This document shows positions 1 to 64,000 of a DNA stretch of 64,000 nt, piece by piece; the first letter of the stretch is position 1, and the number at the start of each line of letters is the position of its first letter. Source of the DNA: an uncultured Thermoleophilia bacterium. Its GTDB lineage: Bacteria > Actinomycetota > Thermoleophilia > UBA2241. The notes below the pieces were generated by a model that had not been told where the DNA came from, searched no databases, and saw nothing but the letters and a program-made list of their open reading frames with translations. The stretch covers positions 480,001 through 544,000 of the forward strand of contig CAVQSP010000014.1 in the NCBI GenBank assembly GCA_963715985.1, read 5' to 3'. The position numbers were made by a program, and so were the translations under genes.

Positions 1-188
1 TCGTGCCGGTGCTCACCATCGCCTTCAGCGAGCCTTTGCCCTACGAGATCGCCGCCGTGCTGGTGGCCGTCGTCGTGTGGTGGGCGCACCGCGGCAACAT
101 CCAGCGTCTGGCGAAGGGCACCGAGAACCGCGTGCGGCTGCCGTGGTCGCGCGACCACCAGGCCGTTGCCGGCGGCGGAGGCGCGTGA
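1..188 (+). CDS. plsY: glycerol-3-phosphate acyltransferase PlsY, 3' end (partial)
   Basis: Hydrophobic C-terminus with HRGNIQRL (HxxNIxRL) motif, directly upstream of gpsA. Confidence 0.8.
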   Translation, partial: VPVLTIAFSEPLPYEIAAVLVAVVVWWAHRGNIQRLAKGTENRVRLPWSRDHQAVAGGGGA

Positions 189-190
189 GC

Positions 191-1192
191 ATGGAGATCA
201 CCGTCGTCGGGTCGGGCAGCTGGGGCAGCGCCTTTTCGCGGCTGTTGGCGCGCCGCGGGCACGTGGTGCAGGTGCTCACGCTCACGGCCGGGGAAGCCGC
301 CCAGCTGAACGCGACCCACGAGAACCCGCACTTCCTGCCGGGAGTGACCCTGCCCGCCGAGGTGCGCTTCGTGGCCATGGCGGATGCCGACGTGTCGGCG
401 GCGGAGCTCGTCGTATACGCCGTGCCCACGCAGCACGTGCGCGAGGTGGCGCGCTGGGCAGCTCCTCGTCGCGCCTCGACCTCACTGCAACTCTCCCTGG
501 CCAAGGGCTACGAGCTGGGCACGCTCAAGCGGCCGACGCAGGTCATCGAAGAGGAGACGGGCTCGCCTGCGGCGGCCCTCTCCGGCCCCAACCACGCGGA
601 GGAGGTCGGCAGGGACATGCCGTCGGCCACCGTGATCGCCGCCGCCGACGAGGCCATGGCGCTCACCCTTCAGGCGGCCGTGACCAGCGACACCTTTCGC
701 GTGTACAGCAACGACGACGTCGTGGGGGTCGAGTTCTGCGGCGCGGCCAAGAACCCCATCGCCGTGGCCGTCGGCATGTCGGACGGTCTGGGGTTCGGCG
801 ACAACTCGCGCGCCGGCCTCATCACGCGCAGCGTCGCGGAGATGACGCGGCTGGGCGTGATCCAGGGCGCGCACATCGGCACCTTCATGGGCCTCGCCGG
901 CCTCGGCGACCTCATCGCCACCTGCACGTCGCGGCACAGCCGCAACCGTCTGGCCGGCGAGCTGCTGGCCAAGGGCGCCTCGCCGGCCGAGGTGGAGGCC
1001 GAGGTGGGCCAGGTCGTGGAGGGCATCCCCACGGCGTACGCCCTCCACGACCTGGCCGGCCGCCTCGGCATCGACATGCCGGTCACCGAGAACGTCTACC
1101 AGGTGCTCGAGGGCCGGCGCACGCCGCAGGAGAGCGTGGCCGATCTCATGGGCCGTGCGCCCAAGAAGGAGCGGCACGATCAGGAAGCATAG
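191..1192 (+). CDS. gpsA: NAD(P)H-dependent glycerol-3-phosphate dehydrogenase
   Basis: GSGSWG Rossmann motif, LSGPNHAEEV, GAAKNPIA, GLGDLIATCTSRHSRN, EG motif; ATG at 191. Confidence 0.95.
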   Translation: MEITVVGSGSWGSAFSRLLARRGHVVQVLTLTAGEAAQLNATHENPHFLPGVTLPAEVRFVAMADADVSAAELVVYAVPTQHVREVARWAAPRRASTSLQLSLAKGYELGTLKRPTQVIEEETGSPAAALSGPNHAEEVGRDMPSATVIAAADEAMALTLQAAVTSDTFRVYSNDDVVGVEFCGAAKNPIAVAVGMSDGLGFGDNSRAGLITRSVAEMTRLGVIQGAHIGTFMGLAGLGDLIATCTSRHSRNRLAGELLAKGASPAEVEAEVGQVVEGIPTAYALHDLAGRLGIDMPVTENVYQVLEGRRTPQESVADLMGRAPKKERHDQEA

Positions 1193-1272
1193 GAGGCTCC
1201 GGCGCCGGGCGCCGTGAGGCGCGTCTCCCGAGAGTCAGCCTCCGCGCCACGTCTCGCGAAGGAGCTTGAGCG

Positions 1273-2317
1273 GTGACAAAGCCCAGCCTGTCTACACTCG
1301 CGGTCGCCCTGGCAGTCCGCAGCTCTGGCTCTCATCGCCCCTGCGCTCGCGGCAGCCGTGCCTCCGCCGCCGGGGTCGCCCGTGTCCGCCGACCCGGACA
1401 AGCCCAACCCCGTCGGCGTCAGGGACGTGCGCAAGGGCATCGCTCCCGGCGATCCCGCGCCCGGACGCCCCGGCCGGACCGCGGCCGCTGTGCGACAGGA
1501 CAGGATCCTCACCGTCCTCGTGGAGTTCGCCGGCACGGACAACGTGGACGGCACCACGTACTCAGGGCCGTTGCACAACCACATCCCCGAGCCCGAGGCC
1601 GGCGACGACGTCACCTACTGGATCCCCGACTTCTCGGCCGCTCACTACCGGGAGATGCTCTTCGGCACCGCGCCCGGAGCGCGCTCGATGTCCACGTACT
1701 TCCTCCAGCAGTCGGGGGGCACGTTCACGGTCGGGGGCGACATCTACGGGTGGGTCGAGATCCCCCACTCGGAGGCGTACTACCGCGCCGCCGGCGGGGC
1801 CCGCATGCCCGAGCTGGTGAGGAACGCGGTGCAGGCGCTGGGCGACACCGTCCCCTGGGCGCACTACGACGCGGACCACGACGGGCTGGTCGACCACATC
1901 CAGTTCGTCCACGCCGGCGCCGAGATCGCCGGCGGCTGGACCATCTGGGCGCACTCGTCCACGCTGGACCCGGTGGTGCCCACCGGGGTGGGAGGCGTGT
2001 CGGTGGGCCCGTACACCATCGAGCCGGAGAACGGCACCATCGGCGTCTTCTGCCACGAGTTCGCCCACGACCTGGGGTTGCCCGACCTCTACGACACCAC
2101 CAACGGCGGCGAGGCCAGCACGGGGTACTGGACCCTGATGAGCAGCGGGTCCTGGGTGGGTGCCAAGGGGGAGGCGCCGGGGACCGCGCCGCCCAGCCTG
2201 AGCCCGTGGGAGCGGGGCGAGTGCGGGCGGGCTGGTCACGGTGGACTACTCGAAGCCCGTGGCGGCGCCACGCTGAGCGCCGCCGCCGCGGTTCTCTCCG
2301 TCGTGACCGTCTGGTAG
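1273..2317 (+). CDS. secreted M6-family (immune inhibitor A-like) zinc metalloprotease, catalytic domain only; frameshifted near both ends
   Basis: [14 protein letters not shown] zincin motif, [26 protein letters not shown] Met-turn; signal-peptide-like N-terminus from GTG 1273 joins the 1358 frame via a shift near 1316; 3' end uncertain (2276-2317). Confidence 0.8.
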
Positions 2318-2436
2318 ACTCGCCTTCGGCTCGCGCCGTGCGCTTCGGCGTGCTCTCCGGGCGCCGCGCAGCCGCCAGACGCTCGCTTCAACCCGCGCCG
2401 GCACCCTCCGCGCCGTGCGCAGTTCCAGGAGGCACG

Positions 2437-3652
2437 GTGGAGAAGAGGAATCACCTGTTCACGTCGGAGTCGGTCACCGAAGGCCACCCCGACAAGCTCG
2501 CCGACCAGATCTCGGACTCTATCCTCGACGCCATCCTCGGCGAGGACCCCTACGGCCGCGTGGCCTGCGAGACGCTGGTCACCACCGGTCTCGCCTTCGT
2601 GGCCGGCGAGATCACCACGGAGTGCTACGTCGACATCCCCAAGATCGTCCGCGAGACGGTCAAGAACGTCGGCTACACCAACGCGCTCTACGGCTACGAC
2701 TACGAGACCTGCGGCGTCATGGTGGCCATCGACGAGCAGTCGCCGGACATCGGCCAGGGTGTCAGCAAGGCCCTGGAGGTTCGCACCGACGTCAATGACG
2801 ACGACGTGCTCGACTCGCAGGGCGCCGGTGACCAGGGCATGATGTTCGGCTTCGCCTGCACCGAGACGCCCGAGCTCATGCCGCTGCCCATCTCGCTGGC
2901 GCACAAGCTCGCGCACCGGCTCGCCGACGTGCGTAAGGCGGAGATCCTTCCCTACCTGCGCCCGGACGGCAAGTCACAGGTCACCGTGCGCTACGAGGAC
3001 GGCAAGCCGGTGGAGATCGTCAAGGTCGTGCTCGCCTCCCAGCACGCGGAGAGCGCCGACCTGCAGAGCATCATCTACCCGGACCTCATCGAGCACGTCG
3101 TGGAGCCGATCCTGCCCAAGACCATGTACGACGTGAACAAGATCGAGGACATCACCGTCATCAACGCCACCGGCAAGTTCGTCATCGGCGGGCCCATGGG
3201 CGACTGCGGCCTCACGGGCCGCAAGATCGTCGTGGACACGTACGGCGGCGCCGCGCCGCACGGCGGCGGCGCCTTCTCGGGCAAGGACCCCAGCAAGGTG
3301 GACCGCTCCGGCGCCTACGCCGCGCGCTACGTGGCCAAGAACATCGTGGCCGCCGGCCTCGCGGAGCGCTGCCAGGTGCAGGTGGCCTACGCCATCGGCG
3401 TCGCCCACCCGGTGTCGGTGATGGTCGACTGCGAAGGTACCAGAAGCCGTCGAGATCGCCCTCATCGAGCAGCTCATCAGCGAGCACTTCGACCTGCGTC
3501 CGGCCGCCATCCTTCGCGACCTGGACCTGCGCCGGCCCATCTACCGGAAGACGGCCGCCTACGGCCATTTCGGCCGCAACGACCACGACTTCACGTGGGA
3601 GCGTACCGACAAGGCCAAGGCTCTGCGCGCGGCCGCCGGCCTCAAGGATTGA
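2437..3652 (+). CDS. metK: S-adenosylmethionine synthetase (frameshift near 3441)
   Basis: [35 protein letters not shown]; AGGAGG RBS at 2427; C-terminus TAAYGHFGR continues in another frame to TGA 3650-3652. Confidence 0.95.
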
Positions 3653-3737
3653 GCGACGGAAGAAGACTCAACGACAGGTGCACCGCAGGGGCACACATCA
3701 TTGAGCCTCTCCGCGCACGCGAAGACGGCGGCGTAGC

Positions 3738-6118
3738 GTGAGCTACGCCGCCGTCTTTCCGCTGGTGCGCACGCGCGCCTTCTCGGGCGCCTTCGACTAC
3801 TCCATCCCGCCGGACCTGGAGGATCGCGTCCGGCCCGGCGTGCTCGTCGCCGTGCCCCTCGGCCCCCAGACGGTCATCGGCGTGGTGCTGGCGGTCGGCG
3901 ACTCCACCGCGCACACGGGCCGCGTCGTGCCTGTCCGCGACCTCCTCGACGTGCCGGCCATCCCCGCCGATCTGCTCGAGCTGGCCCGCGAGGTGGAGCG
4001 CTACTACCTCACGTCCTTCTCCGCGGCGCTGGCGCTCGTGTGCCCGCCGACGGGAGCCCTCAAGATCGTGCGCAGGTACGAGCTCACGCCGGCCGGCGAG
4101 GCCGCGCGGGCGGCGGGGGAGGAGGCTCTCGACGAGGTCGCCGGCTTGCGTCTGCCGGCGGGTTCCGCGACCAGGCTCGCGGAGAAGTACCGGCGCAAGG
4201 GCTGGCTGCGGATCTCTTACCGAGTACACATCGCGGGAGCCACGCCGGCGTGCCGCGAGCTCGCACGCGGCGACGTCACGCCGGCGCGCCTCGGCCCCAG
4301 GCAGCGCGCCGCCCTTGAGCTCGTGGAGAAGAGCGGGGTCGCCGACGATGTCACGGTGCGCGCCGCCACGGGGCTCTCTCTGCCTGGGCTGCGGCGCCTG
4401 CTGGACGCGGGGGCACTCGTCGAGAGCGCCGTCCTGGCTGCCGGCGTGGCGGACGGCGGCGGACCGGACGCTCCGGCCGGTCCGGCTGCGGCCCAGGCGG
4501 CTCGCCTGATCGCCTGCGCCACACTCACGGACGTCCCGGACCTGCTGCCCGAACAGCGCGCCGCGGCGCACACCGTGCTCTGCGAGGCGCGCCCCGGCGA
4601 GGAGGTCCTGCTGCACGGCGTGACCGGTAGCGGCAAGACCGAGGTGTACCTGCAGGCGGCCCAGGCCGCGCTGGAGGGCGGTCGTTCGGTGCTCTTCCTG
4701 GTCCCGGAGATCGGGCTCACCGGCCAGACGGTGGCGCGCGTGCATGAGCGCTTCTCGCTGCACAAGGTGGCCGTGCTGCACTCCGGGCTCACGGCCCGCG
4801 AGCGGCTGCTCTCCTACCGCGCCATCGCCGCCGGCGAGGTGCGCATCGTGGTGGGGGCGCGGTCGGCGGTGTTCGCGCCGCTGCAGGACCTCGCGCTCGT
4901 GGTCGTGGACGAAGAGCACGACACCAGCTACAAGCAGGAGAGTGAGCCCGCCTACGACGCGCGCACGGTGGCGCGCTGGCGGGCGGCGCGCAGCGGCGCC
5001 GTGGTCGTGCTCGGCTCCGCCACCCCCAGCGTGGAGGCGTACGCGCGCGTGCACGCTGCACGCCGACCTGCGCCTGCGCGTGGACGGCTCCACGCCGCCG
5101 GCCATGGAGATCGTCGACATGCGCGATCACCACGGCGTGTTCTCGCCGCAGCTCGCGGCGGCGCTGGCGGCGACCATCGACGCCGGCGACAAGGCCATCC
5201 TCTTCCTGAACCGCCGCGGCTTCGCCTCGTACCTGCTGTGCGACCACTGCGGCCACGCCTGGATGTGCCCGCGATTGCGACGTGACGCTCACCCTGTTCG
5301 GCGGGCAGCGGCTGCGCTGCCGCACCTGCGGGCACTCGGAGAGCGCGCCGGGCACATGCCCCGAGTGCGGCAGCGGCGACCTCGTGCGGCACGGTTTCGG
5401 CACGGAGCGTTTGGAGCGCGAGGTCCGCGAGCTGCTGCCGGGCGTCGAGCTCCTGCGCCTCGATTCGGACGTGGCCGCCTCCTACGGGCGCTTGCGCGCC
5501 GTACTCGACCAGTTCGCGGCGCCCGGGCCCAAGGTGCTGGTCGGCACGCAGATGATCGCCAAGGGCCATCACTTCCCCGACGTCACGCTCGTGGGCGTGG
5601 TCAACGCCGACCTCACCCTGCACTTCCCGGACTTCCGCGCCGAGGAGCACACGTTCGCGATGCTCGTGCAGGTAGCCGGCCGCAGCGGCCGCGGCGACCA
5701 TCCCGGGCGCGTGGTGGTGCAGACACTGAGCCCGGAGGCGCGTCCCATCGCCATGGCCGCCGCGGCGGAGGACGAGCGCTTCTACGCGGAGGAGCTGGAC
5801 CGCCGCCGCGAGCTCGGCTACCCGCCGGCGGGCTCGCTGGTGGCGCTGGAGCTCTCGGGCACGGACGAGGAGAAGGTGAGCGTGGCCGGCCGCTTCACGG
5901 CCGAGCGGCTCGCGGCGCGCCTCTCGCACGGCGAGAGCGTGCTCGGCCCGGGTCCCCTGTGGCGCGAGCGCGGCCGGCACGCCTGCCGGGTTGTAGTGAA
6001 GACGGCGCAAACCGGGCAGACTCTGGACAGTCTGCGCGCGTGGCTGGGCGCCAACCGCGACCGGTTCGCGGAGCGAGGTGTCAGGCTCGTGCCGGACGTC
6101 GACCCGCAGTGGCTCTGA
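3738..6118 (+). CDS. priA: primosomal protein N' (two frameshifts, near 5055 and 5278)
   Basis: [12 protein letters not shown] Walker A, VPEIGLT, DEEH, LNRRGF, CxxC zinc motifs, [25 protein letters not shown]. Confidence 0.93.
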
Positions 6119-6140
6119 CAGGCTGAGGTACCATACACAC

Positions 6141-6720
6141 ATGAGCGAGAACGCACAGAACGAACAGGAGCGCGCCGAGCTCACGCGTCGTGAGCGCGAG
6201 GCGCGCAGGGAGATACACGTCATCGGCGACCCGGTGCTGCGCGAGCGCGCGCGCGAGGTCGTGGACTTCGACCGCGGCCTGCGCAAGCTCGCCAAGCGCA
6301 TGATACGCGTGATGCACGACGCGCCGGGCGTGGGCCTCGCGGCTCCGCAGGTCGGCGTGCTGCAGCGGCTGCTGGTGTACGACGTGGACGAGGACCCGCA
6401 GGTGCTCGTGAACCCCGAGCTCGACGAGTTCTCGGACGAAGTGGAAGAGGCCGACGAGGGTTGCCTGAGCGTGCCGGGGCTCACGATGCCGGTGGAACGG
6501 CCGGTGAGCCTGCGGGTGCGCGCCGAAGGACGCCTACGGCGAGCCTCTGGAGTTTCGCGCCGAGGGGTTCGAGGCGCGAGTCATCCAGCACGAGTTCGAC
6601 CATCTCGAGGGTGTGCTCATCGTCGACCGCACCTCGCGCAGCGCCCGCGCCGCCGCCATGCGCTCCCTGCGCGAGCGCGAGAGTGCCGGTGTGACCGGCG
6701 CGGTCGGCGGGGGTCTGTGA
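6141..6720 (+). CDS. def: peptide deformylase (frameshift near 6525)
   Basis: GVGLAAPQVG, EGCLS and, after the shift, QHEFDHLEG. Confidence 0.93.
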
Positions 6721-7628
6721 GCGGTCCGCGCTACGTCTACGCCGGCACGGCGCCGTTCGCCGAGCTGGTGCTCGCGGGCCTGCTGCGCGCCGGCCGCGCG
6801 CCCGTGGCCGTGCTCACCAGCCCGGACCGCCCCAAGGGCCGTCACGGCACGCCGCAGCCTCCGGGCGTCAAGCTGGCGGCGCTCGAGCGCGGCCTTCCCG
6901 TCCTGCAGCCCGAGGCGGTGTCGTCTCCGGGTGCCGTGCGCGAGCTGCTGAGCTTCGAGCCGCAGGTCCTGGCCGTGTGCGCCTACGGGCAGATCGTCGC
7001 CCAGGGCCTGCTGGACGAGCTGCCCGTCGTCGTCGTGCATCCGTCGCTGGTGCCTCGCTGGCGAGGCGCCGCGCCGGTCGAGCGCGCCCTCATGGCCGGG
7101 GAGACCGAGCTCGGCGTGACCACGCTCAAGATGACGGCGGGCGTCGACGAGGGACCGGTGGGTGACACCCGGCTGGTGCACGTGCCCGCCGACGCGGACG
7201 CGGGGCGCGCGTACCAGCTGCTCGCTCCGGCCGCCGTGGACGGCCTCATCGCGACGCTTGACGGCGTCGCGGCCGGGACCGTGAGCTGGGCGGAGCAGCG
7301 CGGCACGCCGAGCTACGCCGACAAGATCGGCCCGGACGACAAGATCATCGACTGGACCCGCGCGGCGCGGGACATCGTCAACCAGATTCGCGCCCTCTCT
7401 CCGCACATCGGCGCCGTCACCGAGCTGCTGGGCACGCGCACGCGGGTGTGGCGCGCGGCCGTGGGGGAAGGTCCGCAGCCTGAGCCCGGTCCCGCGCACC
7501 TGGCACTGCCCGCCGGCGACGGCTGGGTGGATGTGTTCGAGGTGCAGCAGGACGGCCGCGCGCGCGTGAGCGCCGCGGAGTTCCTCCGCGGCGCCGGCCG
7601 CGCGCTGGCGTCGAGGCCGGCTCCATGA
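6717..7628 (+). CDS. fmt: methionyl-tRNA formyltransferase
   Basis: YAGTAPFA, PDRPKGR, AYGQI, HPSLVPRWRGAAP, D-x-G; GTGA overlap with def. Confidence 0.9.
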   Translation: MSGPRYVYAGTAPFAELVLAGLLRAGRAPVAVLTSPDRPKGRHGTPQPPGVKLAALERGLPVLQPEAVSSPGAVRELLSFEPQVLAVCAYGQIVAQGLLDELPVVVVHPSLVPRWRGAAPVERALMAGETELGVTTLKMTAGVDEGPVGDTRLVHVPADADAGRAYQLLAPAAVDGLIATLDGVAAGTVSWAEQRGTPSYADKIGPDDKIIDWTRAARDIVNQIRALSPHIGAVTELLGTRTRVWRAAVGEGPQPEPGPAHLALPAGDGWVDVFEVQQDGRARVSAAEFLRGAGRALASRPAP

Positions 7629-8990
7629 CCGCCACCGGGCCGGGCGGGGTGAGCCCGGCGCGGGCCGCCGCCTGGCAGGCGCTGCTGCGCCTGCGCGCCG
7701 GCGGCGGGCGCTTCGACGATTCGCTCGCGGCGCTGCCCGAGCTGGAGGCGCTCGCCGACCGCGACAGGGCGCTTGCCAACGAGCTCGTGGTCGGCACCGT
7801 CAAACGCCGCGGCATCTGTGGACGCGGTGCTCGCTGAGTTCACCAACGCGCCTCTGTCGCGCACCGATCCGCGCGTCCTCGAGGCTCTGAGGCTCGCCGC
7901 CTTCCAGCTGCTCTTTCTCGACCGGGTGCCCGCGTATGCCGTCGTGGACGACGCCGTGGCGCAGGTCGGCGGACGCGGACGCAAGACGCAGGGCTTCGTC
8001 AACGCGGTGCTGCGGCAGGTGGCCGCAGAGGGGAGGACGCGCCTGGCCGCCCTCGGCGAGGGCGACGGGGCGCGCGCGTGGTCGGTGCGCTACTCCTGCC
8101 CCGTCTGGCTGGTCAAGCTGCTGCGGCGGGAGCTCGGCGACGCCGCGGCTGCCGGTTTCCTGGCAGCCGCGATCGCGCCGCCGGAACGTTGCCTGCGGGT
8201 GAACACGCTCAAGACCGGCGAGGCGGCGGCGCGGGCGGCGCTGGCCGCCGCCGGCTTCGCCGTGCAGGGCGTTCTCGGCCTGCCGGCCGGGCTCGTGTAC
8301 GAGGGACCGCCGCTGGAGCGGTCGCAGCCGTTCCGCGACGGCCTCGTGACGCCGCAGTCGCGCGGCTCCCAGGTCGCCGGTCTCGTGGCCGCCACCGCGC
8401 CGGGCGGCGGCGGCGACGTGCTGGACCTGTGCGCGGCGCCGGGCACCAAGACCGCCCAGCTCGCCGCCGCCCTCCCGCAGGCCCGCCTCACGGCCGTGGA
8501 CGTCGACGAGGCGCGCCTGGAGGCCATGCGCGCCAACCTCGCCCGTCTGGGGGCGGACCACGTCGAGGCGGTCGCCGCCGATGCGCTGGAGCTCCCGGCG
8601 TCGTTCGAGGCGGCCTTCGACTCCGTTCTGCTGGACGCGCCGTGCAGCGGCCTGGGCACGCTGGCCTCGCGGGCCGACCTGCGCTGGCGGCGGCGCGAGG
8701 CCGACGTGGACCGTCTCGCCCAGCTCCAGCGCCGCCTGATCCGCCGGGCGGCCGCCTGCGTGCGGCCCGGCGGCGCGCTCACCTACGCCGTGTGCACCCT
8801 GCCCCGCGCCGAGACCGTGGACGTGGTGGACACCCTCCTCGCGCAGGGAGGGTGGGGCCTCGACGACCTCGGCGCCGCCTGGCCGGAGCTGCGGCACCCC
8901 GCCGCCGGCGGCTGCCTGCTCGTGCTGCCGCCGGAGCACGGCTCCAGCGGCTTCTTCGTCGCCCGGCTGCGCCGCCGACCCGCGGGGTAG
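7625..8990 (+). CDS. rsmB: 16S rRNA m5C967 methyltransferase RsmB/Sun (frameshift near 7815)
   Basis: NusB-like N-terminus (GFVNAVLR), LDLCAAPGTKT, LDAPCSGLG, YAVCT, GFFVARL. Confidence 0.88.
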
Positions 8991-9041
8991 AATGAGTGCG
9001 GCGCCGGGACCGGCGCCGCCCCGGCTCGCGGAGGGAACGCC

Positions 9042-9722
<681 letters not shown>

Positions 9723-9740
9723 TCGACACGGACCATCAAG

Positions 9741-9854
9741 CTGCTTCGGGGCGGGGTGAGACTCCCCACCGGCGGTAACAGCCCGCGAGCCTCCTCGGAG
9801 GCCGACCAGGTGGAACTCCTGGGCCGACGGTCACAGTCCGGATGAGAGAAGCAG
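9741..9854 (+). ncRNA. FMN riboswitch (RFN element)
   Basis: CTTCGGGGCGGGGTGAGACTCCCCACCGGCGGTAACAGCCCGCGA...GACCAGGTGGAACTCCTGGGCCGACGGTCACAGTCCGGATGAGAGAAG matches the RFN consensus; directly upstream of the rib operon. Confidence 0.95.
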
Positions 9855-9911
9855 ATCGCGCCTGTGTGCGCGTCGCACGCCCTGGAGCCTGTCTTCAGGG
9901 CGTTGGTGTCT

Positions 9912-11001
9912 GTGGACGACGACACGTACATGGCGCAGGCCTTCGAGCTGGCCGAGAGAGGCCGCGGCTACACGCACCCAAACCCGCTGGTCGGCGCCGT
10001 GCTGGTGCGTGACGGGCAGGATCGTGGGCAGCGGCTCTCACCTGGGGCTCGGCGAGGCGCACGCCGAGGCGGTGGCACTCGCCGCGGCCGGCGAGCTGGC
10101 CCGCGGCGCCACGCTCTACTGCACCCTCGAGCCCTGCGGCCACCAGGGGCATACGCCGCCCTGCGCCGACGCGGTGGTGGCGGCCGGCGTGGCGAGGGCG
10201 GTCGTCGCCCTTCGCGACCCCAATCCGCTGGTGGACGGCGCCGGTCTGCAACGATTGCGCGACGGCGGCGTGGAGGTCGACCTGGGCGAGGAGAGGTGGG
10301 GGGCGCGTGCTCGCGCGCAGAACGCGCCCTTCATGAAGTTCCACGCCAGCGGCCTGCCGCTGGTCACCTACAAGGCTGCGATCTCGCTGGACGGCAAGGT
10401 CGCCGCCGCCGGCGGCGACGCGCGCTGGATCAGCTGTCTCGACAGCCGCCGCGCCGTGCACCAGCTGCGCGCGGCTGTGGACGCCGTGCTGGTCGGCGCC
10501 GGCACCGTACGGCGCGACGATCCTGAGCTCACCGTGCGCCTCAGCGAGGGACGCGACCCTGTACGCGTCGTCGTGACGCACGACGGCTGGCTGCCGGAGG
10601 ACGCCAAGGTGCTGGCCACGGCTCGCGAGGTGCCCACGATCGTCCTGGCGGAGACGGCTGCGGCGCCGGCCCGCCGCCTGCTGGCGGCCCGCGGCGCCGA
10701 GCTCATCGAGTTCGGCGCGGGCGGCCTGCGCGCCGCGCTGACGGCGCTCGCCGGCCGCGGCCTCCTGGACATCCTCTGCGAGGGCGGTCCCACCCTGGCC
10801 GGCGCGCTGCTCGCCGACGGCCTCGTGGACCGCCTCCTGCTCTTCGTGGCGCCGCTCGTGGTCGGGCGCGGCGCGCCCGACCTGTTCGCGGCGCCGGCCG
10901 TCGGCTCCGTGGCGGAGGCCTGGCGCCTGCGGGACGTTGAGTGGCGGGCCGTATGCGACGACCTCATGCTGAGCGGCACGCTCGTCACCGGGGGGCGCTG
11001 A
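9912..11001 (+). CDS. ribD: bifunctional pyrimidine deaminase/reductase RibD (frameshift near 10018)
   Basis: HPNPLVGAV, HAE, TLEPCxHxxxTPPC, SLDGK, DDPELT, EGG; exact start uncertain. Confidence 0.92.
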
Positions 11002-11640
11002 GTGTTCACCGGCATCGTCGAGGAGGTGGGGGAGCTGCGCAGCCTGAGAGTGGGTGAGCGCAGCGCCGTGCTGGACGTCACCGCCGCCGTCGTCACGCAC
11101 GAGCTCGCCGTCGGCGACAGCGTGCTCACCGACGGGGTGTGCCTCACTGTGACCTCGCTGCGCACCGGCGGCTTCACCGCCGACGTCATGCCGGAGACGG
11201 TGCGCCGGACCACGCTCGCCGACCGGCGCCCCGGCGACCGCCTGAACCTCGAGCGTGCCCTCACCCTGAGGTCCCGTCTCGGGGGGCACCTCGTGAGCGG
11301 CCACATCGACGGCGTGGGCCAGGTCGCCTCGGTCACGCCGGAGGGCAACGCCCTGGTGGTGGCCCTGGAGGCGCCGGCTGTCGTGAGCGACGTCTCGGTG
11401 GCGCAAGGCTCCGTGGCCGTGGACGGCGTGAGCCTCACCATCGTCGCCGTCGAGGGGCGGCGCCTCACCGTGTCACTCATCCCGCACACCGCCGCCGCCA
11501 CCACGCTCTCGCGGCTGGCGCCGAGGGTGCGGGTCAATCTGGAAGCTGACCTGATCGCCAAGTACGTGTACGCGTTCGTCGCCGGCCGCAAGCCGGAGGG
11601 CGGGCTCACCTGGGAGAGACTTGCGGAAGCGGGGTTCTGA
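11002..11640 (+). CDS. ribE: riboflavin synthase alpha chain
   Basis: MFTGIVEEVG start, DGVCLT, NLE, GGHLVSGHIDG, DGVSLT. Confidence 0.95.
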   Translation: MFTGIVEEVGELRSLRVGERSAVLDVTAAVVTHELAVGDSVLTDGVCLTVTSLRTGGFTADVMPETVRRTTLADRRPGDRLNLERALTLRSRLGGHLVSGHIDGVGQVASVTPEGNALVVALEAPAVVSDVSVAQGSVAVDGVSLTIVAVEGRRLTVSLIPHTAAATTLSRLAPRVRVNLEADLIAKYVYAFVAGRKPEGGLTWERLAEAGF

Positions 11641-12917
11641 TGAGTGCTGATGAGGGACGCTCCGGCGGCGACGGAGACGGACGGCCGTTCGCGTCCGTCG
11701 CCGACGCGCTCGACGACCTGCGCGAGGGCAAGATGGTCATCGTCTGCGACGACGAGGACCGCGAGAACGAGGGCGACCTCACGATGGCCGCGCAGTTCGC
11801 CAGTGCCGAACGCATCAACTTCATGGCCAAGGAGGGCCGCGGCCTGGTGTGCCTCACGCTCACGCCTCAGCGCTGCGCGGAGCTCAATCTGCCGCCCATG
11901 ACGGTCAAGAACGAGGCGCGCCTGCAGACGGCGTTCACGGTGTCGATCGAGGCGCGCGAGGGCGTCACCACCGGCATCTCCGCCGCGGACCGAGCGCACA
12001 CCATCCAGGTGGCCATCGACCCTGAGTCCAGGGCCAGCGACCTCGTACAGCCCGGCCACGTGTTCCCGCTGATGGCGCGTCCCGGAGGCGTGCTCGAGCG
12101 CGCGGGGCAGACCGAGGCCGGCGTGGACCTCGCGCGGCTCGCCGGCCTGTACCCGGCGGCCGTCATCTGCGAGATCATGAACGACGACGGCACCATGGCG
12201 CGCGTGCCGGACCTCGTCCCCTACGCGCACGCGCACGGCCTCAAGATCATCACCGTGGCCGACCTGATCAAGTACCGGCGGCGGAACGAGAAGCTCGTCC
12301 GCCGTGCCGCCACCGTGTCCATGCCCACGAAATACGGCGAGTTCAGGGCCGTGGGCTACGAATCCGTCATCGACGGCGGCCACCACGTGGCGTTGGTCAA
12401 AGGCGACGTGGCCGGGCGCCGGGACGTGCTCGTCAGGGTGCATTCGGAGTGCCTCACCGGGGACACGTTCGGCTCGCTGCGCTGCGACTGCGGCGAGCAG
12501 CTCGCAGAGGCGCTGCGGCGCATCGAGGACGAGGGCCTCGGCGTCGTGTTGTACATGCGCCAGGAGGGCCGCGGCATCGGCCTCCTCAACAAGCTCAAGG
12601 CCTACGCGCTCCAGGAGCAGGGGTACGACACGGTGGAGGCCAACGAGGAGCTCGGCTTCGCACCCGACCTGCGGGACTACGGCATCGGCGCGCAGATCCT
12701 CGCCGACCTCGGGCTGTCCACCATCCGCATCATGACCAACAACCCCAAGAAGATCGTGGCGCTCGAGGGCTACGGCCTGCGCGTCACCGGCCGCGAGCAC
12801 ATCGAGGTCGCACCTCAGGACGACAACGTCTCGTACCTGCGCGCCAAGAAGGACAAGATGGGCCACCTGCTCGAGCACGAGGACCTGTTCGCGCAGGAGG
12901 AGGGGGTGGAGGGCTGA
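11640..12917 (+). CDS. ribBA: bifunctional DHBP synthase / GTP cyclohydrolase II
   Basis: [57 protein letters not shown]. Confidence 0.96.
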
Positions 12918-12966
12918 GGCGCTGCGCTGCCGCCCTCCCCGACGACCAAAGCAAAGGAGCCGCACC

Positions 12967-13431
12967 ATGACGACCTACGAAGGCATGCTCAACGGCACGG
13001 GGATGAAGTTCGCCCTCGTCGTCGGCCGCTTCAACGAACTCATCTCCACGCGCCTGTACGAGGGCGCCTTGGACTGCCTGCGGCGGCACGACGTCGCCGA
13101 CGGCGACGTGGACACCGCCTGGGTGCCCGGCGCCTTCGAGATGCCGCTGGTGGCCAAGCGCCTCGCGGCCAGCGGCAAGTACGACGCCGTGGTGTGTCTC
13201 GGGGCCGTGATCCGCGGCGGCACGCCGCACTTCGACTACGTCGCCGGCGAGGCCGCCAAGGGCATCGCCAAAGTGAGCCTGGACACCGGCGTACCGGTGG
13301 TCTTCGGCGTGCTCACCACCGACACGATCGAGCAGGCCGTGGAGCGCGCCGGCACCAAGGCCGGCAACAAGGGCTGGTCGGCGGCCGCCACGGCGCTCGA
13401 GATGGCGAGCCTCGGGCGTACGCTGCCCTGA
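12967..13431 (+). CDS. ribH: 6,7-dimethyl-8-ribityllumazine synthase
   Basis: [36 protein letters not shown]. Confidence 0.96.
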
Positions 13432-13603
13432 TTCCTCCGCGCGGTGGAGGCGGGACGGAGCCACGAGCTCTCGCGGCGCCGGGCGCCACGGGTGCCGGGG
13501 GCCGAGCCACTTGCGGTGTGCGCCGGGACGGGGCAGACTGCGCGGGTGCGCCGTCGTGTGATCCTCTGGATCTGAAGAACGCGAGAGAGGCAGGAGGCCC
13601 CCT

Positions 13604-14158
13604 GTGGCAGGCACCACGGAGTCGGGCGGCACGACCCGACTGACCGTCAACGGACGCCCGTACAGCTTCGTCCTCGGCCACGATCTGTCCGCCTCGGCGA
13701 CGCTGGCTGAGGTCCTGCGCGATCGCCTCGGCCTCACCGGGCTCAAGGTCGCCTGCGACGAGGGCGCCTGCGGCGCCTGCACCGTGATCGTGGACGGGCG
13801 CGCCGTGCTCTCCTGCATGACGCTGGCGGTCGAGGCCGCCGGCCGCGAGATCCTCACCGTCGAAGGGCTCGCCGACGACGACCCGGTCGTGCAGGCCTTC
13901 GCCTGCCAGTGCGAGCCCGGGCATGGCACCGCGCTACAGTGCGGGTTCTGCACCCCCGGCGCCGTGATGACCGCCAAGGCCTTTCTGAACGAGAACCCGG
14001 CGCCGACGCTGGACGAGGTCCGCGAAGCGCTGGCGGGCAACCTCTGCCGCTGCGGCTGCTATCAGGGCATCGCCCGGGCCGTGCTGAACGCCGCCGCGAC
14101 GCTGCGCGAGCGGCGCGGCCAAGCCCAGCCGGTCGCGGCAGGGAGGGCGGAGGCGTGA
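13604..14158 (+). CDS. xanthine-dehydrogenase-family small subunit, 2x[2Fe-2S]
   Basis: KVACDEGACGACTV...SC and QCGFCTPG...NLCRC. Confidence 0.92.
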   Translation: MAGTTESGGTTRLTVNGRPYSFVLGHDLSASATLAEVLRDRLGLTGLKVACDEGACGACTVIVDGRAVLSCMTLAVEAAGREILTVEGLADDDPVVQAFACQCEPGHGTALQCGFCTPGAVMTAKAFLNENPAPTLDEVREALAGNLCRCGCYQGIARAVLNAAATLRERRGQAQPVAAGRAEA

Positions 14159-16679
14159 ACAGCCACCGTAGGGACGCTATCGAGGGGGGCGCCGAAGGCG
14201 CACCCCTCCGCGCCTTCACGCCACGAGAGCCACGGCGCTTCATCGGCACGTATCGCCCGCGCATCGACGCGCTCGAGAAGGCCAGCGGCCGCGCCGAGTA
14301 CCTCGACGACATCGCCCTCGGCGTCAAGCTGCCGGGCATGCTGCACGCCAAGGTGCTGCGCAGCCCGTACCCGCACGCTCGCATCCTCAGCATCGGCACG
14401 GCGAGGGCCGAGGCGCTCCCCGGCGTCCACTGCGTGCTCACGTACGCGGATCCCGGAGGTCGCGGCGCTCAAGCCCACCACCAACGCCTGGACCAGCATG
14501 AACACCGCCGGTTACAAGCAGATGTACTGGCCCAGCCTGCGCGACCGACGCGTGCTGAGCGACCACGTCACCTGGGTCGGCGACGAGGCCGGCGCCGTGG
14601 TCGCCGCCGAGACGGAGGAGATCGCCGAGGAGGCGCTGCGCCTGCTCGAGGTGGAGTGGGAGGAGCTGGCGTTCGCGCTGCGGCCGCCGCAGGCGCTGGC
14701 CGCGGACGCCCCGCTCATCCACCCGGAGGTCAATCCGTCCAGCAACCTCTTCCCGGTGGCGGAGGACACGCAGGAGGACGTCTTCTACGAGCGCGGCGAC
14801 GTCGGGCAGGGCTTCGCCGCCGCCGACGTGGTCGTGGAGGTCACGTCGCGCCACCACCGCGCCGACCACGGCTGCCTGGACACCCGCGGCTGCCTGGTGC
14901 GCTGGGAGGGCGGCAAGCTCACCTGCTGGACCAACCTGTACCAGGCCGACCAGACGCGCATGCACATCGCCGAGATGCTCGACCTGCCGCTGAACAAGGT
15001 CCGCGTCATCTGCCCCTACCTCGGCGGCTCGTTCGGGCGCGGCAATGTAGGCGACCAGATCTTCTTCATCTTCACCGCCATCCTCGCCCGCCGCACCGGC
15101 CGCCCCGTGCGCTTCAAGCACACGCGCCGCGAGGACTTCCACGACACGCGCAACTCGGTCGAGTACTGGCTGCGCGTCGGTGCCACGCGGGACGGGCGCA
15201 TGACGGCCCTGGAGACGCACGCCCTGGGCGACAGCGGCGCCTACGCCGAGCACACGCACGCGGCCGTCAAGATGGTGCTCGAGCTCGACGCCCTCGAGGT
15301 CCTGCTGCCGCGCATCCCGGCGGTACGCCTGAAGGGCCACTCCGTGTACACGAACAGCATCCCCGGCGGCTGCATGCGCGGCATCGGCAACATCCAGTTC
15401 AACATGGCGATGGGTCTGGCCGTGGACGAGCTCGGCCGAGAGGCTGGGCATGGACCCCATCGAGGTGGCGGTGCGCAACTTCAGCCACGAATGGGAGGAG
15501 ACGCCCAACCGCAGCCTGCAGGCGGTGTTGGCGGCCGGGGCGGAGCGCATCGGCTGGGAGCGTCGCGGCGCCCCCGGCGCCGGTGAGCCCGGGCCGGACG
15601 GCAGGCTCCGCGGCCTGGGGTTCTCGTTCCACCACGCCTGGCACGCCGCCTGGCAGGAGGAGGCGCGCGGTCGCGTCCAGGTGGGCGTCACGCTCAATCC
15701 GGACGGCTCCGTGGTCCTGGACGCGCCGCAGGCGGAGACCGGCACGGGCTCCAACACCTGCGCCGTGCTGGCCTGCGCCGAGTCCATGGCGTCCCTCGGT
15801 GTCACTCCGGACGACGTGGAGTGGGTGCGGAACACCGACACCGAGACCGGCCTCAAGGACATGGTCCAGACCGACAGCGCCGTAGCGTACCTCCACGCCG
15901 AGGTGATGGACCTCGCCGTGGCCGACATCCGCGCGCAGCTCTGCCGCACGGCGGCCGCGATGCTGAAGGTGGAGGTGGATGCGGTGGACATCCGCGACGG
16001 GCTCGTTCTCGTCGGCGGCGCGGAGAGCGGCGCCACCGTGCACGACGTTCTGCAGGCGCCGGACATGCTGCCCTTGCGGGCGACGGCCACGGAGATGCCC
16101 CCGCTGGCCAAGACCGGCGCCCCCTACCTGGCGTCCTTCGTGGAGGTGGCCGTGGACACCGAGACCGGCAAGGTCGACGTGGAGCGCCTCGTCATCGTCC
16201 ACGACGCCGGCACGGTGATGTATCCGCCGGGCGCCGAGGCGCAGCAGATCGGCGCCCAGGTGCAGTCCGTGGGGGAGGCCCTGTACGAGGAGATCGTCTA
16301 CGACGAGGCCACCGGCCGGCCTCTCACCTTCGATTGGATCGGTTACACGATGCCCACCATGCTCGACATGCCCACCGTGGAACCCGTCCTGCTCGAGGTG
16401 TGGAAGGGCGCCGGCGAGTACGGGGCCTGCGGCGTCGGCGAGTCCGCCATCACCTGCACGCCGCGCGCCATCCTCAACGCCGTCTACAACGCCACCGGCG
16501 CGCGCATCAACGAGATCCCCGCCAAGCCGGAGAAGGTGCTCGAGGCCCTGGCGCGGCTGCGTGACGGCCGGCCCGGCCTCGACGAAGAGCTGACCGCCGA
16601 GGTCCGGCGCCGCCTGGACAGGGCCACGAGCTTGAGCGCCGCCGGCACCCGCTCTGCCGACCAGGAGGTGGCGCCGTGA
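14155..16679 (+). CDS. xanthine-dehydrogenase-family molybdopterin-binding large subunit (frameshifts near 14452 and 15440)
   Basis: DALEKASGRAEY..D, LRSPYPHARI, YLGGSFG, MRGIGNIQ, ETGTGS, HDAG, GACGVGES, NAVYNATG. Confidence 0.88.
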
Positions 16680-19106
16680 CCTTCTCGCATCACAGCGCCG
16701 ACACCGTGGCGCGGGCCGTGGAGCTGCTGGCCGAGTCCGGGGCCGGCGGCCGCGTCGTGGCCGGCGGTACCGACCTTCTCGGCCTCATCAAGGACCGCGT
16801 GCATCCGGAGGAGCCCTCCGCGCTGGTCGACCTCAAGAGGGTCCCCGGCCTCGATCACATCGAGGAGCGCGACGGCGGGCTCGCCCTCGGCAGCCTGGCG
16901 CGGCTCAGCGACCTCGAGCGGGACCCGCTGGTCCGTGAGCGCTTCCCGGCCCTGGCGGAGGCGGCGCACGCCGTCGCTTCACCGCAGCTTCGCAACATGG
17001 GCACGGTGGGCGGCAACATCTGCCAGGAGCCGCGCTGCTGGTACTACCGTGCCCCCGAGGACACGTTCCACTGTACGCGCAAGGGCGGCAGGTACTGCAA
17101 CGCCTTCACCGGCGACAGCCGCTACCACTCCGTCGCCGGGTCCATGACGGTGCACACGCGTCCGTGCACGGCCGCCTGCCCCGGGGATGTGGAGATCCCC
17201 GAGTACATGGAGCTTCTCCGCGCCGGCGACGTCGACGCGGCTGCCCGGCGCCTGCTGGCGCGCAACGCCTTCCCGGCCGTGACGGGACGGGTGTGCCCGC
17301 ACACCTGCGAGGACGAGTGCAACCGCGGGCTCTTCGACGACGCGGTCTCGGTGCGCGAGGTGGAGCGGTATCTCGGCGACCACGTGCTCGACCATCCCGA
17401 GCTGCTCGGCGCGCCGGCGCCGTCCACCGGCCGCAGGGTGGCCGTGGTCGGGTCCGGCCCCGCCGGCCTCGCGGCCGCGTACCACCTGCGGCTGCGCGGC
17501 CACGGCGTCACCGTGTTCGAGCGCGCCGACGAGCTGGGGGGGATGCTGCGGTACGGCATCCCCGAGTACAGGCTGCCGCGCACCGTGCTCGACCGCACCG
17601 TGGGTCTGGTGGAGGGCCTCGGCGTCGAGTTCCGCACCTGCATGTCGCTGGGCGAGACGCTGGACCTCGGCGCGCTGCAGGCTGAGTTCGACCGCGTGGT
17701 CATCGCCACCGGGGCGTGGGCCCTGCCGCGCATCGGTCTTCAAGGGGAAGAAGAGCTCGGCGCGGGGCTCGCCTTCCTCAGGGCCGTGGCTCAGGGCGAG
17801 CGCCGTGTCCCCGGCCCTCGCGTCCTCGTCATCGGCGGCGGCAGCGTGGCGATGGACGTGGCCGTCAGCGCACGCCGCCTCGGCGCCGAGCAGGTCACCG
17901 TGGCCTGCCTCGAGACGTGCGAGGAGATGCCGGCCCTGCTCGAGGAGGTGGAGGATGCTCTGGCCGAGGGCATCGAGCTCGTCCCTTCGTGCGGTCCGGC
18001 GCGCGTCCTGCGCAGCGGCGACGCGATCACCGGGATGGAGCTGGTGCGCTGCACCTCGGTCTTCGACGAGAACGCCTGCTTCTCACCGGCGTTCGACGAC
18101 AGCAGCCGCGAGACCGTGATGGCCGACGAGGTGATCCTCGCCGTCGGCCAGCGCGTGGACGCGGCCGCCCTCGAGGCCGCCGGCCTGCCGCTGGAGGGCG
18201 GCCGTCTGGCCGCCGACCCGGTGACCCAGCGCACGGCGGTGGAGGGCGTGTTCGCCGGCGGCGACGTGTCCACGGGCCCGGCCACGGTCATCGCCGCCAT
18301 GGGAGCCGGCCGCCGCGCCGCCGCGGCCATCCACGCAGGAGCTCGCAGCCCCGGACCCGGTCGGGGCCGAGGGGCCGGCGTCGGCGACCGCAGGCGGACC
18401 GGCCTTGCAGGCGTTCGACCCCGCCTGTGTCGCACACTCGGCGCGCTGTGGTGCGGCCTCTGGCAGGCCGGCGGACCGCACGCTGTGCGACGAGGACTTC
18501 TGCACGATCGACGCGCCCTCGGTGGCGAGCGAAGCCTCGCGCTGCTTCAACTGCGGCTGCGTCGCGGTGGTCCCGTCGGATCTCGCCCCGGTGCTCGTGG
18601 CGCTCGACGCCACCGTCGTCACCACCACCCGCGAGATCCCCGCGGGCGCCTTCTTCGCGGCCGTCGAGGGCGGCTCTACTGTGCTCGAGCCCACCGAGCT
18701 CGTGCTCGAGGTCGTGCTGCCGCCGGACGCGGCCGCGCGCCGCTGCGCCTTCCGCAAGTTCCGCCTGCGCAATGCCATCGACTTCCCGATCGTCTCGGCG
18801 GCGGTGTCGTTCCGGGTCGAGCACGGGTCGATCGAGGATCCCCGCGTGGTCCTCGGGGCCGCCGCCCCCGTGCCGTTGCGTGCGGCCGCCGTCGAGGCGG
18901 CCCTGGCGGGACATGCGCTCGAGGACGTGGGCTCGCGCGCGTTCGGCCGTCACCTCACGGAGCGCGTCCTCGAGGGCTCCGTCACACTGCCGCACAGCGC
19001 GTACAAGGCGCAGATCGCGGCGGCGCTGGTGGTGCGCGCGGTCCGCCGGGCGGCAGGTCTGCCCGAGCAGTCACGGGAGGACTCGGCGCGAGGTCAGGAG
19101 CTGTGA
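16676..19106 (+). CDS. XDH-family FAD subunit ([4Fe-4S]-insert type) with internal GltD-like NAD(P)H oxidoreductase module (frameshift near 18340)
   Basis: VAGGTDL, ASPQLRNMGTVGGNICQEPRCWYYR, then PCTAACP / GRVCPHTCEDEC / GSGPAG / GGMLRYGIP / IGGGSVAMD / FAGGD, then EASRCFNCG-CVAVVPSDLAP and KFRLRNAIDFPIV. Confidence 0.85.
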
Positions 19107-20179
19107 GCAGCTCGCGCGAGGACGCAGGCGTCGGTCGCGATGCGGCCCAGGATCGCTCGCCGGTCCGGGTGGTGACCGTGGGCATCGGTGAGATGGGCAA
19201 GAAACTCTGCCTGACGCTGCTCGAGAGGGAGGGCATCGAGATCGTCGCGGCCTGCGACAGCGACCCCGGCATCGCCGGCAGGGACCTCGGCGACGTGATC
19301 GGTCTGGGCCGGACGCTGGGCATCACCGTCCGCGCAGGCGTGGACGAGGTGTTCCGGGGCGTGAAGGCGGACATCGCCCTCTTCAGCACCGTCACCGATC
19401 TGGAGGAGCTCACCCCACAGATCCTCGCCGCCCTGGACGCCGGGTGCGACGTCATCTCCACCTCTGAGCCGCTCTCCTACTCCTGGCGGACGTCGCCCGA
19501 CCACACGGCAGCGCTGGACGCCGCCGCGAAGGCGCGGGGGCTCACTGTGCTCGGTACCGGGATCTGCCCGGGGTTCCTGCCCGACGTGGTGCCGATCGTG
19601 GCCACCCTGGGCAGCCGCCGCATCGACCACATCGACATCAAGATCTTCGGCGACGTGTTCCCCTACGGCCCGAGCGTGTGGAAGGGCATGGGGCTCGGCC
19701 TCACCGAAGAGGAGTACGGCCGCCGGCTCGGGAACGAGGTCGACATCGAGTTCGCCGAGCCGGTCGACCAGGTAGCGGCCGCCATCGGCATGCGCCTCGA
19801 TGAGGTCCGTGAGGCGAGCCGGCCGTTGCTGGCGCCTCACGACATCCGCGTGGGGGCGCTCGAGGTGGGGCGGGGGAGGGTGTGCGGCTTCGTGCAGACG
19901 ACCTCCGGCTACGTCGGGGAGCGGGAGGTCATCCGCCTCACGGTCGAGGGCCCCCTCTGCTGCGACCTGCCGCCCTTCACGGTCGAGGTCAAGGTCACGG
20001 GCAAGCCCAACGTCAAGCTGCGCCTGGAGCTGGAGCACGAGGACGGCTGGTCGACGAGCACGGTCGTGGCGAACATGGTCCCCCGCGTGCTCGAAGCCCG
20101 TCCCGGCGTCGTCGCCATGAAGGACCTGAAGCTGGCCGGCGCCGTCGACGGGGACGTGCGGGCCTTTCTCGCGGACTAG
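19103..20179 (+). CDS. 2,4-diaminopentanoate dehydrogenase / native amine dehydrogenase-like (DapB-like N-terminus)
   Basis: VGIGEMG, GCDVISTSE, LGTGICPGFLPD, TVVANMVPRV..ARPGV; GTGA overlap with the upstream gene. Confidence 0.7.
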   Translation: MSSSREDAGVGRDAAQDRSPVRVVTVGIGEMGKKLCLTLLEREGIEIVAACDSDPGIAGRDLGDVIGLGRTLGITVRAGVDEVFRGVKADIALFSTVTDLEELTPQILAALDAGCDVISTSEPLSYSWRTSPDHTAALDAAAKARGLTVLGTGICPGFLPDVVPIVATLGSRRIDHIDIKIFGDVFPYGPSVWKGMGLGLTEEEYGRRLGNEVDIEFAEPVDQVAAAIGMRLDEVREASRPLLAPHDIRVGALEVGRGRVCGFVQTTSGYVGEREVIRLTVEGPLCCDLPPFTVEVKVTGKPNVKLRLELEHEDGWSTSTVVANMVPRVLEARPGVVAMKDLKLAGAVDGDVRAFLAD

Positions 20180-20230
20180 CGGCAGGACTCCCGCAGGCCG
20201 GATGCAGCGGGCCCCTGAAGGCGGCGGGTG

Positions 20231-20290
20231 TTGAATAGCGCGCGCCAACGTCTCATAATGCACGCGTCTTGGGGTGGTATGTCCATATCA
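20231..20290 (+). promoter_or_regulatory. sigma70-type promoter plus TGGTAT-N4-ATATCA operator upstream of AOR
   Basis: TTGAAT(20231)-17 nt-CATAAT(20254); palindrome at 20275-20290. Confidence 0.65.
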
Positions 20291-20365
20291 CTCCGTGGTC
20301 AGCTCCGGGCGGCGGGTGGCGAGCGTGGGCGACGCTCCGCGCCCCGGGAAAGGATGTGAGCGACC

Positions 20366-22081
20366 GTGACCGACCTCCTCAACGTCGACCTGACGCACGG
20401 CAGCGTGGCGAGGGAACCCCTCGGCGTGGACCTTGAACCCCTCGGCGGCCACGGCCTCACGTCGGCCATCGTCGCCAGAGACGTCCCTGCGGACGCGGAC
20501 CCCCTTGGGCCCGGCAACGTCCTCGCGATCGCGGCCGGCATCTTCGCCGGCACGTCCGTGCCCAACGGCGGCAGGCTGTCCGTCGGCGGCAAGAGCCCGC
20601 TCACGGGCGGCATCAAGGAGGCCAACTCGGGCGGCTCGGCGGCGCGCGCGCTCGCGGGCCTGGGCCTGCGCGGCATCAGGATCGCCGGCCGCGCCGACGG
20701 TCTCAGCGTGCTCGAGGTGAACGCGGACGGCGGTAGGCTTGTGCCGGCGCCCGAGCTCGCGGGGCTCGGCTCCTATGCGACCGTCGACATGCTGCGCGAG
20801 AAGTACGGCGACAAGGTCTCGTTCATCTGCATCGGCCCCGCCGGTGAGCTGCAGATGAAGGCGGCGGCCGTCATCGTCACAACGGCCGACCACTACCTGC
20901 GCGCGGCTGCCCGTGGCGGCCTCGGCGCGGTGATGGGTTCCAAGAACCTCAAGGCCATCGTCATCGACGGCGCCGGCGGCGCCGGCGTCGCGGTCGCCGA
21001 CCCCGCGGCACTCAAAGACGCCTCAAGGGCGCTCAGCAAGGGCATCCTCTCCCACCCGGCCATGGCCGCCCTGGAGGCGCTGGGCTCGGCTTTCCTCGTC
21101 AACCTCACCCAGTCCATGGGCTGCCTCGCCACCAGGAACTTCTCCGCCGGGCAGTACGAGAACGCCCAGCAGATCACGGGCGAGCACATGGTCGAGATCA
21201 TGAACGCGCGGCCCAACGGGCGATGCCGAAGCACAGCTGCATGAGGGGCTGCATCATCAACTGCTCGCAGGTGTACACCGACGAGGACGGCGAGGTGATC
21301 ACCTCCGGCCTCGAGTTCGAGACCATCGGCCTGGTCGGCTCCAACTGCGAGCATCGACGACCTCGACGAGATCGCCCGCATCGACCGCATGTGCGACGAC
21401 CTCGGGCTGGACACCATGGACGTGGGCGCCGCGATGGGCGTCGCCATGGAGGGGGGTCTCCTGGACTGGGGCGACGGCCCCGCCGCGCTCGAGATGCTGG
21501 GCAAGCTGACGGCCGGCGACGAGAACGCCAGGCTGCTGGCGAACGGCTGCGCCGCTACGGGCAAAGCTCTGGGCGTGGCACGCATCCCCGCCGTCAAGGG
21601 TCAAGCCTTCGCCGCCTACGACCCGCGCGTGCTCAAGGGCACGGGCTCCACCTACGCCACGAGCCCGCAGGGCGCCGACCACACCGCCGGTAACGCGCTG
21701 CCGAGCCCGGCGAATCCCATGTACGACCCGGCGTCGGCGGAGGGCCAGGCGCAGATCTCCGAGTTCCTGCAGTGCTACTTCGCCGCCATCGACTCGCTGG
21801 GCATGTGCCTGTTCGCCACGCTGCCGGCGCTCGACATCCCGGAGCTGCAGGGCCTCATGGTGGCCGCCGCCGCCGCCGTCACCGGCGAGCAACTGCCGGA
21901 CGACTACCTCATCAAGATGGGCGACCGCATCGTCCGCGAGGAGCGCGACTTCAATCGCCGCGCCGGTTTCACTGCGGCCGACGACCGGCTGCCGGCGTTC
22001 TGTGTGGAGGAGCCGGTGCTGCCGTCGGGCAACCGCTACGACGTGGCGGAGTCCGACCTCGACGCGATGTTCGCGAGCTGA
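20366..22081 (+). CDS. aor: tungsten-type aldehyde:ferredoxin oxidoreductase (frameshifts near 21225 and 21350)
   Basis: KSPLTGGIKEANSGG, IGPAGE, AARGGLGAVMGSKNLKA, CMRGCIINC, EFET, CDDLGLDTM, YDPR, GADH. Confidence 0.88.
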
Positions 22082-22104
22082 CCCCGGCAGACGAGGGGAG
22101 GGAC

Positions 22105-22947
22105 ATGGCGGCAGAGACACGATCCGGGGATGGGAAGAAGCGGCCGGCTGCGAACGGGGCGGACGCCGGCGAGGCCTTCATCGTTCGCGCCCTGGCCAAG
22201 GGCCTCGCCATGCTCGGCCTCTTCGACGCGGTGCATCGCGAGTGGACGCTCGACGAGATGGTGGCCGAGCTCAAGCTGCCCCGCATGACCGGCTATCGCA
22301 TGGCGCGCACGCTCCAGAGCGCCGGGTACCTGGTCACCGACGCGGCCAGCGGGAGGTACCGGCTGGGACCCGCCATGCTCGCCGCGACCTACCTGTCCGA
22401 AGGCTACGCCGAGCTGGTCGCCATCGCACGGCCGTACCTCGAGTCGCTGGTGGAGCAGACCGGGGAATCGGCCACGCTGGCCGTGGATGTGGACGGCGTG
22501 GCCGTGTGCGTGGACATGGTCGACTCGTCACGGCCGCACAAGCGGGAGGTCGCCGTGGGCCGCGTCATCGGCGACACCGCCAACGCGCACGGCAAGATGT
22601 TCGTCGCCTCCCGGCCGGACGACGAGCGCGCGCGCATCATCGCCATGCCGCACGCGCGGCTCACGCCGCGGACCATCACGGACCCGGCCGAGCTCGAGGC
22701 CGAGCTGCGGCGAGCCAGGGAGGAGGGCGTCGCCTTCGACCTTGAGGAGCGCAACCTCGGGACCTGCGCCGTGGCCGCCCCCGTGCGCGACCAGATGGGG
22801 CGCGTGATCGGCAGCGTGGGCCTCGTCGTGCCCACCGGGCGCTTCGGGCTGGAGGAGCAGGCGGCGTGTGTGGACGCGGTCAAGGCCACCGCCGCCGCAC
22901 TCTCGGGCTTCCTGGGCTATGCGGAGGCCGAACCCTCGGCCGAGTAG
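22105..22947 (+). CDS. IclR-family transcriptional regulator (paralog 1)
   Basis: RALAKGL..L HTH, YRLGP, TGESATL, AHGK, AVAAPVRD. Confidence 0.9.
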   Translation: MAAETRSGDGKKRPAANGADAGEAFIVRALAKGLAMLGLFDAVHREWTLDEMVAELKLPRMTGYRMARTLQSAGYLVTDAASGRYRLGPAMLAATYLSEGYAELVAIARPYLESLVEQTGESATLAVDVDGVAVCVDMVDSSRPHKREVAVGRVIGDTANAHGKMFVASRPDDERARIIAMPHARLTPRTITDPAELEAELRRAREEGVAFDLEERNLGTCAVAAPVRDQMGRVIGSVGLVVPTGRFGLEEQAACVDAVKATAAALSGFLGYAEAEPSAE

Positions 22948-22971
22948 CGCTCGCCTCATCACGAGCACTAC

Positions 22972-22998
22972 CTGCGCCCGGCCCTTCGCCGGGCGCAG
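22972..22998. terminator. GC hairpin after IclR-1
   Basis: CTGCGCCCGGC-ccttc-GCCGGGCGCAG; no U-tract. Confidence 0.45.
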
Positions 22999-23017
22999 TG
23001 CCGTGCGGGGCCGGCAC

Positions 23018-23075
23018 TTGAATCGCGCTGCCCGATACCTTACGGTAGGATGCGTAAAGTGATATGTGAATACCA
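23018..23075 (+). promoter_or_regulatory. promoter plus TGATAT-N4-ATACCA operator for the 23.1-32.2 kb operon
   Basis: TTGAAT(23018)-17 nt-TACGGT(23041); palindrome at 23060-23075. Confidence 0.65.
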
Positions 23076-23095
23076 TTGATGAGAGGGCGTGCCGC

Positions 23096-24073
23096 GTGGA
23101 CCTGGAGAGCGTAGGCAAGATCGCCGTCGTCGGGGCCGGGACGATGGGACCGGGCCTGGCGCAGGTGTTCGCCGGCGCGGGGCACCCCGTGACGCTGTAC
23201 TCGCGCTCCGGCGAGACCCTGGAGAAGGCCCTCAGCATCACGGCCGTCAATCTGGAGACCTTCGTCCGCAACGGCTTGCTGCAGGCTGAGGACGTCGCGC
23301 CGATCCTCGCGCGCATCACGCCGACCCGGTCGCTCGCCGAGGCCGGCCGGGACGCGAGCCTGGTCATCGAGACCATCGCCGAGAACGTGGAGGCCAAACG
23401 GGCCGCCTTCGCCGAGCTCGACGATGCGTGTCCCTCGGACGCCGTGTTCACGAGCAACACCTCCTACCTGGACATCTACGGGCTCGTCCCGGAGCGGCGC
23501 CTGCCCGCCACGGTCATCGCGCACTGGTTCGCGCCGCCGCAGATCATCCCGCTCGTAGAGGTGGTCAAGGGCCCGCACACGAGCCAGGACACGGTGGACC
23601 TCGTGGTCGCGCTGCTCAAGCGGGTCGACAGGGTGCCCGTGGTGATGGAGAAGTTCGTGCCCGGCTTCTGCGTCAACCGCCTGCTGCGCATCATCGGCCG
23701 CGAGGTCTTCTTCCTCCTCGACAACGGCTACATGACCGCCGAGCAGCTCGACCTGGCGGTCAAGGCCAGCATCGTGCCGCGGGCCATGGTCCTGGGGTTC
23801 GTGCAGCGCTACGACTTCACCGGGCTCGACCTGAGCCTGAACAACCTCAAGAACACCGCGTTCCTCGAGCCGCCGCTGGACAACTCTCCGCGCAGTCTCG
23901 TTGAGCGCGTGGAGAAGGGCGAGTTGGGCGCCAAGTCCGGCAGGGGGTTCTTCGACTACAGCGACCGCGACCCGGGGGACGTGCTCAGAGAGCGCGACGA
24001 CGCACTGCTCCGGGTGTTCGGCTCCGTCAGAGACCTCATGGACGAGCACATCGGAGACGTGAGAACACCATGA
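23096..24073 (+). CDS. 3-hydroxyacyl(-CoA) dehydrogenase family protein
   Basis: GAGTMG, IETIAENVEAK, SNTS, AHWFAPP, PGFCVNR, GAKSGRGFFDY. Confidence 0.88.
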   Translation: MDLESVGKIAVVGAGTMGPGLAQVFAGAGHPVTLYSRSGETLEKALSITAVNLETFVRNGLLQAEDVAPILARITPTRSLAEAGRDASLVIETIAENVEAKRAAFAELDDACPSDAVFTSNTSYLDIYGLVPERRLPATVIAHWFAPPQIIPLVEVVKGPHTSQDTVDLVVALLKRVDRVPVVMEKFVPGFCVNRLLRIIGREVFFLLDNGYMTAEQLDLAVKASIVPRAMVLGFVQRYDFTGLDLSLNNLKNTAFLEPPLDNSPRSLVERVEKGELGAKSGRGFFDYSDRDPGDVLRERDDALLRVFGSVRDLMDEHIGDVRTP

Positions 24074-24924
24074 AGCTTCCACACGGCAAGGTCATCATCA
24101 CGGCGTCGCTCAACGGCGCCTTCGTGACCAAGGACATGAACCCCAGCGTGCCCGAACAGCCGGACGAGATCGCCCAGGCGGCCTTGGAGTGCTACAACGC
24201 CGGCGCGGCCATCGTGCACATCCACGCCCGCGACGAAGAGGGCAGGCCTCACGGCACGAAGGAGAAGTTCGAGGAGATCCTCGCCGCCGTCAGAGGCAAG
24301 ACCCGCGACGTCGTCGTGCAGTTCTCCACCGGCGGCGGCACCAACCTCACGATCGAGGAGCGCGTGTCGTGCCTCGACGCCGACCCCGAGATGGCCTCAC
24401 TCAACATGGGTACGCTCATGCGCCAGACGGGTCCCAACGCCGGCGAGCCGTTCGCCAATCTCACCAAAGACATCGAGGCCTGGGCGGCCAAGATGCAGGA
24501 GATGGAGATCAAGCCCGAGATGGAGTGCTACTCGCAGAGCATGTACCGGGACGTAAGCAACCTCATCAGCAAGGGGCTCATCGAGAAGCCGTACTACGTG
24601 AACTTCGTGCTCGGGATGATGCACCAGGGCGCCATCGAAGCGACGCCGGAGACGCTGGTCTCGATGTACCAGTTCCTGCCGCAGGACTGCTACTTCAACA
24701 CCACCGCCACCGGCGCCGCGCAGCTGCCGCTCACCACCATGGCCATGATCATGGGCGGGTCGGCGCGCGTGGGCCTGGAGGACAACATCTACTTCCGCAG
24801 GGGTGAGCTCGTGAAGAGCAACGCCCAGTTGGTCGAACGCACCGTACGCATCGCCAGGGAGCTCAACCTGCAGCCCGCGACGCCGGACGAGGCCAGGGCC
24901 ATCCTCGGCGTCGTCAAGAAATGA
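24070..24924 (+). CDS. beta-keto acid cleavage enzyme (BKACE / Kce, DUF849)
   Basis: VIITASLNG, AGAAIVHIHARD, STGG, PEMASLN, KPEME, RVGLEDN, SNAQLV, ATPDEAR. Confidence 0.9.
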   Translation: MKLPHGKVIITASLNGAFVTKDMNPSVPEQPDEIAQAALECYNAGAAIVHIHARDEEGRPHGTKEKFEEILAAVRGKTRDVVVQFSTGGGTNLTIEERVSCLDADPEMASLNMGTLMRQTGPNAGEPFANLTKDIEAWAAKMQEMEIKPEMECYSQSMYRDVSNLISKGLIEKPYYVNFVLGMMHQGAIEATPETLVSMYQFLPQDCYFNTTATGAAQLPLTTMAMIMGGSARVGLEDNIYFRRGELVKSNAQLVERTVRIARELNLQPATPDEARAILGVVKK

Positions 24925-24947
24925 CGCACACGAAAGGGACACAGCCG

Positions 24948-25718
24948 ATGGATGACCTCTTCTCACTCAAGGGCAAGAACGCCGTCGTCCTCGGGGCCGG
25001 CGGCATGGGCACGGCGATCGCTGCCGGCCTGCTCCGCTACGGCGCCAGGCTGGAGCTCGCCGACGGCAGCGCGGCCGCGCTCGAACGTTCCACGGCGCAG
25101 CTCGCCAAAGCAGGCCATACGTCGGTGGGCACGCACGAGGTGGACGCCACCGACGAGAGCAGCGTGCAGGGTCTCGTCGACGCGGCCGTGGCCGGCATGG
25201 GCAGAGTGGACATCCTCGTCAACGCCCTCGGCTACAACTTCAAGGCGCACGCCACCGAGTTCCCCATGGACGAGTGGGACCGGCTCTTCAGCGTCAACGT
25301 CAAGGCCGTGATGCTGGCCTGCAAGCTGTTCGGCGCGCACATGATCGAGCAGGGCGGCGGCACCATCATCAACCTCTCCTCGGTGCGCGACGATCGCGGC
25401 GCGCTCGGAGGCAACGCCGGCTACTGCGCCACCAAGGGCGCCGTGAAGATGATCACCAAGCAGCTGGGCGTCGAGCTGGCGCCGTACAACGTCAAAGTGA
25501 ACGCGCTCGGGCCGATCATCACCGTGACCCCCATGACCGCCGAGCGCATCAAGCAGGACTCGTCGCGGTACGAGCGCATGCTGCTCAACGTGCCGATGGG
25601 GCGCATGGCCAACGTGGAGGACCTGGTGGGCCCGGCCGTGTTCCTGGCCTCGGCCGCCTCGGACTTCATCACCGGCACCGTCCTGTACGTGGACGGCGGC
25701 ATGATGGCCTATGCGTGA
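24948..25718 (+). CDS. short-chain dehydrogenase/reductase (gluconate-5-DH / phloroglucinol-reductase-like candidate)
   Basis: LGAGGMG, DILVN, NLSSVR, YCATKG, PMGR, FITG..LYVDGG; substrate not established. Confidence 0.85.
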   Translation: MDDLFSLKGKNAVVLGAGGMGTAIAAGLLRYGARLELADGSAAALERSTAQLAKAGHTSVGTHEVDATDESSVQGLVDAAVAGMGRVDILVNALGYNFKAHATEFPMDEWDRLFSVNVKAVMLACKLFGAHMIEQGGGTIINLSSVRDDRGALGGNAGYCATKGAVKMITKQLGVELAPYNVKVNALGPIITVTPMTAERIKQDSSRYERMLLNVPMGRMANVEDLVGPAVFLASAASDFITGTVLYVDGGMMAYA

Positions 25719-26940
25719 AAAGTAGCAGGGGGCGGAAGGCGCACCTGCCGATGCGTCGTCATCGTCTCTGCGGTCCGCACCGCTCTCGGGCCGCGTCGGC
25801 GGGGCGCTGAAGGACGTGCAGCCCGAGGAGCTCGGGCGAGTCGTCCTCTCGGCCGCGGTGGAGCGCGCAGGCGTGGAGCCGGCCGAGGTGGACGAAGTCA
25901 TCATCGGCCAGACCAAGCAGAGCGCGGACGCCGCCAACCTGGCGCGCGTGGCCGCGCTCAAGGCCGGCTTCCCCGTCGAGGTGCCGGCCTACACGGTGAT
26001 GCGCCAGTGCGGGTCCGGGATGCAGGCGGTGAGCAACGCCGTGCAGGCCATCTGGTGCGGCGAGGCCGAGATCGTGGTGGCCGGTGGCGTGGAGAGCATG
26101 AGCCTCGCGCCGTACTACCTGCGCGGCGCCCGCTTCGGCTTCACCTCGGGCAACGCCGTGGTCGTCGACTCCAACACCGAGAGCCAGCCGCGCTCGCAGC
26201 CGTACGAAGTGTACGGTGACCTCACCATGGGGCTCACGGCCGAGAACCTGGCCGAGAAGTACCACATCGCGCGCGAGGAGCAGGACGGGTTCGCGCTGCG
26301 CAGCCAGGAGCGCGCCTTCGCGGCCATCGAGAGCGGTCGCTTCGCGGACGAGATCGTGCCCGTGGAGGTCCCGGCGCGCAAGGGCCCCCCGCAGGTGTTC
26401 GACACCGACGAGCACCCGCGCCGCACCAGTCTGGAGGCCCTCGCCAAGCTCGGGCCGGTGTTCAAGGACGGCGGCAGCGTCACCGCCGGCAACTCCTCCG
26501 GCCGCAACGACGGCGGCGCCTGCCTCGTGCTGATGTCCGCGGAGACCGCGCGGGAGAGGGGCGTCGAGCCGCTCGCCACCGTGCGCTCGCAGGCCGTGGC
26601 CGCCGTGGACCCGCGCATCATGGGCATCGGGCCGGCCCCGGCAACGCGCAAGGCGTTGCAGAAGGCCGGCCTGGACCTCGCCGACATCGGCCTCATCGAG
26701 CTCAACGAGGCCTTCGCGGCCCAGAGCCTGGCCGTCGTCAAGGAGCTGGGCCTGGACCAGGACATCGTCAACGTCAACGGCGGCGCCATCGCCCTGGGGC
26801 ACCCCCTGGGCTGCTCCGGCGCCCGCATCCTCACCACCCTGCTCCACGAGATGCGCAAGCGAGGTACCCGCTACGGGCTCGCAAGCATCTGCATCGCCGG
26901 CGGCCAGGGCATGGCCACGATCGTGGAGGCTGCCGGCTAG
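25715..26940 (+). CDS. acetyl-CoA C-acetyltransferase (thiolase); N-terminus frameshifted
   Basis: VVIVSAVRT (shifted), QCGSGMQA, GGVESMS, VTAGNSS, ELNEAF, NGGAIALGHPLG, CIAGGQG; exact start uncertain. Confidence 0.9.
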
Positions 26941-26985
26941 CGCGCGCCCAGCGCCGCCGACTCCACCGTCCGCAAGGAGAGAGCT

Positions 26986-27792
26986 ATGACAGGAATCGTC
27001 AAAGACCCCTACTCCGGGCTCGAGCTCATCGAGCTCAGCCACGTGTGGGGGCACGGGGTCCCGTCCGAGCCGGGCCAGCTTGACGTCCGCATGCAGCGCG
27101 CCGTGAAGCACGCCCAGCACGGCGTGCTCGCCTGGCGCGTCATCACCAGCCTGCACACGGGCACCCACATGAACGCCCCCATCCACATGGTCCAGCGCGG
27201 CGACGATCTGGCCGCCGTCTCCCCGGACCGCCTCTTCGGCAACGCCGCCGTGCTCGACATCCCCAAGCAGAGCTGGGAGGTCATCACGGCCGCCGACCTC
27301 GAGGCTGCCACTCCGGCCGTGCAGGACGGCGACATCGTCGTCATCGTCACCGGCTGGCACCACAAGTACTCCGACGGCCTCGAGTACTTCGGGGAGGCGC
27401 CCGGCCTGACCAAGGACGCCGCCGAGTGGCTCGTCAAGAAGGACCCGAAGTTCGTGGCCGTCGACACGCCGTTCATCGACGTCCCGCTCGCCACCTCGAT
27501 GGGCCCGCATCGCGGCGGTCCGCAGATGAAGCGCCTCGCCCTCGAGTACGCGGCGGCGACCGGCAGGGACGCCAAGAAGGACTTCCCGGAGTGGTTCCCC
27601 GCGCACAAGACCCTCGCCGCCGCGGGCATCCCGACGGTCGAGCAGGTCGGCGGCGACGTGGACCTCGTCAAGGGCAAGCGCGCCACCATCGCCGCGACCC
27701 CCTGGAAGTTCGAGCACGGGGACGCCTGTCCGGTCCGCATGATCGCCATGCTCGACCCGTCCGGCAAGCTGCGCATCGACGCCGGCAACTGA
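26986..27792 (+). CDS. cyclase-family (kynurenine formamidase/isatin hydrolase-like) metallohydrolase A
   Basis: ELSH, HTGTHMNAPIH, GDIVVIVTGW, PGL, VDTP, AHK..E, DACPVR. Confidence 0.82.
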   Translation: MTGIVKDPYSGLELIELSHVWGHGVPSEPGQLDVRMQRAVKHAQHGVLAWRVITSLHTGTHMNAPIHMVQRGDDLAAVSPDRLFGNAAVLDIPKQSWEVITAADLEAATPAVQDGDIVVIVTGWHHKYSDGLEYFGEAPGLTKDAAEWLVKKDPKFVAVDTPFIDVPLATSMGPHRGGPQMKRLALEYAAATGRDAKKDFPEWFPAHKTLAAAGIPTVEQVGGDVDLVKGKRATIAATPWKFEHGDACPVRMIAMLDPSGKLRIDAGN

Positions 27793-27821
27793 CGACCAGC
27801 GGACGAGAAGGGACACCGGAC

Positions 27822-28603
27822 ATGACTGTCAAGGTCTACAACCTGAGCCACACGTTCACGCAGTTCATCCCGGAGTGGCCGTCCACTCCGAGCGTGAACG
27901 TCAAGGTGAGCAAGTTCCATGCCAAGGACGGCATCTACGAGGTGGAGTGGGAAGGCATCATGCACCGCTGCACGCACATGGACGCGCCGCTCCACGTCAC
28001 CGAGAACACGCCGAGCATCGCCGACTACCCGCTCTGGCGGCTGGTCGGCACCGGCGTCTGCGTCGACATCCCCAAGGGCAAGTGGGGAGTCATCACCCCT
28101 GAGGACCTCGAGAGGCGACGCCCAAGATCGAAGAGGGCGACATCGTCATGATCAACACGGGCTTCCATCGCCTGTGGGGCGACACCGACGAGTACTTCGC
28201 CTACGGCTGCGGCATGGGGGCCGAGGGCGCCCAGTGGCTCGTCGACAAGAAGGTCAAGATGGTGGGCTACGGTCACCAGGCCAACGACCATCCCATCGCC
28301 ACCAAGCTCGTCGACCACGGCCTCGGCCCGACACAGCCGCACCTCATCGACGAGTACAAGGAGTTCACCGGCCGCGACGCCAAGGCGGACTTCCCGAGCT
28401 GGGAGCCGGCGCACAAGATCCTCATGTGCCAGGGCGGCATCCCCGGCATCGAGAACGTGGGCGGCGACCTCGACGAGGTCACCGGCAAGCGCTGCACGTT
28501 CATGGCTCTGCCGTGGCGCTGGCCGGGCGGCGACGGTTGCATGGTCCGCATTCTCGCGGTCATCGACCCGGACCAGACCTTCCGCTTCGAGACGGGGCAG
28601 TGA
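27822..28603 (+). CDS. cyclase-family metallohydrolase B (frameshift near 28115)
   Basis: NLSH, HRCTHMDAPLH, GDIVMINTGF, AHKIL..GIENVGGD, GDGCMVR. Confidence 0.82.
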
Positions 28604-28604
28604 C

Positions 28605-29816
28605 ATGAGCGACATCCTCGAGGGCGTCAAGATCATCGAGATGGGCCACGTGGTGGCGGTCCCCGCGGCCTCCTCGATGATGGGCGACTGCGGCGCCGAG
28701 GTCATCAAGATCGAGCCGCTCACCGGCGACCAGTCGCGCACGTTCCGCGGCACCGACATCAACCCCGGCTTCTACCTGCACAACCGCAGCAAGAAGAGCA
28801 TCGCCATCGACCTGCGCCAGCAGGCCGGCAAGGAGATCGTCTACAAGATGGTCGGCGACCACGACGTCTTCCTGACCAACTACCAGGCCGGCTCCCTGGG
28901 GCGGCTTGGGCTCGACTACGAGACGCTGTGCGGCTACAAGCCGGACCTCATCTACGGCCTCGTCTCGGCCTACGGCACCGTGGGCCCCGACAAGGACATG
29001 GCCGGGTACGACTTCGCCGCCGGCTGGGCACGGTCCGGCATCCAGGACATGCTCAGCGTGCCCGGCACGCCGCCGCCGGCCTCCCGGCCGGGCATCATCG
29101 ACCGCGTCTCGTCCATGCAGATCTTCGGCGGCATGTGCGCGGCGCTGTACCACCGCGAGCACACCGGCGAGGGCCAGAAGGTCGAGTTCAACCTCTACCA
29201 CACCGGCGTGTGGATGGTCGGCGCCGACATCATGGACGCGCTCATGGGGCTGCCGCTGCGGCGCGTGGACCCGGCCAAGTCGGACAACCCGTTCTACGAC
29301 GTCTACCAGTGCAAGGACGGCCGCTGGCTGCAGCTCACCGCCGCCGACCGCTACGCCAAGGCGCACGACCCGGCCGGGGCCAAGTTCTGGCAGTCGTTCT
29401 GCCGCGCCCTCGACCGCCCCGACCTCGCCGAGGATCCGCGCTTCGCCACCACGGACATGCGCCAGCAGCACCGCGACGTCCTGGCGCCGATGCTCAACGA
29501 GGCCTTCCTCGGCCACACCTACGCCGAGTGGGAGGAGCGTCTGCGCGCCGAGAACCTCATGTACGGCCCCATCCTCTCGCCGGAGCAGGTCATCGAGGAC
29601 CCGCAGGCGCTGGCCAACGACTTCTTCACCGAGGTCGACCAGCCCGGCGTGGGTACCTTCCGCACGATCAACTCGCCGTACAAGTTCGTGCAGAACCCCG
29701 CTTACGTCCATTCGCTGACGCCGGGGCTCGGGGAGCAGACCGACGAGATCCTCAGCGCTCTCGGCTACCGCGATGGAGACGTCGCCCAGCTACGCGAGGC
29801 CAAGGTAATCCTGTAG
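28605..29816 (+). CDS. family III CoA-transferase (CaiB/BaiF)
   Basis: LEGVKIIE, GAEVIKIEP, NRSKKSIAIDL, GLDYE, SAYG..GP, GYD, catalytic Asp in GIIDR, PGLGEQT. Confidence 0.9.
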   Translation: MSDILEGVKIIEMGHVVAVPAASSMMGDCGAEVIKIEPLTGDQSRTFRGTDINPGFYLHNRSKKSIAIDLRQQAGKEIVYKMVGDHDVFLTNYQAGSLGRLGLDYETLCGYKPDLIYGLVSAYGTVGPDKDMAGYDFAAGWARSGIQDMLSVPGTPPPASRPGIIDRVSSMQIFGGMCAALYHREHTGEGQKVEFNLYHTGVWMVGADIMDALMGLPLRRVDPAKSDNPFYDVYQCKDGRWLQLTAADRYAKAHDPAGAKFWQSFCRALDRPDLAEDPRFATTDMRQQHRDVLAPMLNEAFLGHTYAEWEERLRAENLMYGPILSPEQVIEDPQALANDFFTEVDQPGVGTFRTINSPYKFVQNPAYVHSLTPGLGEQTDEILSALGYRDGDVAQLREAKVIL

Positions 29817-29821
29817 GAGGG

Positions 29822-30262
29822 ATGAAGATGACGGAAGCACCGAGGGTGCTGCTCGGCGACGGGTTGTTCACCCCCACGGAGCCCGGAGTAGACGGGCAGA
29901 TCATCGCCACGCACTGCAAGAGCTGCGGCGACTACTTCTTCCCGCGCAGCTTCACCTGCCACAATCCGGAGTGTGTGGAGCGGGACGTCGAGGACGTGGC
30001 GCTCAGCGGCACCGGCGTCGTCGACACCTACTCCGACATGAGCTACCCGCCGCCGCCGCCCTACGTGGTGAAGAAGGAGGACTGGGTGCCGACCCCGGTC
30101 GTCTCGGTCAGGATGCCCGAGGGCATCCACATCATCGGCATGATGGATGACTGCACGCCTGAGGACGTCTCCATCGGCATGGAGGTCCAGACCGTCATCC
30201 GCGTGCTGTACACCAACAAGGACGGCGAAGAGCTCGTCGGCTGGAAGTTCAGGAGGGTGTGA
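29822..30262 (+). CDS. Zn-ribbon/OB-fold (DUF35) thiolase partner
   Basis: CKSCG..FFP...CHNPEC, LSGTG.V.TY, IGMEV, WKFR; overlaps the following thiolase-like gene. Confidence 0.85.
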   Translation: MKMTEAPRVLLGDGLFTPTEPGVDGQIIATHCKSCGDYFFPRSFTCHNPECVERDVEDVALSGTGVVDTYSDMSYPPPPPYVVKKEDWVPTPVVSVRMPEGIHIIGMMDDCTPEDVSIGMEVQTVIRVLYTNKDGEELVGWKFRRV

Positions 30263-31452
30263 CCATGGACGACATCGCCATCATCGGGGTCGGCCTGCAC
30301 CCGTGGGGCAAGTTCCCCGAGAAGTTCTGGACCAACATGGCGTCGGACGCCATCAACGACGCGCTCAAGGACGCCGGTATCACCTGGAAGGACATCCAGA
30401 TCGTCGTCTCCGGCTCCCAGAACTGGGGCGGCCGCAAGGGCATCTACGCCGGCTCGTACATCGATGAGGTCATGGGCTATACCGGCGTGCCCACCATGAA
30501 CATCAACAACGCCTGCGCCACCGGCGGCACCTGCATCGCCGTGGCGGCCGCCATGGTCGCCTCCGGACAGGCGGACATCGTGCTCGCCGTGGCAGCCGAC
30601 AAGTCGGCCAAGGGCTTCTTCCCCTTCCTGCCGCCGTATCACGAGGAGCCCGTGCCGGCCGACGACACCATGCGCTGGCTGATGGGCATGCCGAACCCGA
30701 TCTACTGGGCGCTCGAGTGCCGCAAGAAGATGGACAAGTACGGCATCACCGACGAGCACCTCGCGATGGTCAAGGTGGCGACGAGCAAGCACGGGTCCAT
30801 CAACCCGGCGGCGCGCTACAAGAAGGAGTTCACGCTCGACGAGGTCCTCGCGTCGCCCATGGTGTGCACCCCGCTGCGCCTCTTCGAGATCTGCGCCACC
30901 AGCGACGGCGCCGGCGCCGTGATCCTCTGCAACGCCAAGAAGGCCAAGCAGTTCACGTCCAAGCCGGTCCACATCGTCGGCTCGGGCCTGGGCAGCCCGC
31001 TCTACGGCGACCCCACCACGCGCATCCCGGTGCTCGGCTTCCAGCCCAAGGAGGGCGTGCCGATCATCAGCGAGAGCTGGGTCGCCGCCAAAGCGGCGTT
31101 CGCCGACGCCGGCATGGGGCCGGAGGACATCGACTTCGTCGAGGTCCCGGACAACAGCTCGTGGCACTACTTCCAGTACCTCGAGACCATGGGCTTCTTC
31201 GAGGAGGGCACCGCTCACCTGGCGCTCGAGCGTGGCGAGACGATGATCGGCGGCAAGCTGCCCGTCTGCCCCAGCGGCGGCTTCTCCAGCTTCGGCGAGG
31301 CCACCATGGCGCAGGGGTTCGCGCAGGTGTACGAGATGGTGCTGCAGCTGCGCGGCCAGTGCGGCGCGCGGCAGGTGGAGGGCGCCAAGGTCGGCATGTC
31401 GGAGGTGTACGGCATGGCCGGCAACAACGCCGCCCTCATCCTGAAGAACTAG
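30259..31452 (+). CDS. SCP2/Ltp-type thiolase-superfamily protein
   Basis: IAIIGVGLHPWGK, NNACATG, NPAARY, PLRLFEICATSDGAGA, PVCPSGG, QLRGQCGARQV. Confidence 0.85.
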   Translation: MTMDDIAIIGVGLHPWGKFPEKFWTNMASDAINDALKDAGITWKDIQIVVSGSQNWGGRKGIYAGSYIDEVMGYTGVPTMNINNACATGGTCIAVAAAMVASGQADIVLAVAADKSAKGFFPFLPPYHEEPVPADDTMRWLMGMPNPIYWALECRKKMDKYGITDEHLAMVKVATSKHGSINPAARYKKEFTLDEVLASPMVCTPLRLFEICATSDGAGAVILCNAKKAKQFTSKPVHIVGSGLGSPLYGDPTTRIPVLGFQPKEGVPIISESWVAAKAAFADAGMGPEDIDFVEVPDNSSWHYFQYLETMGFFEEGTAHLALERGETMIGGKLPVCPSGGFSSFGEATMAQGFAQVYEMVLQLRGQCGARQVEGAKVGMSEVYGMAGNNAALILKN

Positions 31453-31462
31453 CGGAGGGTCC

Positions 31463-32249
31463 ATGGAGGCCGAGTACGCGACCATCATCTACGAGAAGGC
31501 CGGCAACGCCGGCCTGGATCACGCTCAACCGGCCGGAGGTGCTGAACGCGCAGAGCGACGAGTTGCGCGCGGAAGTCACGCAGGCGCTGGAGCGCGCCAG
31601 CCTCGACGACGAGGTGTACGTCGTCGTCCTCACGGGCGCCGGCGACAAGGCGTTCAGCGCCGGCGCCGACATCAGCCAGTTCCCCTCGCGGTACCCCGTG
31701 GACGTCATCACGGCCAAGGCGCGCCGCCGCCCCTACGAGACCATCCGCGAGATGCCCAAGCCGGTCATCGCTGCCGTCAACGGCCTCGCTCTCGGCGGCG
31801 GCTGCGAGCTGGTGCTCGCCTGCGACATCGTCATCGCCGCCGAGACGGCCAAGTTCGGCCAGCCGGAGATCAGGGTCGGCGTCATCCCCGGGTGCGGCGG
31901 CACGCAGGTGCTGCCCCGCCTCATGGGGGAGAAGCGCGCCAAGGAGCTCATCTTCACCGGGCGCATGATGGAGGCGGACGAGGCGCTCAGCTACGGTATC
32001 GTCAACAAGGTCGTGCCGCCGGAGGAGCTCAGGGAGGCCACGGAGAAGTTCGTGAGCGACCTCCTGCGCAACAGCCCGGCCATCCTCAAGATGGCCAAGA
32101 TCGCCGTCAACAAGTCGCTGGAGACGCCGTTGTCGGTGGGCATGAGCTATGAGCGCGACCTCTTCGCGCTATGCTTCGGCACGGAGGACCAGAAGGAAGG
32201 CGCCACAGCGTTCCTCGAGAAGAGGAAGCCCACCTACTCGGGCAGGTAG
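31463..32249 (+). CDS. enoyl-CoA hydratase/crotonase (frameshift near 31512)
   Basis: ITLNRPE.LNA, AFSAGADI, KPVIAAVNGLALGGGCE, FGQPE, EG..AFLEKRKP. Confidence 0.92.
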
Positions 32250-32304
32250 GTCCTGGCGGGCGAGGGCGACCCGGCGTGTGAAGGGGAGTCGGAGGAGGAC
32301 TGTG

Positions 32305-33177
32305 ATGGCGAAGGACGATGTGGCCGGGTCGCGGCGCCGGGGAGGCCAGGCAGGGGGCGCCCGGCGCAGCGGCGAGGGCGGTGACTCGAGCATCGTGCGC
32401 ACGCTGGCCTCGGGCATGGCTCTGCTGGGTCTGTTCGACGCCGAGCATCGCCAGTGGAGTCTGGACGAGATGGTGGCGCGCCTCGGGGTGTCGCGCATGA
32501 CCGCCTACCGCATCGCGCGCACCTTCCAGAGCACCGGCCACCTCGTCAGCGATCCGGCGGCCGGCGGGTACCGTCTCGGGCCGGCCATGCTGGCGGGCAT
32601 CTACCTGGCCGAGGGCTTCGCCCAGCTCGTCGAGGTCTCGCGGCCGTATCTCGAGTCGCTCGTGGATCAGACCGGGGAGCTGGCCGCCCTGGCGGTCGAG
32701 CTCGACGGCATGGCCGTCTGCGCCGATCTCGTCGCGTCCGCCCGGCCCTTCGTCCTCGAGATCGCCGTAGGGCGTGTGATCGGCGACACCGCCAACGCGC
32801 ACGGCAAGATGTTCGCGGCCATGAAGCCGGATGCCGAGCGTGCGCTCATCGCCGCACAGCCGCACAGGCGACTCACGGCAGCGACCATCACGGAGCCCGC
32901 CGCGCTCGCCGCCGAGCTGGACAAGATCAGGGCGGAAGGGCTCGCCTGGGACTTCGAAGAGCACGACCTCGGCACCTGCGCGGTGGTCGCCCCGGTGCGC
33001 GACCAGACGGGAGCCGTCATCGCCACGCTCGGCGTCGTGGTCCCGACCGGTCGCTTCGGCGTCGAGGCGCGACAGGCCTGCGCGGACGCGGTGCGGGCTA
33101 CGGCCGCCGCGCTCTCGGAGTTCTACGGGTACGCACCGCGGGGCGGGCGGAGCAGGCCGGAACGCGACAACGCGTAG
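32305..33177 (+). CDS. IclR-family transcriptional regulator (paralog 2)
   Basis: HTH with WSLDEMV, YRLGPAML, GRVIGDTANAHGKMF, APVRDQ. Confidence 0.9.
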   Translation: MAKDDVAGSRRRGGQAGGARRSGEGGDSSIVRTLASGMALLGLFDAEHRQWSLDEMVARLGVSRMTAYRIARTFQSTGHLVSDPAAGGYRLGPAMLAGIYLAEGFAQLVEVSRPYLESLVDQTGELAALAVELDGMAVCADLVASARPFVLEIAVGRVIGDTANAHGKMFAAMKPDAERALIAAQPHRRLTAATITEPAALAAELDKIRAEGLAWDFEEHDLGTCAVVAPVRDQTGAVIATLGVVVPTGRFGVEARQACADAVRATAAALSEFYGYAPRGGRSRPERDNA

Positions 33178-33182
33178 TCTGC

Positions 33183-33210
33183 TTGTCAACATACGATATT
33201 CCAGTATCAT
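33183..33210 (+). promoter_or_regulatory. promoter overlapped by CGATAT-N4-GTATCA operator
   Basis: TTGTCA(33183)-16 nt-TATCAT(33205); palindrome at 33194-33209. Confidence 0.6.
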
Positions 33211-33270
33211 AAGCGCATTCCGCCCGGATGACCGGCGGTCGTCGAGGATTTCACACAGCAAGGGGACGCC

Positions 33271-34656
33271 ATGACGAGCAGGGAAGCACGCGAAGCAGAA
33301 CTGGTGGAGCTGTCCTGGCCGGACGCGCCCAAGATGGTGACCGAGGTGCCGGGTCCCAGGGTCGTCGCACTCATGGAAGAGTCGGCCAAGTACGAGTCCT
33401 TCACGCGGGGCGGCGGCGGGTTCCCCGTCATCCTCGAGCAGGGCAAGGGCGTGACAGTCAAAGACGCCGACGGCAACCTCTACATCGACATGGCCGCAGG
33501 CGTGGCCGTCAACGCCGTGGGCCGCGCTCACCCGAAGGTGCTGGACGCCATCCGGCGGCAGTGCGACGTCATCATGCACACCACGGACATCACCAACCCC
33601 AAGCGGATCGAGCTGGCCAAGAAGGTCTCTTCGGTGATGCCGGAGGGTCTGGCGGGCAACTGTCACACGGCCGTGTATCAGGCCGGCAGCGACGCCGTCG
33701 AGACGGCCATCAAGTTCGCGAGGGCCTACACGGGGCGCTCGCAGATCGTCGCCTTCCACGGTGCCTACCACGGCGTGTGGATGGGCACCGCAGCGCTCAC
33801 CACGTCCTACAACTACCGCCACGGCTGGGGTCCGATGATGCCCGGCGTCATCCACCTGCCGTACGCCTACTGCTATCGCTGCCCCTTCGGCATGGAGTAC
33901 CCGGCCTGCGACCTGCAGTGCGGCAAGTACGTCGACCAGGTGCTCAACGGTCCCTACACGGGCGCCGACGACGTCGCCGCGGTGATCATCGAGTGCCAGC
34001 AGGGCGAGGGCGGTTACGTCGCCCCGCCGCCGGAGTTCCTCGAGGCGATCAAGGCCGCCTGCGAGAAGAACGGCTGCCTCTTCATCGCCGACGAGGTGCA
34101 GGCCGGCGCCGGGCGCACCGGCAAGATGTGGGCCGTCCAGTATTCGCACGTGGTCCCCGACATGCTCACGTGGGGCAAGGGCATGGGCGGCGACATGCCC
34201 ATGGCCGGGGTGACCTACCGCGCAGACATGGAGAGCGCCCTGCGCGAGGGCTCTCAGCCGAGCACCTTCGCCGGCAACGCCATGGGCTGCGAGGTCTGCA
34301 TGACGAACATCGACCTGATCACCGACCCGGAGACCGACCTCATCGGCAGGGCGGCGGAGCTGGGCGCGGAGATCAAGGGCACCTTCGTGGACGCGATGTC
34401 GAGCGTGAAGTGCATCGGCGACGTGCGCGGCAACGGGCTCATGATCGGCATCGAGGTGGTGGCCGACCAGAAGACCAAGGAGCCGCTCGGCGACAAGACC
34501 GGCGAGATCGCGATGAAGCTGCTCAACCGCGGCATCCTCATGACGCCGTGTGGGCGGCACGGCAACGTGTTCCGCTTCATGCCGCCGCTCACGGTGCCGC
34601 GCGACTACGCCGTGAAGGCCACCGAGATCATGCTCGATATCCTCAAGGAGTACTGA
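33271..34656 (+). CDS. class III PLP aminotransferase (GabT/omega-amine type)
   Basis: DADGNLYID, GSDAVETAIK, FHGAYHG, QGEGG, IADEVQAGAGRTG, WGKGMGG, STFAGN, DVRG.GLM, RFMPPL. Confidence 0.92.
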   Translation: MTSREAREAELVELSWPDAPKMVTEVPGPRVVALMEESAKYESFTRGGGGFPVILEQGKGVTVKDADGNLYIDMAAGVAVNAVGRAHPKVLDAIRRQCDVIMHTTDITNPKRIELAKKVSSVMPEGLAGNCHTAVYQAGSDAVETAIKFARAYTGRSQIVAFHGAYHGVWMGTAALTTSYNYRHGWGPMMPGVIHLPYAYCYRCPFGMEYPACDLQCGKYVDQVLNGPYTGADDVAAVIIECQQGEGGYVAPPPEFLEAIKAACEKNGCLFIADEVQAGAGRTGKMWAVQYSHVVPDMLTWGKGMGGDMPMAGVTYRADMESALREGSQPSTFAGNAMGCEVCMTNIDLITDPETDLIGRAAELGAEIKGTFVDAMSSVKCIGDVRGNGLMIGIEVVADQKTKEPLGDKTGEIAMKLLNRGILMTPCGRHGNVFRFMPPLTVPRDYAVKATEIMLDILKEY

Positions 34657-34682
34657 GGCCGCTCCGCGCTTCCAGTCTCATT

Positions 34683-34720
34683 CCGGCGGCAGGGCCCCAC
34701 GCTCGTGGCCCTGCCGCCGG
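34683..34720. repeat. 14-bp inverted repeat between aminotransferase and moaF
   Basis: CCGGCGGCAGGGCC-N10-GGCCCTGCCGCCGG. Confidence 0.6.
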
Positions 34721-34758
34721 ATCACGTTGTCCCCCCAACACCCCTCAGGAGGGTCGTG

Positions 34759-35577
34759 ATGTCCGACGCGCTGCACTTCATCCAGGTCGGCGAGCTCGTC
34801 AAGGGGATCAGCGAGGGCACCCTGCCGCCCGCGGAAGAGCTGGCCGGGTCCTCTCTCGCCCTGTACGTCGAGGACGGGCGCGTGGTGCGACTCGCGTTCG
34901 CCGCTGGTGGGGGCCTCAGCTGGCAGGTCGAAGACGGCCCCGGAGCGGGCGAGCGCGGGGAGGAGCGGTGTCTCATCACGCGGCCTCGCGATGGCGTCTT
35001 CGTGGTCGACTACGTCAGCAGCACGCGTCAGGCCACATCGATGACGATCGTGCTCGACCTGCGGCGGCAGGCGGCGACGCTGGTCGCCGGCACGCTGCCC
35101 ACCGCAGAGGAGGCCGCGCGGGGCGCCTTCGCCCTCGCCACGGCGGGCGAGGAGCTCACGCTTGTGCGCTGCGAGATCGTCCGTGCCGCCATCGACCGCC
35201 CGTTCACCGCCGCGGACCACCCTCATGTGCCCACCGGCGAGCTCGTGGGCAAGCGCGTGCAGTACGTCTACAGCGCCACCGAGAAGTACGAGCACATCTA
35301 CCTCAACGAGAACCTGTACACCTGGCAGTGCCTCGAAGGGAGCGAGAAGGGTCTCGCCGACACCGACCGCTGCCACTACCGCAGGATCGCGGACGACCTC
35401 TACCTCTTCGTGTGGCGCGAGAAGGTCATCCCCACGCTCGGCGTCGTCATGGTGGACTGGCGTGAGAAGCGCTCCAACGGCAAGCTGTTCGGCTACGAGT
35501 CCAGCGACTTCGGCGCCCTCTCCAACACGCCCATCGCCTCCGTGGCCACGCTGCTCAACGTCACGACCTACGTCTGA
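34759..35577 (+). CDS. MoaF-family protein
   Basis: ELVGKRVQYVYS..EKYEHIYLN...WQCL.G.EKGLADTD.C...KVIPTLGVV, typical of MoaF N and C domains. Confidence 0.8.
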   Translation: MSDALHFIQVGELVKGISEGTLPPAEELAGSSLALYVEDGRVVRLAFAAGGGLSWQVEDGPGAGERGEERCLITRPRDGVFVVDYVSSTRQATSMTIVLDLRRQAATLVAGTLPTAEEAARGAFALATAGEELTLVRCEIVRAAIDRPFTAADHPHVPTGELVGKRVQYVYSATEKYEHIYLNENLYTWQCLEGSEKGLADTDRCHYRRIADDLYLFVWREKVIPTLGVVMVDWREKRSNGKLFGYESSDFGALSNTPIASVATLLNVTTYV

Positions 35578-35955
35578 CCAGGGCCGGGCTCGTGCCACGC
35601 CTCGCGGCACGTACCCCAAGGGGTTGTCAGGTCGCCCTTCCTGCGGTACGTTCCTGCCTTCACGCATTTGCACTATCGCGGGCGAGAGAATTGGCCCAAA
35701 TGGCCAACAGCTAGCCATTTGATGCGGGCGGCGCAGGGCGCCGGCCGCGAGCGGACGAAAGGAGCCGGCACCCGAGACGATCGTGACCTCGCGAGCAGCG
35801 GCCCGTGTCTGTCGCAGCCCGCGTCCCGGGGTCGTGGGGCCGGGGGACGTGCGGCGTGGCAGCAACGACCACGGGGCGTCGTCGCGTCCAGCATGTGCAG
35901 TGCTTCTGAGCGGCAAGCGCAGCTCTACTGACAGCTTTCTAGGGGGACTGAGACT

Positions 35956-37188
35956 ATGCAGAAGAGAGTCGTCTTCATCATCCTGGCGCTCGTGCTCGCG
36001 GTCGGCGTACTCGTGATCGGGGCGTGCGGCGGATCGTCCGGGGACACCGGGGCTCGCGACGAATCGTCCTCACCCGCGCCGGCGGCCACCGGCGAGCCGC
36101 TCAAGATCGGCTTCAACGAAGGCTTCAGTGGCTTCATGGCGGTGGACGCCCAGCTCACCGAGCACGGCATCAAGGTGGCGCTGGAGGAGGTCGGCAACCA
36201 GTGGATGGGCCGGCCCATCGAGTACTTCAAGGCCGACAACGCCTCCGACCCGGTCCAGGCCGTGGACAAGGCGCGCCAGCTCGTGGAGAGTGACGGGATC
36301 CAGGTCATGCTCGGGCCGATCTTCTCGCCCTCGAACGCCGCGGTCACCGACTACCTCGCCAAGGCCGGCGGGATCCCCTCCATCTCGATCTTCGGCCAGC
36401 CCACGGTCAACCTCAAGACCGCCAACTACCTGTCGTTCATCCCGGCCGGCATGTTCTCGATGGACGGCTACGTGCTCGGCAAGTACGCCTCCGAGACGCT
36501 CGGCTACAAGACCGCCAACGCCATCAGCCTCGAGGACACGACCGGGCACGAGCTCATGAAGGGCTTCCAGACCGGCTTCGAGGAGGGCGGCGGCAAGATC
36601 GTCAGCAACCAGTTCGTGCCGATCGACACGGTGGACTTCAGCTCGTACCTGACCACGCTCAAGCCGGCGGACTGCACCTACAACTGGATCTTCGGCAACG
36701 GCACCGGGCCGTTCATCAAGCAGTACCACGACTACGGCCTCACGGCGCCGCTCGTCCTCACCATGGCCGACGACCTGCAGGAGCCGACCATGCAGGAGCT
36801 CGGCGACATGGCCCTCGGCATCATCGGCGAGGACCACTACCTGTCGACGATGGACAACGAGCTGAACAAGAAGTTCGTCGCCGAGTACGAGGCGATGTGG
36901 CCGGGCGAGCTGCCCAACATGGACTCCTACGGCGGGTACACCGCCGTGATGATGTTCCTCGAGGCCGTCAAGCAGACCAACGGCGACACCTCGCCCGAGG
37001 CGCTCAAGAAGGTGCTGGCGACGCTCAGCATGGACACGCCGAGCGGCAAGATAACGATGTCGGCCTACGACACGGCGTTCATCGGCACCGGCGACCTCGC
37101 CATCTGCGAGACCGAGCTCGTGGACGGCAACTACCGCTGGATGCCCGTCTACACGTACGAGCAGATCCTGTTCGAGAATCCGTGGTGA
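35956..37188 (+). CDS. ABC transporter substrate-binding lipoprotein, LIV/aromatic (Peripla_BP_6) type, copy 1
   Basis: Lipobox IGAC, LKIG, GRPIE..ADN.SDP..A...ARQLVE.D, DFSSYL, TPSG. Confidence 0.88.
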   Translation: MQKRVVFIILALVLAVGVLVIGACGGSSGDTGARDESSSPAPAATGEPLKIGFNEGFSGFMAVDAQLTEHGIKVALEEVGNQWMGRPIEYFKADNASDPVQAVDKARQLVESDGIQVMLGPIFSPSNAAVTDYLAKAGGIPSISIFGQPTVNLKTANYLSFIPAGMFSMDGYVLGKYASETLGYKTANAISLEDTTGHELMKGFQTGFEEGGGKIVSNQFVPIDTVDFSSYLTTLKPADCTYNWIFGNGTGPFIKQYHDYGLTAPLVLTMADDLQEPTMQELGDMALGIIGEDHYLSTMDNELNKKFVAEYEAMWPGELPNMDSYGGYTAVMMFLEAVKQTNGDTSPEALKKVLATLSMDTPSGKITMSAYDTAFIGTGDLAICETELVDGNYRWMPVYTYEQILFENPW

Positions 37189-37251
37189 GCGGGAGGCGCG
37201 GGATGACCGAGCCTGGTCCGCCCGCACCGTGATCTGGTGAAGACGCAGTGA

Positions 37252-37285
37252 GGGGAGGGCCGCGGCCGGCGCCGCGGCCCTCCCC
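37252..37285. terminator. 15-bp GC hairpin after SBP-1
   Basis: GGGGAGGGCCGCGGC-cggc-GCCGCGGCCCTCCCC. Confidence 0.5.
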
Positions 37286-37409
37286 GTGTGAGGGCGCAGC
37301 GCTGCGGTCGCGACTCCGGTCGTGAGGCCGCCGTGAGCCCATCGACCTCAAGGAGCGCCGGCGTCACGATGCCTCCGCGTCGGGCGCAGGAGGTGAAAGG
37401 AGCCCAGCC

Positions 37410-38582
37410 GTGTCCAGTGCTCTTCCCGGTCTCGAGTTCTTGTCGCCCGCGCGCTTCATCTTCGGCTTCGGCACCTGCGCGCGCCTCGCGGCAGAGGTGC
37501 GGGCGCTGGGCGGCACCAAGGCGCTGGTGGTGACCAAGAAGTCGATGGTGGAGCGCGGCGACGTGGCGCCCGCCTTCCGCTCGCTGGACGAGGGGCGCGT
37601 CCCGTATGCCGTCTACGACGGCATCCAGCCGGACGCGCCCATCGGGCTCGTGGACGAGGCCCTGGCCGTGCTGAGGGCGGAGGGCTGCGACCTGGTCATC
37701 GGTCTCGGCGGCGGCAGCGCCATGGACATCGCCAAGTGCGTCGCCGTCGCCGCCACCAACGACGTGGGCCTGCGCGACATGCTGGGCCACGGGCGGGTGC
37801 CGCGACGGGGCCTGCCCAAGATCGTGGTGTCCACCACGCACGTGGCGGGCGCCGACACCGGCTCCGCAGCCGTGCTCCAGATCGACGCGCACACGCACGA
37901 GCACGGCGTGGTGGACAGCCCGTTCCTGCTCGCCGACGTGGTCCTCAACGACCCCGAGCTCACGCTGACGATGGGCGCCGAGGCCACCGTGGACACCTGC
38001 CTGGACACGCTGGTGACCGGCATCGAGTGCCTCACGGGGAGGCAGGCGAACCTCCTGTCCGACTTCTACAGCGAGAGCATCCTGAGGATCTGCGCCAGGT
38101 ACATGCCGGTCGTGGTCGCCGACGGCGCCGATCGCGAGGCGCGCTACAACCTGGCGCTGGCCGCGAGCATGGGTGGCTGGGCGTACATGAGCTCGTTCAT
38201 CGGCGCCGTGCACGGCATCTCGTACGGTGTGGCCGCAGTGTGCGAGCTGACGCACGGCCGGTCCATGGCGGCCATCCTGCCGGCCGTGATGCGCTACAAC
38301 CTGCAGACGCGTCCGGCGCCCTTCGTGCGCATCGCCGACATCCTGGGCGCGCGAGCGCCCGAAGTGGCGGACTTCAAGGTCGCCAGGCTCTCGGTGGTGG
38401 CGGTGGAGGAGCTGCTCGACAGCGTCGGCGTCGCGCATCGCCTGCGCGACTACGGGCTGGCGCGCGAGCAGATCGGTGAGGTCGCGGACCTCGCCTGGGC
38501 ACAGATCGACGACTTCCTGGAGTCCAACGCCCGACCCTTCGGTAGGGCGGAGGTCGAGGGCATCCTGGGCGAGGCGTACTGA
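37410..38582 (+). CDS. iron-containing (group III) alcohol dehydrogenase family protein
   Basis: FIFGFG, IGLGGGSAMDIAK, DPELT, GAVHG, THG..A..LP.VM.YN, NAR. Confidence 0.85.
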   Translation: MSSALPGLEFLSPARFIFGFGTCARLAAEVRALGGTKALVVTKKSMVERGDVAPAFRSLDEGRVPYAVYDGIQPDAPIGLVDEALAVLRAEGCDLVIGLGGGSAMDIAKCVAVAATNDVGLRDMLGHGRVPRRGLPKIVVSTTHVAGADTGSAAVLQIDAHTHEHGVVDSPFLLADVVLNDPELTLTMGAEATVDTCLDTLVTGIECLTGRQANLLSDFYSESILRICARYMPVVVADGADREARYNLALAASMGGWAYMSSFIGAVHGISYGVAAVCELTHGRSMAAILPAVMRYNLQTRPAPFVRIADILGARAPEVADFKVARLSVVAVEELLDSVGVAHRLRDYGLAREQIGEVADLAWAQIDDFLESNARPFGRAEVEGILGEAY

Positions 38583-38712
38583 TGCGGGACCGGCCCTCTG
38601 AAACGCCGATATCACGTGTCGTGCAGTCTCGCTCTTGGGCACGCGCACAGTCAGGCGGGGCGGCGTAAGGGGCGTCTCCAGGACGGAGGCGGGGGGCCGG
38701 CAAGGAATCCTC

Positions 38713-38740
38713 TTGCAATCATGTGATATCGCTATATCAT
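38713..38740 (+). promoter_or_regulatory. promoter overlapped by perfect TGATAT-N4-ATATCA operator
   Basis: TTGCAA(38713)-16 nt-TATCAT(38735); TGATATcgctATATCA at 38724-38739. Confidence 0.7.
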
Positions 38741-38973
38741 TCCTCGTCGAAGCGTTGCAGAAACGGGCCGGCTCCGCTCCAGTACGGCCAGCGGAACGTG
38801 TCAGAATGTGCGGCGCAAGGTGAAGGACGGCCCGCCTCTTCGTGGACGAGGCGGCAGGCGCCGGCCACACAGCAGCGTGCAGGAGGTGGATGCCAGGTCC
38901 AGGACGTTGACCGTGCCAGCCGGCACGCTGCCGGATCATTGACGGAGTGCTCGTCTCGACGCTAGGGGGGCGT

Positions 38974-39834
38974 GTGAGCACCTTCACCATCACGACGCTG
39001 AACGGCGTTTCCTACGCGTTCATCCTGTTCCTGCTCGCCGCGGGATTCTCCCTGACGTTCGGCGTCATGGGGGTCATCAACCTCGCTCACGGCGCCCTCT
39101 ACATGATGGGGGCGTACTTCGGCCTCGCGATGCTGAGCAGGCTCGACACCTTCTGGCTCGGCGTCGTCGTCGCCGCCATCGGGACCGGCCTCATCGGGCT
39201 GGGCATCTACTACTTCTTCCTGCGCCACCTGTACGGCAAGGTGCCCGAACAGGCGGTCCTCACGATCGGCTTGAGTTACGCCTTCGCGAACATCGTCCTG
39301 TGGGTCTGGGGCCCGTTCGCGAAGATGGGCATGACGCCGTCGCTGTTCACCGGGGTGGTGCGCGTGGGGACCCTCGCGTTTCCCATCTACCGGCTGTTCA
39401 TCATCGGCATCGGGCTGGTGGTCCTGGCCGTGCTGTGGTGGATGCAGGACAAGACGCGCGTGGGCGCCATCATCCGCGCGGGCATGGACAACAAGGAGAT
39501 GACGCGCAGCCTGGGCATCAACTACGGGCTCGTCAGCACCTTGGTCTTCCTGTTCGGCGCCGCCCTCGCCGGCTTCGCCGGCATGCTGGGGGCGCCCATC
39601 CTCGGCGCCTTCCCCTCCATGGGCGATGCGCTCCTCCTGCTGACCCTCATGGTCGTGGTTGTCGGCGGCACCGGCTACATCCAGGGCACGATGCTCGGCG
39701 CCCTCGTCATCGGGCTGCTGGATACGTTCGGCAAGGCGTACGTGCCGCAGGTCGCCCTGTTCACCTCCTATGTGGTCTTCCTCGTCGTCCTGCTCGTCCG
39801 GCCCAGCGGCCTCATCGGCCGCAAGGTGTTCTGA
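38974..39834 (+). CDS. LIV-type ABC permease (LivH-like)
   Basis: LNG...LLAAGFSLTFGVMGVINLAHG, TRVGAIIRA, VVVVGG.G...G, RPSGL.G. Confidence 0.9.
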   Translation: MSTFTITTLNGVSYAFILFLLAAGFSLTFGVMGVINLAHGALYMMGAYFGLAMLSRLDTFWLGVVVAAIGTGLIGLGIYYFFLRHLYGKVPEQAVLTIGLSYAFANIVLWVWGPFAKMGMTPSLFTGVVRVGTLAFPIYRLFIIGIGLVVLAVLWWMQDKTRVGAIIRAGMDNKEMTRSLGINYGLVSTLVFLFGAALAGFAGMLGAPILGAFPSMGDALLLLTLMVVVVGGTGYIQGTMLGALVIGLLDTFGKAYVPQVALFTSYVVFLVVLLVRPSGLIGRKVF

Positions 39835-40900
39835 TGGCTGCGCAAGCCGAGACCCAGCTTCTTGATGGGCAGCCTCTTCACCCGCAAGGCGGTGGCCGCG
39901 CAGGGGAAGAGGACGCCGGCCTCGTGGCTGACGACCCTGCTGCCGGTCATCGTCATCGCCGTCCTGCTCCTGCTGCTGCCGACCTTCGTGCCGTCGTACA
40001 TCCAGAGCCTCGTGACCAAGATGATGATCTTCGCGCTCTTCGGCGTGAGCATGAACATCCTGTGGGGGTACGGCGGCATCCCGACCTTCGGCCATGCCGC
40101 CTTCTTCGGCTTCGGCGGCTACTGCTGCGGCATCCTCATCGTGCACGGCGGCATCAGCAACTTCTGGGCTGAACCTCATCCTCGCCATCCTCCTCACTGC
40201 GCTGCTCGCCGCCGGCCTGGGCATCCCGGCCTTCCGCGTGTATGGCGTGGGAGCGTCGGACAACCCCATCTACTTCCTGCTGGTCACACTGGCCTTCGGA
40301 GAGCTCCTGGTGCGCGTGGCGATCTCGGCCCGCTCGCTCACGGGAGGCTCCACCGGGCTGGCGGGCATCCCGTATCCGCAGCTCGGCATACCCGGCGTCA
40401 CCATCGACTCGCAGAGCTTCTACTTCCTTGTGTTCGGCATCGTCGTGGTGTGCCTGCTCCTCATCTACAGGCTGTACAACTCGCACTATGGCTACGCCAT
40501 GCGCGGCATCCACGACAACGAGCGCCGCATGCAGGCGCTGGGCTACAACACGTGGATGTACAAGTACACGTCGTACATCATCGCCGGCGCGTTCGGCGGC
40601 ATCGCCGGCGTGCTGTTCGCCTACTTCGGCGGCGTCATGGTCCCCGCCAACATGGGCATGGCGATGACCGACATCGTCTTCCTCATCGTGATCCTGGGCA
40701 GCGCTTCGGTCTATCTCGGGCCCATCGTCGGCGCCGTCGTCGTGGTCGGCGTCGAGTATCTTGCGAGCCTGTATGCGCCCGACCGCAACCCGCTCATCAT
40801 GGGCGCCATCATCGTGTTCGTCATCATGGTGATCCCGCAGGGTATCGGCGTGATGCTCCTCAACCTGTGGAGGAGGCTGATCCGTGGCAGCGCTTCTTGA
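39834..40900 (+). CDS. LIV-type ABC permease (LivM-like; frameshifts near 39860 and 40168)
   Basis: NILWGYGG..FGHAAFFG.GGY, YF..VTLAFGE, TGGSTGL, G..MR.I.DNE.R, ILG....LGP..GA, PQG. Confidence 0.85.
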
Positions 40901-41648
40901 GGTACAGGGTCTCTCTGTGCACTTCGGCGGCCTTGCCGCCGTCAAGGACGTGACCTTCGACGTGGAGCAGGGTGAGCGCCTGGCCATGATCGGCCCCAAC
41001 GGGGCCGGCAAGACCACGCTCTTCAACCTGCTCACCGGGCAGCTCAAGCCGTCCGGCGGCACGGTGAGGTTCAAGGGCAAGGACATCACGCACGCAGCAG
41101 TCTACGCGCGCACACAGCTCGGCATCGCGCGCTCCTTCCAGATCACGAGCTTGTTCCCCAACGAGACCGTGCGGGTCAACGCGCTCCTCGGCCTGCAGGG
41201 CACGAGCGCAGGCCGGTATCGCGTGTGGGGCGTCTTCAACAGGGACAAAGCGCTGCGCGCCGCGGCGCAGGAGCTGCTGGAGTCCATCGAGCTCTGGGAC
41301 AAGCGGGACGAGGCCGTAAGCTCGCTGGCCTACGGCGAGCAGCGCAAGCTGGAGATGGGCCTCAGCCTCGCGAGCGATCCCGAGCTGCTGCTCCTGGACG
41401 AGCCGAGCTGCGGGCTCACGCCCACGGAGAGCGCGGACATCACCTCGCGCATCCGCGACCTCGGCGCCAAGATCACCGTGCTCATGATCGCCCACGACAT
41501 GGACCTGGTCTTCGGCGTGGCCGAGCGCATCATCCTGCTGCACTACGGCGAGATCTCCGCCGAGGGCACCTGCGACGAGATCCGCGCCAATCAGACGGTC
41601 AAGGACATCTACATGGGATCCCACAAGCACAAGACCCGGGACGCGTGA
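40884..41648 (+). CDS. LIV-type ABC ATPase (LivG-like)
   Basis: FGGLAAV, GPNGAGKTT, GIARSFQ, LAYGEQR, LLLDEP, HDM. Confidence 0.92.
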   Translation: MAALLEVQGLSVHFGGLAAVKDVTFDVEQGERLAMIGPNGAGKTTLFNLLTGQLKPSGGTVRFKGKDITHAAVYARTQLGIARSFQITSLFPNETVRVNALLGLQGTSAGRYRVWGVFNRDKALRAAAQELLESIELWDKRDEAVSSLAYGEQRKLEMGLSLASDPELLLLDEPSCGLTPTESADITSRIRDLGAKITVLMIAHDMDLVFGVAERIILLHYGEISAEGTCDEIRANQTVKDIYMGSHKHKTRDA

Positions 41649-41655
41649 GCGGGCC

Positions 41656-42378
41656 ATGCTGGAGATCAAGGACATCCACACCTGGTACGGCGACAGCTAC
41701 GTGCTGCAGGGCGTCTCACTCGAGGTGAAGGACGCCACCGTGGTGGCCCTCCTGGGCCGCAACGGCATGGGCAAGACCACCACGATCCGCTCCATCATGG
41801 GGCTGACGCCGCCCAAGAAGGGCAGCATCGTCTTCAACGGCAAGGAGACGGTGGGCATGCCGTCCTACGAGATCGCGCGGCTGGGGATCGGACTCGTCCC
41901 GCAGGGCCGGATGATCTTCCCGTCACTCTCGGTGAACGAGAACCTCACGATGGCGGCGCGGAACACCGCCGGCAAGCAGGATGCGTGGACGCTGGACAAG
42001 GTGTTCACCGTGTTCCCCAAGCTCAAGGAGCGCCAGAAGAACAAGGGCAACCTGCTCAGCGGCGGCGAGCAGCAGATGCTCTGCATCGCGCGGGCGCTGA
42101 TGACGAACCCCGACCTCATCCTGCTTGACGAGCCGTCGGAGGGTCTCGCGCCGATCGTGGTCCAGGAGGTGTTCCGGGTCATCGAGCAGCTCAAGGCCGC
42201 GGGGCAGTCGATCCTGCTCGTGGAACAGGACTTCGCCATGGCCATGGACGTGGCCGATCACGCCTTCATCATGAGCAAGGGCTCAGTGGTATGGGACGGC
42301 ACCGCCGACGAGCTTGTCGACAACGAGAAGGTCAAGGCCACGTACCTCGGCGTCGGGGACGAGGCCGAGGAGTGCTAG
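41656..42378 (+). CDS. LIV-type ABC ATPase (LivF-like)
   Basis: LGRNGMGKTT, VPQGR.IF, LSGGEQQML, LDEPSEGLAP, LLVEQ. Confidence 0.92.
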   Translation: MLEIKDIHTWYGDSYVLQGVSLEVKDATVVALLGRNGMGKTTTIRSIMGLTPPKKGSIVFNGKETVGMPSYEIARLGIGLVPQGRMIFPSLSVNENLTMAARNTAGKQDAWTLDKVFTVFPKLKERQKNKGNLLSGGEQQMLCIARALMTNPDLILLDEPSEGLAPIVVQEVFRVIEQLKAAGQSILLVEQDFAMAMDVADHAFIMSKGSVVWDGTADELVDNEKVKATYLGVGDEAEEC

Positions 42379-42434
42379 GGGCTTAGCTCGCGGCGGGACC
42401 GCCGCGCGAAAACCACAAGTACGGAGGGGTAGAG

Positions 42435-43673
42435 ATGCGCTACTGCACGCTCAAAATCCTGGTCATCACCGCTGTCCTGGCCGTGAGCGGCCTCGCCGTG
42501 ATCGCCTGCGGCTCGGGCTCCGGGTCCACCGGCGCCCGGGACGAGACCGGCGCGGCGTCGCCGGCGCCGGCGGCCACCGGCGAGCCGCTCAAGATCGGCT
42601 TCGACGAGGGCTTCACCGGCTTCATGGCCATGGACGCAAGCCTGGCCGAGCAGGGCATCCTCACGGCCATCGACATGGTCGGCGGGCAGTGGATGGGCCG
42701 GCCCATCGAGTACTTCAAGGCCGACAACGGTTCAGACCCGGTGCAGGCCGTGGACAAGGCCCGGCAGCTGGTGGAGAGCGACGGCATCCAGTACATGGCC
42801 GGGCCCATCTTCTCGCCGGCCACCGCGGCCGTCACGGACTACCTGGCCAAGGCCGGCGGCATCCCGCAGTGCTCCATCGTGGGGCAGCCGAGCGACAACC
42901 TGAAGACGGCCAACGGCCTGGCCTTCATGCCGAACGGGCTGTACAGCTCCCAGGGCTACTACTTCGGCAAGTACGCCGCCGAGCAGCTCGGATACAAGAC
43001 GGCCAACTGCATCAACTACGAGGACACCGCCGCGCGTCAGCTGCAGGCGGGCTTCGAGAAGGGGTTCGCCGAGGGCGGCGGCAAGGTGCTGAGCACGCAG
43101 TACGTGCCCATCGACACCGTCGACTTCAGCTCGTACCTCACCACCCTCAAGGGCGCCGACTGCACCTACTTCTGGGTGTTCGGCAACGGCGCCGCGCCGT
43201 TCGTGAAGCAGTACAACGACTACGGCCTCACGGCGCCGCTCATCGCCCCGATGTCGAACAACTTCAGCGAGCAACAGCTGGCCGACCTGGGCGAGCTCGG
43301 CCTGGGCATGGTGGCCTGCGACTTCTACTCGCCGGAGGTCCAGAACGACCTCAACACCAAGTTCGTCGAGGCGTACAAGGCCAAATGGGACGGCGCCTAC
43401 CCGCCACCCCAAGCGTTCGGCGGCTGGCAGGCCGTGGAGCTCTTCCTGCAGGGCGTCAAGGCGACGAGCGGCGACACCACTCCGGCAGCCCTCATCGAGG
43501 CGATGTCGACGATCACGCTCGACACGCCCGCCGGCAGCGTGACCATGGAGCCGTACCAGACCGCCTTCACGCCGGTCCGGGACTGGTACATCCTCGAGAC
43601 GCAGAAGGTCGGCGACCGCATCGCCTGGGTGCCGATCTACACGTACGAGCAGGTGCAGCTCAACGAGAAGTGA
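42435..43673 (+). CDS. ABC transporter substrate-binding lipoprotein, copy 2
   Basis: Lipobox IAC; long identical stretches with 35956-37188 (PAPAATGEPLKIGF, QWMGRPIEYFKADN, VPIDTVDFSSYLTTLK). Confidence 0.88.
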   Translation: MRYCTLKILVITAVLAVSGLAVIACGSGSGSTGARDETGAASPAPAATGEPLKIGFDEGFTGFMAMDASLAEQGILTAIDMVGGQWMGRPIEYFKADNGSDPVQAVDKARQLVESDGIQYMAGPIFSPATAAVTDYLAKAGGIPQCSIVGQPSDNLKTANGLAFMPNGLYSSQGYYFGKYAAEQLGYKTANCINYEDTAARQLQAGFEKGFAEGGGKVLSTQYVPIDTVDFSSYLTTLKGADCTYFWVFGNGAAPFVKQYNDYGLTAPLIAPMSNNFSEQQLADLGELGLGMVACDFYSPEVQNDLNTKFVEAYKAKWDGAYPPPQAFGGWQAVELFLQGVKATSGDTTPAALIEAMSTITLDTPAGSVTMEPYQTAFTPVRDWYILETQKVGDRIAWVPIYTYEQVQLNEK

Positions 43674-43717
43674 CGGCGCTCGCGAGGCTCGCACTCGGGT
43701 ACGACCGACCAGGAGTG

Positions 43718-43754
43718 CCGGGGGCCTCACGACGCTGCGTCGTGAGGCCCCCGG
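43718..43754. repeat. perfect 18-bp inverted repeat with 1-nt centre
   Basis: CCGGGGGCCTCACGACGC-T-GCGTCGTGAGGCCCCCGG. Confidence 0.7.
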
Positions 43755-43829
43755 GCGTCGCATGCCGGGGCGTCGTGGCGGCGCCCACAGTCGCCGGGTC
43801 AGCCCGGCCGGCAGGAGAGGACCGCTGAG

Positions 43830-44279
43830 ATGGCAGAAGGCAAGTACGACAAGTACGTGATCGATGACCCCAAGCTCGTCACGGAGCTTGCCCACCACGA
43901 CTTCACCGACGTGTCGGGCATCACCTTCCCGGACGAGGTCTTCATCGACAGGGACCTCGCCGGCGAGTCGAACCAGTGGCTCGACATCATGTGGATCTGG
44001 GACGAGCCGACCCCGCCGGACCTGCTCGGCGCTCACGTGCATCCATTCGACGAGATCGTGCTGCTGATCGGCTCGAACGCGCGCGATACGAAGGACTTCG
44101 GCGGCTCGCAGATCGACTGGTGGATGGGCGAGGGCGACGAGGCCGAGTACTTCCGCATCGAGAGGACGACAGCCATCTACGTGCCCAAGGGTCTTGTGCA
44201 TGGCCCCATGAAGTTCCCGCGGATCGTCGCGCCGGTGCTCAACGTGGTCATCGGGCTGAACAGCGGGGACTACGCCTGA
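43830..44279 (+). CDS. cupin-fold hypothetical protein
   Basis: HVHPFDE motif 1 and IYVPKGLVHGP motif 2. Confidence 0.7.
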   Translation: MAEGKYDKYVIDDPKLVTELAHHDFTDVSGITFPDEVFIDRDLAGESNQWLDIMWIWDEPTPPDLLGAHVHPFDEIVLLIGSNARDTKDFGGSQIDWWMGEGDEAEYFRIERTTAIYVPKGLVHGPMKFPRIVAPVLNVVIGLNSGDYA

Positions 44280-44349
44280 CGGGTGGCTGGGGCCGGGACC
44301 TGAGAGGTCGTGGCGGCCCTGGGCGAAGCGCCCCGCGGTCGCCGCGACC

Positions 44350-44912
44350 GCGCGACTACGAGAAGCTGGCCTCCGCGTGGGACCGCTACCACAGGGACTT
44401 CCTCCCCGATGTGCAGGCGGACCCTCTGCTGCCCGGACGCCCCTTCGACCTCCTGGGCGGCCGCTTCCTCAGCTGGCCGGGGCACGGGGTGGAAGACGAT
44501 ACCCCGTGGCAGTACGTCGAGGCAGAGTACATGAAGGCGGAGGACTACGACGCCTTGATCGCCGACCCTTCAGGCTACTTCATGCGGTCCCTCCTGCCGC
44601 GCATCGCCGAGGGCTTCGAGCCGTTCGCCGGCCTCGACCCGTTCACGGACTTCCTCGAGGCGGTGAACCTGCCGTTCAACATCATCCCGTTCGCGGAGCC
44701 GGGCTTCCTCGAGGGGATGAAGAGGCTCGCGGCGGCCGCGACGGCGGCCGTCGAGTATCTCGAAGCGGTCACGGCCATGGGCGCCCGCGTCACGGCTCGC
44801 CTCGGCCTGCCGACGCTCACCTCCGGGATGGTCAAGGCGCCCTATGACATCCTTGCCGACACCCTGAGGGGCACACGGGGCATCGCCACGGACCGCTACC
44901 GGCGGCCCCACG
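44350..44912 (+). pseudogene. internal fragment of a uroporphyrinogen-decarboxylase/MtaA-CmuA-family protein
   Basis: DYEK....W, WPGHG, QYVE.EYMKAEDYD.LI.DPS...R..LPR, PYD.L.D.LRG..G...D.YRRP; lacks start and C-terminal half. Confidence 0.6.
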
Positions 44913-44915
44913 AAT

Positions 44916-44964
44916 GCGGTGGCGGGCGGCTCCCCTCGCGGCTGGGGGAGCCGCCCGCCACCGT
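44916..44964. terminator. 20-bp stem hairpin at convergence point
   Basis: GCGGTGGCGGGCGGCTCCCC-N9-GGGGAGCCGCCCGCCACCGT, immediately after the stop of the minus-strand operon. Confidence 0.65.
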
Positions 44965-44973
44965 GTAGTCGGG

Positions 44974-47584
44974 TCAGACCTGCCGTGCGTCCGGCAGCCG
45001 CTCCACCTCGATGAGGCAGGTGTTGCACGCCATGCCCGGCGAGGTGGGCGTGATGAAGCGCTTGGACGTGAGCATGTTGATGCAGCCGGCGAGGTCGGGG
45101 GAGTGGCCCGGCTCGCCGGACGGCCGGTAGTCGGCGCACGACTCGTAGGAGTGCGCCGTGCCCGGCCGCACGCGCTCGGTGACGTACGCGGCGAGGATCA
45201 CCTCGCCGCGCTCGTTGAAGGCGCGCACGAGGTCGCCGTGGGCGACGCCGCGCGCCTCCGCGTCCTCCGTGCTGAGGCGGATGATCCAGTAGCGCCGGCC
45301 GTCGTCCTTGAGCAGGCGGTGCTCCTCGATGTCGTCGGCCCACCCGTCTTTGCCGTCCCCGTGCGTGTGGAAGCTGAAGCGCGGGTGGGGCGAGAGGAGC
45401 TGCAGCGGGAAGCGCTCTGTGAGGTGCGTGGTGTGGTGCCCCTCCCAGCTCTCGATGTACTGCGGGCCCATGGCGGGGCGCTCCTCGTCCACCACGTCGC
45501 CGGAGGCGTAGAAGCGGGTGAGGCTGGAGCTGACGAACTCGATCTTGCCGGTGGTGGTCTGCAGGCCCTTGCCGCCGACCGTGTCCCACGGCGGCGGGCC
45601 CCAGTCGGGCGTGTCCCGCTTGCGGTCCTCGGCGAACCAGCGCAGCGCCGGCGTGTACGGCTTGTCCTCGGGCACGGGCACCACGTAGTAGCCCTTCTCG
45701 CGGAAGTCGTCCCACGAGATGTGCTGCGGCATGTCGCTGGCGTCGAAGATGCGCTTGACCCAGTCCAGCTCGGTCATGCCGCCGTCGGTGTAGATGTCGC
45801 CGATGCCCATCTTCGCCAGCGAGCAGGGCGAAGATCTCGTAGTCGGACCTGGACTCGCCGAGCGGCTCCACGCACTTCTGCTGCAGGACGATGATGCGGT
45901 GGTTCACCTGCTCGAACTTGTGCGTGCCGTAGCCGGAGGCGTGCGCCCAGTCACCGATGTCCCAGCGCTCGAAGTTGGTGCAGGCGGGCAGCACGATGTC
46001 GGCGAAGCGCGTCTCGCCCTCCATCCAGATGGACTGGTTCACGACGAAGGGGATCTCGCCCTCGCGGTAGGCGGTCACGTAGCGGTTGGTCTCGGTCATG
46101 GTGCCGAAGAAGGAACCACCGTACCGGTAGTACATCTCCACGTGCGGGTAGCCCGGCGCCGGGTACTTGTACTCGGGGAACTGCGCCTCGATGGACGAGC
46201 CGCAGAAGCCTTTGCCGTTCCAGCGCAGCTCTTCGTGCCGCATGGCCTCCGGGATGCGCAGGCGCGGCACGGTCTGCCCCTCGGTGGAGTGCTGCGGGTT
46301 GCTGATGAAGCCGCCGTCCGGCCACATGCGGCTGGCCAGCTTCTTGCCCGCGGCCGTGCCGGCGACGTCGCCGGAGATGCCGCCCTCGGCGTAGCCGGGG
46401 AAGAAGAAGTCGGCGTCGAACGGCACGCCGCTGGTGGTGGACCAGAGGTTGCTGCCCGGCTTGCCGAGGCCCTGCATGGCGACGAGGGCGATCATGGCGC
46501 GCGCCCACTCGTTGCCGCTGGAGGCGCGGCAGGCGCCGCCCCAGCCGCCCTGGCCGCCCGCGGCGAGCATGGTCTTCCTGCGGCCCCAGCGGCGGGCCAG
46601 GGCGCGGATCTGGCGGGCGGGGACGCCCGACTCCTCCTCGGCCCAGGCGGGCGTCTTGGGCAGCCCGTCGCTCTCGCCGAGCACGTACGCCTTCCACTCG
46701 TCGAACCCGTGCGTGTGCGTGGCCACGTACTCCGTGTCGTAGGTGCCCTCGGTGAGCCAGGTGTGGGCGATGGCGAGGGCCAGCGCCACGTCGGTGCCCA
46801 GGCGCGGCGCCAGCCACTTGCCGCCTATCAGGGCCGCCGTGTGGTTGTGGTAGGGGTCGATGAACACCATCTCCACGCCGAGCTGCTTGAGCCAGTCGCG
46901 GCGGGAGGTGCTCTCGAAGGAGGCGTAGACGCCGCCGGTGGTCTCGGGGTCCGATGACCAGAACACCATCATCTCGGTGTGCTTGAGCGCGTCCTCGAGG
47001 AGGTCGTACTGCTCGGGGATGCCGAGGCGGTGGCTGAAGCCCCACATGTGGGCGCCGCCCCACTGCCAGCCCTCCCAGCTGTCCGGGTTGTGCTCGCCGT
47101 AGGTGTAACCGACCAGGTTCATGAAGCGGTTGTAGGCGCTGAAGCGGTAGCCGACGTTGCCCCACAGGTGGTGCGAGCCGGGGGTCGTGAGCATGCCCGC
47201 CGGACCGACCTCGCGCTTGATGCGCACGATCTCGGCGGCCACGATGTCGAGGGCCTCGTCCCAGCTGATGGGCTCGTAGCCGGACTCGCCGCGCTTGTGC
47301 GTGTTGCGCGCCCCGTCGGGGTCGAAGTCGACCCGCTTGAGGGGCGTGAGGATGCGCGAGGGCGAGTAGATGGTGGCGCGGTGCGCCACGGTCCACGGGG
47401 AGAGCGTGGTCTTGCGCGGGGGCGAGAACGAGCGCCCGCGCGCCTCGATCTTCCACGAGGGCGCATCGTCGTCGTCGAGCTGCAGAGGGATGATGCGCTG
47501 GATGCGTCCGCCGGCCACGTCGACGTGGACGGGGCCGCCGGTGGTGAGGCTGGTCAGTCGCCTGACGGGCTGCGTGGCGTGCAT
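44974..47584 (-). CDS. pyrogallol-phloroglucinol transhydroxylase large subunit-like Mo-bisPGD enzyme, paralog A (closest to PgtL/AthL; frameshift near 45818)
   Basis: TGGPV.V.V, DAPSWKIEARG, SHHLWGNVGYR, HNPDSWEGW, GGWGGACRAS, FPGYAEGGISGD, SPHPRFSFHT; no N-terminal Fe-S Cys, no Tat signal. Confidence 0.88.
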
Positions 47585-47804
47585 GCTCGGGTCACCGTCC
47601 GTGTGGGTTGGATGCAGTCGGAGTCTACCGGAACGGGCGGTCCGTTGCACGGTACGGAGCGCAGCCCCAGCCTCGGGAGAGCCGCCCGCGCGGGCCCGTG
47701 TCAGGGCTGTGACCGCGGCCGCGAAGAGGCCGGCCCGCGGCGCCTGAGACGGCGGCGCCGCGGGCCGGCCGGGGGTCAGCCGTGACGATCGCGCAGGCCG
47801 GCGC

Positions 47805-50012
47805 TCAGGCCTTTCCGTAGGTCGGCACGGTGCCGTAGTTCTCGCGTGTGGAACACCTCGTCCTGCATGTCCTCGTCGGCGGCCTTGTAGACCTTGCAGA
47901 TGAGGCAGGTCATGTCGGGCGACCCGTACATGGGGTCGAGGTGGTCGTTGCTGGTCAGCACGTTGGGGTTCGAGATGAACACACCGTGGTACCCCTTGGC
48001 CGGCTCCTCCGGATAGAACCAGTTGGCGGTGCACATGATCATGTCCTTCTTGATGCCCGCGAAGGCGTGCAGCTTCTGGCGGATGCGGCCGCGCTGCGTC
48101 TCGATCCAGATGATGTCGCCGTCCTCCACACCGTACTTCTCGCAGGTCTCCGGGTGCATCTGGCACTGCGGGAACTCCATGTAGCTGCGCAGCCAGGGGA
48201 TGTTGCGGTACTGGCCGAGGAAGTAGAAGGGCTGGCGGAAGCCGGTGCTCAGGAGGAGCGGGTACTCCTTGAACAGCTCCGGCGTGCTGACCGGGCTCTC
48301 GCCCGGCTCGCGGAACACCGGCAGCGGGTCGTACCCGAGCGACTCGAGGTGGTTCGACTTGAACTCGAACTTCTTGCTCGGGGTGGGGAACCCGCCACCC
48401 TCGTGCCAGTAGTCGGTCTTGTACTTGTAGTACACCTGGTCGGGCCCCATGCAGCCGCTGATGAGGTTCTTGCTGAAGTCCTTCCAGGTCATGGTGCCGT
48501 TCATGCCCTTGCGGACCTGGTAGTCGAGCAGCGAGGGGACGTCCTCGAACCACTTGTCGGGCACGACGCGCTTGCCGACCTCGTTGAAGATCCAGGCGTC
48601 GGCCTTGCGCCTCGCCGGGCGGGTCGATGACCTTGTTGTGCGCCTCGATCATGAACCGCGGGTGCATGTCGTACACGTCGTCGAGCTCGAGCCAGTGGGC
48701 GGCCGGCAGCACGATGTCGGCCGCCTCCGCCATCGGCCCCATGAAGAGGTCGGTGTGCGACATGAACTCGACCTTCTCGATGGCCGCGACGACCTCTTTG
48801 GTGTTGGCCATGTGCACGATCTGCTGCCCGCCGACGCTGAACCAGACCTTGACCGGGCTCTTGCCGTCGTTGATGGCCTTGACCATCGTGTCGGGATTGC
48901 ACGTGCGGGCGGCGCCCATCTTGTACGTGTCGCCGCCGATGATCTTGCTCGCCATCTCCGGGGTGATCGGCAGCTCCAGGAAGAAGTCCTCGATGAGGCC
49001 GGTCTCCGGCAGGACCCAGGTGATCATGCTGCCCGGCCGCTCGATGTTGCCCGCCAAGCCCATGAGGCAGGTGATGGCGCGCAGCGTGTGGCCGCAGTTG
49101 GCCTGGCGCTCGAGGGAGCTGCCGACCTGGATGCAGCCCGGCGTGTCGACGGCCCACATCTCGGCTGCCGTCGTCACGTGCTCCTTGGGGATCCAGCAGA
49201 TGTCGGAGACCTTCTCCGGAGTGAAGTCCTTGACGCGCTCGCGGAGCTCGTCGAACCCGAACGTCCAGTCCTCGACGAACTCCTTGTCCCAGAGCTCCTG
49301 CTCGATGATGTGGTTCATCATCCCCATGGCCAGGGCGCAGTCGGTGCCCACGCGCGGCTGGATCCAGAGCGAGGCCCGCGAGGCATACGCCGTGGCTCGC
49401 GGGTCGATGATGATGAGGTTCTTGCAGTAGTCGAGCGAGTTGATGAACCAGTAGGCCATCTCGGAGTCGGCGCTGCTGATCTCCAGCTGCTTGGCCCACA
49501 TGATCTGGGTCTTGGGGAACTCGCCGCCCCAACCGTGGTAGTCGCAGTACAGGCGGCCGTAGCCCGTCACGAGGCCGTAGAGCCCGAGCCGCGGGCTGTG
49601 ACACACGTAGCCGGGCGTGATGGCGTTGCCTGTGCCGAGCGAGCGCGCCATCTTCATGGTGTAGCGGTTATAGCCGCGGCCCGGTGCCCTGTGAGATGGC
49701 GATGGTGTGCGGGCCCGGGTCGGCGATCGCCGCCTTCATCTTCTCGGCGATCGTGTCGAGCGCCTCGTCCCAGCTGATGCGCTCCCACTTGCCCTCGCCC
49801 TTCTTGCCGACCTGCTTCATCGGGTGCTTGATGCGATACGGGTTGTCGATGTGCTGGATGCTCGAGAGGCCCTTGGAGCACATCGTGCCGTTGGTGGTCG
49901 AGTCCGGATTGCCTTGGATGTGGACGATCACGCCGTCTTCGACGGTGACGATGACGCCGCAGCCGCCGTGACAGCTCTTGCACGTCGTGAGGATCTGCTT
50001 GCGCTCAGCCAT
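47805..50012 (-). CDS. Cys-ligated Mo/W-bisPGD oxidoreductase with N-terminal [4Fe-4S], acetylene-hydratase/catechol-dehydroxylase clade (frameshifts near 49680, 48605, 47845)
   Basis: CKSCHGGC...CSKG, ISWDEALD, QGTG, GYVCHSP, IDPR, GTDCALA, ADIVLPAAHWLE, GFPTPS.KFE, GYDPLP.F.EP, molydop-binding C-terminus; 3' end 47805 or 47776 depending on frame. Confidence 0.82.
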
Positions 50013-50046
50013 TGTCTCCCTTTTCCGACAGGCCCGGAGGCCGGCC

Positions 50047-51024
50047 TCACGCGACCTTTGGAAGGACGGACCGGTAGATCCCGACCTTGAGGACGGAGTA
50101 CTTCAGGGCGAACGCCCCGATCGTGTGGCAGACGATCGCCACGACCAGCAGCGACTCGGTGCTTGTCGTCTCGCCCATGAACAGCGTCGCGAACGAGATG
50201 ACCAGCGGAGTGACGATGCCGAGGATCACGAGCAGGATCCAGAACACCCAGGCGGTGCTTCCCTTGATCAGGTCCTGCGCGGCGAGCTCGGCGGTCGAGT
50301 GCTTGCGGTAGGCGCGGACCAGGTAGCCGGCGATCAGCAGGGCGTTGACGATGAGGAGGATGCGGCTCCAGGACTCCAGTGTGTCGATGGCCACGTCCTT
50401 GCCTGTCATCAGGCTCACGCCCATGGTGAGGGCCAGACCGTCGGCGATGCCCATGATGACGAACACGATGGGCAGCAGGCCGGTGTTCCAGAAGGGGAGG
50501 CTCTTGCAGTAGCTCATGGCGAAGCCGCAGTACACGCCGGTGAGGACGATGAACACGCCGGCGACGATGCCGACGATCCAGGCGAGCACCGTGACGACGT
50601 CTGCAGCCGAGGCGCTGAGGTCGACCCAGTGCAGCAGGTACCACAGGACGATCTGCAGGAAGCCGGTGGCCGCGAACACGATCGAGAAGAACATCCCCCT
50701 GGCGAACCACGAGGTCTTCCAGGCCTTCGTGAACGGGGGGATCGCGCGCCAGAAGTTGCGCTTTCTGCCGAGGTACAGGAAGTGCAGCGGCAGCTTGAAG
50801 AGCATGATCAGCGCCCAGCCGAGCACGGTGGCCCACCAGGCGCCGGTGGTGATCCCCCAGATCCCGGCGATCAGGCCCACGAGGTACGTGCCCATGCCGA
50901 GCGCGGAGAAGACCTCGGCGAGCCACACGAGGATGCCCTTGCCGGAGATCCACTCCTTCTGGCGCATGGGCTTGACCATCCACTCGTGGGTGGTGATCCA
51001 CTGGCGGCGGGTCTGCGCCTTCAT
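50047..51024 (-). CDS. NrfD/PsrC-family membrane anchor (quinone-interacting)
   Basis: About 8 hydrophobic helices, HFLYLGR, TSWFARG, Y.GF..S....PFWN, LKVG. Confidence 0.82.
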   Translation of the reverse strand: MKAQTRRQWITTHEWMVKPMRQKEWISGKGILVWLAEVFSALGMGTYLVGLIAGIWGITTGAWWATVLGWALIMLFKLPLHFLYLGRKRNFWRAIPPFTKAWKTSWFARGMFFSIVFAATGFLQIVLWYLLHWVDLSASAADVVTVLAWIVGIVAGVFIVLTGVYCGFAMSYCKSLPFWNTGLLPIVFVIMGIADGLALTMGVSLMTGKDVAIDTLESWSRILLIVNALLIAGYLVRAYRKHSTAELAAQDLIKGSTAWVFWILLVILGIVTPLVISFATLFMGETTSTESLLVVAIVCHTIGAFALKYSVLKVGIYRSVLPKVA

Positions 51025-51812
51025 GACGTCACCTCCGCCTCATCCTTGTCGTGGCCGTGGATGCGCCGGTACGCGTCGCGGTCGACGGTGCTCAGGTGCT
51101 GGATGTGACTGCCCGTCTGCGCCTCACGCGGCGCGCTGTTGGACGGCGCACCGCCCAGCCTGTAGTCGATGTAGTACACCGAGGGATCGGTGGCGTACTC
51201 CGTGCGCAGCTGAAAGCCGATGCGGTCGCGGATGAGCCGCGAGACGTTGCTGTCCGGGTCGTCGAGATCGCCGAAGGTGAGAGCCCGCGCCTGGCACGTG
51301 TTGACGCACGCGGGGGTGGCGTCGCGGTCGATGCCGGGCCACAGCCCCTTGGACATCCCGTCGTCGATGCGCTCCGCGCAGAAGTTGCACTTCTCGGTGG
51401 TCCCCCGCTGGTGCGGGTAGAGCTCCTTGCCCTTCTTCTCGAAGCGGGTCTTCTCGTAGCCGGGGAAGTAGCCCGGGTCCTTGTCCTTGGAGAGGAAGGT
51501 GCGGTTCTGGTATGGGCAGGCGATCACGCAGTACCGGCAGCCGATGCATTTGTTCGAGTCGATGACGACGATGCCGTCCTCGCGCTGGTGCGACGCCTCC
51601 GTGGGGCACACGTGCACGCACGGGGCATCGGCACACTGGTTGCAGCGCACCGGGTACGTGCTGACGTCCACGGCGCCGTCCTCGTCCACCTCATAGGCGA
51701 TGAGCTTGACCCAGGTGATGTGAAGCGGCAGGAAGTGCTCGATCCTGCAGGCGGCGACGCAGGCGTGGCAGCGCATGCACTTCGCCAGGTTGATGACCAT
51801 TCCCCATCTCAT
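51021..51812 (-). CDS. NrfC/PsrB/DmsB-type 4x[4Fe-4S] electron-transfer subunit
   Basis: WGMVINL.KCMRCHACV.AC, CNQC..APCV.VCP, CIGCRYCV.ACPY, KCNFC..R...PACV..C, FGDLDDP. Confidence 0.9.
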   Translation of the reverse strand: MRWGMVINLAKCMRCHACVAACRIEHFLPLHITWVKLIAYEVDEDGAVDVSTYPVRCNQCADAPCVHVCPTEASHQREDGIVVIDSNKCIGCRYCVIACPYQNRTFLSKDKDPGYFPGYEKTRFEKKGKELYPHQRGTTEKCNFCAERIDDGMSKGLWPGIDRDATPACVNTCQARALTFGDLDDPDSNVSRLIRDRIGFQLRTEYATDPSVYYIDYRLGGAPSNSAPREAQTGSHIQHLSTVDRDAYRRIHGHDKDEAEVTS

Positions 51813-51876
51813 CGGCGTTCTCCTGTTCGCCGGCGGACTGGTCCCGCGTCAGGGGGCGCGACGGCGACGCGGTCTC

Positions 51877-52693
51877 CTATCGCGCAAGGGGGATGTCTCC
51901 CAGGCTCACGTCGTTCTCGGTGCTGACTTCGCGGCTGGCGCGGCGCGAACCCCTCCGCGCTGATGGTGAGCGCGTACGTGCCCTCCTCGAGCCCGGTGAT
52001 CCAGAAGTCGCCGAACGCGTCGGTCGCGACGGTGACGGCCTCGCCGCCCCCGGCGGGGGTCGCGGTGCACACGGCGCCGGTCACGACCTCCTTCTCGACC
52101 GGGTCGTACACCGTGCCGGCGATGAACCTCTTCGGCACGTTGAGGTAGTAGACGCGTGGCTTCGTGCCGAGCTCCGGCTTCCTGACCTCGGCCTTGGCGA
52201 TGAGCTCGGCGAACTCGCTCTCCTCGCCGAACTTGAGCGCTGCGGTCGGGCACGAGTCGACGCAGCGCGGCACGTCCCACTCACCGCTGTCCAGCAGGTG
52301 CGCACAGCCGGTGCACTTCTGCGCCAGGTTGAGGTCGTCGTTGAAGTAGATGGAGCCGTACGGGCAGGAGTCGACGCAGGCCTTGCAGCCGGTGCAGAGG
52401 TCGGTGTCGATGATGACGAGGCCGTCGTCGCGCTTGTACATCGCGCCTTCCACCTTGCAGGACGCCATGCAGGGCGCGTCGTCGCAGTGGTTGCAGTGGT
52501 TGGCGACGTAGTGCATGCGCACCTGGGGCACCTGGCCGCAGATGTACTCGTCCACGCGCATCCAGAACTGGCCGCTGTCCGGCTGGGGCTTGGCGATGGG
52601 AGCCCAGTCGTTGCCGACGTGCTCGTCCTTGCAGGCGAACTGGCAGCCGAAGCAGCCGTTGCAGACGCCGACGTCTACGATGAATGCCTTCAT
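51877..52693 (-). CDS. transhydroxylase small subunit-like (PgtS/BthL) Fe-S protein with C-terminal beta-sandwich (frameshift near 51930)
   Basis: CNGCFGCQFACKDEHVGNDW, CNHCDDAPC, CTGCKACV.SCPY, KCTGC, TDAFGDFW domain, shifted end VSLGDIPL. Confidence 0.82.
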
Positions 52694-52695
52694 GG

Positions 52696-55327
52696 TCAGC
52701 TGTTACCTCCCTCGACCACCCAGCCGTTGAAGCGCAGACCGGCGCCGGGGTCGTATTCTCTCTCGAAGGCCTCGGGGTACTCCGAGCGCCAGTGCTCCCA
52801 CTCCTCGGGCTTGATCTTCTGCACGTCCGCGAGGTAGCCGCTGGTGGCCTGGCCGCAGGCGTTCTTGGATGTCAGACCGTGCGGGGCGATGGTGTTGATG
52901 GCGCCGCCGCGGTCGACCTTGCCGGGGATGATGGGGTCGTGCCGGGCGCCGTGGTCGATGTAGGCCACGCCCGCCATCATGCGCTCCCACACGCAGGCGC
53001 CGGCGAGCACGATGCCGCGCTCGTTGAAGATCTTGACGATCTCGCCGTGCTTGATGCCGCGCGCTTCCGCGTCCACCGGGTTCAGCCACACAGGCTCGTA
53101 GTTGTAGTTGTCCGGGCCGAGGACCTTGCCGGTCGGCGTCTCACGCGCCCACGTGCAGTCGTCGCCCTGGGCGTGCGTCCGCCAGCGGGGGTGGTTCGAC
53201 ATGAGGATGAGCGGGAACATGTCGGCGCGCTCGCTGGAGAGCCGCTCGTCGTGCGTGATGCCCTTCTCGATCCACTTGGGGATGCCGGGGCGCTCCCTGT
53301 CGTCGGGGAAGTGCGTGGCGAGCCGCTCGGAGTAGAACTCCAGCAGGCCCGACGGGGTCTTGAGCGGATGGTTCTCGGGGTCCTCGTAGAACTCACGCAG
53401 GCCCGGAGGATCCTGCTCCCAGTCCTCTGCGGTCGGGAAGACGCAGTACTGCTTCTCCTTGAACTCGTCCCAGGTCATGTACCGATCGACGTGCATGCAC
53501 TCGTAGATCTCCTTCTCGAGATCCTCGATCGTCTTGCCCTTGGTGACCTGCTCCGTCATGCCCAGCTTCTCGGCGACCGCAAGCACGATCTCGTAGTCGC
53601 TCTTGGATTCGCCGACCGGCTCGATCGCCTTCTCCTGCAGCATGCAGGTCTGGTACGGCGGTCCCTGCCGGACGTTGGTGAGGACGTCCTCGACCTCCAT
53701 CGTCGTGTTCGCCGGCAGGATGACGTCGGCGTACAGGCAGTCGTTCTCCAGCCACGGATGCTGCGCGACGCAGAACTCGATGCTCTCATCGCGGTGCGCC
53801 TCGATGGTCCAGTTGCCGTGGTTCCAGCAGGTGATGCGGCAGGGCGTGTCGGTCCAGATCATGTGGAGCCTGGTGCCGCCTTCTTCCGGCGGGTTCGGGA
53901 ACTGGTAGTCGATGAACTGGTCCTCCGTCTCGGCGTTCTGCGCGCCGGTGCCGGAGAAGTGGATGGTCTCGCTGTTGAGGATGGCCTCCTGGATCAGCGT
54001 CTTGGGGATGTTCTGCGTGCCCCAGGCGTCGACGCTGCTCTGCACGGGGATGCGCAGGCCGTGGCTGAGGGAGGGGTTGAAGTAGCGGAAGTTCTCCAGA
54101 GACTCGGCGCGAGGCATGCCGAAGTACGAGAACTGCCACTGGTGCACGCCGGGGCCGCCGAGGCCCTGCATGCCGAGCAGGATGCACTCGAGGCGGCCGG
54201 GCTCGTGCGAGTAGGGGCCGCGGACCATGGAGCCGCCGAAGTAGTGCAGGATCGAGGTGCACTGCTTGGCGAACTCGCGTGCGAGCGCCTTGATCGTCCA
54301 CTCGGGGATGGCGGTCTTCTTGGAGGCCCACTCCGGCGTCTTGGGGATGCCGTCCTCCTCGCCGAGCACGTAGGCGGCGACCTTGTCCATGCCGACGGCG
54401 TGGGTGGCCACGTAGTCCTTGTCCCACGTGTCCTCCTTGAGCCACACGTGGATGATCGCGAGCTGCAGCGCGGCGTCGGTGTTGGGGAGGATGGGGATCC
54501 ACTTGTCGGCGTGGACGGCAGCACCGAAGTTGAGCTCGGGGCAGATGTAGATCTGCTTGATCCCGACCTTGGTGAAGAAGTAGCTGATGTTGGTCGCGTT
54601 CTGCCCGGTGAAGCCCCACGGCGTGGTCTCGTCGTCGCAGCCCCACTTGAGCACCATGTCGCAGTGCTCGACGACGTCCTTCAGGACGTTCAGCTGGGGC
54701 GCCATCATGCCCTGGAAGCCGTGGCCCCAGACGTGCTTGGAGCCCCAGTACCAGCCCTCCCAGCTGTCCGGCTGGCGGACCTGCAGGGTGAAGCCGCCCA
54801 TCTCGTCGAGCAGGCGGGCGCTGTGGCCGTGCGGGGTGTGGATGGTCTTGCTCTCGCCGTGGCCGTCGCCCTGGACGAGGATCGCCGCCGGGCCCGTACT
54901 GCTTGTGGATCCGTGCGATCTCCTTGGCGATGATGTCCGTCGCCTCGTCCCAGGAGATGCGCACGTACTTGCTCTTGCCGCGGTTCTGCGGGTTGCGCTC
55001 GCCGTCGGGGTCCCAGTCGACGCGCTTGAGCGGGTATTTGACGCGGTTGGGTGAGTACGTGCGCTTCTTGTAGGCGGTCATGTAGGGCGCCGGGCGCGAC
55101 CGCATGCCCGGTTCCAGGGTCTCGCCGTTGCGCTCCAGCTTCCAGGGGCGGAAGCTCTCACCGTCGTACTTCCAGTCGAACTGGAACGGCCGGATGCGCA
55201 CGATCTTGCCGTCCTTGACGTCCACCATGACCTCGCCGGTGCCGCCGAGGAGGCCGCCCTGCGACAAGGCCCTGATGACGGTCTTGTCCGGGGTCACGTC
55301 GACCTTCTTGCGCTCTCTGTCTGTCAT
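52696..55327 (-). CDS. transhydroxylase-like Mo-bisPGD large subunit, paralog B (divergent; frameshift near 54890)
   Basis: VDVKDGKIVRIRP, YSPNRVKYPLKRVDWDP.GERNPQNRG, QGDGHGE, RQPDSWEGWYWG, TPSGLLEF.S, SNHPRWR.H. Confidence 0.85.
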
Positions 55328-55376
55328 CTCGATCGCTGTCCTTTCGCCATCGTCGAAGGGGCCCTGAGGAGGCACA

Positions 55377-56234
55377 TCAATCAGGTGACACGGAAGACGG
55401 CCGGGATGGGTTCCAGCCGAGGTAGGCGGAGAGCGAGGCGGCCGCGCTCTTGACGGCGCGCGTGCAGAGCTCGCGTTCGTCGGGGCCGAAGCGCCCGGTG
55501 GGCATGACCACGGACATCGCGGCGACAACGTTGCCGAGCTGGTCGCGGACGGGCGCGCCGACCGCACAGATGCTGGGGAAGAGCCCCTCCACGTCGTAGG
55601 CCACGTCGTCCTCGACGACGCGGTCGAGCTCGTTCGCGAGCGCCTCGGGGTCGGTGACCGTATACGGCGTGTGCCGGCGCCGCGCCTGTGCCAGCACTTC
55701 GGCGCGCTTCTCCGGCGGAGCGAAGGCGGTGAAGATCTTGCCGTGCACGGAAGCGAGGTCGCCGATGATGCGCCCCGGGGCGACGTCGCGCTTGAAGGGT
55801 CGTGCGGAGTCGATGTTGGCAACACTCACGGGCGTGCCGTCCACCGGCACCGCCAGAGTGACCGACTCGCCGGTCTCATCGAGAAGCTGCTGCAGGAACG
55901 GGCGCGCGTGCTCCACGAACTCGGAGTAGTCCTCGACCACGTAGGCCATGGCGATGGTGGCGGGGCCGAGGTGGTACTGGTTGGTCGTGGTGTCGCGGAC
56001 CAGGAACTCTGCGGCCTCCAGCGTGCGGACCATGCGATACACGGTCATGCGCAGGAGGCCGGTGCGGGCGGCCATCTCGTCGATGGTCCACTCACGACGG
56101 TCCACGTCGAACAGCGAGAGGATAGAGAGGCCGCGCGCGAGAGCGCGCACGGTGAGCGGGTCGGTCTCGGCCGGTCTGTCGTGCACGCCGCCGGCCTGAC
56201 CGCCATCGCGAGCCTGTGCTGCGGTGGTCGTCAT
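55377..56234 (-). CDS. IclR-family transcriptional regulator (paralog 3)
   Basis: RALARGL.IL, WTIDEM, TGESVTL, GRIIGD.ASVHGK, APVRDQ, PTGRFG. Confidence 0.9.
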   Translation of the reverse strand: MTTTAAQARDGGQAGGVHDRPAETDPLTVRALARGLSILSLFDVDRREWTIDEMAARTGLLRMTVYRMVRTLEAAEFLVRDTTTNQYHLGPATIAMAYVVEDYSEFVEHARPFLQQLLDETGESVTLAVPVDGTPVSVANIDSARPFKRDVAPGRIIGDLASVHGKIFTAFAPPEKRAEVLAQARRRHTPYTVTDPEALANELDRVVEDDVAYDVEGLFPSICAVGAPVRDQLGNVVAAMSVVMPTGRFGPDERELCTRAVKSAAASLSAYLGWNPSRPSSVSPD

Positions 56235-56289
56235 GCCATCCCCCTTGTCGGACCCCGATGCCTCTTGCCTGGCGCCGTTGCACAGGAGT

Positions 56290-56339
56290 ACGATATTCGC
56301 GTTGCTATCAGACGATATCAGCGTTTTGACGATATGCAA
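56290..56339. promoter_or_regulatory. AT-rich divergent promoter region with three ACGATAT half-sites
   Basis: ACGATAT at 56290, 56312 and 56329; minus-strand TTGCAT-16 nt-TATCGT. Confidence 0.5.
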
Positions 56340-56418
56340 GGTGTCTGGTCGTTCGGCGTCGCCCGGCGGGGGTCATGGCCGCGGCAGCGCTCCACGGGAG
56401 CCGGTGGGAGGTCGCCCA

Positions 56419-58947
56419 ATGAGTGAACAGGTCTTCACCAATCTGACGAACTGCGGGCCGGTGTCCGTGTACGTCAGGGACGGGGTGGTCACACGGATCC
56501 TGCCGCTCGTGGCGGACGAGGCCGACTTCCGGCCCTGGACGATCGAGGCGGGGGGCAAGCAGTACTCCCCGCCGAAGAAGTTCAACCTGGCGCCGATGGT
56601 GCACGCCGAGCGTCGGCGCCTCTATTCGGACGAGCGCATCAAGTACCCGATGAAGCGCGTCGACTTCGACCCGAACGGCGAGCGTAACCCCCAGAACCGC
56701 GGCAAGTCGGCGTACGAGCGCATCTCCTGGGACGAGGCGCTCGACATCGTCTCGGGGGAGATCGCGCGCGTGAAGAACGAGTACGGCAGCTCGGCCATCA
56801 GCGGCATGACCTCGTCGCATCACAACTGGGGCATCGTCGGCTACAAGATGGGCCCGTTCATGCGCTTCATGAACTGCCTCGAGGCCACCCCGGTCTTCGA
56901 CAACCCGGACAGCTGGGAGGGGTGGCACTGGGGCGCCACGCACACCTACGGCTTCTACTGGCGCCTTGGCATGCCCGAGCCGTTCGACAATCTGCAGGAC
57001 GTGCTCAAGAACTCCGAGATGATCGTCCTCTGGTCGAACGACCCCGATACCACGCGCGGCACCTACTCGGGCCAGGAGTCGGCCATCTGGCGCACGTGGC
57101 TCAAGGAGAAGGGCGTCCCCACAGTCTTCATCGATCCCTTCCACAACTACACGAACGCGCTCTTCGACGAGGGCAAGTGGATCGCCCCGCGTATGGGCAC
57201 CGACACGGCGCTGGCGATGGCGATCGCCTACGTGTGGATCACCGAGGACACGTACGACAAGGAGTACGTCGCCGACCGCACCATCGGCTTCGACGAGTTC
57301 AAGCCGTACGTGCTCGGCGAGACGGACGGCGTGCCCAAGACGCCGGAGTGGGCGGCCGAGGAGTCCGGCGTCGAGGCGCGCGTCATCCGCACGCTGGCGC
57401 GGGAGTGGGCCGGCAAGCGCACCGCCCTCGCGGCCGGCGCGCGGGGCGGCGAGGGCAGCGCGTGCCGGACCGCCTACGGCACCGAGTGGGCGCGGATGAT
57501 GGTGCTCCTCCAGGCCATGCAGGGTCTGGGCAAGCCGGGCATCACCATCGGCGGGATCTCGATGGGCGCTCCGGCGGACTTCGAGACCTGGTTCCCGGCC
57601 TACGCCGAGCCGCAGGGGCGCATGTCCCACTCGACGAAGGCGGCCGACTACATCCCGAAGAACTCCACGAAGCAGAGGCTGTGGCGGCTCACGGTGCCGG
57701 ACGCCATCCTGGATCCTCCCGTGGAGTGGGACGGCGCCGGCTTCTGCGGGCAGTCGCTCGAGCAGCAGTTCGAGCACTTCGTGTATCCGGCCGAGGGCTG
57801 CTCCGAGATCAAGCTCTGGTACCGCTACGGCGGCTCCTTCATGGGCACCATGTCCGACACCACCAAGTGGGTGCGCATGTACCAGAGCCCCAAGCTCGAG
57901 TTCGTCGTCAACCAGGACGTGTGGTTCAACAGCGAGACGCGTATGGCCGACGTCATCTTGCCGGCCTGCAGCAACTTCGAGCGCGACGACCTCGGCGAGT
58001 TCGCCGCCTGCGGCGGCTACACCACGAACTCGCACTCGGGCAACAACTACCGCGTCATCGTGCGTGAGCAGAAGTGCATCGAGCCCCTCTGGGAGTCCAA
58101 GTCCGACTACCAGATCCTCGCTGCCCTTTCCGAGCGGCTCGGCATCTACGACGAGTTCACGGACGGCGGCAAGACCGAGATCGACTGGGCCAAGGCGTTC
58201 TACGACTGCTCCGACCTGGCCAAGGTGCTCGACTGGGAGACCTTCGACAAGAAGGGCTACCACATCATCAACGCCCCCGAGGACTACGAGCCCAAGCCGT
58301 GCCTGCGCTGGTTCGCGGAGGGCCGCGCCTGCGACACGCCCGACACCGGCAACCCGAAGCGCGGCACCGACAAGGCGCACGAGCTCGGCACCTACAGCGG
58401 CAAGATCGAGTTCTCGTCCGAGAGCCTCAAGGCTCACTTCCCGGACGACCAGGAGCGGCCTGTCTCTCCCCGGTACATCGAGAGCTGGGAGGGCCATCAC
58501 ACGACCGAGCTCATCGAGAAGTACCCGCTGCAGCTCATGTCGCCGCATCCGCGCTTCTCGTTCCACTGCCACTACGACAAGCACACCGACTGGCTCGACG
58601 ACATCCCCGTCCACCGCATCAAGAAGGACGGCTACGCGTGGTGGCCGGTGCGCATGAGCCCGGCGGACGCGGACGCGCGCGGCATCCGCAACGGCGACAT
58701 CGTGCGCCTGTACAACGACCGCGCGTCCGTGCTCTGCTGCGCGGTCGTCACCGAGCGGATCCGCCCGGGCATCGTGCACAGCTACGCGTCGTCGGCCAAG
58801 TACGACCCGCTCGAGCCCGGCAAGGCCGACTCGGTCGACAAGGGCGGGTGCGTGAACATGCTGACGCCGTCGCGGATGGTCAGCCGGCACGCCCCGGGCA
58901 TGACGCCCAACTCGTGTCTCATCGACATCGCGAAGTGGGAGGGCTGA
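56419..58947 (+). CDS. transhydroxylase-like Mo-bisPGD large subunit, paralog C (intact ORF)
   Basis: GPVSVYVRDG, SSHHNWGIVGY, DNPDSWEGWHWG, ACRTAYGTEWAR, FPAYAEP, AACGGY, SPHPRFSFH. Confidence 0.9.
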   Translation: MSEQVFTNLTNCGPVSVYVRDGVVTRILPLVADEADFRPWTIEAGGKQYSPPKKFNLAPMVHAERRRLYSDERIKYPMKRVDFDPNGERNPQNRGKSAYERISWDEALDIVSGEIARVKNEYGSSAISGMTSSHHNWGIVGYKMGPFMRFMNCLEATPVFDNPDSWEGWHWGATHTYGFYWRLGMPEPFDNLQDVLKNSEMIVLWSNDPDTTRGTYSGQESAIWRTWLKEKGVPTVFIDPFHNYTNALFDEGKWIAPRMGTDTALAMAIAYVWITEDTYDKEYVADRTIGFDEFKPYVLGETDGVPKTPEWAAEESGVEARVIRTLAREWAGKRTALAAGARGGEGSACRTAYGTEWARMMVLLQAMQGLGKPGITIGGISMGAPADFETWFPAYAEPQGRMSHSTKAADYIPKNSTKQRLWRLTVPDAILDPPVEWDGAGFCGQSLEQQFEHFVYPAEGCSEIKLWYRYGGSFMGTMSDTTKWVRMYQSPKLEFVVNQDVWFNSETRMADVILPACSNFERDDLGEFAACGGYTTNSHSGNNYRVIVREQKCIEPLWESKSDYQILAALSERLGIYDEFTDGGKTEIDWAKAFYDCSDLAKVLDWETFDKKGYHIINAPEDYEPKPCLRWFAEGRACDTPDTGNPKRGTDKAHELGTYSGKIEFSSESLKAHFPDDQERPVSPRYIESWEGHHTTELIEKYPLQLMSPHPRFSFHCHYDKHTDWLDDIPVHRIKKDGYAWWPVRMSPADADARGIRNGDIVRLYNDRASVLCCAVVTERIRPGIVHSYASSAKYDPLEPGKADSVDKGGCVNMLTPSRMVSRHAPGMTPNSCLIDIAKWEG

Positions 58948-58951
58948 TCAG

Positions 58952-59780
58952 ATGCGCCTCGGCATGCTCATAGACGTCACCAGGTGCAGCGGCTGCCACA
59001 ACTGCTTCCTGGCCTGTCGTGACGAACACTACGGCAACGAGTACCCCGGCTACTCCGCGGCCCAGCCCCTGAACGGCCAGTTCTGGATGCAGGTCAGGGA
59101 GGTCGAGGGCGGCAAGTACCCGCGGCCCCGGCTCAACTACATCGCCATCCCCTGCCAGCACTGCCGGAACGCGCCGTGCCTCGACGCCGCCAAGGACGGC
59201 GCGGTGTATCGCCGCGAGGACGGGATCGTGATGATCGATCCCGAGAAGGCGAAGGGGCAGGACCAGATCGTGGCCTCCTGCCCCTACCGCGTCATCTACT
59301 GGAACGCCGAGCTGGAACTGCCGCAGAAGTGCGGCCTCTGCGCCCAGCGTCTCGACAGCCGGCGACAGGCAGCCGCGTTGCGTGGAGTCGTGCCCGACGG
59401 GTGCGATGGCGTACGGCGACCTCGACGATCCCGGGTCCGAGATCGCCAAGCGCCTCGAGGAAGTCTCGTCCGAGGTCCTGCATCCCGAGTACGGGACGGA
59501 TCCTCTGGTGACCTACGCCGGCCTCCCGGGCCGCATGGTCGCCGGCGAGGTCGTGCTCGAGGGCAGCGACGTCTGCGCCGAGGGCGTCAAGGTCACGCTC
59601 CAGGGCGACGGGGTCTCCCTGGAGACGGCGTCGAGGACGTTCGGCGACTTCGCCTTCGAGCGCCTGCCGCAGAGCAAGGCGTTCACGGTCACCGTCGCCG
59701 CCGACGGCTTCACGCCGCAGGTGTTCGACGTGAAGACGCACACCGACGTCGATCTCGGCGAGGTCGTGCTGACGAAGTAA
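58952..59780 (+). CDS. transhydroxylase small subunit-like (PgtS/BthL) Fe-S protein (frameshift near 59362)
   Basis: CSGCHNCFLACRDEH, CQHCRNAPC, AKGQDQIVASCPY (one cluster motif degenerate, as recalled for BthL), KCGLC, FGDF.FE domain, DLGEV.L. Confidence 0.85.
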
Positions 59781-59803
59781 GGGCGCTATCAAGGTGCGCC
59801 GCT

Positions 59804-59856
59804 GAGGCGGCGGGCGTGGCGGGAGTGCACGACGTCCCCGCCGCGCCCGCCGCCTC
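59804..59856. terminator. hairpin between convergent genes
   Basis: GAGGCGGCGGGCGTGGCGGG...CCCGCCGCGCCCGCCGCCTC. Confidence 0.55.
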
Positions 59857-59862
59857 GGTGGT

Positions 59863-60594
59863 TCAGGTGGCGCTCGCGCCCAGCCCCGAAGCCTCGAGGG
59901 CGCGGGTCATCAGCTGCCGGACCCTGCACACGTGCGACACGGCGGCAGCGGCGGCGCGCCCGGGGTCCTGCTCGCGGATCGCGGCCACGATCTGCTCGTG
60001 CGTGGCGAAGACGTCGTCCTCGGAGCTGTCGAGGAGCTCTTCGTCCACGGGCAGGAAGAGGTCGGCGCGCACCGCGTTCATGGCCAGCGCCAGACGCGAG
60101 CTGTGGGCGGCGCGGGCGATGCTGCGGTGGATGCCGGCATCCGCCTGGAAGAGCGAGGCGCGGCGGCGGTTGTCGCGCTCCTCGGCGAGGGCGCGCTCGA
60201 TGTCGTCGAGCTCTGCCTCCGTGCGGCGCTCCGCGGCCAGCTCGGCGAGCCGGCTCTCGATGGTGATGCGGAACTCGAAGATGTCGTCGAGCTCGCGGCG
60301 GTGCAGGGCCATCCACTGGTCCCAGCACTTCTGCAGAGCCTGCACGTCGCTCACACGCGAGCCGCCGTGGGCGCCGCGCGTGGTCACGAGGTAGCCGGTG
60401 CTCTCCAGCGACTTGAGCGCAAGGCGGAGGGTGACGCGTGAGATCCCCAGGCGCGCGGCCAGTTCGGTGGCAGGGGGGAGGCGGTCGCCCGGGCCCAGCT
60501 CGCCCCAGAAGATGAGGGCGCGCACGTAGCGCTCGGCGCTCTCGCTGGCCGTGCCGGGGGTGAGAGACATGTCGTCGAAGCTCTGTTCGCTCAT
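59863..60594 (-). CDS. GntR/FadR-family regulator
   Basis: GDRLPP..ELA..LGISR.TLR.AL..LE..G...T.RG..GG HTH; FCD domain (EFR..IE, D..IH, H.QI). Confidence 0.9.
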   Translation of the reverse strand: MSEQSFDDMSLTPGTASESAERYVRALIFWGELGPGDRLPPATELAARLGISRVTLRLALKSLESTGYLVTTRGAHGGSRVSDVQALQKCWDQWMALHRRELDDIFEFRITIESRLAELAAERRTEAELDDIERALAEERDNRRRASLFQADAGIHRSIARAAHSSRLALAMNAVRADLFLPVDEELLDSSEDDVFATHEQIVAAIREQDPGRAAAAAVSHVCRVRQLMTRALEASGLGASAT

Positions 60595-60634
60595 GCCACC
60601 GAGTCCGTTCGTGTACGGCGTGATTGTAGCAGGC

Positions 60635-60662
60635 TTGACATGAATATCTAAATGGCTACCAT
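60635..60662 (+). promoter_or_regulatory. promoter with overlapping FadR-like palindrome ATGG-CTA-CCAT
   Basis: TTGACA(60635)-16 nt-TACCAT(60657); palindrome at 60652-60662 next to divergent FadR. Confidence 0.55.
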
Positions 60663-60716
60663 CTATACAATTCAACGGGATCCCGGCAGCCCGCCGGGGT
60701 GATGAGAGGAGCCGCG

Positions 60717-62905
60717 ATGCCCGCCGACGTCCACGATGCGCGCGAGGTCGCGGCAGGCATCGTCGAGGGGGCGCTCAGGGCGGGTCGGCCGGCCCTCGAT
60801 GAGGCGGCCGCCAAGCAGGTCCTGGCCGCCTACGGCATACCCGTTCCGGCCGGCGGTGTCGTGCATTCGGCGCCGGAGGCGGTCGACCTGGCCGCAGCGC
60901 TGGGCGGGCCGGTGGCTCTGAAGGCCGCCGGCGCCCTCATCCAGCACAAGACGGAGGCCGGCCTGGTCCTGCTCGACCTGCGCACGCCCGACGAAGTCGG
61001 CGCCGGCTACGCGATCCTCGCGGAGCGCGGCGGCGACGCTCTGGAGGGCGTGCTCGTGGAGCAGATGGTGGCCGGCAGCCGCGAGTTCCTGATCGGCATG
61101 AAGCGCGACGCCGCCTTCGGTCCCGTAGTGACGTTCGGCCTGGGCGGGACCATGACCGAGGTGTTCCGCGACATCGTTCTGGCGATCCCCCCTGTCGCTG
61201 ACGACGATGTCGCGGAGCTCCTCGGCCTCATCAAGTCCAGGGCGCTGCTCGGCAACTTTCGCGGGCAGCCGGCCGTGGACCGCGACAAGCTCGTCGCGAT
61301 CTTCCAGGCCGTCGCGCGCCTCGCCGCCGAGCAGCCGCGCATCGCGGAGATCGACGTGAACCCGCTGCTCATCGCCGGCGACTCGCCGGTGGCCGCGGAC
61401 GCGCTGATCGTGCTCGGGGCGGAGGCGCGCGCAGGTGCCGGCGCACAGGGCGTTCACCCCCGACCTGGAGGCCGTGCTGGCGCCCCGGTCTGTCGCCATC
61501 GTCGGCGCCTCCGACGACGTCGTGAAGTGGGGAGGGTCGGCGCTCAAGAACATCATGGCCGGCGGGTTCGAGGGAGCCATCTACCCGATCCACCCCAAGG
61601 GCGGCGAGTTCTTCGGCTTGCCCGTGTATCCGAGTCTCGCCGACACGCCCGAGCCGCCGGACATGGCGCTGCTCGCCGTCGGCGCCGCTCGCGTCCCCGA
61701 CATGGTCGCGGAGTGCGGCGCCAGGGGCGTGCGGTCCGCCGTCGCCATCGCCGCCGGCTTCGCCGAGACGGGGGAGGCCGGGGAGGAGGCCGAGCGGACG
61801 CTGGCCCAGACGGCCGACGAGGCCGGCGTGACGCTCATCGGCCCCAACTGCATGGGCATCATCGCCAACGCCACCAGCTTGCACGCGACCGGCTTCATCG
61901 CCCTGCACCCCCGCCCCGGCAAGCTCGCCATCGTCTCCCAGTCCGGCAACCTCGGCGTCCAGCTGACGGAGCTCGCCGACCGTAGGGACGTGGGCGTACG
62001 CTGCTTCATCGGCGTCGGCAACGAGGCGCAGGTGAGCGCCGTGGACGTGGTCGACTACCTGTCGCGCGACGACGGCACGGCCTCCGTACTCATGTATCTC
62101 GAGGGCATCGACGACGGCCGTCAGCTGCTCGACGTGGCGCGAGCGACCGGCCGGAAGAAGCCGGTCGTCGTGCTGCGGGGCGGCCTCACGGAGCACGGGG
62201 GCAAGGCCGCCGCGTCGCACACCGGCGCCATGGCCGGTTCCGCGGCCGTCTTCGAGGCCGCGGCGCGCCAGGCCGGCCTCGTCACCTGCACCTCGGTACA
62301 GGAAGCGCTCGACCTGACGATCTGTCTTGCGCACCTCCCGCTGCCCAGAGGCCGCCGCATGGCCATCGTCACCAACGGTGGCGGCGCCGGCGTCCTCGCC
62401 GCCGATGAGATGTCTCGCCACGAGCTCATGCTCGTCGACCCCCCGCAGGAACTGCTGGACGAGCTCGACACCATCCTGCCGCCGTTCTGGAGCCGCCGGA
62501 ACCCGATCGACATGGTGGCCATGGCCGGCGGCGACGTCGCCCATCGCGTGCTCTCGGCGGTCGCCAAGAGCCCGGCTGTGGACGGCATCGTCGTCCTCTC
62601 GGTCCTCGGCGTGCCCAACACGGGTGACGAGGTGCGCTCCCAGAGCCTCACCGGCGACTACGACGACTTCAGCCCCTGGGAGAAGACGCTACCTCGACCT
62701 CGTCGCCGACCTCATGCGCGAGACCGGCAAGCCCATCATCAACGTCCCCGACCTGCCCCTGCGCCGGGCGCTTCACGCCGGCGACCACCTGTACACTCCC
62801 GTCGTGGTGTCCACGCCGCGCAACGCCGCGCTCGTTCTCGCGCGTATGGCGAGCTATGGCGCCTGGCGCCACGACACGAATCCGCGACCGAAGGATCCCG
62901 CATGA
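60717..62905 (+). CDS. ADP-forming acyl-CoA synthetase, beta(ATP-grasp)-alpha fusion (frameshifts near 61450 and 62688)
   Basis: AYGIPV, HKTEAG, FGPVV.FGLGG, EIDVNP; then SVAIVGAS, AGFAE, IGPNCMG, SQSG, phospho-His AASHTGA, NP.D. Confidence 0.88.
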
Positions 62906-64000
62906 GCACGACCGACGTAGCGGGGGCGAGCCGGGAGACAGCCGCCCCGCAGCTGGAGATCATGTCCGGCAACGAGGCCATCGCCCGCGGCGCCTGGGAG
63001 GCGGGCGTACGCTTCGCCTCGGCCTATCCCGGCACGCCGAGCACCGAGATCATGGAGAACCTCGCCGGCTACGACGGCGTGTACGCCGAGTGGGCGCCCA
63101 ACGAGAAGGTCGCCGTCGAGGCCGCCACCGGCGCGTCCATGGCGGGCGCCCGCGCCCTGGCGTGCATGAAGCACGTGGGCCTCAACGTCGCCGCCGACCC
63201 GTTCTTCTCGTCCTCGCACGTGGGCGTGACCGGCGGGCTTGTGATCGTCTCCGCCGACGACCCCGCCATGCACAGCTCGCAGGACGAGCAGGACAACCGC
63301 AACTACGCCAAGTTCGCGAAGATGCCCATGATCGAGGCGTCCGACGCCGACGAGATGCTCCAGTTCATCAAAGCGGCGTACGAGCTCAGCGAGTCGTTCG
63401 ACACGCCGGTGCTGTTCCGTACCACCACACGCACGTCGCACGCCCAAGGCGTGGCGCGGCTGGGCGAGCGGGTCCCCGAGGCCGAGCCACTCCTCACCCT
63501 CGACCGCGACCCCGCCAAGCACATCATGATGCCGCACAACGCGACCAAGCGGCACGTCTTCATCGAACAGCGCCTTCTGGACCTGGCCGAGTGGGCGGAG
63601 ACCACCGACCTGAACCGCGTGGAGATGGGCGACACCCGCGTCGGCATCGTCACCTCCGGCGCCGCCTACGGCTCCGCCAGGGAGGCGTTCCCGCGGGCCA
63701 GCTTCCTCAAGCTCGGCTTCACGTACCCGCTGCCTCGCCGCCTCATCGCCGACTTCCGCGCCAAGGTCGACAAGCTGTACGTGGTGGAGGAGCTCGATCC
63801 GTTCCTCGAGGAGCTCATCCGCCTGCAGGGCGTGCAGGTCGACGGCGGCAAGGACCTGCTGCCGCTGTGCGGCGAGTTCAACCCCGGCCTCGTGGCTCGC
63901 GCCCTCTCCGAGGCCGGCGTGCCCGGCGTGGACGAAGCGCTGCTGGTGGTGCCGGCCCCGGCGGCCGACGACCTGCCCGACCGGCCGCCGACCCTGTGCC
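62902..64000 (+). CDS. iorA: indolepyruvate:ferredoxin oxidoreductase alpha subunit (runs off window)
   Basis: MSGNEAIARGA.EAG....AYPGTPSTEI, NEKVA.E, MKHVGLNVAADP, DDP.MHSSQ.EQD.R, VVEE.DP.LE, RPPTLC. Confidence 0.92.
   Translation, partial: MSTTDVAGASRETAAPQLEIMSGNEAIARGAWEAGVRFASAYPGTPSTEIMENLAGYDGVYAEWAPNEKVAVEAATGASMAGARALACMKHVGLNVAADPFFSSSHVGVTGGLVIVSADDPAMHSSQDEQDNRNYAKFAKMPMIEASDADEMLQFIKAAYELSESFDTPVLFRTTTRTSHAQGVARLGERVPEAEPLLTLDRDPAKHIMMPHNATKRHVFIEQRLLDLAEWAETTDLNRVEMGDTRVGIVTSGAAYGSAREAFPRASFLKLGFTYPLPRRLIADFRAKVDKLYVVEELDPFLEELIRLQGVQVDGGKDLLPLCGEFNPGLVARALSEAGVPGVDEALLVVPAPAADDLPDRPPTLC

Follow-up and report, generated by a model that had tools for sequence, protein, structure and literature searches.

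Gene content and reading frames

The window, by which we mean the whole 64,000-nucleotide stretch of DNA analysed, carries a long block of genes starting after ribH (Table 1), among which Pfam scans identify one XO-family, one AOR-family and four DMSO reductase (DMSOR)-family Mo/W-pterin catalytic genes. Six such genes per 50 kb is, in our informal judgement, well above what randomly drawn genes would be expected to include. A preliminary description of this DNA had listed Mo/W enzymes, C-C cleavage enzymes, ABC uptake, IOR with a synthetase, and four regulators, all of which we found about where it had placed them, and its report that oxygenases are absent agrees with our Pfam scans of the window, which match no oxygenase family. 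The window also lacks a gallate decarboxylase, and its gene content gives no specific indication of aromatic amines. Three small ORFs (43830-44279, and 44273-44569 and 44578-44841 on the minus strand) have no family match; the first looks cupin-like by eye only.

Table 1. Features of the window, with strand and supporting matches
Feature	Coordinates	Strand	Evidence
ribH	12967-13431
XO-family [2Fe-2S] small subunit	13604-14158	+	Pfam Fer2_2 84 bits, Fer2
XO-family molybdopterin-binding large subunit	14191-16679 (start approximate)	+	three frames
XO-family FAD subunit with 4-Cys loop and nested GltD-like module	16676-19103	+	frame change 18292-18339
DapB_N/DAP_DH_C NAD(P) dehydrogenase (DAP_DH-like)	19163-20179	+	Pfam DAP_DH_C 91 bits
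AOR-family (tungsto/molybdo-pterin) aldehyde:ferredoxin oxidoreductase	20366-22081	+	AFOR_N 202 bits; AFOR_C pieces in three frames
IclR-family regulator 1	22123-22947	+	HTH_IclR, IclR_C
3-hydroxyacyl-CoA-dehydrogenase-like (3HCDH); candidate (S)-3-hydroxy-5-oxohexanoate dehydrogenase (TfD)	23066-24073	+	3HCDH_N 175 bits
BKACE; candidate triacetate acetoacetate-lyase (TAL)	24070-24924	+	BKACE 316 bits
SDR; candidate NADPH phloroglucinol reductase (PGR)	24921-25718	+	adh_short_C2 180 bits
Acetoacetyl-CoA thiolase	25816-26940	+	TIGR01930 461 bits, over cut-off
Cyclase-family protein 1	26986-27792	+	Pfam Cyclase 103 bits; metal motif HTGTHMNAP
Cyclase-family protein 2; candidate dihydrophloroglucinol cyclohydrolase	27822-28603	+	Cyclase matches, two frames; change near 28110
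Family III CoA-transferase	28605-29816	+	CoA_transf_3 329 bits
DUF35/ChsH2-type OB-fold protein, usual SCP-x thiolase partner	29846-30262	+	OB_ChsH2_C, zf-ChsH2
SCP-x-type thiolase	30259-31452	+	Thiolase_C_1; NF004715 396 bits (cut-off 424)
Enoyl-CoA hydratase (ECH)	31463-32249	+	ECH_1 233 bits over 31539-32249; probable frame change near 31500
IclR-family regulator 2	32149-33177	+	HTH_IclR, IclR_C; true start probably near 32390
Class III aminotransferase	33271-34656	+	Aminotran_3 333 bits
MoaF-family protein	34705-35577	+	MoaF, MoaF_C
Lipoprotein-type substrate-binding protein 1	35956-37188	+	Peripla_BP_6; N-terminus lipoprotein-signal-like
Iron-containing alcohol dehydrogenase (Fe-ADH)	37410-38582	+	Fe-ADH, ADH_Fe_C
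LivH/LivM/LivG/LivF-type ABC permeases and ATPases	38947-42378	+	BPD_transp_2 x2, ABC_tran x2; LivM frame change near 40167
Lipoprotein-type substrate-binding protein 2	42435-43673	+	Peripla_BP_6 199 bits
149-aa ORF	43830-44279	+	GC3 0.91; no Pfam or NCBIfam match
AthL_B	44974-47557	-	frame change near 45815; nearest paralogue to P. acidigallici transhydroxylase large subunit
Acetylene-hydratase-like DMSOR-family enzyme	47776-50012	-	Molybdop_Fe4S4, Molybdopterin, Molydop_binding, three frames
NrfD/PsrC-type membrane anchor	50047-51024	-	NrfD 60 bits; nine hydrophobic 19-mers
Four-cluster-type 4Fe-4S electron-transfer protein	51021-51812	-	Fer4 families; no RR motif; NCBIfam DsrO 183 bits (cut-off 200)
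BthL_C, transhydroxylase small-subunit homologue	51809-52693	-	Fer4_11, CarboxypepD_reg; 175 bits to 4v4c_B
AthL_C, divergent AthL-family paralogue	52696-55249	-	AhtL-like_1st, Molybdopterin; frame change ~54800-54900
IclR-family regulator 3	55377-56339	-	divergent from AthL_A
AthL_A, intact AthL-family large subunit	56224-58947	+	AhtL-like_1st, Molybdopterin, Molydop_binding; likely start Met 56419
BthL_A, small subunit	58952-59780	+	Fer4_11, CarboxypepD_reg, two frames; change near 59361
GntR/FCD regulator	59863-60675	-
ADP-forming acyl-CoA synthetase, beta then alpha subunit	60771-62800	+	ATP-grasp_5 210 bits; CoA_binding_2, Succ_CoA_lig; TIGR02717 421 bits (cut-off 567)
Indolepyruvate:ferredoxin oxidoreductase (IOR) alpha	~62956-64000	+	TIGR03336 378 bits, partial; cut by window end

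The loci closest to the window are Thermoleophilia MAGs and, among the 120 RibBA matches listed, seven are organism-named, six of these reading 'Ther...' or 'Thermole...'; the high-GC Actinomycetota-like host proposed earlier can thus be placed in the class Thermoleophilia. We consider it probable that the block is a modular catabolic island of this soil-type actinobacterium for the anoxic breakdown of trihydroxybenzenes of plant origin, for example pyrogallol and phloroglucinol.

Reading frames shift within ∼20–25 genes of the window, essential ones among them, and the GC3-phase track shows many genes split across two or three frames. About 15 changes fall inside island genes, affecting the XO large and FAD subunits, AOR, cyclase 2, ECH, LivM, AthL_B, AthL_C, the acetylene-hydratase-like gene, BthL_A and the synthetase, such that the island might be decaying, with real frame changes and most of its Mo/W enzymes pseudogenes; the sites moreover show no enrichment of homopolymer runs of at least five bases. 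We regard decay as highly improbable, however, because the upstream essential genes metK, priA (about four changes), def and rsmB are at least equally dense in frame changes (roughly eight in 13.5 kb), the coding signal is as strong after every change as before it (GC3 of at least 0.9), and the orthologues in two related loci (L001 and L003, 82–93% identity) are single intact ORFs. The frame changes are most likely assembly indels.

At the start of the island, every NCBIfam match of the XO small subunit is under its equivalog cut-off. The large subunit contains Ald_Xan_dh_C, MoCoBD_1 (175 bits) and MoCoBD_2 (153 bits), each in another frame, and its top NCBIfam models, 4-hydroxybenzoyl-CoA reductase alpha and XdhA, are both far under cut-off. 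In the FAD subunit the Pfam domain order is FAD_binding_5 (3–113), Fer4_20, Pyr_redox_2, FAD_binding_5 (112–168) and CO_deh_flav_C, the GltD-like module comprising two [4Fe-4S] clusters, FAD and NAD(P)H sites. An intact 809-aa homologue (P0001, 91% identity) maps onto 16676-18292 plus 18339-19100, and Cys116/121/133/141, invariant in 26 homologues, are kept in the window.

Transhydroxylase-like enzymes

By homology, all but one of the four DMSOR genes are paralogues of the pyrogallol-phloroglucinol transhydroxylase of Pelobacter acidigallici, for which structures have been solved (PDB 4v4c), and two of them have BthL-type partners; judged by family, homology and neighbourhood, the window encodes AthL/BthL-type molybdenum bis-MGD hydroxyl-transferases, with large subunits in three paralogous copies and small subunits in two. 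AthL_A matches 4v4c_A at 879 bits (E 3.5e-263) over residues 71–907 (837 residues), and the intact L001 orthologue of BthL_A matches 4v4c_B at 196 bits. A 580-aa N-terminal piece of AthL_B scores 839 bits against 4v4c_A; this paralogue, 51–52% identical to AthL_A and intact in its L001 orthologue, stands without a dedicated small-subunit gene next to it. Both AthL_A and AthL_B retain three motifs, 'SHH', 'PDSW' and 'P(A/G)YAE', at chain positions 144, 174/175 and 404, and AthL_B appears the likeliest of the paralogues to be a true pyrogallol-phloroglucinol transhydroxylase. AthL_C reaches 319 bits against 4v4c_A. Since no DMSOR gene encodes a twin-arginine or other export signal, the AthL/BthL enzymes are predicted to be cytoplasmic. 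The acetylene-hydratase-like enzyme has a Cys cluster at its N-terminus and, likewise, no twin-arginine motif; its intact L003 orthologue (89–93% identity) has acetylene hydratase (2e7z) as top solved relative at 289 bits, the next scoring 168.

Search for AthL_A relatives confirmed 629 among 643 matched stretches, from which 79 loci were kept, neighbours being counted at identity of at least 30% and coverage above 50%. The pathway could be aromatic and the AthL enzymes, A and C above all, nevertheless be net-redox hydroxylases or dehydroxylases rather than pyrogallol-phloroglucinol transhydroxylases (resorcinol-hydroxylase-like, catechol-dehydroxylase-like or of a hydroxyhydroquinone route), in which case the true entry substrates would be other than pyrogallol. 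AthL_A is indeed only 51% identical to the paralogue nearest the Pelobacter enzyme, the AthL_C clade is without the 'PxYAE' Tyr motif and differs in the 'GDGHGE' segment, and a membrane anchor and acetylene-hydratase-like enzyme share the operon. Excerpted literature adds that catechol dehydroxylases have acetylene hydratase as their nearest characterised relative (PMC7028382) and that the Ser-ligated RhL/PgtL group includes resorcinol hydroxylase (PMC10100899). Sequential transhydroxylations starting from hydroxyhydroquinone are also reported for P. massiliensis. Yet the AthL_A clade stands most often beside SDR (35 of 79 loci) and cyclases, which fits a phloroglucinol-producing role, and we think the net-redox assignment possible but rather unlikely. 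We infer that the three paralogues putatively act on trihydroxybenzenes.

The putative phloroglucinol module and its neighbours

The genes at 23066-28603 match the anaerobic phloroglucinol pathway characterised in 2023 (PMC10470551, as excerpted): SDR, cyclase, 3HCDH-like enzyme, BKACE and thiolase. Judging by family, close homology and conserved neighbourhood, all families of that pathway are present, with the key enzymes scoring under the NCBIfam equivalog cut-offs. The top solved relatives of the SDR are gluconate-5-dehydrogenase-type SDRs, so that its phloroglucinol substrate is proposed from context only. In cyclase 1 the metal-motif Asp is replaced by Asn, as in all eight aligned sequences of its clade (the window counted), whereas cyclase 2 keeps an intact THMDAP motif; the tandem recurs in seven loci (L011, L013, L016, L028, L058, L061 and L076). 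Against the single cyclases found beside 3HCDH/BKACE/SDR in L069–L073, the window cyclases show only 28–39% identity.

Could the operons instead be unrelated and juxtaposed by chance? BKACE, 3HCDH, the DAP_DH-like gene, the aminotransferase and Liv would then serve amino-acid or beta-amino-acid catabolism (resembling lysine/ornithine fermentation), IOR and the ADP-forming synthetase aromatic amino-acid fermentation, and the DMSOR enzymes would be respiratory reductases. The top NCBIfam model for BKACE is the lysine-fermentation enzyme Kce (298 bits, cut-off 382), ahead of the 3,5-dioxohexanoate model (225 bits, cut-off 430); that for the DAP_DH-like gene is 2,4-diaminopentanoate dehydrogenase (211 bits, cut-off 400); and the transporter has only weak urea and branched-chain amino-acid matches, also under cut-off. 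However, the amino-group-binding Glu of the Kce (2y7d) 'ITGAET' motif aligns with Phe in the window BKACE, paralleling CsTAL, in which Trp16 takes the place of Glu14 (PMC10470551, as excerpted). Moreover, all four DMSOR genes are without export signals, and the three AthL genes among them are close to a non-respiratory hydroxyl-transferase.

Neighbourhoods speak on both sides. In 41 of the 79 loci AthL_A has SDR, cyclase, 3HCDH or BKACE nearby, alone or in combination; counted singly, we found the AthL_C clade in 24, thiolase in 23, regulator 3 at a conserved position in 19, SCP-x in 18, DUF35 in 17, cyclase 1 in 15, acetylene-hydratase-like DMSOR genes in 14, BKACE in 9, 3HCDH in 7, Liv genes in 6–8, aminotransferase and MoaF in 2 each and AOR in 1–2. 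In L045, 3HCDH-BKACE-SDR adjoins AthL_C/BthL_C-IclR-AthL_A/BthL_A-thiolase, in L028 thiolase-cyclase 1-cyclase 2 adjoins AthL genes, in L048 and L055 MoaF adjoins Liv genes and AthL, and between 45.8 and 64 kb the window is collinear with L004, at 93% identity. The XO subunits, GltD-fused FAD subunit, DAP_DH-like gene, CoA-transferase, Fe-ADH and ORF 43830 were near AthL_A in none of the 79 loci, absences that are weak evidence since many loci are short contigs (∼2 to 22.6 kb). With BKACE, 3HCDH, SDR, cyclase, thiolase and Liv recurring beside AthL/BthL across several phyla, we hold chance juxtaposition to be improbable.

The ∼23–60 kb region stands as the coherent O2-independent hydroxyaromatic (here trihydroxybenzene) system first proposed, its sub-operons co-occurring elsewhere. 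The claim that the whole block is integrated holds for the phloroglucinol modules; for XO, AOR, the DAP_DH-like gene, CoA-transferase and Fe-ADH (0–2 of 79 loci) membership is only putative. The uptake system is LivHMGF-type with two binding proteins, although its description as aromatic-type is not readable from sequence.

Proposed route and known systems

In the route that we propose, the Liv-type ABC system and its two lipoprotein binding proteins would import the substrate, and AthL/BthL would isomerise pyrogallol, possibly also other tri- or tetrahydroxybenzenes, to phloroglucinol. The SDR would reduce phloroglucinol with NADPH, the cyclase pair open the ring to give 3-hydroxy-5-oxohexanoate, the 3HCDH-like enzyme oxidise this product to triacetate, and BKACE combine triacetate with acetyl-CoA to yield acetoacetate and acetoacetyl-CoA. 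The CoA-transferase and thiolases may then provide acetyl-CoA, and the ADP-forming synthetase acetate and ATP. The acetylene-hydratase-like enzyme, with the 4Fe-4S protein and NrfD, could link the quinone pool to a net redox conversion of a hydroxybenzene, be it hydroxylation or dehydroxylation. Regulation of the modules presumably falls to three IclR proteins and one GntR protein.

The system was earlier called apparently undescribed, which does not hold: the recurrence of phloroglucinol-pathway families beside AthL_A orthologues makes it integrated yet not undescribed. The transhydroxylase structures (PDB 4v4c) precede it, as does the phloroglucinol pathway, with which the window module agrees in families and neighbourhood and whose CsTfD shares family and neighbours with the 3HCDH-like enzyme (PMC10470551, as excerpted); excerpts of two further sources describe comparable gene sets in MAGs (PMC3971608, PMC12203004). 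The core enzymes are thus already known from other bacteria, and some uncharacterised accessory enzymes accompany them here.

Gene content, reading frames and host

The window has a G+C content of ∼70% and holds 228 ORFs with a length of 100 aa or more; genes were therefore called from third-codon-position G+C, and the ORFs and stop-to-stop frames were scanned with Pfam and NCBIfam. The gene inventory of the preliminary description stands. The window encodes an XO-family enzyme of three subunits, an AOR-family enzyme, four catalytic genes of the DMSO reductase (DMSOR) family, C–C cleavage enzymes (BKACE and two thiolase types), ABC uptake (a Liv-type system with a pair of binding proteins), IOR alpha preceded by an ADP-forming acyl-CoA synthetase, and four regulators (three IclR and one GntR). 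Again as claimed, no oxygenase family was detected. No integrase or transposase families marking island borders appeared in Pfam scans of the window, which also has no tRNA genes. Among the small ORFs without a family match, ORF 43830 has strong coding G+C3 (0.91) and is cupin-like by eye only.

Features of the window (AthL, transhydroxylase-type large subunit; SDR, BKACE and 3HCDH, candidate phloroglucinol-pathway enzymes)
Feature	Coordinates	Strand	Remark
Core genes	1–13431	+	gpsA, M6 peptidase, metK, priA, def, fmt, rsmB, rpe, ribD, ribE, ribBA, ribH
FMN riboswitch	9738–9857		upstream of ribD; 110.7 bits; ordinary
XO-family enzyme	13604–19103		three subunits
XO-family FAD subunit	16676–19103		
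AOR-family enzyme	20366–22081		
3HCDH-like, BKACE, SDR, thiolase, two cyclase-family proteins	23066–28603		one co-directional cluster
Cyclase 1	26986–27792	+	
Cyclase 2	27822–28603	+	
Small ORF	43830–44279		no family match; between transporter and AthL_B
Small ORF	44273–44569	−	no family match; between transporter and AthL_B
Small ORF	44578–44841	−	no family match; between transporter and AthL_B
AthL_B	44974–47557	−	DMSOR family
Acetylene-hydratase-like gene	47776–50012	−	DMSOR family
AthL_C	52696–55249	−	DMSOR family
AthL_A	56224–58947	+	DMSOR family
Frame changes (examples)	∼3410; 4378–5276; 6478; 18292–18339; 45815; 59361		first three in metK, priA and def

The reading frame shifts in ∼20–25 window genes, essential ones included. 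These changes are most likely assembly indels rather than decay, because their density in essential genes (metK, priA with ∼4, def and rsmB) is at least that in the island, because the coding signal persists past each of them, and because the orthologues at L001 and L003, two loci in other genomes, are single intact ORFs (82–93% identity). At no more than 5 of the 24 sites is there a homopolymer of five or more bases within 45 bases (background, 0.13 per 90 bases); a homopolymer-error mechanism gets no support from this count, which by itself is not decisive.

The high-GC, Actinomycetota-like host that had been proposed belongs to the Thermoleophilia, a class of Actinomycetota: among the 120 listed matches of RibBA, six of the seven named by organism begin ‘Ther...’ or ‘Thermole...’ and the seventh ‘Actinomy...’. 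RibBA also has metagenome matches of 99% identity.

Transhydroxylase paralogues and other oxidoreductases

The intact AthL_A aligns end-to-end with the large subunit of pyrogallol hydroxytransferase from Pelobacter acidigallici (4v4c_A; 879 bits, E 3.5e-263), and a 580-residue N-terminal piece of AthL_B scores 839 bits with the same chain. By these alignments AthL_B, 51–52% identical to AthL_A, is the paralogue clearly nearer the Pelobacter enzyme. The reaction expected of a transhydroxylase is the passing of a hydroxyl group from 1,2,3,5-tetrahydroxybenzene to pyrogallol, with phloroglucinol as the product. AthL_C is divergent (319 bits); the AhtL-like first domain (PF21423) is found in all three. 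Five residues of the Pelobacter large subunit, His144, Asp174, Ser175, Tyr404 and Arg153, are presumed to comprise the Ser ligand of molybdenum and residues of the substrate site; in alignments to that chain all five are conserved in AthL_B, the first four in AthL_A, which has Lys at 153, and the Asp174–Ser175 pair only in AthL_C. Ser is described as the molybdenum ligand of transhydroxylase (excerpt of PMC10100899).

Genes for BthL-type small subunits (175–196 bits to 4v4c_B) directly follow AthL_A and AthL_C. None adjoins AthL_B in the window; at L001 and L028 a BthL gene precedes it. The gene order at L001 (2527–8924) is AthL_A–BthL_A–AthL_B. The first 45 residues of AthL_B, AthL_C and BthL_C contain no twin-arginine RR motif, and the AthL and BthL proteins are predicted to lie in the cytoplasm, as transhydroxylase does.

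The fourth DMSOR gene was assessed through its intact orthologue at L003, whose nearest relative among solved structures is acetylene hydratase (2e7z, 289 bits; the next scores 168). Within that set of structures the window enzyme thus appears closer to acetylene hydratase than to other DMSOR enzymes, as expected of the catechol-dehydroxylase class. Its N-terminal region carries a Cys cluster, and the residue after the second cluster Cys, presumably Asp in acetylene hydratase, is His (CKSCHGGC). The protein, which starts MAERKQILTTCKSCHGGC, has no RR motif or signal. AthL_B adjoins its gene on one flank, and the genes of an NrfD-type anchor and a 4Fe-4S protein lie on the other. For the gut catechol dehydroxylases, acetylene hydratase is given as the closest characterised relative, and some of them have 4Fe-4S and anchor partners together with TAT signals (both from an excerpt of PMC7028382); the window enzyme has the partners of this Eggerthella lenta type and lacks the TAT signal.

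The FAD subunit of the XO-family enzyme holds a nested GltD-like module, in Pfam terms Fer4_20 plus a pyridine-nucleotide-disulphide oxidoreductase domain. Judged from its homologues this architecture is natural and not a misassembly, because ∼115 of the best 120, from several phyla and 727–822 aa long, carry PF00941, PF14691, PF07992 and PF03450 together. The intact 809-aa homologue P0001 (91% identity) maps onto the window subunit with one frame change. Just before the insert, Cys116, Cys121, Cys133 and Cys141 do not vary among 26 homologues, and the window has all four; this loop stands where the beta subunit of 4-hydroxybenzoyl-CoA reductase (4-HBCR) has its extra 4Fe-4S loop (excerpt of PMC11760930), and TIGR03195, which extends across the loop, matches 5–162 and then 145–317. 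4-HBCR is an XO-family enzyme with inverted electron flow, and the three genes show its combination of alpha, beta and gamma subunits with that loop in the FAD subunit. None reaches equivalog-level similarity: alpha matches TIGR03194 in pieces of 166 and 136 bits (cut-off 995), beta, represented by P0001, matches TIGR03195 at 150 bits (cut-off 405), and gamma matches TIGR03193 at 142 bits (cut-off 258). The sequence suggests electron flow from NAD(P)H to the molybdenum site, as in reductive dehydroxylases. A narrow literature search found no paper on a GltD-nested XO FAD subunit, which does not show the family to be unpublished. For the AOR gene, considered as a BamB-type benzoyl-CoA reductase subunit, no adjoining BamC-like gene was found.

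Candidate phloroglucinol genes and their neighbours in other genomes

Anaerobic phloroglucinol degradation in Clostridium scatologenes is described as proceeding by PGR, DPGC, TfD, TAL and a thiolase (excerpt of PMC10470551); the window candidates for the first four are the SDR, the cyclases, the 3HCDH-like protein and BKACE. The SDR is a candidate, from gene context, for PGR, which would reduce phloroglucinol with NADPH; this reading draws on its family membership and on its adjacency to AthL/BthL in 35/79 loci. The Glu14 that binds the 5-amino group in Kce, an enzyme of lysine fermentation, corresponds to the bulky, non-acidic Trp16 in CsTAL (same excerpt), and the window BKACE has Phe aligned to this Glu (alignment to Kce, 2y7d). 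The NCBIfam scores of BKACE count against a phloroglucinol reading of the module, no equivalog cut-off being reached: 224.7 bits with NF053538 (3,5-dioxohexanoate:acetyl-CoA transferase; cut-off 430) and 298.1 bits with the Kce model, which is above the NF053538 score and still below the cut-off of 382.

In 8/8 sequences aligned from the cyclase 1 clade, the window's included, the metal motif reads THMNAP, with Asn for Asp; cyclase 2 has retained THMDAP and contains a Trp within ‘PEWPS’. For CsDPGC a conserved cyclase-family metal site is reported, with Trp20 and Tyr22 in the substrate pocket (PMC10470551, in part). Both window cyclases are only 28–39% identical to the single cyclases that stand beside other pathway genes at L069–L073, and the two together may make up a ring-opening enzyme that is heteromeric and differs from the single-DPGC type. 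The module is followed downstream by genes for a family III CoA-transferase, a thiolase pair (DUF35/SCP-x) and an enoyl-CoA hydratase, through which the same C6 intermediates could be processed as CoA esters; a route of that kind has reportedly been proposed for P. acidigallici.

When genomes were scanned with AthL_A, 643 stretches matched, of which 629 were confirmed as relatives; 79 loci were kept. Against these, 48 window gene pieces were compared, counting best assignments with an identity of 30% or more and a coverage above 50%; the ECH and IclR1 queries were out of frame and are not covered by the co-occurrence counts. Many loci are short, and absences near AthL_A are therefore weak evidence. 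In 41/79 loci, one or more families of the phloroglucinol pathway stand near AthL_A. The XO subunits, the GltD-fused FAD subunit, the DAP_DH-like protein, the CoA-transferase, Fe-ADH and ORF 43830 occur in 0/79 loci, many of them short.

Window genes found near AthL_A relatives, as numbers of loci among 79
Gene	Loci
SDR	35
ADP-forming synthetase (ACS) beta; alpha	28; 23
AthL_C	24
Thiolase	23
IclR3	19
SCP-x; DUF35	18; 17
Cyclase 1; cyclase 2	15; 11
Acetylene-hydratase-like gene	14
BKACE	9
3HCDH	7
Liv genes	6–8
SBP2	6
IOR	3
GntR	3
MoaF	2
Aminotransferase	2
AOR	1–2

The closest loci are from Thermoleophilia MAGs (L004, 93%; L003, 87%; L028, 83%), and L001 (92%) carries the label Deltaproteobacteria. 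Between 45.8 and 64 kb the window has the same gene order as L004. Thiolase–cyclase 1–cyclase 2 is joined directly to AthL genes at L028; 3HCDH–BKACE–SDR stands beside AthL_C/BthL_C–IclR–AthL_A/BthL_A–thiolase at L045; and MoaF–LivHMGF–SBP lies next to the same AthL/BthL core at L048 and L055. The tandem cyclase pair is conserved across phyla at 67–90% identity (L011, L013, L016, L028, L058, L061, L076). AthL_B, nearest to the studied enzyme, is rare (5–6/79 loci), and the widespread AthL_A lineage adjoins SDR and cyclase genes.

Desulfobacterota loci (L010, L013, L016, L017, L020, L026 and others) recurrently show the order AthL–BthL–SDR–(cyclase pair)–ADP-forming synthetase beta/alpha–DUF35–SCP-x thiolase. 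Such an order may point to a variant of the phloroglucinol pathway that runs by CoA esters; the synthetase in those loci is only 30–36% identical to that of the window.

The G+C content is 0.65–0.70 in most of the island (24001–60000) as against 0.69–0.74 upstream (1–24000), and the AthL_A identity is 75–79% for Desulfobacterota loci and 74–77%, no closer, for other Actinomycetota loci. This offset, together with the equal nearness of AthL_A to Desulfobacterota, suggests that the island was acquired or has spread laterally.

Proposed roles and relation to known systems

The system had been called apparently undescribed, and this part of the preliminary description falls: the core chemistry is not new. 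Transhydroxylase structures have been solved, the ring-cleavage pathway has been characterised and MAG studies report similar operons. The CAMPER annotation tool, too, is said to be linked to terms of this pathway. One MAG study describes AthL operons with IOR, AOR, ADP-forming synthetase and acetylene-hydratase-like genes (excerpt of PMC3971608), and pgthAB together with PGR is reported from peat microcosms and marine clades (excerpts of PMC12203004 and of a SAR116 preprint). Thermoleophilia as carriers of this system are not pointed out in the literature examined, which includes these excerpts.

The minus-strand genes AthL_C–BthL_C–4Fe4S–NrfD–(acetylene-hydratase-like DMSOR)–AthL_B could encode a cytoplasm-facing, membrane-anchored, quinone-coupled system for hydroxyl transfer or dehydroxylation, which would funnel hydroxyhydroquinone, resorcinol and catechols to phloroglucinol or make the tetrahydroxybenzene co-substrate. 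The XO-family enzyme, with its HcrB-like, GltD-nested FAD subunit, could by itself carry out NAD(P)H-driven reductive dehydroxylation of phenols; if so, it would stand for a widespread family of which no member has been studied. That all of this holds jointly, the minus-strand hydroxyl-transfer operon and the NAD(P)H-driven XO dehydroxylase being two uncharacterised enzyme types and the cyclases a heteromeric variant, we regard as unlikely.

In Thermoleophilia, which are common in soils and have few cultured members, the island is predicted to hold a complete O2-independent route by which pyrogallol-type phenols yield acetyl-CoA and ATP. Such a route would bear on the turnover of polyphenol carbon in anoxic soil niches and on the ‘enzyme latch’ debate (excerpts of PMC10470551 and PMC8084988). 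The clade of AthL_A, which across phyla is linked to phloroglucinol genes more often than the other AthL clades are, differs from that of the one enzyme studied biochemically. The AthL_C clade, the acetylene-hydratase-like enzyme and the cyclase pair accompany AthL_A and are targets for enzymology and for better annotation profiles; a heteromeric ring-opening variant, if the cyclase pair is one, would be missed by current profile-based surveys.

Four known systems serve for comparison. As in Pelobacter acidigallici AthL/BthL (PgtL; PDB 4v4c/4v4d/4v4e), the window large subunits have the AhtL-like first domain and no N-terminal FeS domain or export signal, and the small subunits, like Pelobacter BthL, carry 4Fe-4S clusters and a C-terminal CarboxypepD_reg-type (Ig-like) domain. 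Unlike in Pelobacter, there are three large-subunit paralogues with only two small-subunit genes, the nearest paralogue, AthL_B, is without a neighbouring small-subunit gene, and the operon of one paralogue pair also encodes a membrane anchor and an acetylene-hydratase-like enzyme; the chains differ by the Lys of AthL_A at Arg153 and by the loss of the Tyr404 motif from AthL_C.

With 4-hydroxybenzoyl-CoA reductase (HcrABC, PDB 1RM6) and urolithin C dehydroxylase (UcdCFO), both reductive dehydroxylases of the XO family, the window's XO-family enzyme shares the three-subunit layout. It departs from both in the whole GltD-like NAD(P)H/FAD/2x[4Fe-4S] module nested in its FAD subunit, and from HcrABC in equivalog scores that all fall far below the cut-offs.

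The acetylene-hydratase-like enzyme resembles the Eggerthella and Gordonibacter dehydroxylases (Dadh, Hcdh, Cadh, Dodh and Cldh), by the standard in the excerpt of PMC7028382, in having acetylene hydratase as its nearest solved relative. Its neighbouring 4Fe-4S protein and membrane anchor recall the E. lenta type of that excerpt, whereas its ∼735 aa and missing twin-arginine signal recall the soluble Gordonibacter type, from which it differs by the anchor gene.

Compared with the C. scatologenes pathway, as far as the excerpt of PMC10470551 describes it, the same five protein families are co-located in the window, and BKACE, like CsTAL, is without the amino-binding Glu of Kce, although it has Phe and not Trp in its place. 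Here, unlike in C. scatologenes, tandem cyclase paralogues, one with Asn in the metal motif, replace the single DPGC; a family III CoA-transferase, a DUF35/SCP-x thiolase and an enoyl-CoA hydratase are added; and ABC uptake stands in place of an MFS transporter.

Follow-up and report, generated by a model that had tools for sequence, protein, structure and literature searches.

The window, i.e. the whole 64,000-nucleotide stretch of DNA that was analysed, carries a tightly packed row of plus-strand genes at 23066–32249, downstream of an IclR-family regulator whose position is conserved among Thermoleophilia relatives (Table 1). The host is an actinobacterium of soil or wetland. The six genes named in an earlier sequence-only reading (a 3-hydroxyacyl dehydrogenase, a BKACE, an SDR, a thiolase and two cyclase-family proteins, here CYC1 and CYC2) were all confirmed with Pfam on the plus strand, at 23066–28603. 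Beyond 28603, the row continues with a family III CoA-transferase, a DUF35 protein, an SCPx-type thiolase (396 bits to NF004715, below the cut-off of 424) and an enoyl-CoA hydratase (ECH). The spacing between neighbouring genes ranges from 4-nt overlaps to gaps of at most about 45 nt, and from this spacing alone we infer co-transcription of the row 23066–32249. No terminator-like site was found on the plus strand in 22700–33300. The gene order is kept in eight related Thermoleophilia loci, and because they repeat it, the arrangement is not considered to be due to chance.

Table 1. Features of the window discussed in the text, with strand and basis of assignment.
Feature	Position	Strand	Basis
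IclR-family regulator, upstream of operon	21772..22947	+	Pfam IclR_C and HTH_IclR; start codon uncertain
3-Hydroxyacyl dehydrogenase, TfD-like	23066..24073	+	Pfam 3HCDH_N and 3HCDH
BKACE, Kce-like subgroup	24070..24924	+	Pfam PF05853, 316 bits, E 3e-94
SDR oxidoreductase, candidate ring reductase	24921..25718	+	Pfam adh_short_C2
Acetyl-CoA C-acetyltransferase-type thiolase	about 25751-26940	+	Pfam Thiolase_N/C; TIGR01930, 461 bits
CYC1, cyclase-family subunit	26986..27792	+	Pfam PF04199
CYC2, cyclase-family subunit	27822..28603	+	Pfam PF04199 on both halves of the split frame
Family III CoA-transferase	28605..29816	+	Pfam CoA_transf_3, 329 bits
DUF35 / OB-fold partner of SCPx-type thiolase	29822..30262	+	Translation; homologous cluster with PF01796
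SCPx-type (lipid-transfer-like) thiolase	30259..31452	+	Pfam Thiolase_C_1
Enoyl-CoA hydratase	31463..32249	+	Pfam ECH_1
W_AhtL, pyrogallol-hydroxytransferase-like Mo large subunit	56416..58947	+	PF21423, Molybdopterin, Molydop_binding
BthL-like Fe-S small subunit	58931..59771	+	tblastn with small subunits of two related loci (L059, L048); frame break 59356/59361

Two genes of the operon have broken frames. In CYC2, a 1-nt deletion near 28115 interrupts the reading frame at a site that is intact in all five relatives in the DNA alignment. In the thiolase, at least one indel near 25790 disrupts the N-terminal codons, whose peptide lies in another frame, unlike in relatives. If both breaks were real, the operon would be decaying here and the pathway non-functional, and the window's version of 28115 is matched by none of the contigs compared, so that an assembly error is not provable. 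However, the extra base at 28115 is present in every covering public contig of three runs (X2, X3 and X7), the flanks are without further signs of decay, and the frame breaks across the window, at least eight in seven genes, fit an error-prone assembly. The breaks in the thiolase and CYC2 look like assembly errors, and decay is regarded as very improbable.

The phloroglucinol cluster of Clostridium scatologenes consists of PGR, DPGC, TfD, TAL and a thiolase, and the first four enzyme families have been shown biochemically; PGR, DPGC, TfD and TAL turn phloroglucinol into acetoacetate and acetoacetyl-CoA (Zhou et al., mBio 2023, PMC10470551). The same four families and a thiolase are clustered in the window: Pfam places the genes for the SDR, the cyclases, the 3HCDH-family dehydrogenase and the BKACE together on one strand (23066–28603). 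The chemistry put forward in the sequence-only reading is therefore already known, and the roles that it assigned (SDR as reductase, cyclases as ring hydrolase, then the dehydrogenase, and BKACE with thiolase) fit the C. scatologenes families. The CoA-transferase, DUF35/SCPx and ECH genes are additional to that cluster.

The window dehydrogenase was aligned to C. butyricum HBD (4kue) with phmmer. Ser117, His138 and Asn188 are kept, while Lys56 is replaced by Leu and Asn221 by Val with a three-residue insertion. This is the residue pattern of TfD, which has the catalytic Ser/His/Asn and lacks Lys56 and Asn221 of CoA-dependent enzymes (PMC10470551), and the substrate is probably a free 3-hydroxy acid. 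Carnitine dehydrogenase models scored far under their cut-offs (76/414 and 103/592).

The BKACE lies under all four NCBIfam equivalog cut-offs. Its best NCBIfam match is the lysine Kce model NF052387 (298 bits, cut-off 382), and the 3,5-dioxohexanoate BKACE model NF053538 gave 225 bits (cut-off 430). Kce of lysine fermentation is also its best solved relative (186 bits; both PF05853). The Kce glutamate (Glu14) binds the 5-amino group of the substrate and is replaced by Trp in CsTAL (PMC10470551). In the alignment to Kce (2y7d), this position is Phe18 in the window BKACE and Trp in the canonical-cluster BKACEs of two genomes (G002 and G003), and in its NCBIfam score profile (298/225/201) the window protein is almost indistinguishable from a Trp-type canonical-cluster BKACE (306/238/229). 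The loss of the Kce glutamate fits the BKACE role proposed earlier, but the residue in its place is Phe rather than the Trp of TAL.

PGR has the NADPH-binding motif TR(S/N) (PMC10470551). In the window SDR, beta-2 ends with Asp (LELADGS), as against TGRN or TGRT in canonical-cluster SDRs, the position being read from unaligned strings. The cofactor preference is predicted to be NADH-type, which does not fit the reductase role as first proposed. In 33 of the 80 loci, an SDR from this homologous group (one cluster at ≥35% identity) is encoded at most 8 kb away from CYC1 and CYC2.

DPGC consists of one cyclase-family polypeptide of 312 aa whose substrate pocket contains Trp20 and Tyr22 (PMC10470551). 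The window has instead two diverged paralogues homologous to DPGC, 42% identical to each other and each 28–34% identical to canonical DPGC. They had been read as two hydrolases, but are rather one conserved pair: CYC1 is followed by an adjacent CYC2 in 80/80 related loci (Actinomycetota, Acidobacteriota, Thermodesulfobacteriota and Bacillota), and all 17 homologues of 505–549 aa have CYC1 fused to a following CYC2. CYC1 and CYC2 each form a clade of their own (support 97/99 and 100/99), and in the tree the pair groups with single DPGC types, apart from a KynB-like protein. Zhou et al. count both types as DPGC homologues and give a CYC2-type protein as the DPGC of Desulfopila aestuarii (PMC10470551).

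The cyclase-family metal motif is HxG[T/A]HxDxPxH, its Asp being a metal ligand in IH/KynB (PMC6117287). All ligands are intact in CYC2 (HRCTHMDAPLH), which has Cys at the Gly position and keeps the Asp in 78/78 locus copies. In CYC1 (HTGTHMNAPIH), Asn takes the place of the Asp ligand; 117 of 120 close homologues have this Asn, and so do 77 of 80 locus copies. The equivalent of DPGC Trp20 is kept in CYC2 and absent from CYC1; at the Tyr22 position, CYC2 has Ser, and CYC1 is without Tyr as well. The motifs suggest that CYC2 is likely the catalytic partner. CYC1 may be active itself, since Asn is still able to bind metal.

The complex model of CYC1 and CYC2 scored 0.94 and the best control 0.00 (controls without a homodimer), with a mark that 58 of 80 solved complexes and 2 of 110 mismatched pairs reach. 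The contact agreement between runs was at least 95% and the partner pLDDT at least 92. The predicted interface takes in residues 45–57 of CYC1 and 36–48 of CYC2, the segment directly before the metal motif. Proteins of the PF04199 family form swapped homodimers in which each pocket has residues from the other chain (PMC6117287), and the pass may therefore come from likeness to solved structures.

Among solved structures, the nearest to CYC1 are those of metal-dependent hydrolases, kynurenine formamidases and isatin hydrolases. Isatin hydrolase and bacterial kynurenine formamidase share PF04199 membership with the window cyclases, which retain the His base and the Glu/Gln position, and CYC2 matches their motif except for the Cys. 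These enzymes are homodimers and cleave an amide, whereas the window pair is predicted to be a heterodimer of paralogues, one with Asn for the metal Asp, and its likely target is a C-C bond.

W_AhtL matches the Pelobacter acidigallici pyrogallol-phloroglucinol transhydroxylase AthL/BthL (4v4c) over its full length (879 bits, residues 7–869 of the chain), and by sequence both the AhtL-like first domain and the Fe-S small subunit have counterparts in the window. His144, Asp174, Ser175 and Tyr404, which we take to be active-site residues of 4v4c, are conserved in the alignment. The BthL-like subunit was recovered as two tblastn pieces in different frames, the C-terminal one with CarboxypepD_reg. 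In 12 of the 80 loci, from other phyla, a homologue of W_AhtL (62–79% identical) is encoded next to CYC1 and CYC2, and a link of the operon to transhydroxylase-like Mo enzymes is supported. The genome encodes at least four such paralogues, W_AhtL among them.

Elsewhere in the same genome, contig C13 holds a truly canonical, C. scatologenes-like cluster with a single DPGC that has the exact Trp20/Tyr22. It adjoins a transhydroxylase large-subunit gene whose product aligns with the Pelobacter enzyme better per residue (852 bits over 682 residues) than W_AhtL does. The paralogues of the window operon and the C13 cluster are only 30–40% identical. The earlier view of the operon as the lower pathway for transhydroxylase products of the window gains from the match of W_AhtL and loses from the C13 cluster and its transhydroxylase. 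Among 301 Thermoleophilia genomes, canonical DPGC was also found in 44 of 47 pair holders, which are related genomes, mostly of one family, and not independent. Eight pair holders lie outside Thermoleophilia. A single-type enzyme is present in four of them; in the other four, G001, G004, G005 and G006, no single-type DPGC was found with the queries used, and there the pair may be the sole dihydrophloroglucinol hydrolase. Because of the pair, the NADH-type SDR and the C13 cluster with its transhydroxylase, the window operon is unlikely to be the sole phloroglucinol route of this organism, and it may not be a phloroglucinol route at all.

In the plainest reading, the SDR would be a phloroglucinol reductase and the pair the dihydrophloroglucinol hydrolase, followed by triacetate, BKACE and thiolase; the operon would serve the window transhydroxylase products and either duplicate the C13 cluster or be regulated differently from it. 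The four genomes in which the pair may act alone fit this reading, some pair-only genomes have transhydroxylase-like genes, and all four pathway families are in the operon, but the genome already has a canonical DPGC cluster, the two systems co-occur in most Thermoleophilia pair holders and the paralogue sets have diverged. The dehydrogenase residues are TfD-like, yet the PGR NADPH motif is absent from the SDR; the BKACE has an aromatic residue at the CsTAL Trp position and a Trp-type score profile, but this residue is Phe where canonical clusters have Trp; and CYC2, of a type counted among DPGC homologues by Zhou et al. (PMC10470551), has the Trp20 equivalent but Ser at the Tyr22 position. 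Such an operon is possible, with clearly less than an even chance. Alternatively, the pair could hydrolyse amides, as kynurenine formamidase and isatin hydrolase do, and the operon could degrade a beta-keto or amino acid, e.g. by a lysine- or carnitine-type BKACE route, with no aromatic ring involved. The nearest solved relatives of CYC1 and the top NCBIfam match of the BKACE agree with this, but the BKACE stays well under that model's cut-off and lacks the 5-amino-binding glutamate, the carnitine dehydrogenase scores are low, and Pfam revealed no genes of lysine fermentation in the row. The pair is also placed in the tree with single DPGC types, away from the KynB-like protein, and adjoins transhydroxylase-like genes across several phyla, and the amidohydrolase reading appears very improbable.

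About an even chance is given to the operon encoding a further phloroglucinol-type route that runs in parallel and uses a heteromeric cyclase-family hydrolase; this route would probably act on a related ring and not on plain phloroglucinol, because a canonical cluster is present in the same genome and the two systems co-occur. What the data show are the gene content, the pairing and fusion of the cyclases, the motifs and the co-occurrence; all activities and the substrate are inferred. The operon's own transhydroxylase-like Mo enzyme would deliver the ring substrate, a polyphenol of 1,3-dihydroxy pattern, and the SDR would reduce the ring. The CYC1/CYC2 metal hydrolase would then open the cyclic 1,3-dione by retro-Claisen C-C hydrolysis at the intact metal site of CYC2, CYC1 probably completing the swapped-dimer pocket rather than taking part in catalysis. 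The TfD-like dehydrogenase would oxidise the free 3-hydroxy acid to the 3-keto acid, BKACE would transfer this onto acetyl-CoA and the thiolase would yield acetyl-CoA, while the downstream CoA-transferase, DUF35/SCPx thiolase and ECH could offer a CoA-ester branch. We tentatively consider, at somewhat under an even chance, that an obligate CYC1/CYC2 heterodimer of a catalytic and a degenerate subunit, with its own SDR and Mo enzyme, constitutes an undescribed second anaerobic ring-cleavage route for a non-phloroglucinol polyphenol. The substrate could be, for example, a dione derived from hydroxyhydroquinone, tetrahydroxybenzene or a substituted phloroglucinol, and anaerobes of soil and sediment belonging to several phyla would use this route alongside the canonical pathway.

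In peat, sediments and guts, the mineralisation of flavonoids and tannins funnels through anaerobic phloroglucinol breakdown. Surveys now score this breakdown by PGR and transhydroxylase genes (PMC12203004). If the pair and its partners serve another ring, surveys of the kind described there would lump two pathways, and one anaerobic polyphenol route would remain undescribed. If the pair is another dihydrophloroglucinol hydrolase, it would be an ordinary new member of the published pathway. The pathway chemistry is already in print and the two-protein ring hydrolase is uncharacterised; a heterodimer of an enzyme and its degenerate paralogue would, if another ring is served, be a new architecture in the PF04199 hydrolase family.

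The operon was found as a row of ten genes (table) in a window with a G+C content of approximately 70%, with neighbouring genes overlapping by 4 nt or separated by gaps of at most approximately 45 nt. No terminator-like site was found on the plus strand within the row, and a promoter and terminator scan of the operon region gave no signal above chance. The sequence-only reading had proposed a co-transcribed operon of six genes; the six are real, but the row is longer, by 3.6 kb, than first delimited. From the spacing only, we infer that the ten genes may be co-transcribed. In Thermoleophilia relatives, the aldehyde:ferredoxin oxidoreductase (AFOR) gene and the class III aminotransferase and MoaF genes keep their positions on either side, and AFOR also lies ahead of the cluster with the cyclase pair in a Bacillota genome.

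Features in the window and on two other contigs (window positions unless a contig is named)
Feature	Position	Strand	Content
AFOR	20366-22081		upstream of operon
IclR regulator			upstream of row
Operon, first six genes	from 23066	+	3-hydroxyacyl dehydrogenase, BKACE, SDR, thiolase, cyclase PF04199 (CYC1), cyclase PF04199 (CYC2)
CYC1	26986-27792	+	fifth gene
CYC2	27822-28603	+	sixth gene
Operon, remaining four genes	to 32249	+	family III CoA-transferase, DUF35 protein, SCPx-type thiolase, enoyl-CoA hydratase (ECH)
Class III aminotransferase, MoaF	33232-35577		downstream of operon
AhtL-like gene	47566-44998	-	
AhtL-like gene	55249-52816	-	with BthL-like protein, ferredoxin, NrfD anchor
AhtL-like gene	56416-58947	+	
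Fused acyl-CoA synthetase-like gene	61408-63999		runs off window end
Frame breaks	20366-22081; 25790; 28115; 45813-45818; 48618-48686; 49651-49680; 54894-54896; 59356-59361		
Canonical cluster (source genome)	C13:483000-501000		AhtL-like Mo enzyme, IclR, SDRs, 3HCDH, DPGC, cupin, BKACE, ABC transporter
Pair locus of Desulfopila aestuarii	C48:166000-186000		pair, MoaA, MoeA, two AhtL-like genes, sigma-54 activator

The route proposed from sequence, in which a ring is reduced, opened by a cyclase-family hydrolase, oxidised and cleaved by BKACE, proved to be a pathway already in print. As described by Zhou et al. (mBio 2023; PMC10470551), phloroglucinol in Clostridium scatologenes is reduced by an NADPH-dependent SDR (PGR), dihydrophloroglucinol is opened by an Mn-dependent cyclase-family protein of 312 aa (DPGC, with Trp20 and Tyr22), triacetate is made by a 3HCDH-family dehydrogenase lacking two CoA-contact residues (TfD), and triacetate is cleaved by a Kce-like BKACE with Trp16 for Glu14 (TAL), followed by thiolase. 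The window dehydrogenase keeps Ser/His/Asn and has Leu at the Lys56 position and Val at the Asn221 position; in the window BKACE, Phe replaces the Glu of Kce. Phloroglucinol-type chemistry, as such already known, is well supported as the predicted function by family content and diagnostic residues.

The window BKACE scored below every NCBIfam equivalog cut-off (score/cut-off: Kce 298/382, 3,5-dioxohexanoate type 225/430, 3-oxoadipate type 201/350), close to the Trp-type BKACE of a canonical cluster (306, 238 and 229 with the same three models). It did not fall with the lysine or carnitine types, the grouping that the sequence-only reading had set against its own scheme, and a lysine or carnitine reading of the operon was rejected on the cut-offs and the missing Glu. 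NCBIfam has no models for PGR, DPGC, TfD or TAL; canonical-cluster proteins gave generic SDR, 3HCDH and Kce-like matches only, and the two cyclases gave none. Against PDB 5g4k/5g4l, probably a Clostridium phloroglucinol reductase, the window SDR scored 127 bits and the SDR of the canonical cluster on contig C13 of the same genome 146 bits. A text search for this code turned up unrelated papers alone, and the match was given no weight.

The two cyclases behaved as one unit. When one genome was searched for each species, CYC1 homologues (69-97% identity) turned up at 80 loci in Thermoleophilia and other Actinomycetota, Acidobacteriota, Thermodesulfobacteriota and Bacillota, each directly followed by CYC2 (80/80). 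CYC1 and CYC2 are 42% identical and formed a clade each (support 97/99 and 100/99); the clades joined at 84/81 and were set apart from the single DPGC types at 92/92. The metal motif given for the family (PMC6117287) is HxG[T/A]HxDxPxH. CYC2 carried HR[CG]THMDAP.H in all 78 copies, and CYC1 HTGTHMNAP.H in 77 of 80 locus copies and 117 of 120 database homologues. Relative to DPGC, CYC2 retains a Trp aligned with Trp20 and has Ser at Tyr22, whereas CYC1 lacks both. Among longer homologues, all 17 proteins of 505-549 aa joined an Asn-type domain first to an Asp-type domain second, and of three further long matches, one was a thiolase-CYC1 run-through, one a MoaA-CYC2 chimera, and one lacked the motifs.

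The CYC1-CYC2 complex was modelled at 0.94 in three runs against 0.00 for the best control. This score may reflect family likeness, because members of the family pair up as swapped homodimers, with residues of one chain contributing to the pocket of the other (PMC6117287). Of 80 solved complexes, 58 attained the mark, as did 2 of 110 mismatched pairs; the runs agreed in at least 95% of contacts, with partner pLDDT of at least 92. Sequence and model together make it very probable that CYC1 and CYC2 form a heteromer whose two sites are unequal.

The single-chain fusions (P0121-P0137) are natural and vary in linker length; two of them, P0121 and P0122, show further decay of the first-domain motif, with the first and last His also lost. 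In P0139 (678 aa), listed as an 'unnamed protein product' of the ostracod Cyprideis torosa, radical-SAM/MoaA domains are fused to a CYC2-like domain; the entry probably reflects bacterial DNA within a eukaryote assembly or reading through from one gene into its neighbour.

Neighbours were counted within 8 kb on each side of the 80 loci, some of which were shorter. SDR was present at 33, the Fe-S small subunit (BthL-like) at 23, the pyrogallol-hydroxytransferase-like Mo large subunit (AhtL-like) at 21, thiolase at 17, BKACE, 3HCDH, DUF35 and SCPx thiolase at 16 each, ECH at 14, and the two parts of an ADP-forming acyl-CoA synthetase at 13 and 10. At 12 loci, AhtL was 62-79% identical to the plus-strand AhtL-like protein of the window. 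SDRs linked to the pair differed in their cofactor motif, which was Asp in those of Thermoleophilia and Acidobacteriaceae and 'SSRN' in those of Desulfobacterales. The order at a Desulfosarcinaceae locus (TRAP transporter, AhtL, BthL, SDR, CYC1, CYC2, acyl-CoA synthetase, ECH, DUF35, SCPx) suggests a lower route through CoA esters; Brune and Schink are said to have described such a route in Pelobacter acidigallici in 1992.

Besides a Mo oxidoreductase that has an Fe4S4 domain, the minus-strand Mo region of the window (44998-55249) contained a second AhtL-like gene, which shares 59% identity with the C13 copy; the NrfD membrane anchor there suggests that the enzyme with the BthL-like subunit is a quinone-linked hydroxylase and not a transhydroxylase. 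A literature search on btdhL and resorcinol hydroxylase gave no useful match. The gene at the window end fuses an ADP-forming acyl-CoA synthetase-like part to pyruvate:ferredoxin oxidoreductase-like N-terminal domains. At the Desulfopila aestuarii locus (L098), genes for an FAA-hydrolase, a SnoaL-like protein, a LigB-like protein and a BKACE (Arg at the Kce Glu position) also lie in a row, with no SDR or 3HCDH within 20 kb.

The source genome, of 4.35 Mb with 88.8% completeness and 7.3% contamination, gave seven BKACE (PF05853) matches and five PF04199 matches, the latter in four genes, and contained a canonical phloroglucinol-type cluster on C13. The cyclase-family protein of this cluster is single, matches DPGC exactly at Trp20 and Tyr22 and, compared by eye only, resembles CsDPGC peptides in the proteomics table of Zhou et al. 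(PMC10470551). One of its SDRs is fragmentary and one full, and its BKACE has Val at the Kce Glu position. The C13 Mo enzyme, whose reading frame looks cut short, matched the Pelobacter large subunit with 852 bits over 682 residues; the plus-strand AhtL-like protein of the window matched that subunit with 879 bits over 837 residues. Identities between C13 and window paralogues were 36% (dehydrogenase), 39% (BKACE), 40% (SDR), 30% (DPGC and CYC1) and 50% (Mo subunit).

Both systems were found together in other genomes. Genome G003 carried a canonical cupin-SDR-3HCDH-DPGC (71%)-thiolase-BKACE(Trp) cluster and a pair locus with AFOR, dehydrogenase (60%), BKACE (74%), SDR and thiolase; a Neomoorella genome had a cupin-SDR-3HCDH-single cyclase-BKACE(Trp) cluster near a C13-type Mo enzyme (73%), and also the pair. 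Among 301 Thermoleophilia genomes, which are kin and mostly of one family so that the counts are descriptive only, a CYC2 orthologue (at least 72% identical) occurred in 47 and canonical DPGC (at least 64% identical) in 54; 44 had both, 3 the pair only, 10 DPGC only and 244 neither. In the phylum of Desulfopila, the pair was present in 3 of 301 genomes: with the canonical form in G340, with a canonical fragment at a contig end in G477, and in the D. aestuarii genome, where the canonical form was not found. Three genomes (G004, G005 and G006) had the pair as the only type found, and a single-type enzyme was present in 4 of 8 pair holders outside Thermoleophilia. Flavonifractor plautii has both types in the table of Zhou et al. 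(PMC10470551).

Deeply diverged, full paralogue sets side by side in genomes of 2-4 Mb argue for different substrates, and the pair-only genomes argue that the pair is able to do the job alone. A related polyphenol-derived 1,3-dione is, by a modest preference, the favoured ring substrate; phloroglucinol itself is a weaker though serious candidate, and something else is improbable. The literature found on the paired form comprised the 2023 paper, CAMPER and survey papers, and no biochemistry was found there. Two points were not found described in the literature searched: a sizeable fraction of the 'DPGC homologues' belong to an obligate pair in which one metal motif is degenerate, and this pair usually shares a genome with the canonical set while having an SDR, dehydrogenase, BKACE and Mo enzyme clade of its own.

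At least eight frame breaks were located in seven otherwise well-conserved genes of the window (AFOR, thiolase, CYC2, three Mo enzymes and a BthL-like gene). CYC2 is split near 28115 by a 1-nt deletion relative to five relatives, and the thiolase is broken at its N-terminus near 25790. All public contigs covering 28112-28114 had an extra base there (three contigs in metagenome run X2, at all of the depth, and one each in X3 and X7; X1 gave no cover). Because the exact strain of the window is absent from these runs (word share at most 0.68), they do not prove the deletion an error; the breaks were read as assembly errors. The pattern of breaks resembles the indel noise of long-read metagenome assembly.

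Follow-up and report, generated by a model that had tools for sequence, protein, structure and literature searches.

A cytoplasm-facing, NrfD-anchored molybdenum or tungsten enzyme of the acetylene hydratase neighbourhood, probably acting on ring hydroxyls of polyphenols

The three-gene module analysed here encodes an uncharacterised, membrane-anchored Mo or W enzyme facing the cell interior, whose chemistry is probably the gain or loss of a hydroxyl group on a polyphenol ring. In many uncultured bacteria, its genes lie beside genes for the anaerobic degradation of plant polyphenols. In our best reading, the enzyme is a quinone-linked (de)hydroxylase working on the cytoplasmic side, with a polyhydroxybenzene as substrate and a product that enters phloroglucinol catabolism. 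As a whole, i.e., complex, quinone-coupled ring (de)hydroxylation and place in a trihydroxybenzene pathway, this explanation is tentative, at slightly less than an even chance. It draws on direct observations, namely the subunit families, the absence of signals, the kept gene order, the metal-site motifs and the linkage to transhydroxylase-like and phloroglucinol genes. Within the window (the whole analysed stretch of 64,000 nt), the module covers positions 47805-51812, i.e., exactly the range from the start codon of the NrfC-like gene to the stop codon of the catalytic gene, with the following features:

51024..51812, minus strand: beta, NrfC/DsrO-like ferredoxin with four [4Fe-4S] motifs (Pfam Fer4_7/Fer4_11)
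50047..51024, minus strand: gamma, NrfD-family membrane anchor, 325 aa (Pfam NrfD, E 3.4e-16)
49674..50012, minus strand: alpha piece 1, 113 aa, [4Fe-4S] domain with CKSCHGGCG and MCSKG (Pfam Molybdop_Fe4S4, 1.9e-14)
48602..49672, minus strand: alpha piece 2, 357 aa, with GYVCHSPR and the presumed Cys metal ligand (Pfam Molybdopterin, 4.1e-25)
47839..48600, minus strand: alpha piece 3, 254 aa, dinucleotide-binding domain (Pfam Molydop_binding, 4.6e-18)
47805..47840, minus strand: C-terminal tail and stop of alpha in a further frame, 12 codons (...NYGTVPTYGKA*, as in relative P0003)

The architecture proposed in an earlier note on this DNA is supported: the catalytic subunit is related to acetylene hydratase, a ferredoxin of four clusters and an NrfD anchor are encoded next to it, and none of the three has an export signal. 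Beta, directly upstream, carries 16 cysteines (12, 15, 18, 22, 57, 60, 65, 69, 89, 92, 95, 99, 142, 145, 169, 173) in four cluster motifs. It scores 182.6 bits against NCBIfam DsrO, under the cut-off of 200, and has no signal peptide, the DsrO model being aligned from position 43. The anchor assignment of gamma likewise agrees with its Pfam match and with about eight hydrophobic helices in a hydropathy scan, on which the positive-inside rule suggests an N-in/C-in topology. The start of gamma overlaps the NrfC-like stop by 4 nt, and stop/start codon overlaps are also present for the gene pairs Ath1/BthL and BthL/NrfC (see below).

With regard to alpha, the reported CxxCxxxC-C cluster corresponds to CKSCHGGCG...MCSKG (Cys11, Cys14, Cys18, Cys45), and the reported GYVCHSP motif is found as GYVCHSPR, with its Cys as putative metal ligand. 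A twin-arginine leader is indeed absent: the first cluster cysteine is residue 11, which leaves no room for a signal peptide, and the alignments to NCBIfam models of Tat-exported enzymes begin no earlier than about model position 41 (PhsA), 42 (DmsA) or 45 (NapA). Already the middle piece alone retrieves 1253 relatives at E<=1e-10, i.e., matches far beyond chance, and its best PDB match is acetylene hydratase (2e7z, 6.8e-36).

Alpha is not one open frame. Compared to the intact 734-aa orthologue of locus L007, it is spread over three reading frames and the short tail, where pieces 1, 2 and 3 show 90%, 97.8% and 90.5% identity to residues 1-111, 114-469 and 471-722, respectively. The blastn alignment with L007 places single extra bases at approximately these positions:

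49682, minus strand: frameshift 1, one extra G (GG to GGG)
48608, minus strand: frameshift 2, one extra base (GAGGCGCAAGG vs. GAGGC-CAAGG in L007)
47845, minus strand: frameshift 3, a single added base close to the 3' end of alpha

The earlier note passed over all three without mention; the motifs, the missing export signals and the NrfC/NrfD neighbours stand. Most likely, the three 1-nt insertions, which look like sequencing errors, stem from the assembly, since housekeeping genes across the window are split likewise. Split or fused across frames are priA, def/fmt, an XDH-type large subunit and an AFOR gene. Alternatively, alpha and its two AthL-like neighbours could be true pseudogenes in this organism, with the cluster in decay here irrespective of the family's function in other genomes. 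If the frameshifts were real, the alpha gene would be dead in this organism. The insertions are uncompensated (three in alpha, one each in Ath1 and Ath2), and the closest database relative (P0001, 97% identical) is likewise out of frame near its C-terminus. We nevertheless consider decay unlikely, given the like breaks in the essential genes priA and def/fmt, the scattered split genes in the related MAG loci L003, L015, L024 and L037, and the state of the pieces outside the breaks, which are 90-98% identical to intact orthologues and free of stop codons or larger deletions. Four intact alpha orthologues were found.

The module is embedded in an operon with transhydroxylase-like genes, and further related genes are encoded in the window:

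52699..55327, minus strand: Ath1, first operon gene, divergent pyrogallol hydroxytransferase large-subunit-like protein (Pfam AhtL-like_1st, Molybdopterin, Molydop_binding)
51812..52693, minus strand: BthL-like small subunit, 4Fe-4S and carboxypeptidase-regulatory-like domains (Pfam Fer4_11, CarboxypepD_reg)
44977..47584, minus strand: Ath2, last operon gene, closely related to the large subunit of pyrogallol-phloroglucinol transhydroxylase
55377..56339, minus strand: IclR-family regulator between the operon and the divergent Ath3 (Pfam IclR_C, HTH_IclR)
56200..58944, plus strand: Ath3, third transhydroxylase-like large subunit, divergently transcribed (878.8 bits to 4v4c; Pfam)
59235-59777: BthL-like remnant after Ath3
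23063..29813, plus strand: phloroglucinol-pathway-like gene set (Pfam)

Against the P. acidigallici enzyme (4v4c), Ath1 scores 319 bits over 701 aa and Ath2 843.6 bits over 589 aa, with frameshifts near 54895 and 45814, respectively. The BthL-like gene shows uncompensated indels relative to L007 near 51931-51961; the C-terminal ~50 residues of its product seem out of frame, and the tail is Arg/Pro-rich. The window thus holds three transhydroxylase paralogues, to which alpha is only ~20-24% identical, together with the phloroglucinol set, which comprises 3-hydroxyacyl-CoA-dehydrogenase-like, BKACE, SDR, thiolase, cyclase(s) and CoA-transferase genes. In the part of PMC10470551 available, a characterised phloroglucinol cluster is described that is made of the same protein families.

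The pyrogallol-phloroglucinol transhydroxylase AthL/BthL (P. acidigallici, 4v4c) and the resorcinol hydroxylase RhLS are cytoplasmic Mo enzymes that move or add hydroxyls of polyhydroxybenzenes without oxygen, and AthL/BthL-type genes share an operon with the module both here and in many related loci. Their MopB branch is not that of alpha: the ligand is Ser and an N-terminal cluster is missing, according to the accessible text of PMC10100899.

The alpha family itself is tight (68-97% identity) and extends over Thermoleophilia, other Actinomycetota, Desulfobacterota, Acidobacteriota and Chloroflexota. None of the library models names it, it has no characterised member and its best 80 genomic loci are all from MAGs, such that there is no physiology to lean on. 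Among these 80, we scored the 76 loci with enough upstream DNA. An NrfC-like gene lies upstream of alpha in all 76, an NrfD-like gene in 74, and the order NrfC-NrfD-catalytic gene is kept in 74/76; for L062 and L063, no NrfD gene was detected between NrfC and alpha. Residues are conserved as well: 12 family members (68-83% identity) share Cys11, Cys14, His15, Cys18, Cys45, Lys47, Cys137, His138 and Arg141 without exception, GY[VI]CHSPR is present in 80/80 loci and C..CHGGCG was found in 77, with His every time.

For the 50 loci with at least 8 kb on either side, an Ath1-type gene is found in 23, at least two phloroglucinol-pathway genes are found in 23, and either is found in 40, counts that are not independent since the loci are phylogenetically related. 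The linked loci stem from Actinomycetota, Desulfobacterota, Acidobacteriota, SAR324 and one Chloroflexia MAG. The position of the IclR regulator is kept in Thermoleophilia loci, and in L017 an IclR-SDR-BKACE-3HCDH-binding protein array is divergent from NrfC-NrfD-alpha. This context, i.e., pyrogallol-transhydroxylase-like genes in the operon and these or phloroglucinol genes in related loci of several phyla, independently backs the role in phenolic metabolism that had been suggested before. On the other hand, 8/50 loci (most of them from Dehalococcoidales and Chloroflexia, along with one betaproteobacterial and one Korobacteraceae MAG) show neither a transhydroxylase-like nor a phloroglucinol gene nearby.

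Ath1 orthologues (58-94% identity) lie beside the module in 35/80 loci. Such direct adjacency of Ath1/BthL could also mean that the module does no more than transfer electrons for the AthL/BthL-type enzyme beside it and dock that enzyme at the membrane, with a non-catalytic alpha like QrcB in Qrc. L039 has an AthL-like gene immediately after an NrfC-NrfD pair, i.e., NrfCD pairs can accompany an AthL-type enzyme, and alpha weakly matches the QrcB model (103-115 bits vs. a cut-off of 440). We regard this role as highly improbable: the cluster cysteines, the metal-ligand Cys and its surrounding residues are invariant across phyla, the ligand Cys is retained by at least 90% of 99 relatives, and many Actinomycetota and Chloroflexota modules have no AthL-like gene within 10 kb.

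Among solved structures, acetylene hydratase of Pelobacter (Syntrophotalea) acetylenicus (2e7z) is closest, with 281 bits over a near-full-length alignment, followed at lower scores by FdhF (174), FdhH (165) and thiosulfate reductase (146 bits). The residue-level alignment was made with relative P0003, which has the same motifs as the window protein. Alpha shows the MopB fold with N-terminal [4Fe-4S] cluster and presumed Cys metal ligand, and shares with acetylene hydratase the CxxCxxxC...C cluster, Lys47/48, the position of the ligand (Cys137 aligns to Cys141), a similar size (727 vs. 734 aa), the lack of a signal peptide and the cytoplasmic location. Two active-site positions differ. In acetylene hydratase, Asp13 next to cluster Cys12 activates the water ligand, while Ile142 and a hydrophobic ring surround the substrate. 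In the alpha family, Asp13 is replaced by His, as already noted for the window and now seen in the 2e7z alignment and in all 77 loci with the motif, and Ile142 beside the ligand is replaced by His138. The former exchange is not special to the family, since His is common there among neighbouring clusters. Furthermore, acetylene hydratase is a soluble, non-redox enzyme that is not known to have partner subunits, whereas the alpha family is always accompanied by a ferredoxin of four clusters and almost always by NrfD. We thus reject acetylene hydratase as identity given the replaced Asp13 and Ile142 and the redox partner genes, which bears out the earlier statement that the enzyme is unlikely to hydrate acetylene. 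Clusters of the true acetylene hydratase type (P0184, with the C-D motif and 607 bits to 2e7z) fall on a different branch of the tree, and about 150 or more uncharacterised 50%-identity clusters are closer to alpha than acetylene hydratase, i.e., above 281 bits.

A grouping with thiosulfate, polysulfide or formate enzymes, which the earlier note had named as counter-evidence, was not observed: their scores are well under that of acetylene hydratase, and alpha reaches no model cut-off in the NCBIfam search. Formate dehydrogenase is rejected (TIGR01591, 255.2 and 272.9 bits vs. 666.25, with only the N-terminal half aligned), as is Psr/Phs (PhsA NF012032, 241.1 and 276 bits vs. 694; 2vpw, 146 bits). 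The polysulfide/thiosulfate reductases PsrABC/PhsABC and other NrfD-anchored molybdoenzyme complexes follow the three-subunit plan of the module, with a MopB subunit for catalysis, a ferredoxin of four clusters and an NrfD-family quinol/quinone subunit that lacks haem. They are Tat-exported and lie on the periplasmic side, while a signal is missing from both alpha and beta here, i.e., the Tat-based orientation of the Psr/Phs type is absent from alpha.

More generally, the substrate might be non-aromatic, i.e., the module might be a cytoplasm-facing oxidoreductase of formate, a sulfur compound or another small molecule with an incidental or inherited aromatic context. Formate dehydrogenases have a Sec/Cys-His pair at the metal ligand, and Cys137-His138 of alpha is such a pair, as in FdhF/FdhH. 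Also in line with this are the best NCBIfam matches (Fdh-alpha and PhsA), the 8/50 loci without any aromatic context, the FdnG/H- and FdhE-like genes upstream in L045 and the hydrogenase-like genes upstream in L073. However, the Fdh-alpha and PhsA matches (255-276 bits) are far under the cut-offs of 666 and 694, and acetylene hydratase scores ~100 bits above any formate or thiosulfate enzyme. The ...RGQNNVQG... stretch of FdhF, in which the catalytic formate dehydrogenase Arg sits, has no counterpart in alpha, where it aligns to a gap or unrelated residues. Since the aromatic context is in addition repeated in several phyla, we rate a non-aromatic substrate as quite improbable.

For the polyhydroxybenzene (de)hydroxylase reading, catechol dehydroxylases are the obvious comparison. 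The available part of PMC7028382 reports them as the nearest group to acetylene hydratase and describes Eggerthella lenta Dadh, Hcdh and Cadh and Gordonibacter Dodh and Cldh as bis-MGD enzymes that modify phenolic rings. Part of them, the respiration-supporting Eggerthella enzymes, have a membrane anchor and a 4Fe-4S protein encoded alongside, as is the case here. According to the same partial text, the Eggerthella enzymes bear Tat signals and thus face outward, while the alpha family has none, and Hcdh (~134 kDa) is much larger than alpha; the Gordonibacter enzymes have neither Tat signal nor anchor. By these descriptions, the combination of a missing Tat signal with an anchor sets the alpha family apart from both types. 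None of the representatives listed as closer than acetylene hydratase resembles the ~1200-aa, Tat-bearing Eggerthella type, and on these scores alpha seems no nearer to the characterised dehydroxylases than to many uncharacterised clusters. Of the earlier interpretation, we keep the architecture, the exclusion of acetylene hydratase and the phenolic role, but regard the label "catechol dehydroxylase" as unsupported, given the Tat signals of the characterised Eggerthella enzymes and the ~134-kDa size of Hcdh (PMC7028382, as far as available).

From the module and its context we infer that the three proteins assemble and couple to quinone, and likewise the class of substrate, the direction of the reaction and any conservation of energy. 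The three gene products would form one membrane-bound complex with its active site toward the cytoplasm. In it, alpha would carry the Mo- or W-bis-pyranopterin site, with Cys as metal ligand and a [4Fe-4S] cluster in its N-terminal part; beta would be a ferredoxin wire of four clusters, and gamma an NrfD-type anchor with a quinone/quinol site. The reaction may add or remove a hydroxyl group of a polyhydroxylated benzene in a two-electron step that exchanges electrons with the menaquinone pool. In the anaerobic breakdown of trihydroxybenzenes, its place would be ahead of phloroglucinol reductase and ring cleavage. Neither substrate nor reaction direction is fixed by anything in the sequence. 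We favour the reductive direction, i.e., the loss of a hydroxyl flanked by hydroxyls (e.g., 1,2,3,5-tetrahydroxybenzene to phloroglucinol), for which menaquinol or a co-encoded AthL/BthL-type hydroxylase could supply the electrons.

Architecture and context are equally compatible with the same complex and substrate class in the oxidative direction, i.e., with a water-dependent hydroxylase/dehydrogenase of a phenolic (e.g., resorcinol or a trihydroxybenzene) that passes two electrons via beta to menaquinone at gamma. This resembles the logic of the cytoplasm-facing SoeABC as well as resorcinol hydroxylase chemistry, and many hosts are respiring anaerobes (Desulfobacterales, Desulfatiglans) that could use such electrons. 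For Aromatoleum anaerobium, it is established that a Mo enzyme hydroxylates resorcinol oxidatively and independently of oxygen (PMC10084136, in its accessible part). Still, we find this direction somewhat unlikely: the known anaerobic ring hydroxylases form the Ser-ligated AthL/RhL group in the available text of PMC10100899, a type already encoded next door, and the only ring-modifying enzymes reported near acetylene hydratase in the accessible part of PMC7028382 are reductive dehydroxylases.

Because of the window's G+C content of about 65-74%, raw ORF lists are full of spurious frames, and the minus-strand operon was resolved by codon-position G+C combined with three-frame translation. The resulting layout is as follows.

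55327..52699, minus strand: Ath1, large subunit like that of pyrogallol hydroxytransferase (AthL), operon gene 1
52693..51812, minus strand: BthL-like small subunit, operon gene 2
51812..51024, minus strand: NrfC-like protein, operon gene 3
51024..50047, minus strand: NrfD-like protein, operon gene 4
50012..47805, minus strand: catalytic gene related to acetylene hydratase (AH), called alpha below, operon gene 5
47584..44977, minus strand: Ath2, AthL-like large subunit, operon gene 6
56200-58944, divergent: Ath3, third AthL-like paralogue, upstream of the operon
upstream of the operon, as is Ath3: IclR-family regulator

Stop and start codons overlap at the Ath1/BthL, BthL/NrfC and NrfC/NrfD junctions. 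The stretch 47805-51812, which the earlier note had read as a candidate catechol dehydroxylase with its NrfC/NrfD partners, runs exactly from the start codon of the NrfC-like gene to the stop codon of alpha, i.e., it is the three-gene module. The cysteine motifs reported there for alpha (CKSCHGGCG...MCSKG and GYVCHSPR) are present in the window's translation.

As written, alpha is spread over three frames plus a short tail in a further frame, which we read either as an assembly error or, as the rival explanation, as a genuine pseudogene in the window's organism. The orthologues at the related loci L005, L007 and L009 are uninterrupted ORFs of 734 codons, and that at L006 is open across the 733 codons present on its contig. 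Relative to L007 (92.9% nucleotide identity), alpha has one surplus base each at about 49682, 48608 and 47845; outside these breaks its three pieces match L007 with 90%, 97.8% and 90.5% identity and hold no internal stops. Ath1 and Ath2 show one uncompensated insertion each, at 54895 and 45814. Frame breaks are also found outside the operon (3705-7625, 14159-16676, 20360-22078 and 28103-28600). There, priA is divided between two frames, def runs into fmt within one ORF, the break in an XDH-type large subunit separates MoCoBD_1 from MoCoBD_2, an aldehyde:ferredoxin oxidoreductase gene is split and the second cyclase gene is partial. Breaks across the whole window point to an assembly prone to indels. 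Since unrelated genes show the same damage and the high-identity pieces of alpha are intact, we consider assembly error the more likely cause of alpha's frame breaks. At each of the five uncompensated breaks of the operon, the coding (minus) strand has one additional G in G/C-rich surroundings; the pattern is one-sided, with insertions and no deletions. The closest database relative, P0001 (712 aa, 97% identical over the middle piece), loses its frame over the final ~50 residues, which suggests an indel problem common to related public records.

With regard to relatives, the middle piece of alpha matched 1253 proteins (E<=1e-10), of which the top 120 are 69-97% identical, mostly about 730 aa long, and bear generic labels with no specific name among them. 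Likewise, no NCBIfam model reached its cut-off for alpha, and the ESM Atlas gave generic labels only. In an alignment of twelve members of this family (alpha and its close relatives) drawn from different lineages, identity to the first sequence, P0003, is 68-83%, and the invariant residues are Cys11, Cys14, His15, Cys18, Cys45, Lys47, Cys137, His138 and Arg141. The structure predicted from a 12-sequence family alignment was too poor for use (mean pLDDT 46.3).

The best solved structure for a full-length relative is AH (281 bits, followed by FdhF with 174, FdhH with 165 and thiosulfate reductase with 146 bits), and AH is also the top structure for the window's own piece. In the AH alignment, His takes the place of both Asp13 and Ile142, the latter beside the ligand cysteine. 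Asp13, Ile142 and the stand-alone status of AH all fail in the family, which, judged by these features, is not an acetylene hydratase; the His residues, as aligned, exclude acetylene hydration. Neighbouring clusters commonly have His after the second cluster cysteine, and Cys-His at the ligand is scattered there, so that the family is not defined by these residues. When 1.84 billion cluster representatives were searched, even the 150th-ranked one scored 295 bits, more than the 281 bits of AH; among the matches listed, the closest full-length outgroup reaches 52% identity and the others do not exceed 41%. We computed a FastTree phylogeny from 6 family members and 135 cluster representatives of 600-1300 aa (141 sequences in total), midpoint-rooted without named outgroups and with one AH-type anchor picked by PDB search. 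The family forms a clade with support 1.0, its sister being P0121 (support 1.0), followed by P0125 and P0131 (support 0.94). The AH-type pair lies elsewhere, and the smallest clade uniting its anchor P0184 (607 bits to the AH structure 2e7z, C-D motif) with the family spans 127 of the 141 leaves (support 0.36). By the search scores and this tree, the family is far from AH proper.

A grouping with formate or Psr/Phs enzymes, which the earlier note had named as speaking against its proposal, is not supported, model scores being far below the cut-offs. The FdhF stretch with the arginine that we take to be catalytic has no counterpart in the alpha-family query. By scores and alignment, the family is thus neither a Psr/Phs enzyme nor a formate dehydrogenase. 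Membership among the catechol dehydroxylases, the assignment proposed initially, is not established either; the family has no Tat signal and a different size.

Alpha has its first cluster cysteine already at residue 11, and the models of the exported enzymes PhsA, DmsA, FdnG and NapA match alpha only from model positions 41-45 on. The NrfC-like protein (16 cysteines in four motifs) has its first cluster motif beginning at residue 12 and matches the DsrO, TtrB and NrfC models only past their signal regions. As neither of these soluble subunits has a signal, the straightforward reading is that the predicted complex faces the cytoplasm. For the NrfD-like protein, a crude hydropathy scan gives about 8 hydrophobic helices; by the positive-inside rule, its N- and C-termini would both be cytoplasmic. 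The complex is predicted to work as other NrfD-anchored iron-sulfur molybdoenzyme complexes do, turned towards the cytoplasm instead. The family would be the first AH-related enzyme linked to an NrfD-type quinone module on the cytoplasmic side of the membrane. Our literature search found no description of the family or its NrfCD link, though the tree in Figure 7 of an eLife paper may include it; the closest mention is of AH-like genes and pyrogallol hydroxytransferases on Chloroflexi scaffolds, made in passing (PMC3971608).

We scanned one genome per GTDB species and obtained 226 loci with a relative, which puts the family in no fewer than 226 species-level genomes. The best 80 of the 226 loci are all from MAGs, with hosts among Thermoleophilia, Gaiellales, other Actinomycetota, Dehalococcoidales and Chloroflexia as well as Desulfatiglans, Desulfobacterales, Acidobacteriota, SAR324 and one betaproteobacterium. 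Gene context was counted by tblastn of the window's proteins against these best 80; the counts are raw and the loci phylogenetically non-independent. Upstream scoring was limited to the 76 loci with at least 1900 nt upstream. The NrfC-like gene is found in 76/76, and the NrfD-like gene lies between it and alpha in 74/76. At the exceptions L062 (9169-12174) and L063 (9158-12166), both deltaproteobacterial/Pseudomonadota MAGs, the NrfC-like gene abuts alpha, with no detectable NrfD-like gene in between. Within the window, the operon region 44001-58000 has a G+C of 0.646-0.704, below most of the first 20 kb (0.69-0.74). Together with the 68-83% identity of alpha across phyla, this hints at lateral spread of the cluster.

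The remaining metabolic genes of the window include:

13562-20176: XDH-family set (2Fe-2S, MoCoBD, FAD-binding), running into a GltD-like Fer4_20/Pyr_redox_2 part
20360-22078: tungsten-type aldehyde:ferredoxin oxidoreductase, after the XDH-family set
23063-29813: phloroglucinol-type set (3-hydroxyacyl-CoA-dehydrogenase-like, BKACE, SDR, thiolase, cyclase, CoA-transferase)
34657-35574: MoaF
35932-43670: two Peripla_BP_6 solute-binding proteins with branched-chain-type ABC permeases and ATPases

The phloroglucinol set looks complete, is located some 20 kb away from the molybdoenzyme operon and was read as TfD-like, TAL/BKACE, PGR/SDR, thiolase, DPGC/cyclase, second cyclase and family III CoA-transferase. 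These are the same protein families as in the characterised cluster of TfD, TAL, PGR, thiolase, DPGC and CoA-transferase, as far as the consulted part of its description goes (PMC10470551). Three pyrogallol hydroxytransferase large-subunit paralogues occur within 14 kb (44977-47584, 52699-55327 and 56200-58944). Against the Pelobacter acidigallici transhydroxylase structure 4v4c, Ath2 scores 843.6 bits (589 aa) and Ath3 878.8 bits (915 aa), Ath1 only 319 bits (701 aa). Ath1 has an Arg aligned at what we presume to be Tyr404 of the transhydroxylase. Ath2, very near the P. acidigallici enzyme, has no small-subunit gene of its own adjoining.

Of the three paralogues, it is Ath1 that occurs together with the module in other phyla. 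Among the 50 loci with at least 8 kb on each side, an Ath1-type gene is found in 23, at least two phloroglucinol-pathway genes in 23, and one or the other in 40. Pfam annotation of five loci agreed with this picture: L017 has an IclR-SDR-BKACE-3-hydroxyacyl-CoA-dehydrogenase-binding protein set divergent from the module and L051 an AthL/BthL pair after it, and L073, L026 and L045 show unrelated neighbours. Neither gene type was found in 8 of the 50 (L026, L039, L045, L068, L073, L075, L078, L080), and one rival reading has the substrate non-aromatic.

In the consulted part of the source, reductive catechol dehydroxylases are the only ring-modifying enzymes reported near AH (PMC7028382). From this, the AH-related redox subunit with its wire and quinone-type anchor, their orientation and the linkage to transhydroxylase-like and phloroglucinol genes, which is seen repeatedly in several phyla, we infer quinone-linked two-electron (de)hydroxylation of a polyhydroxybenzene feeding phloroglucinol as the predicted role. 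We favour the reductive direction over the oxidative one; a further rival gives the module a purely electron-transferring role.

A more specific proposal, which we consider improbable, is that Ath1, BthL, the NrfC-like and NrfD-like proteins and alpha, which are encoded by a conserved set of five genes, form a 'split transhydroxylase'. Oxidative hydroxylation of hydroxyhydroquinone or pyrogallol, both trihydroxybenzenes, by the AthL-type enzyme would give 1,2,3,5-tetrahydroxybenzene, the AH-type enzyme would reductively strip the hydroxyl flanked by two others to yield phloroglucinol, and two electrons would pass between the half-reactions via the menaquinone pool at the NrfD subunit. If so, a formally redox-neutral phenol isomerisation would become membrane-coupled, with energy conservation as a possible outcome, and the origin of the tetrahydroxybenzene co-substrate of classical transhydroxylases would be explained. 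The module as a counterpart of the hydroxyhydroquinone dehydrogenase BtdLS was rejected, BtdS being a 135-aa DoxX-family protein and not NrfD (PMC10084136).

With regard to (de)hydroxylation feeding phloroglucinol, this highly conserved family without a name in the libraries searched could be a missing membrane-linked step of the phloroglucinol funnel. To our knowledge, transhydroxylase is the only enzyme type known to funnel other hydroxybenzenes into phloroglucinol. The latter is the hub through which tannins and flavonoids are degraded anaerobically, and this degradation matters for the storage of carbon in peat, soils and sediments (PMC10470551). With a defined operon and few candidate substrates, the family is a testable target. 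Even if the frameshifts are errors and the enzyme is a plain reductase, this would be a useful annotation for a large protein group presently labelled 'molybdopterin-dependent oxidoreductase' only.

Extra NrfC-NrfD pairs occur in Dehalococcoidales and Chloroflexia MAGs (L039:1663-6223, L039:13234-17390 and L078:16391-20570), one adjoining an AthL-like gene and the others more distant AH-like paralogues. The association of NrfCD with cytoplasmic MopB enzymes may thus be a wider theme. The window's transport genes (35932-43670) sit between the phloroglucinol genes and the operon, and several Actinomycetota loci have comparable binding-protein genes flanking the module.
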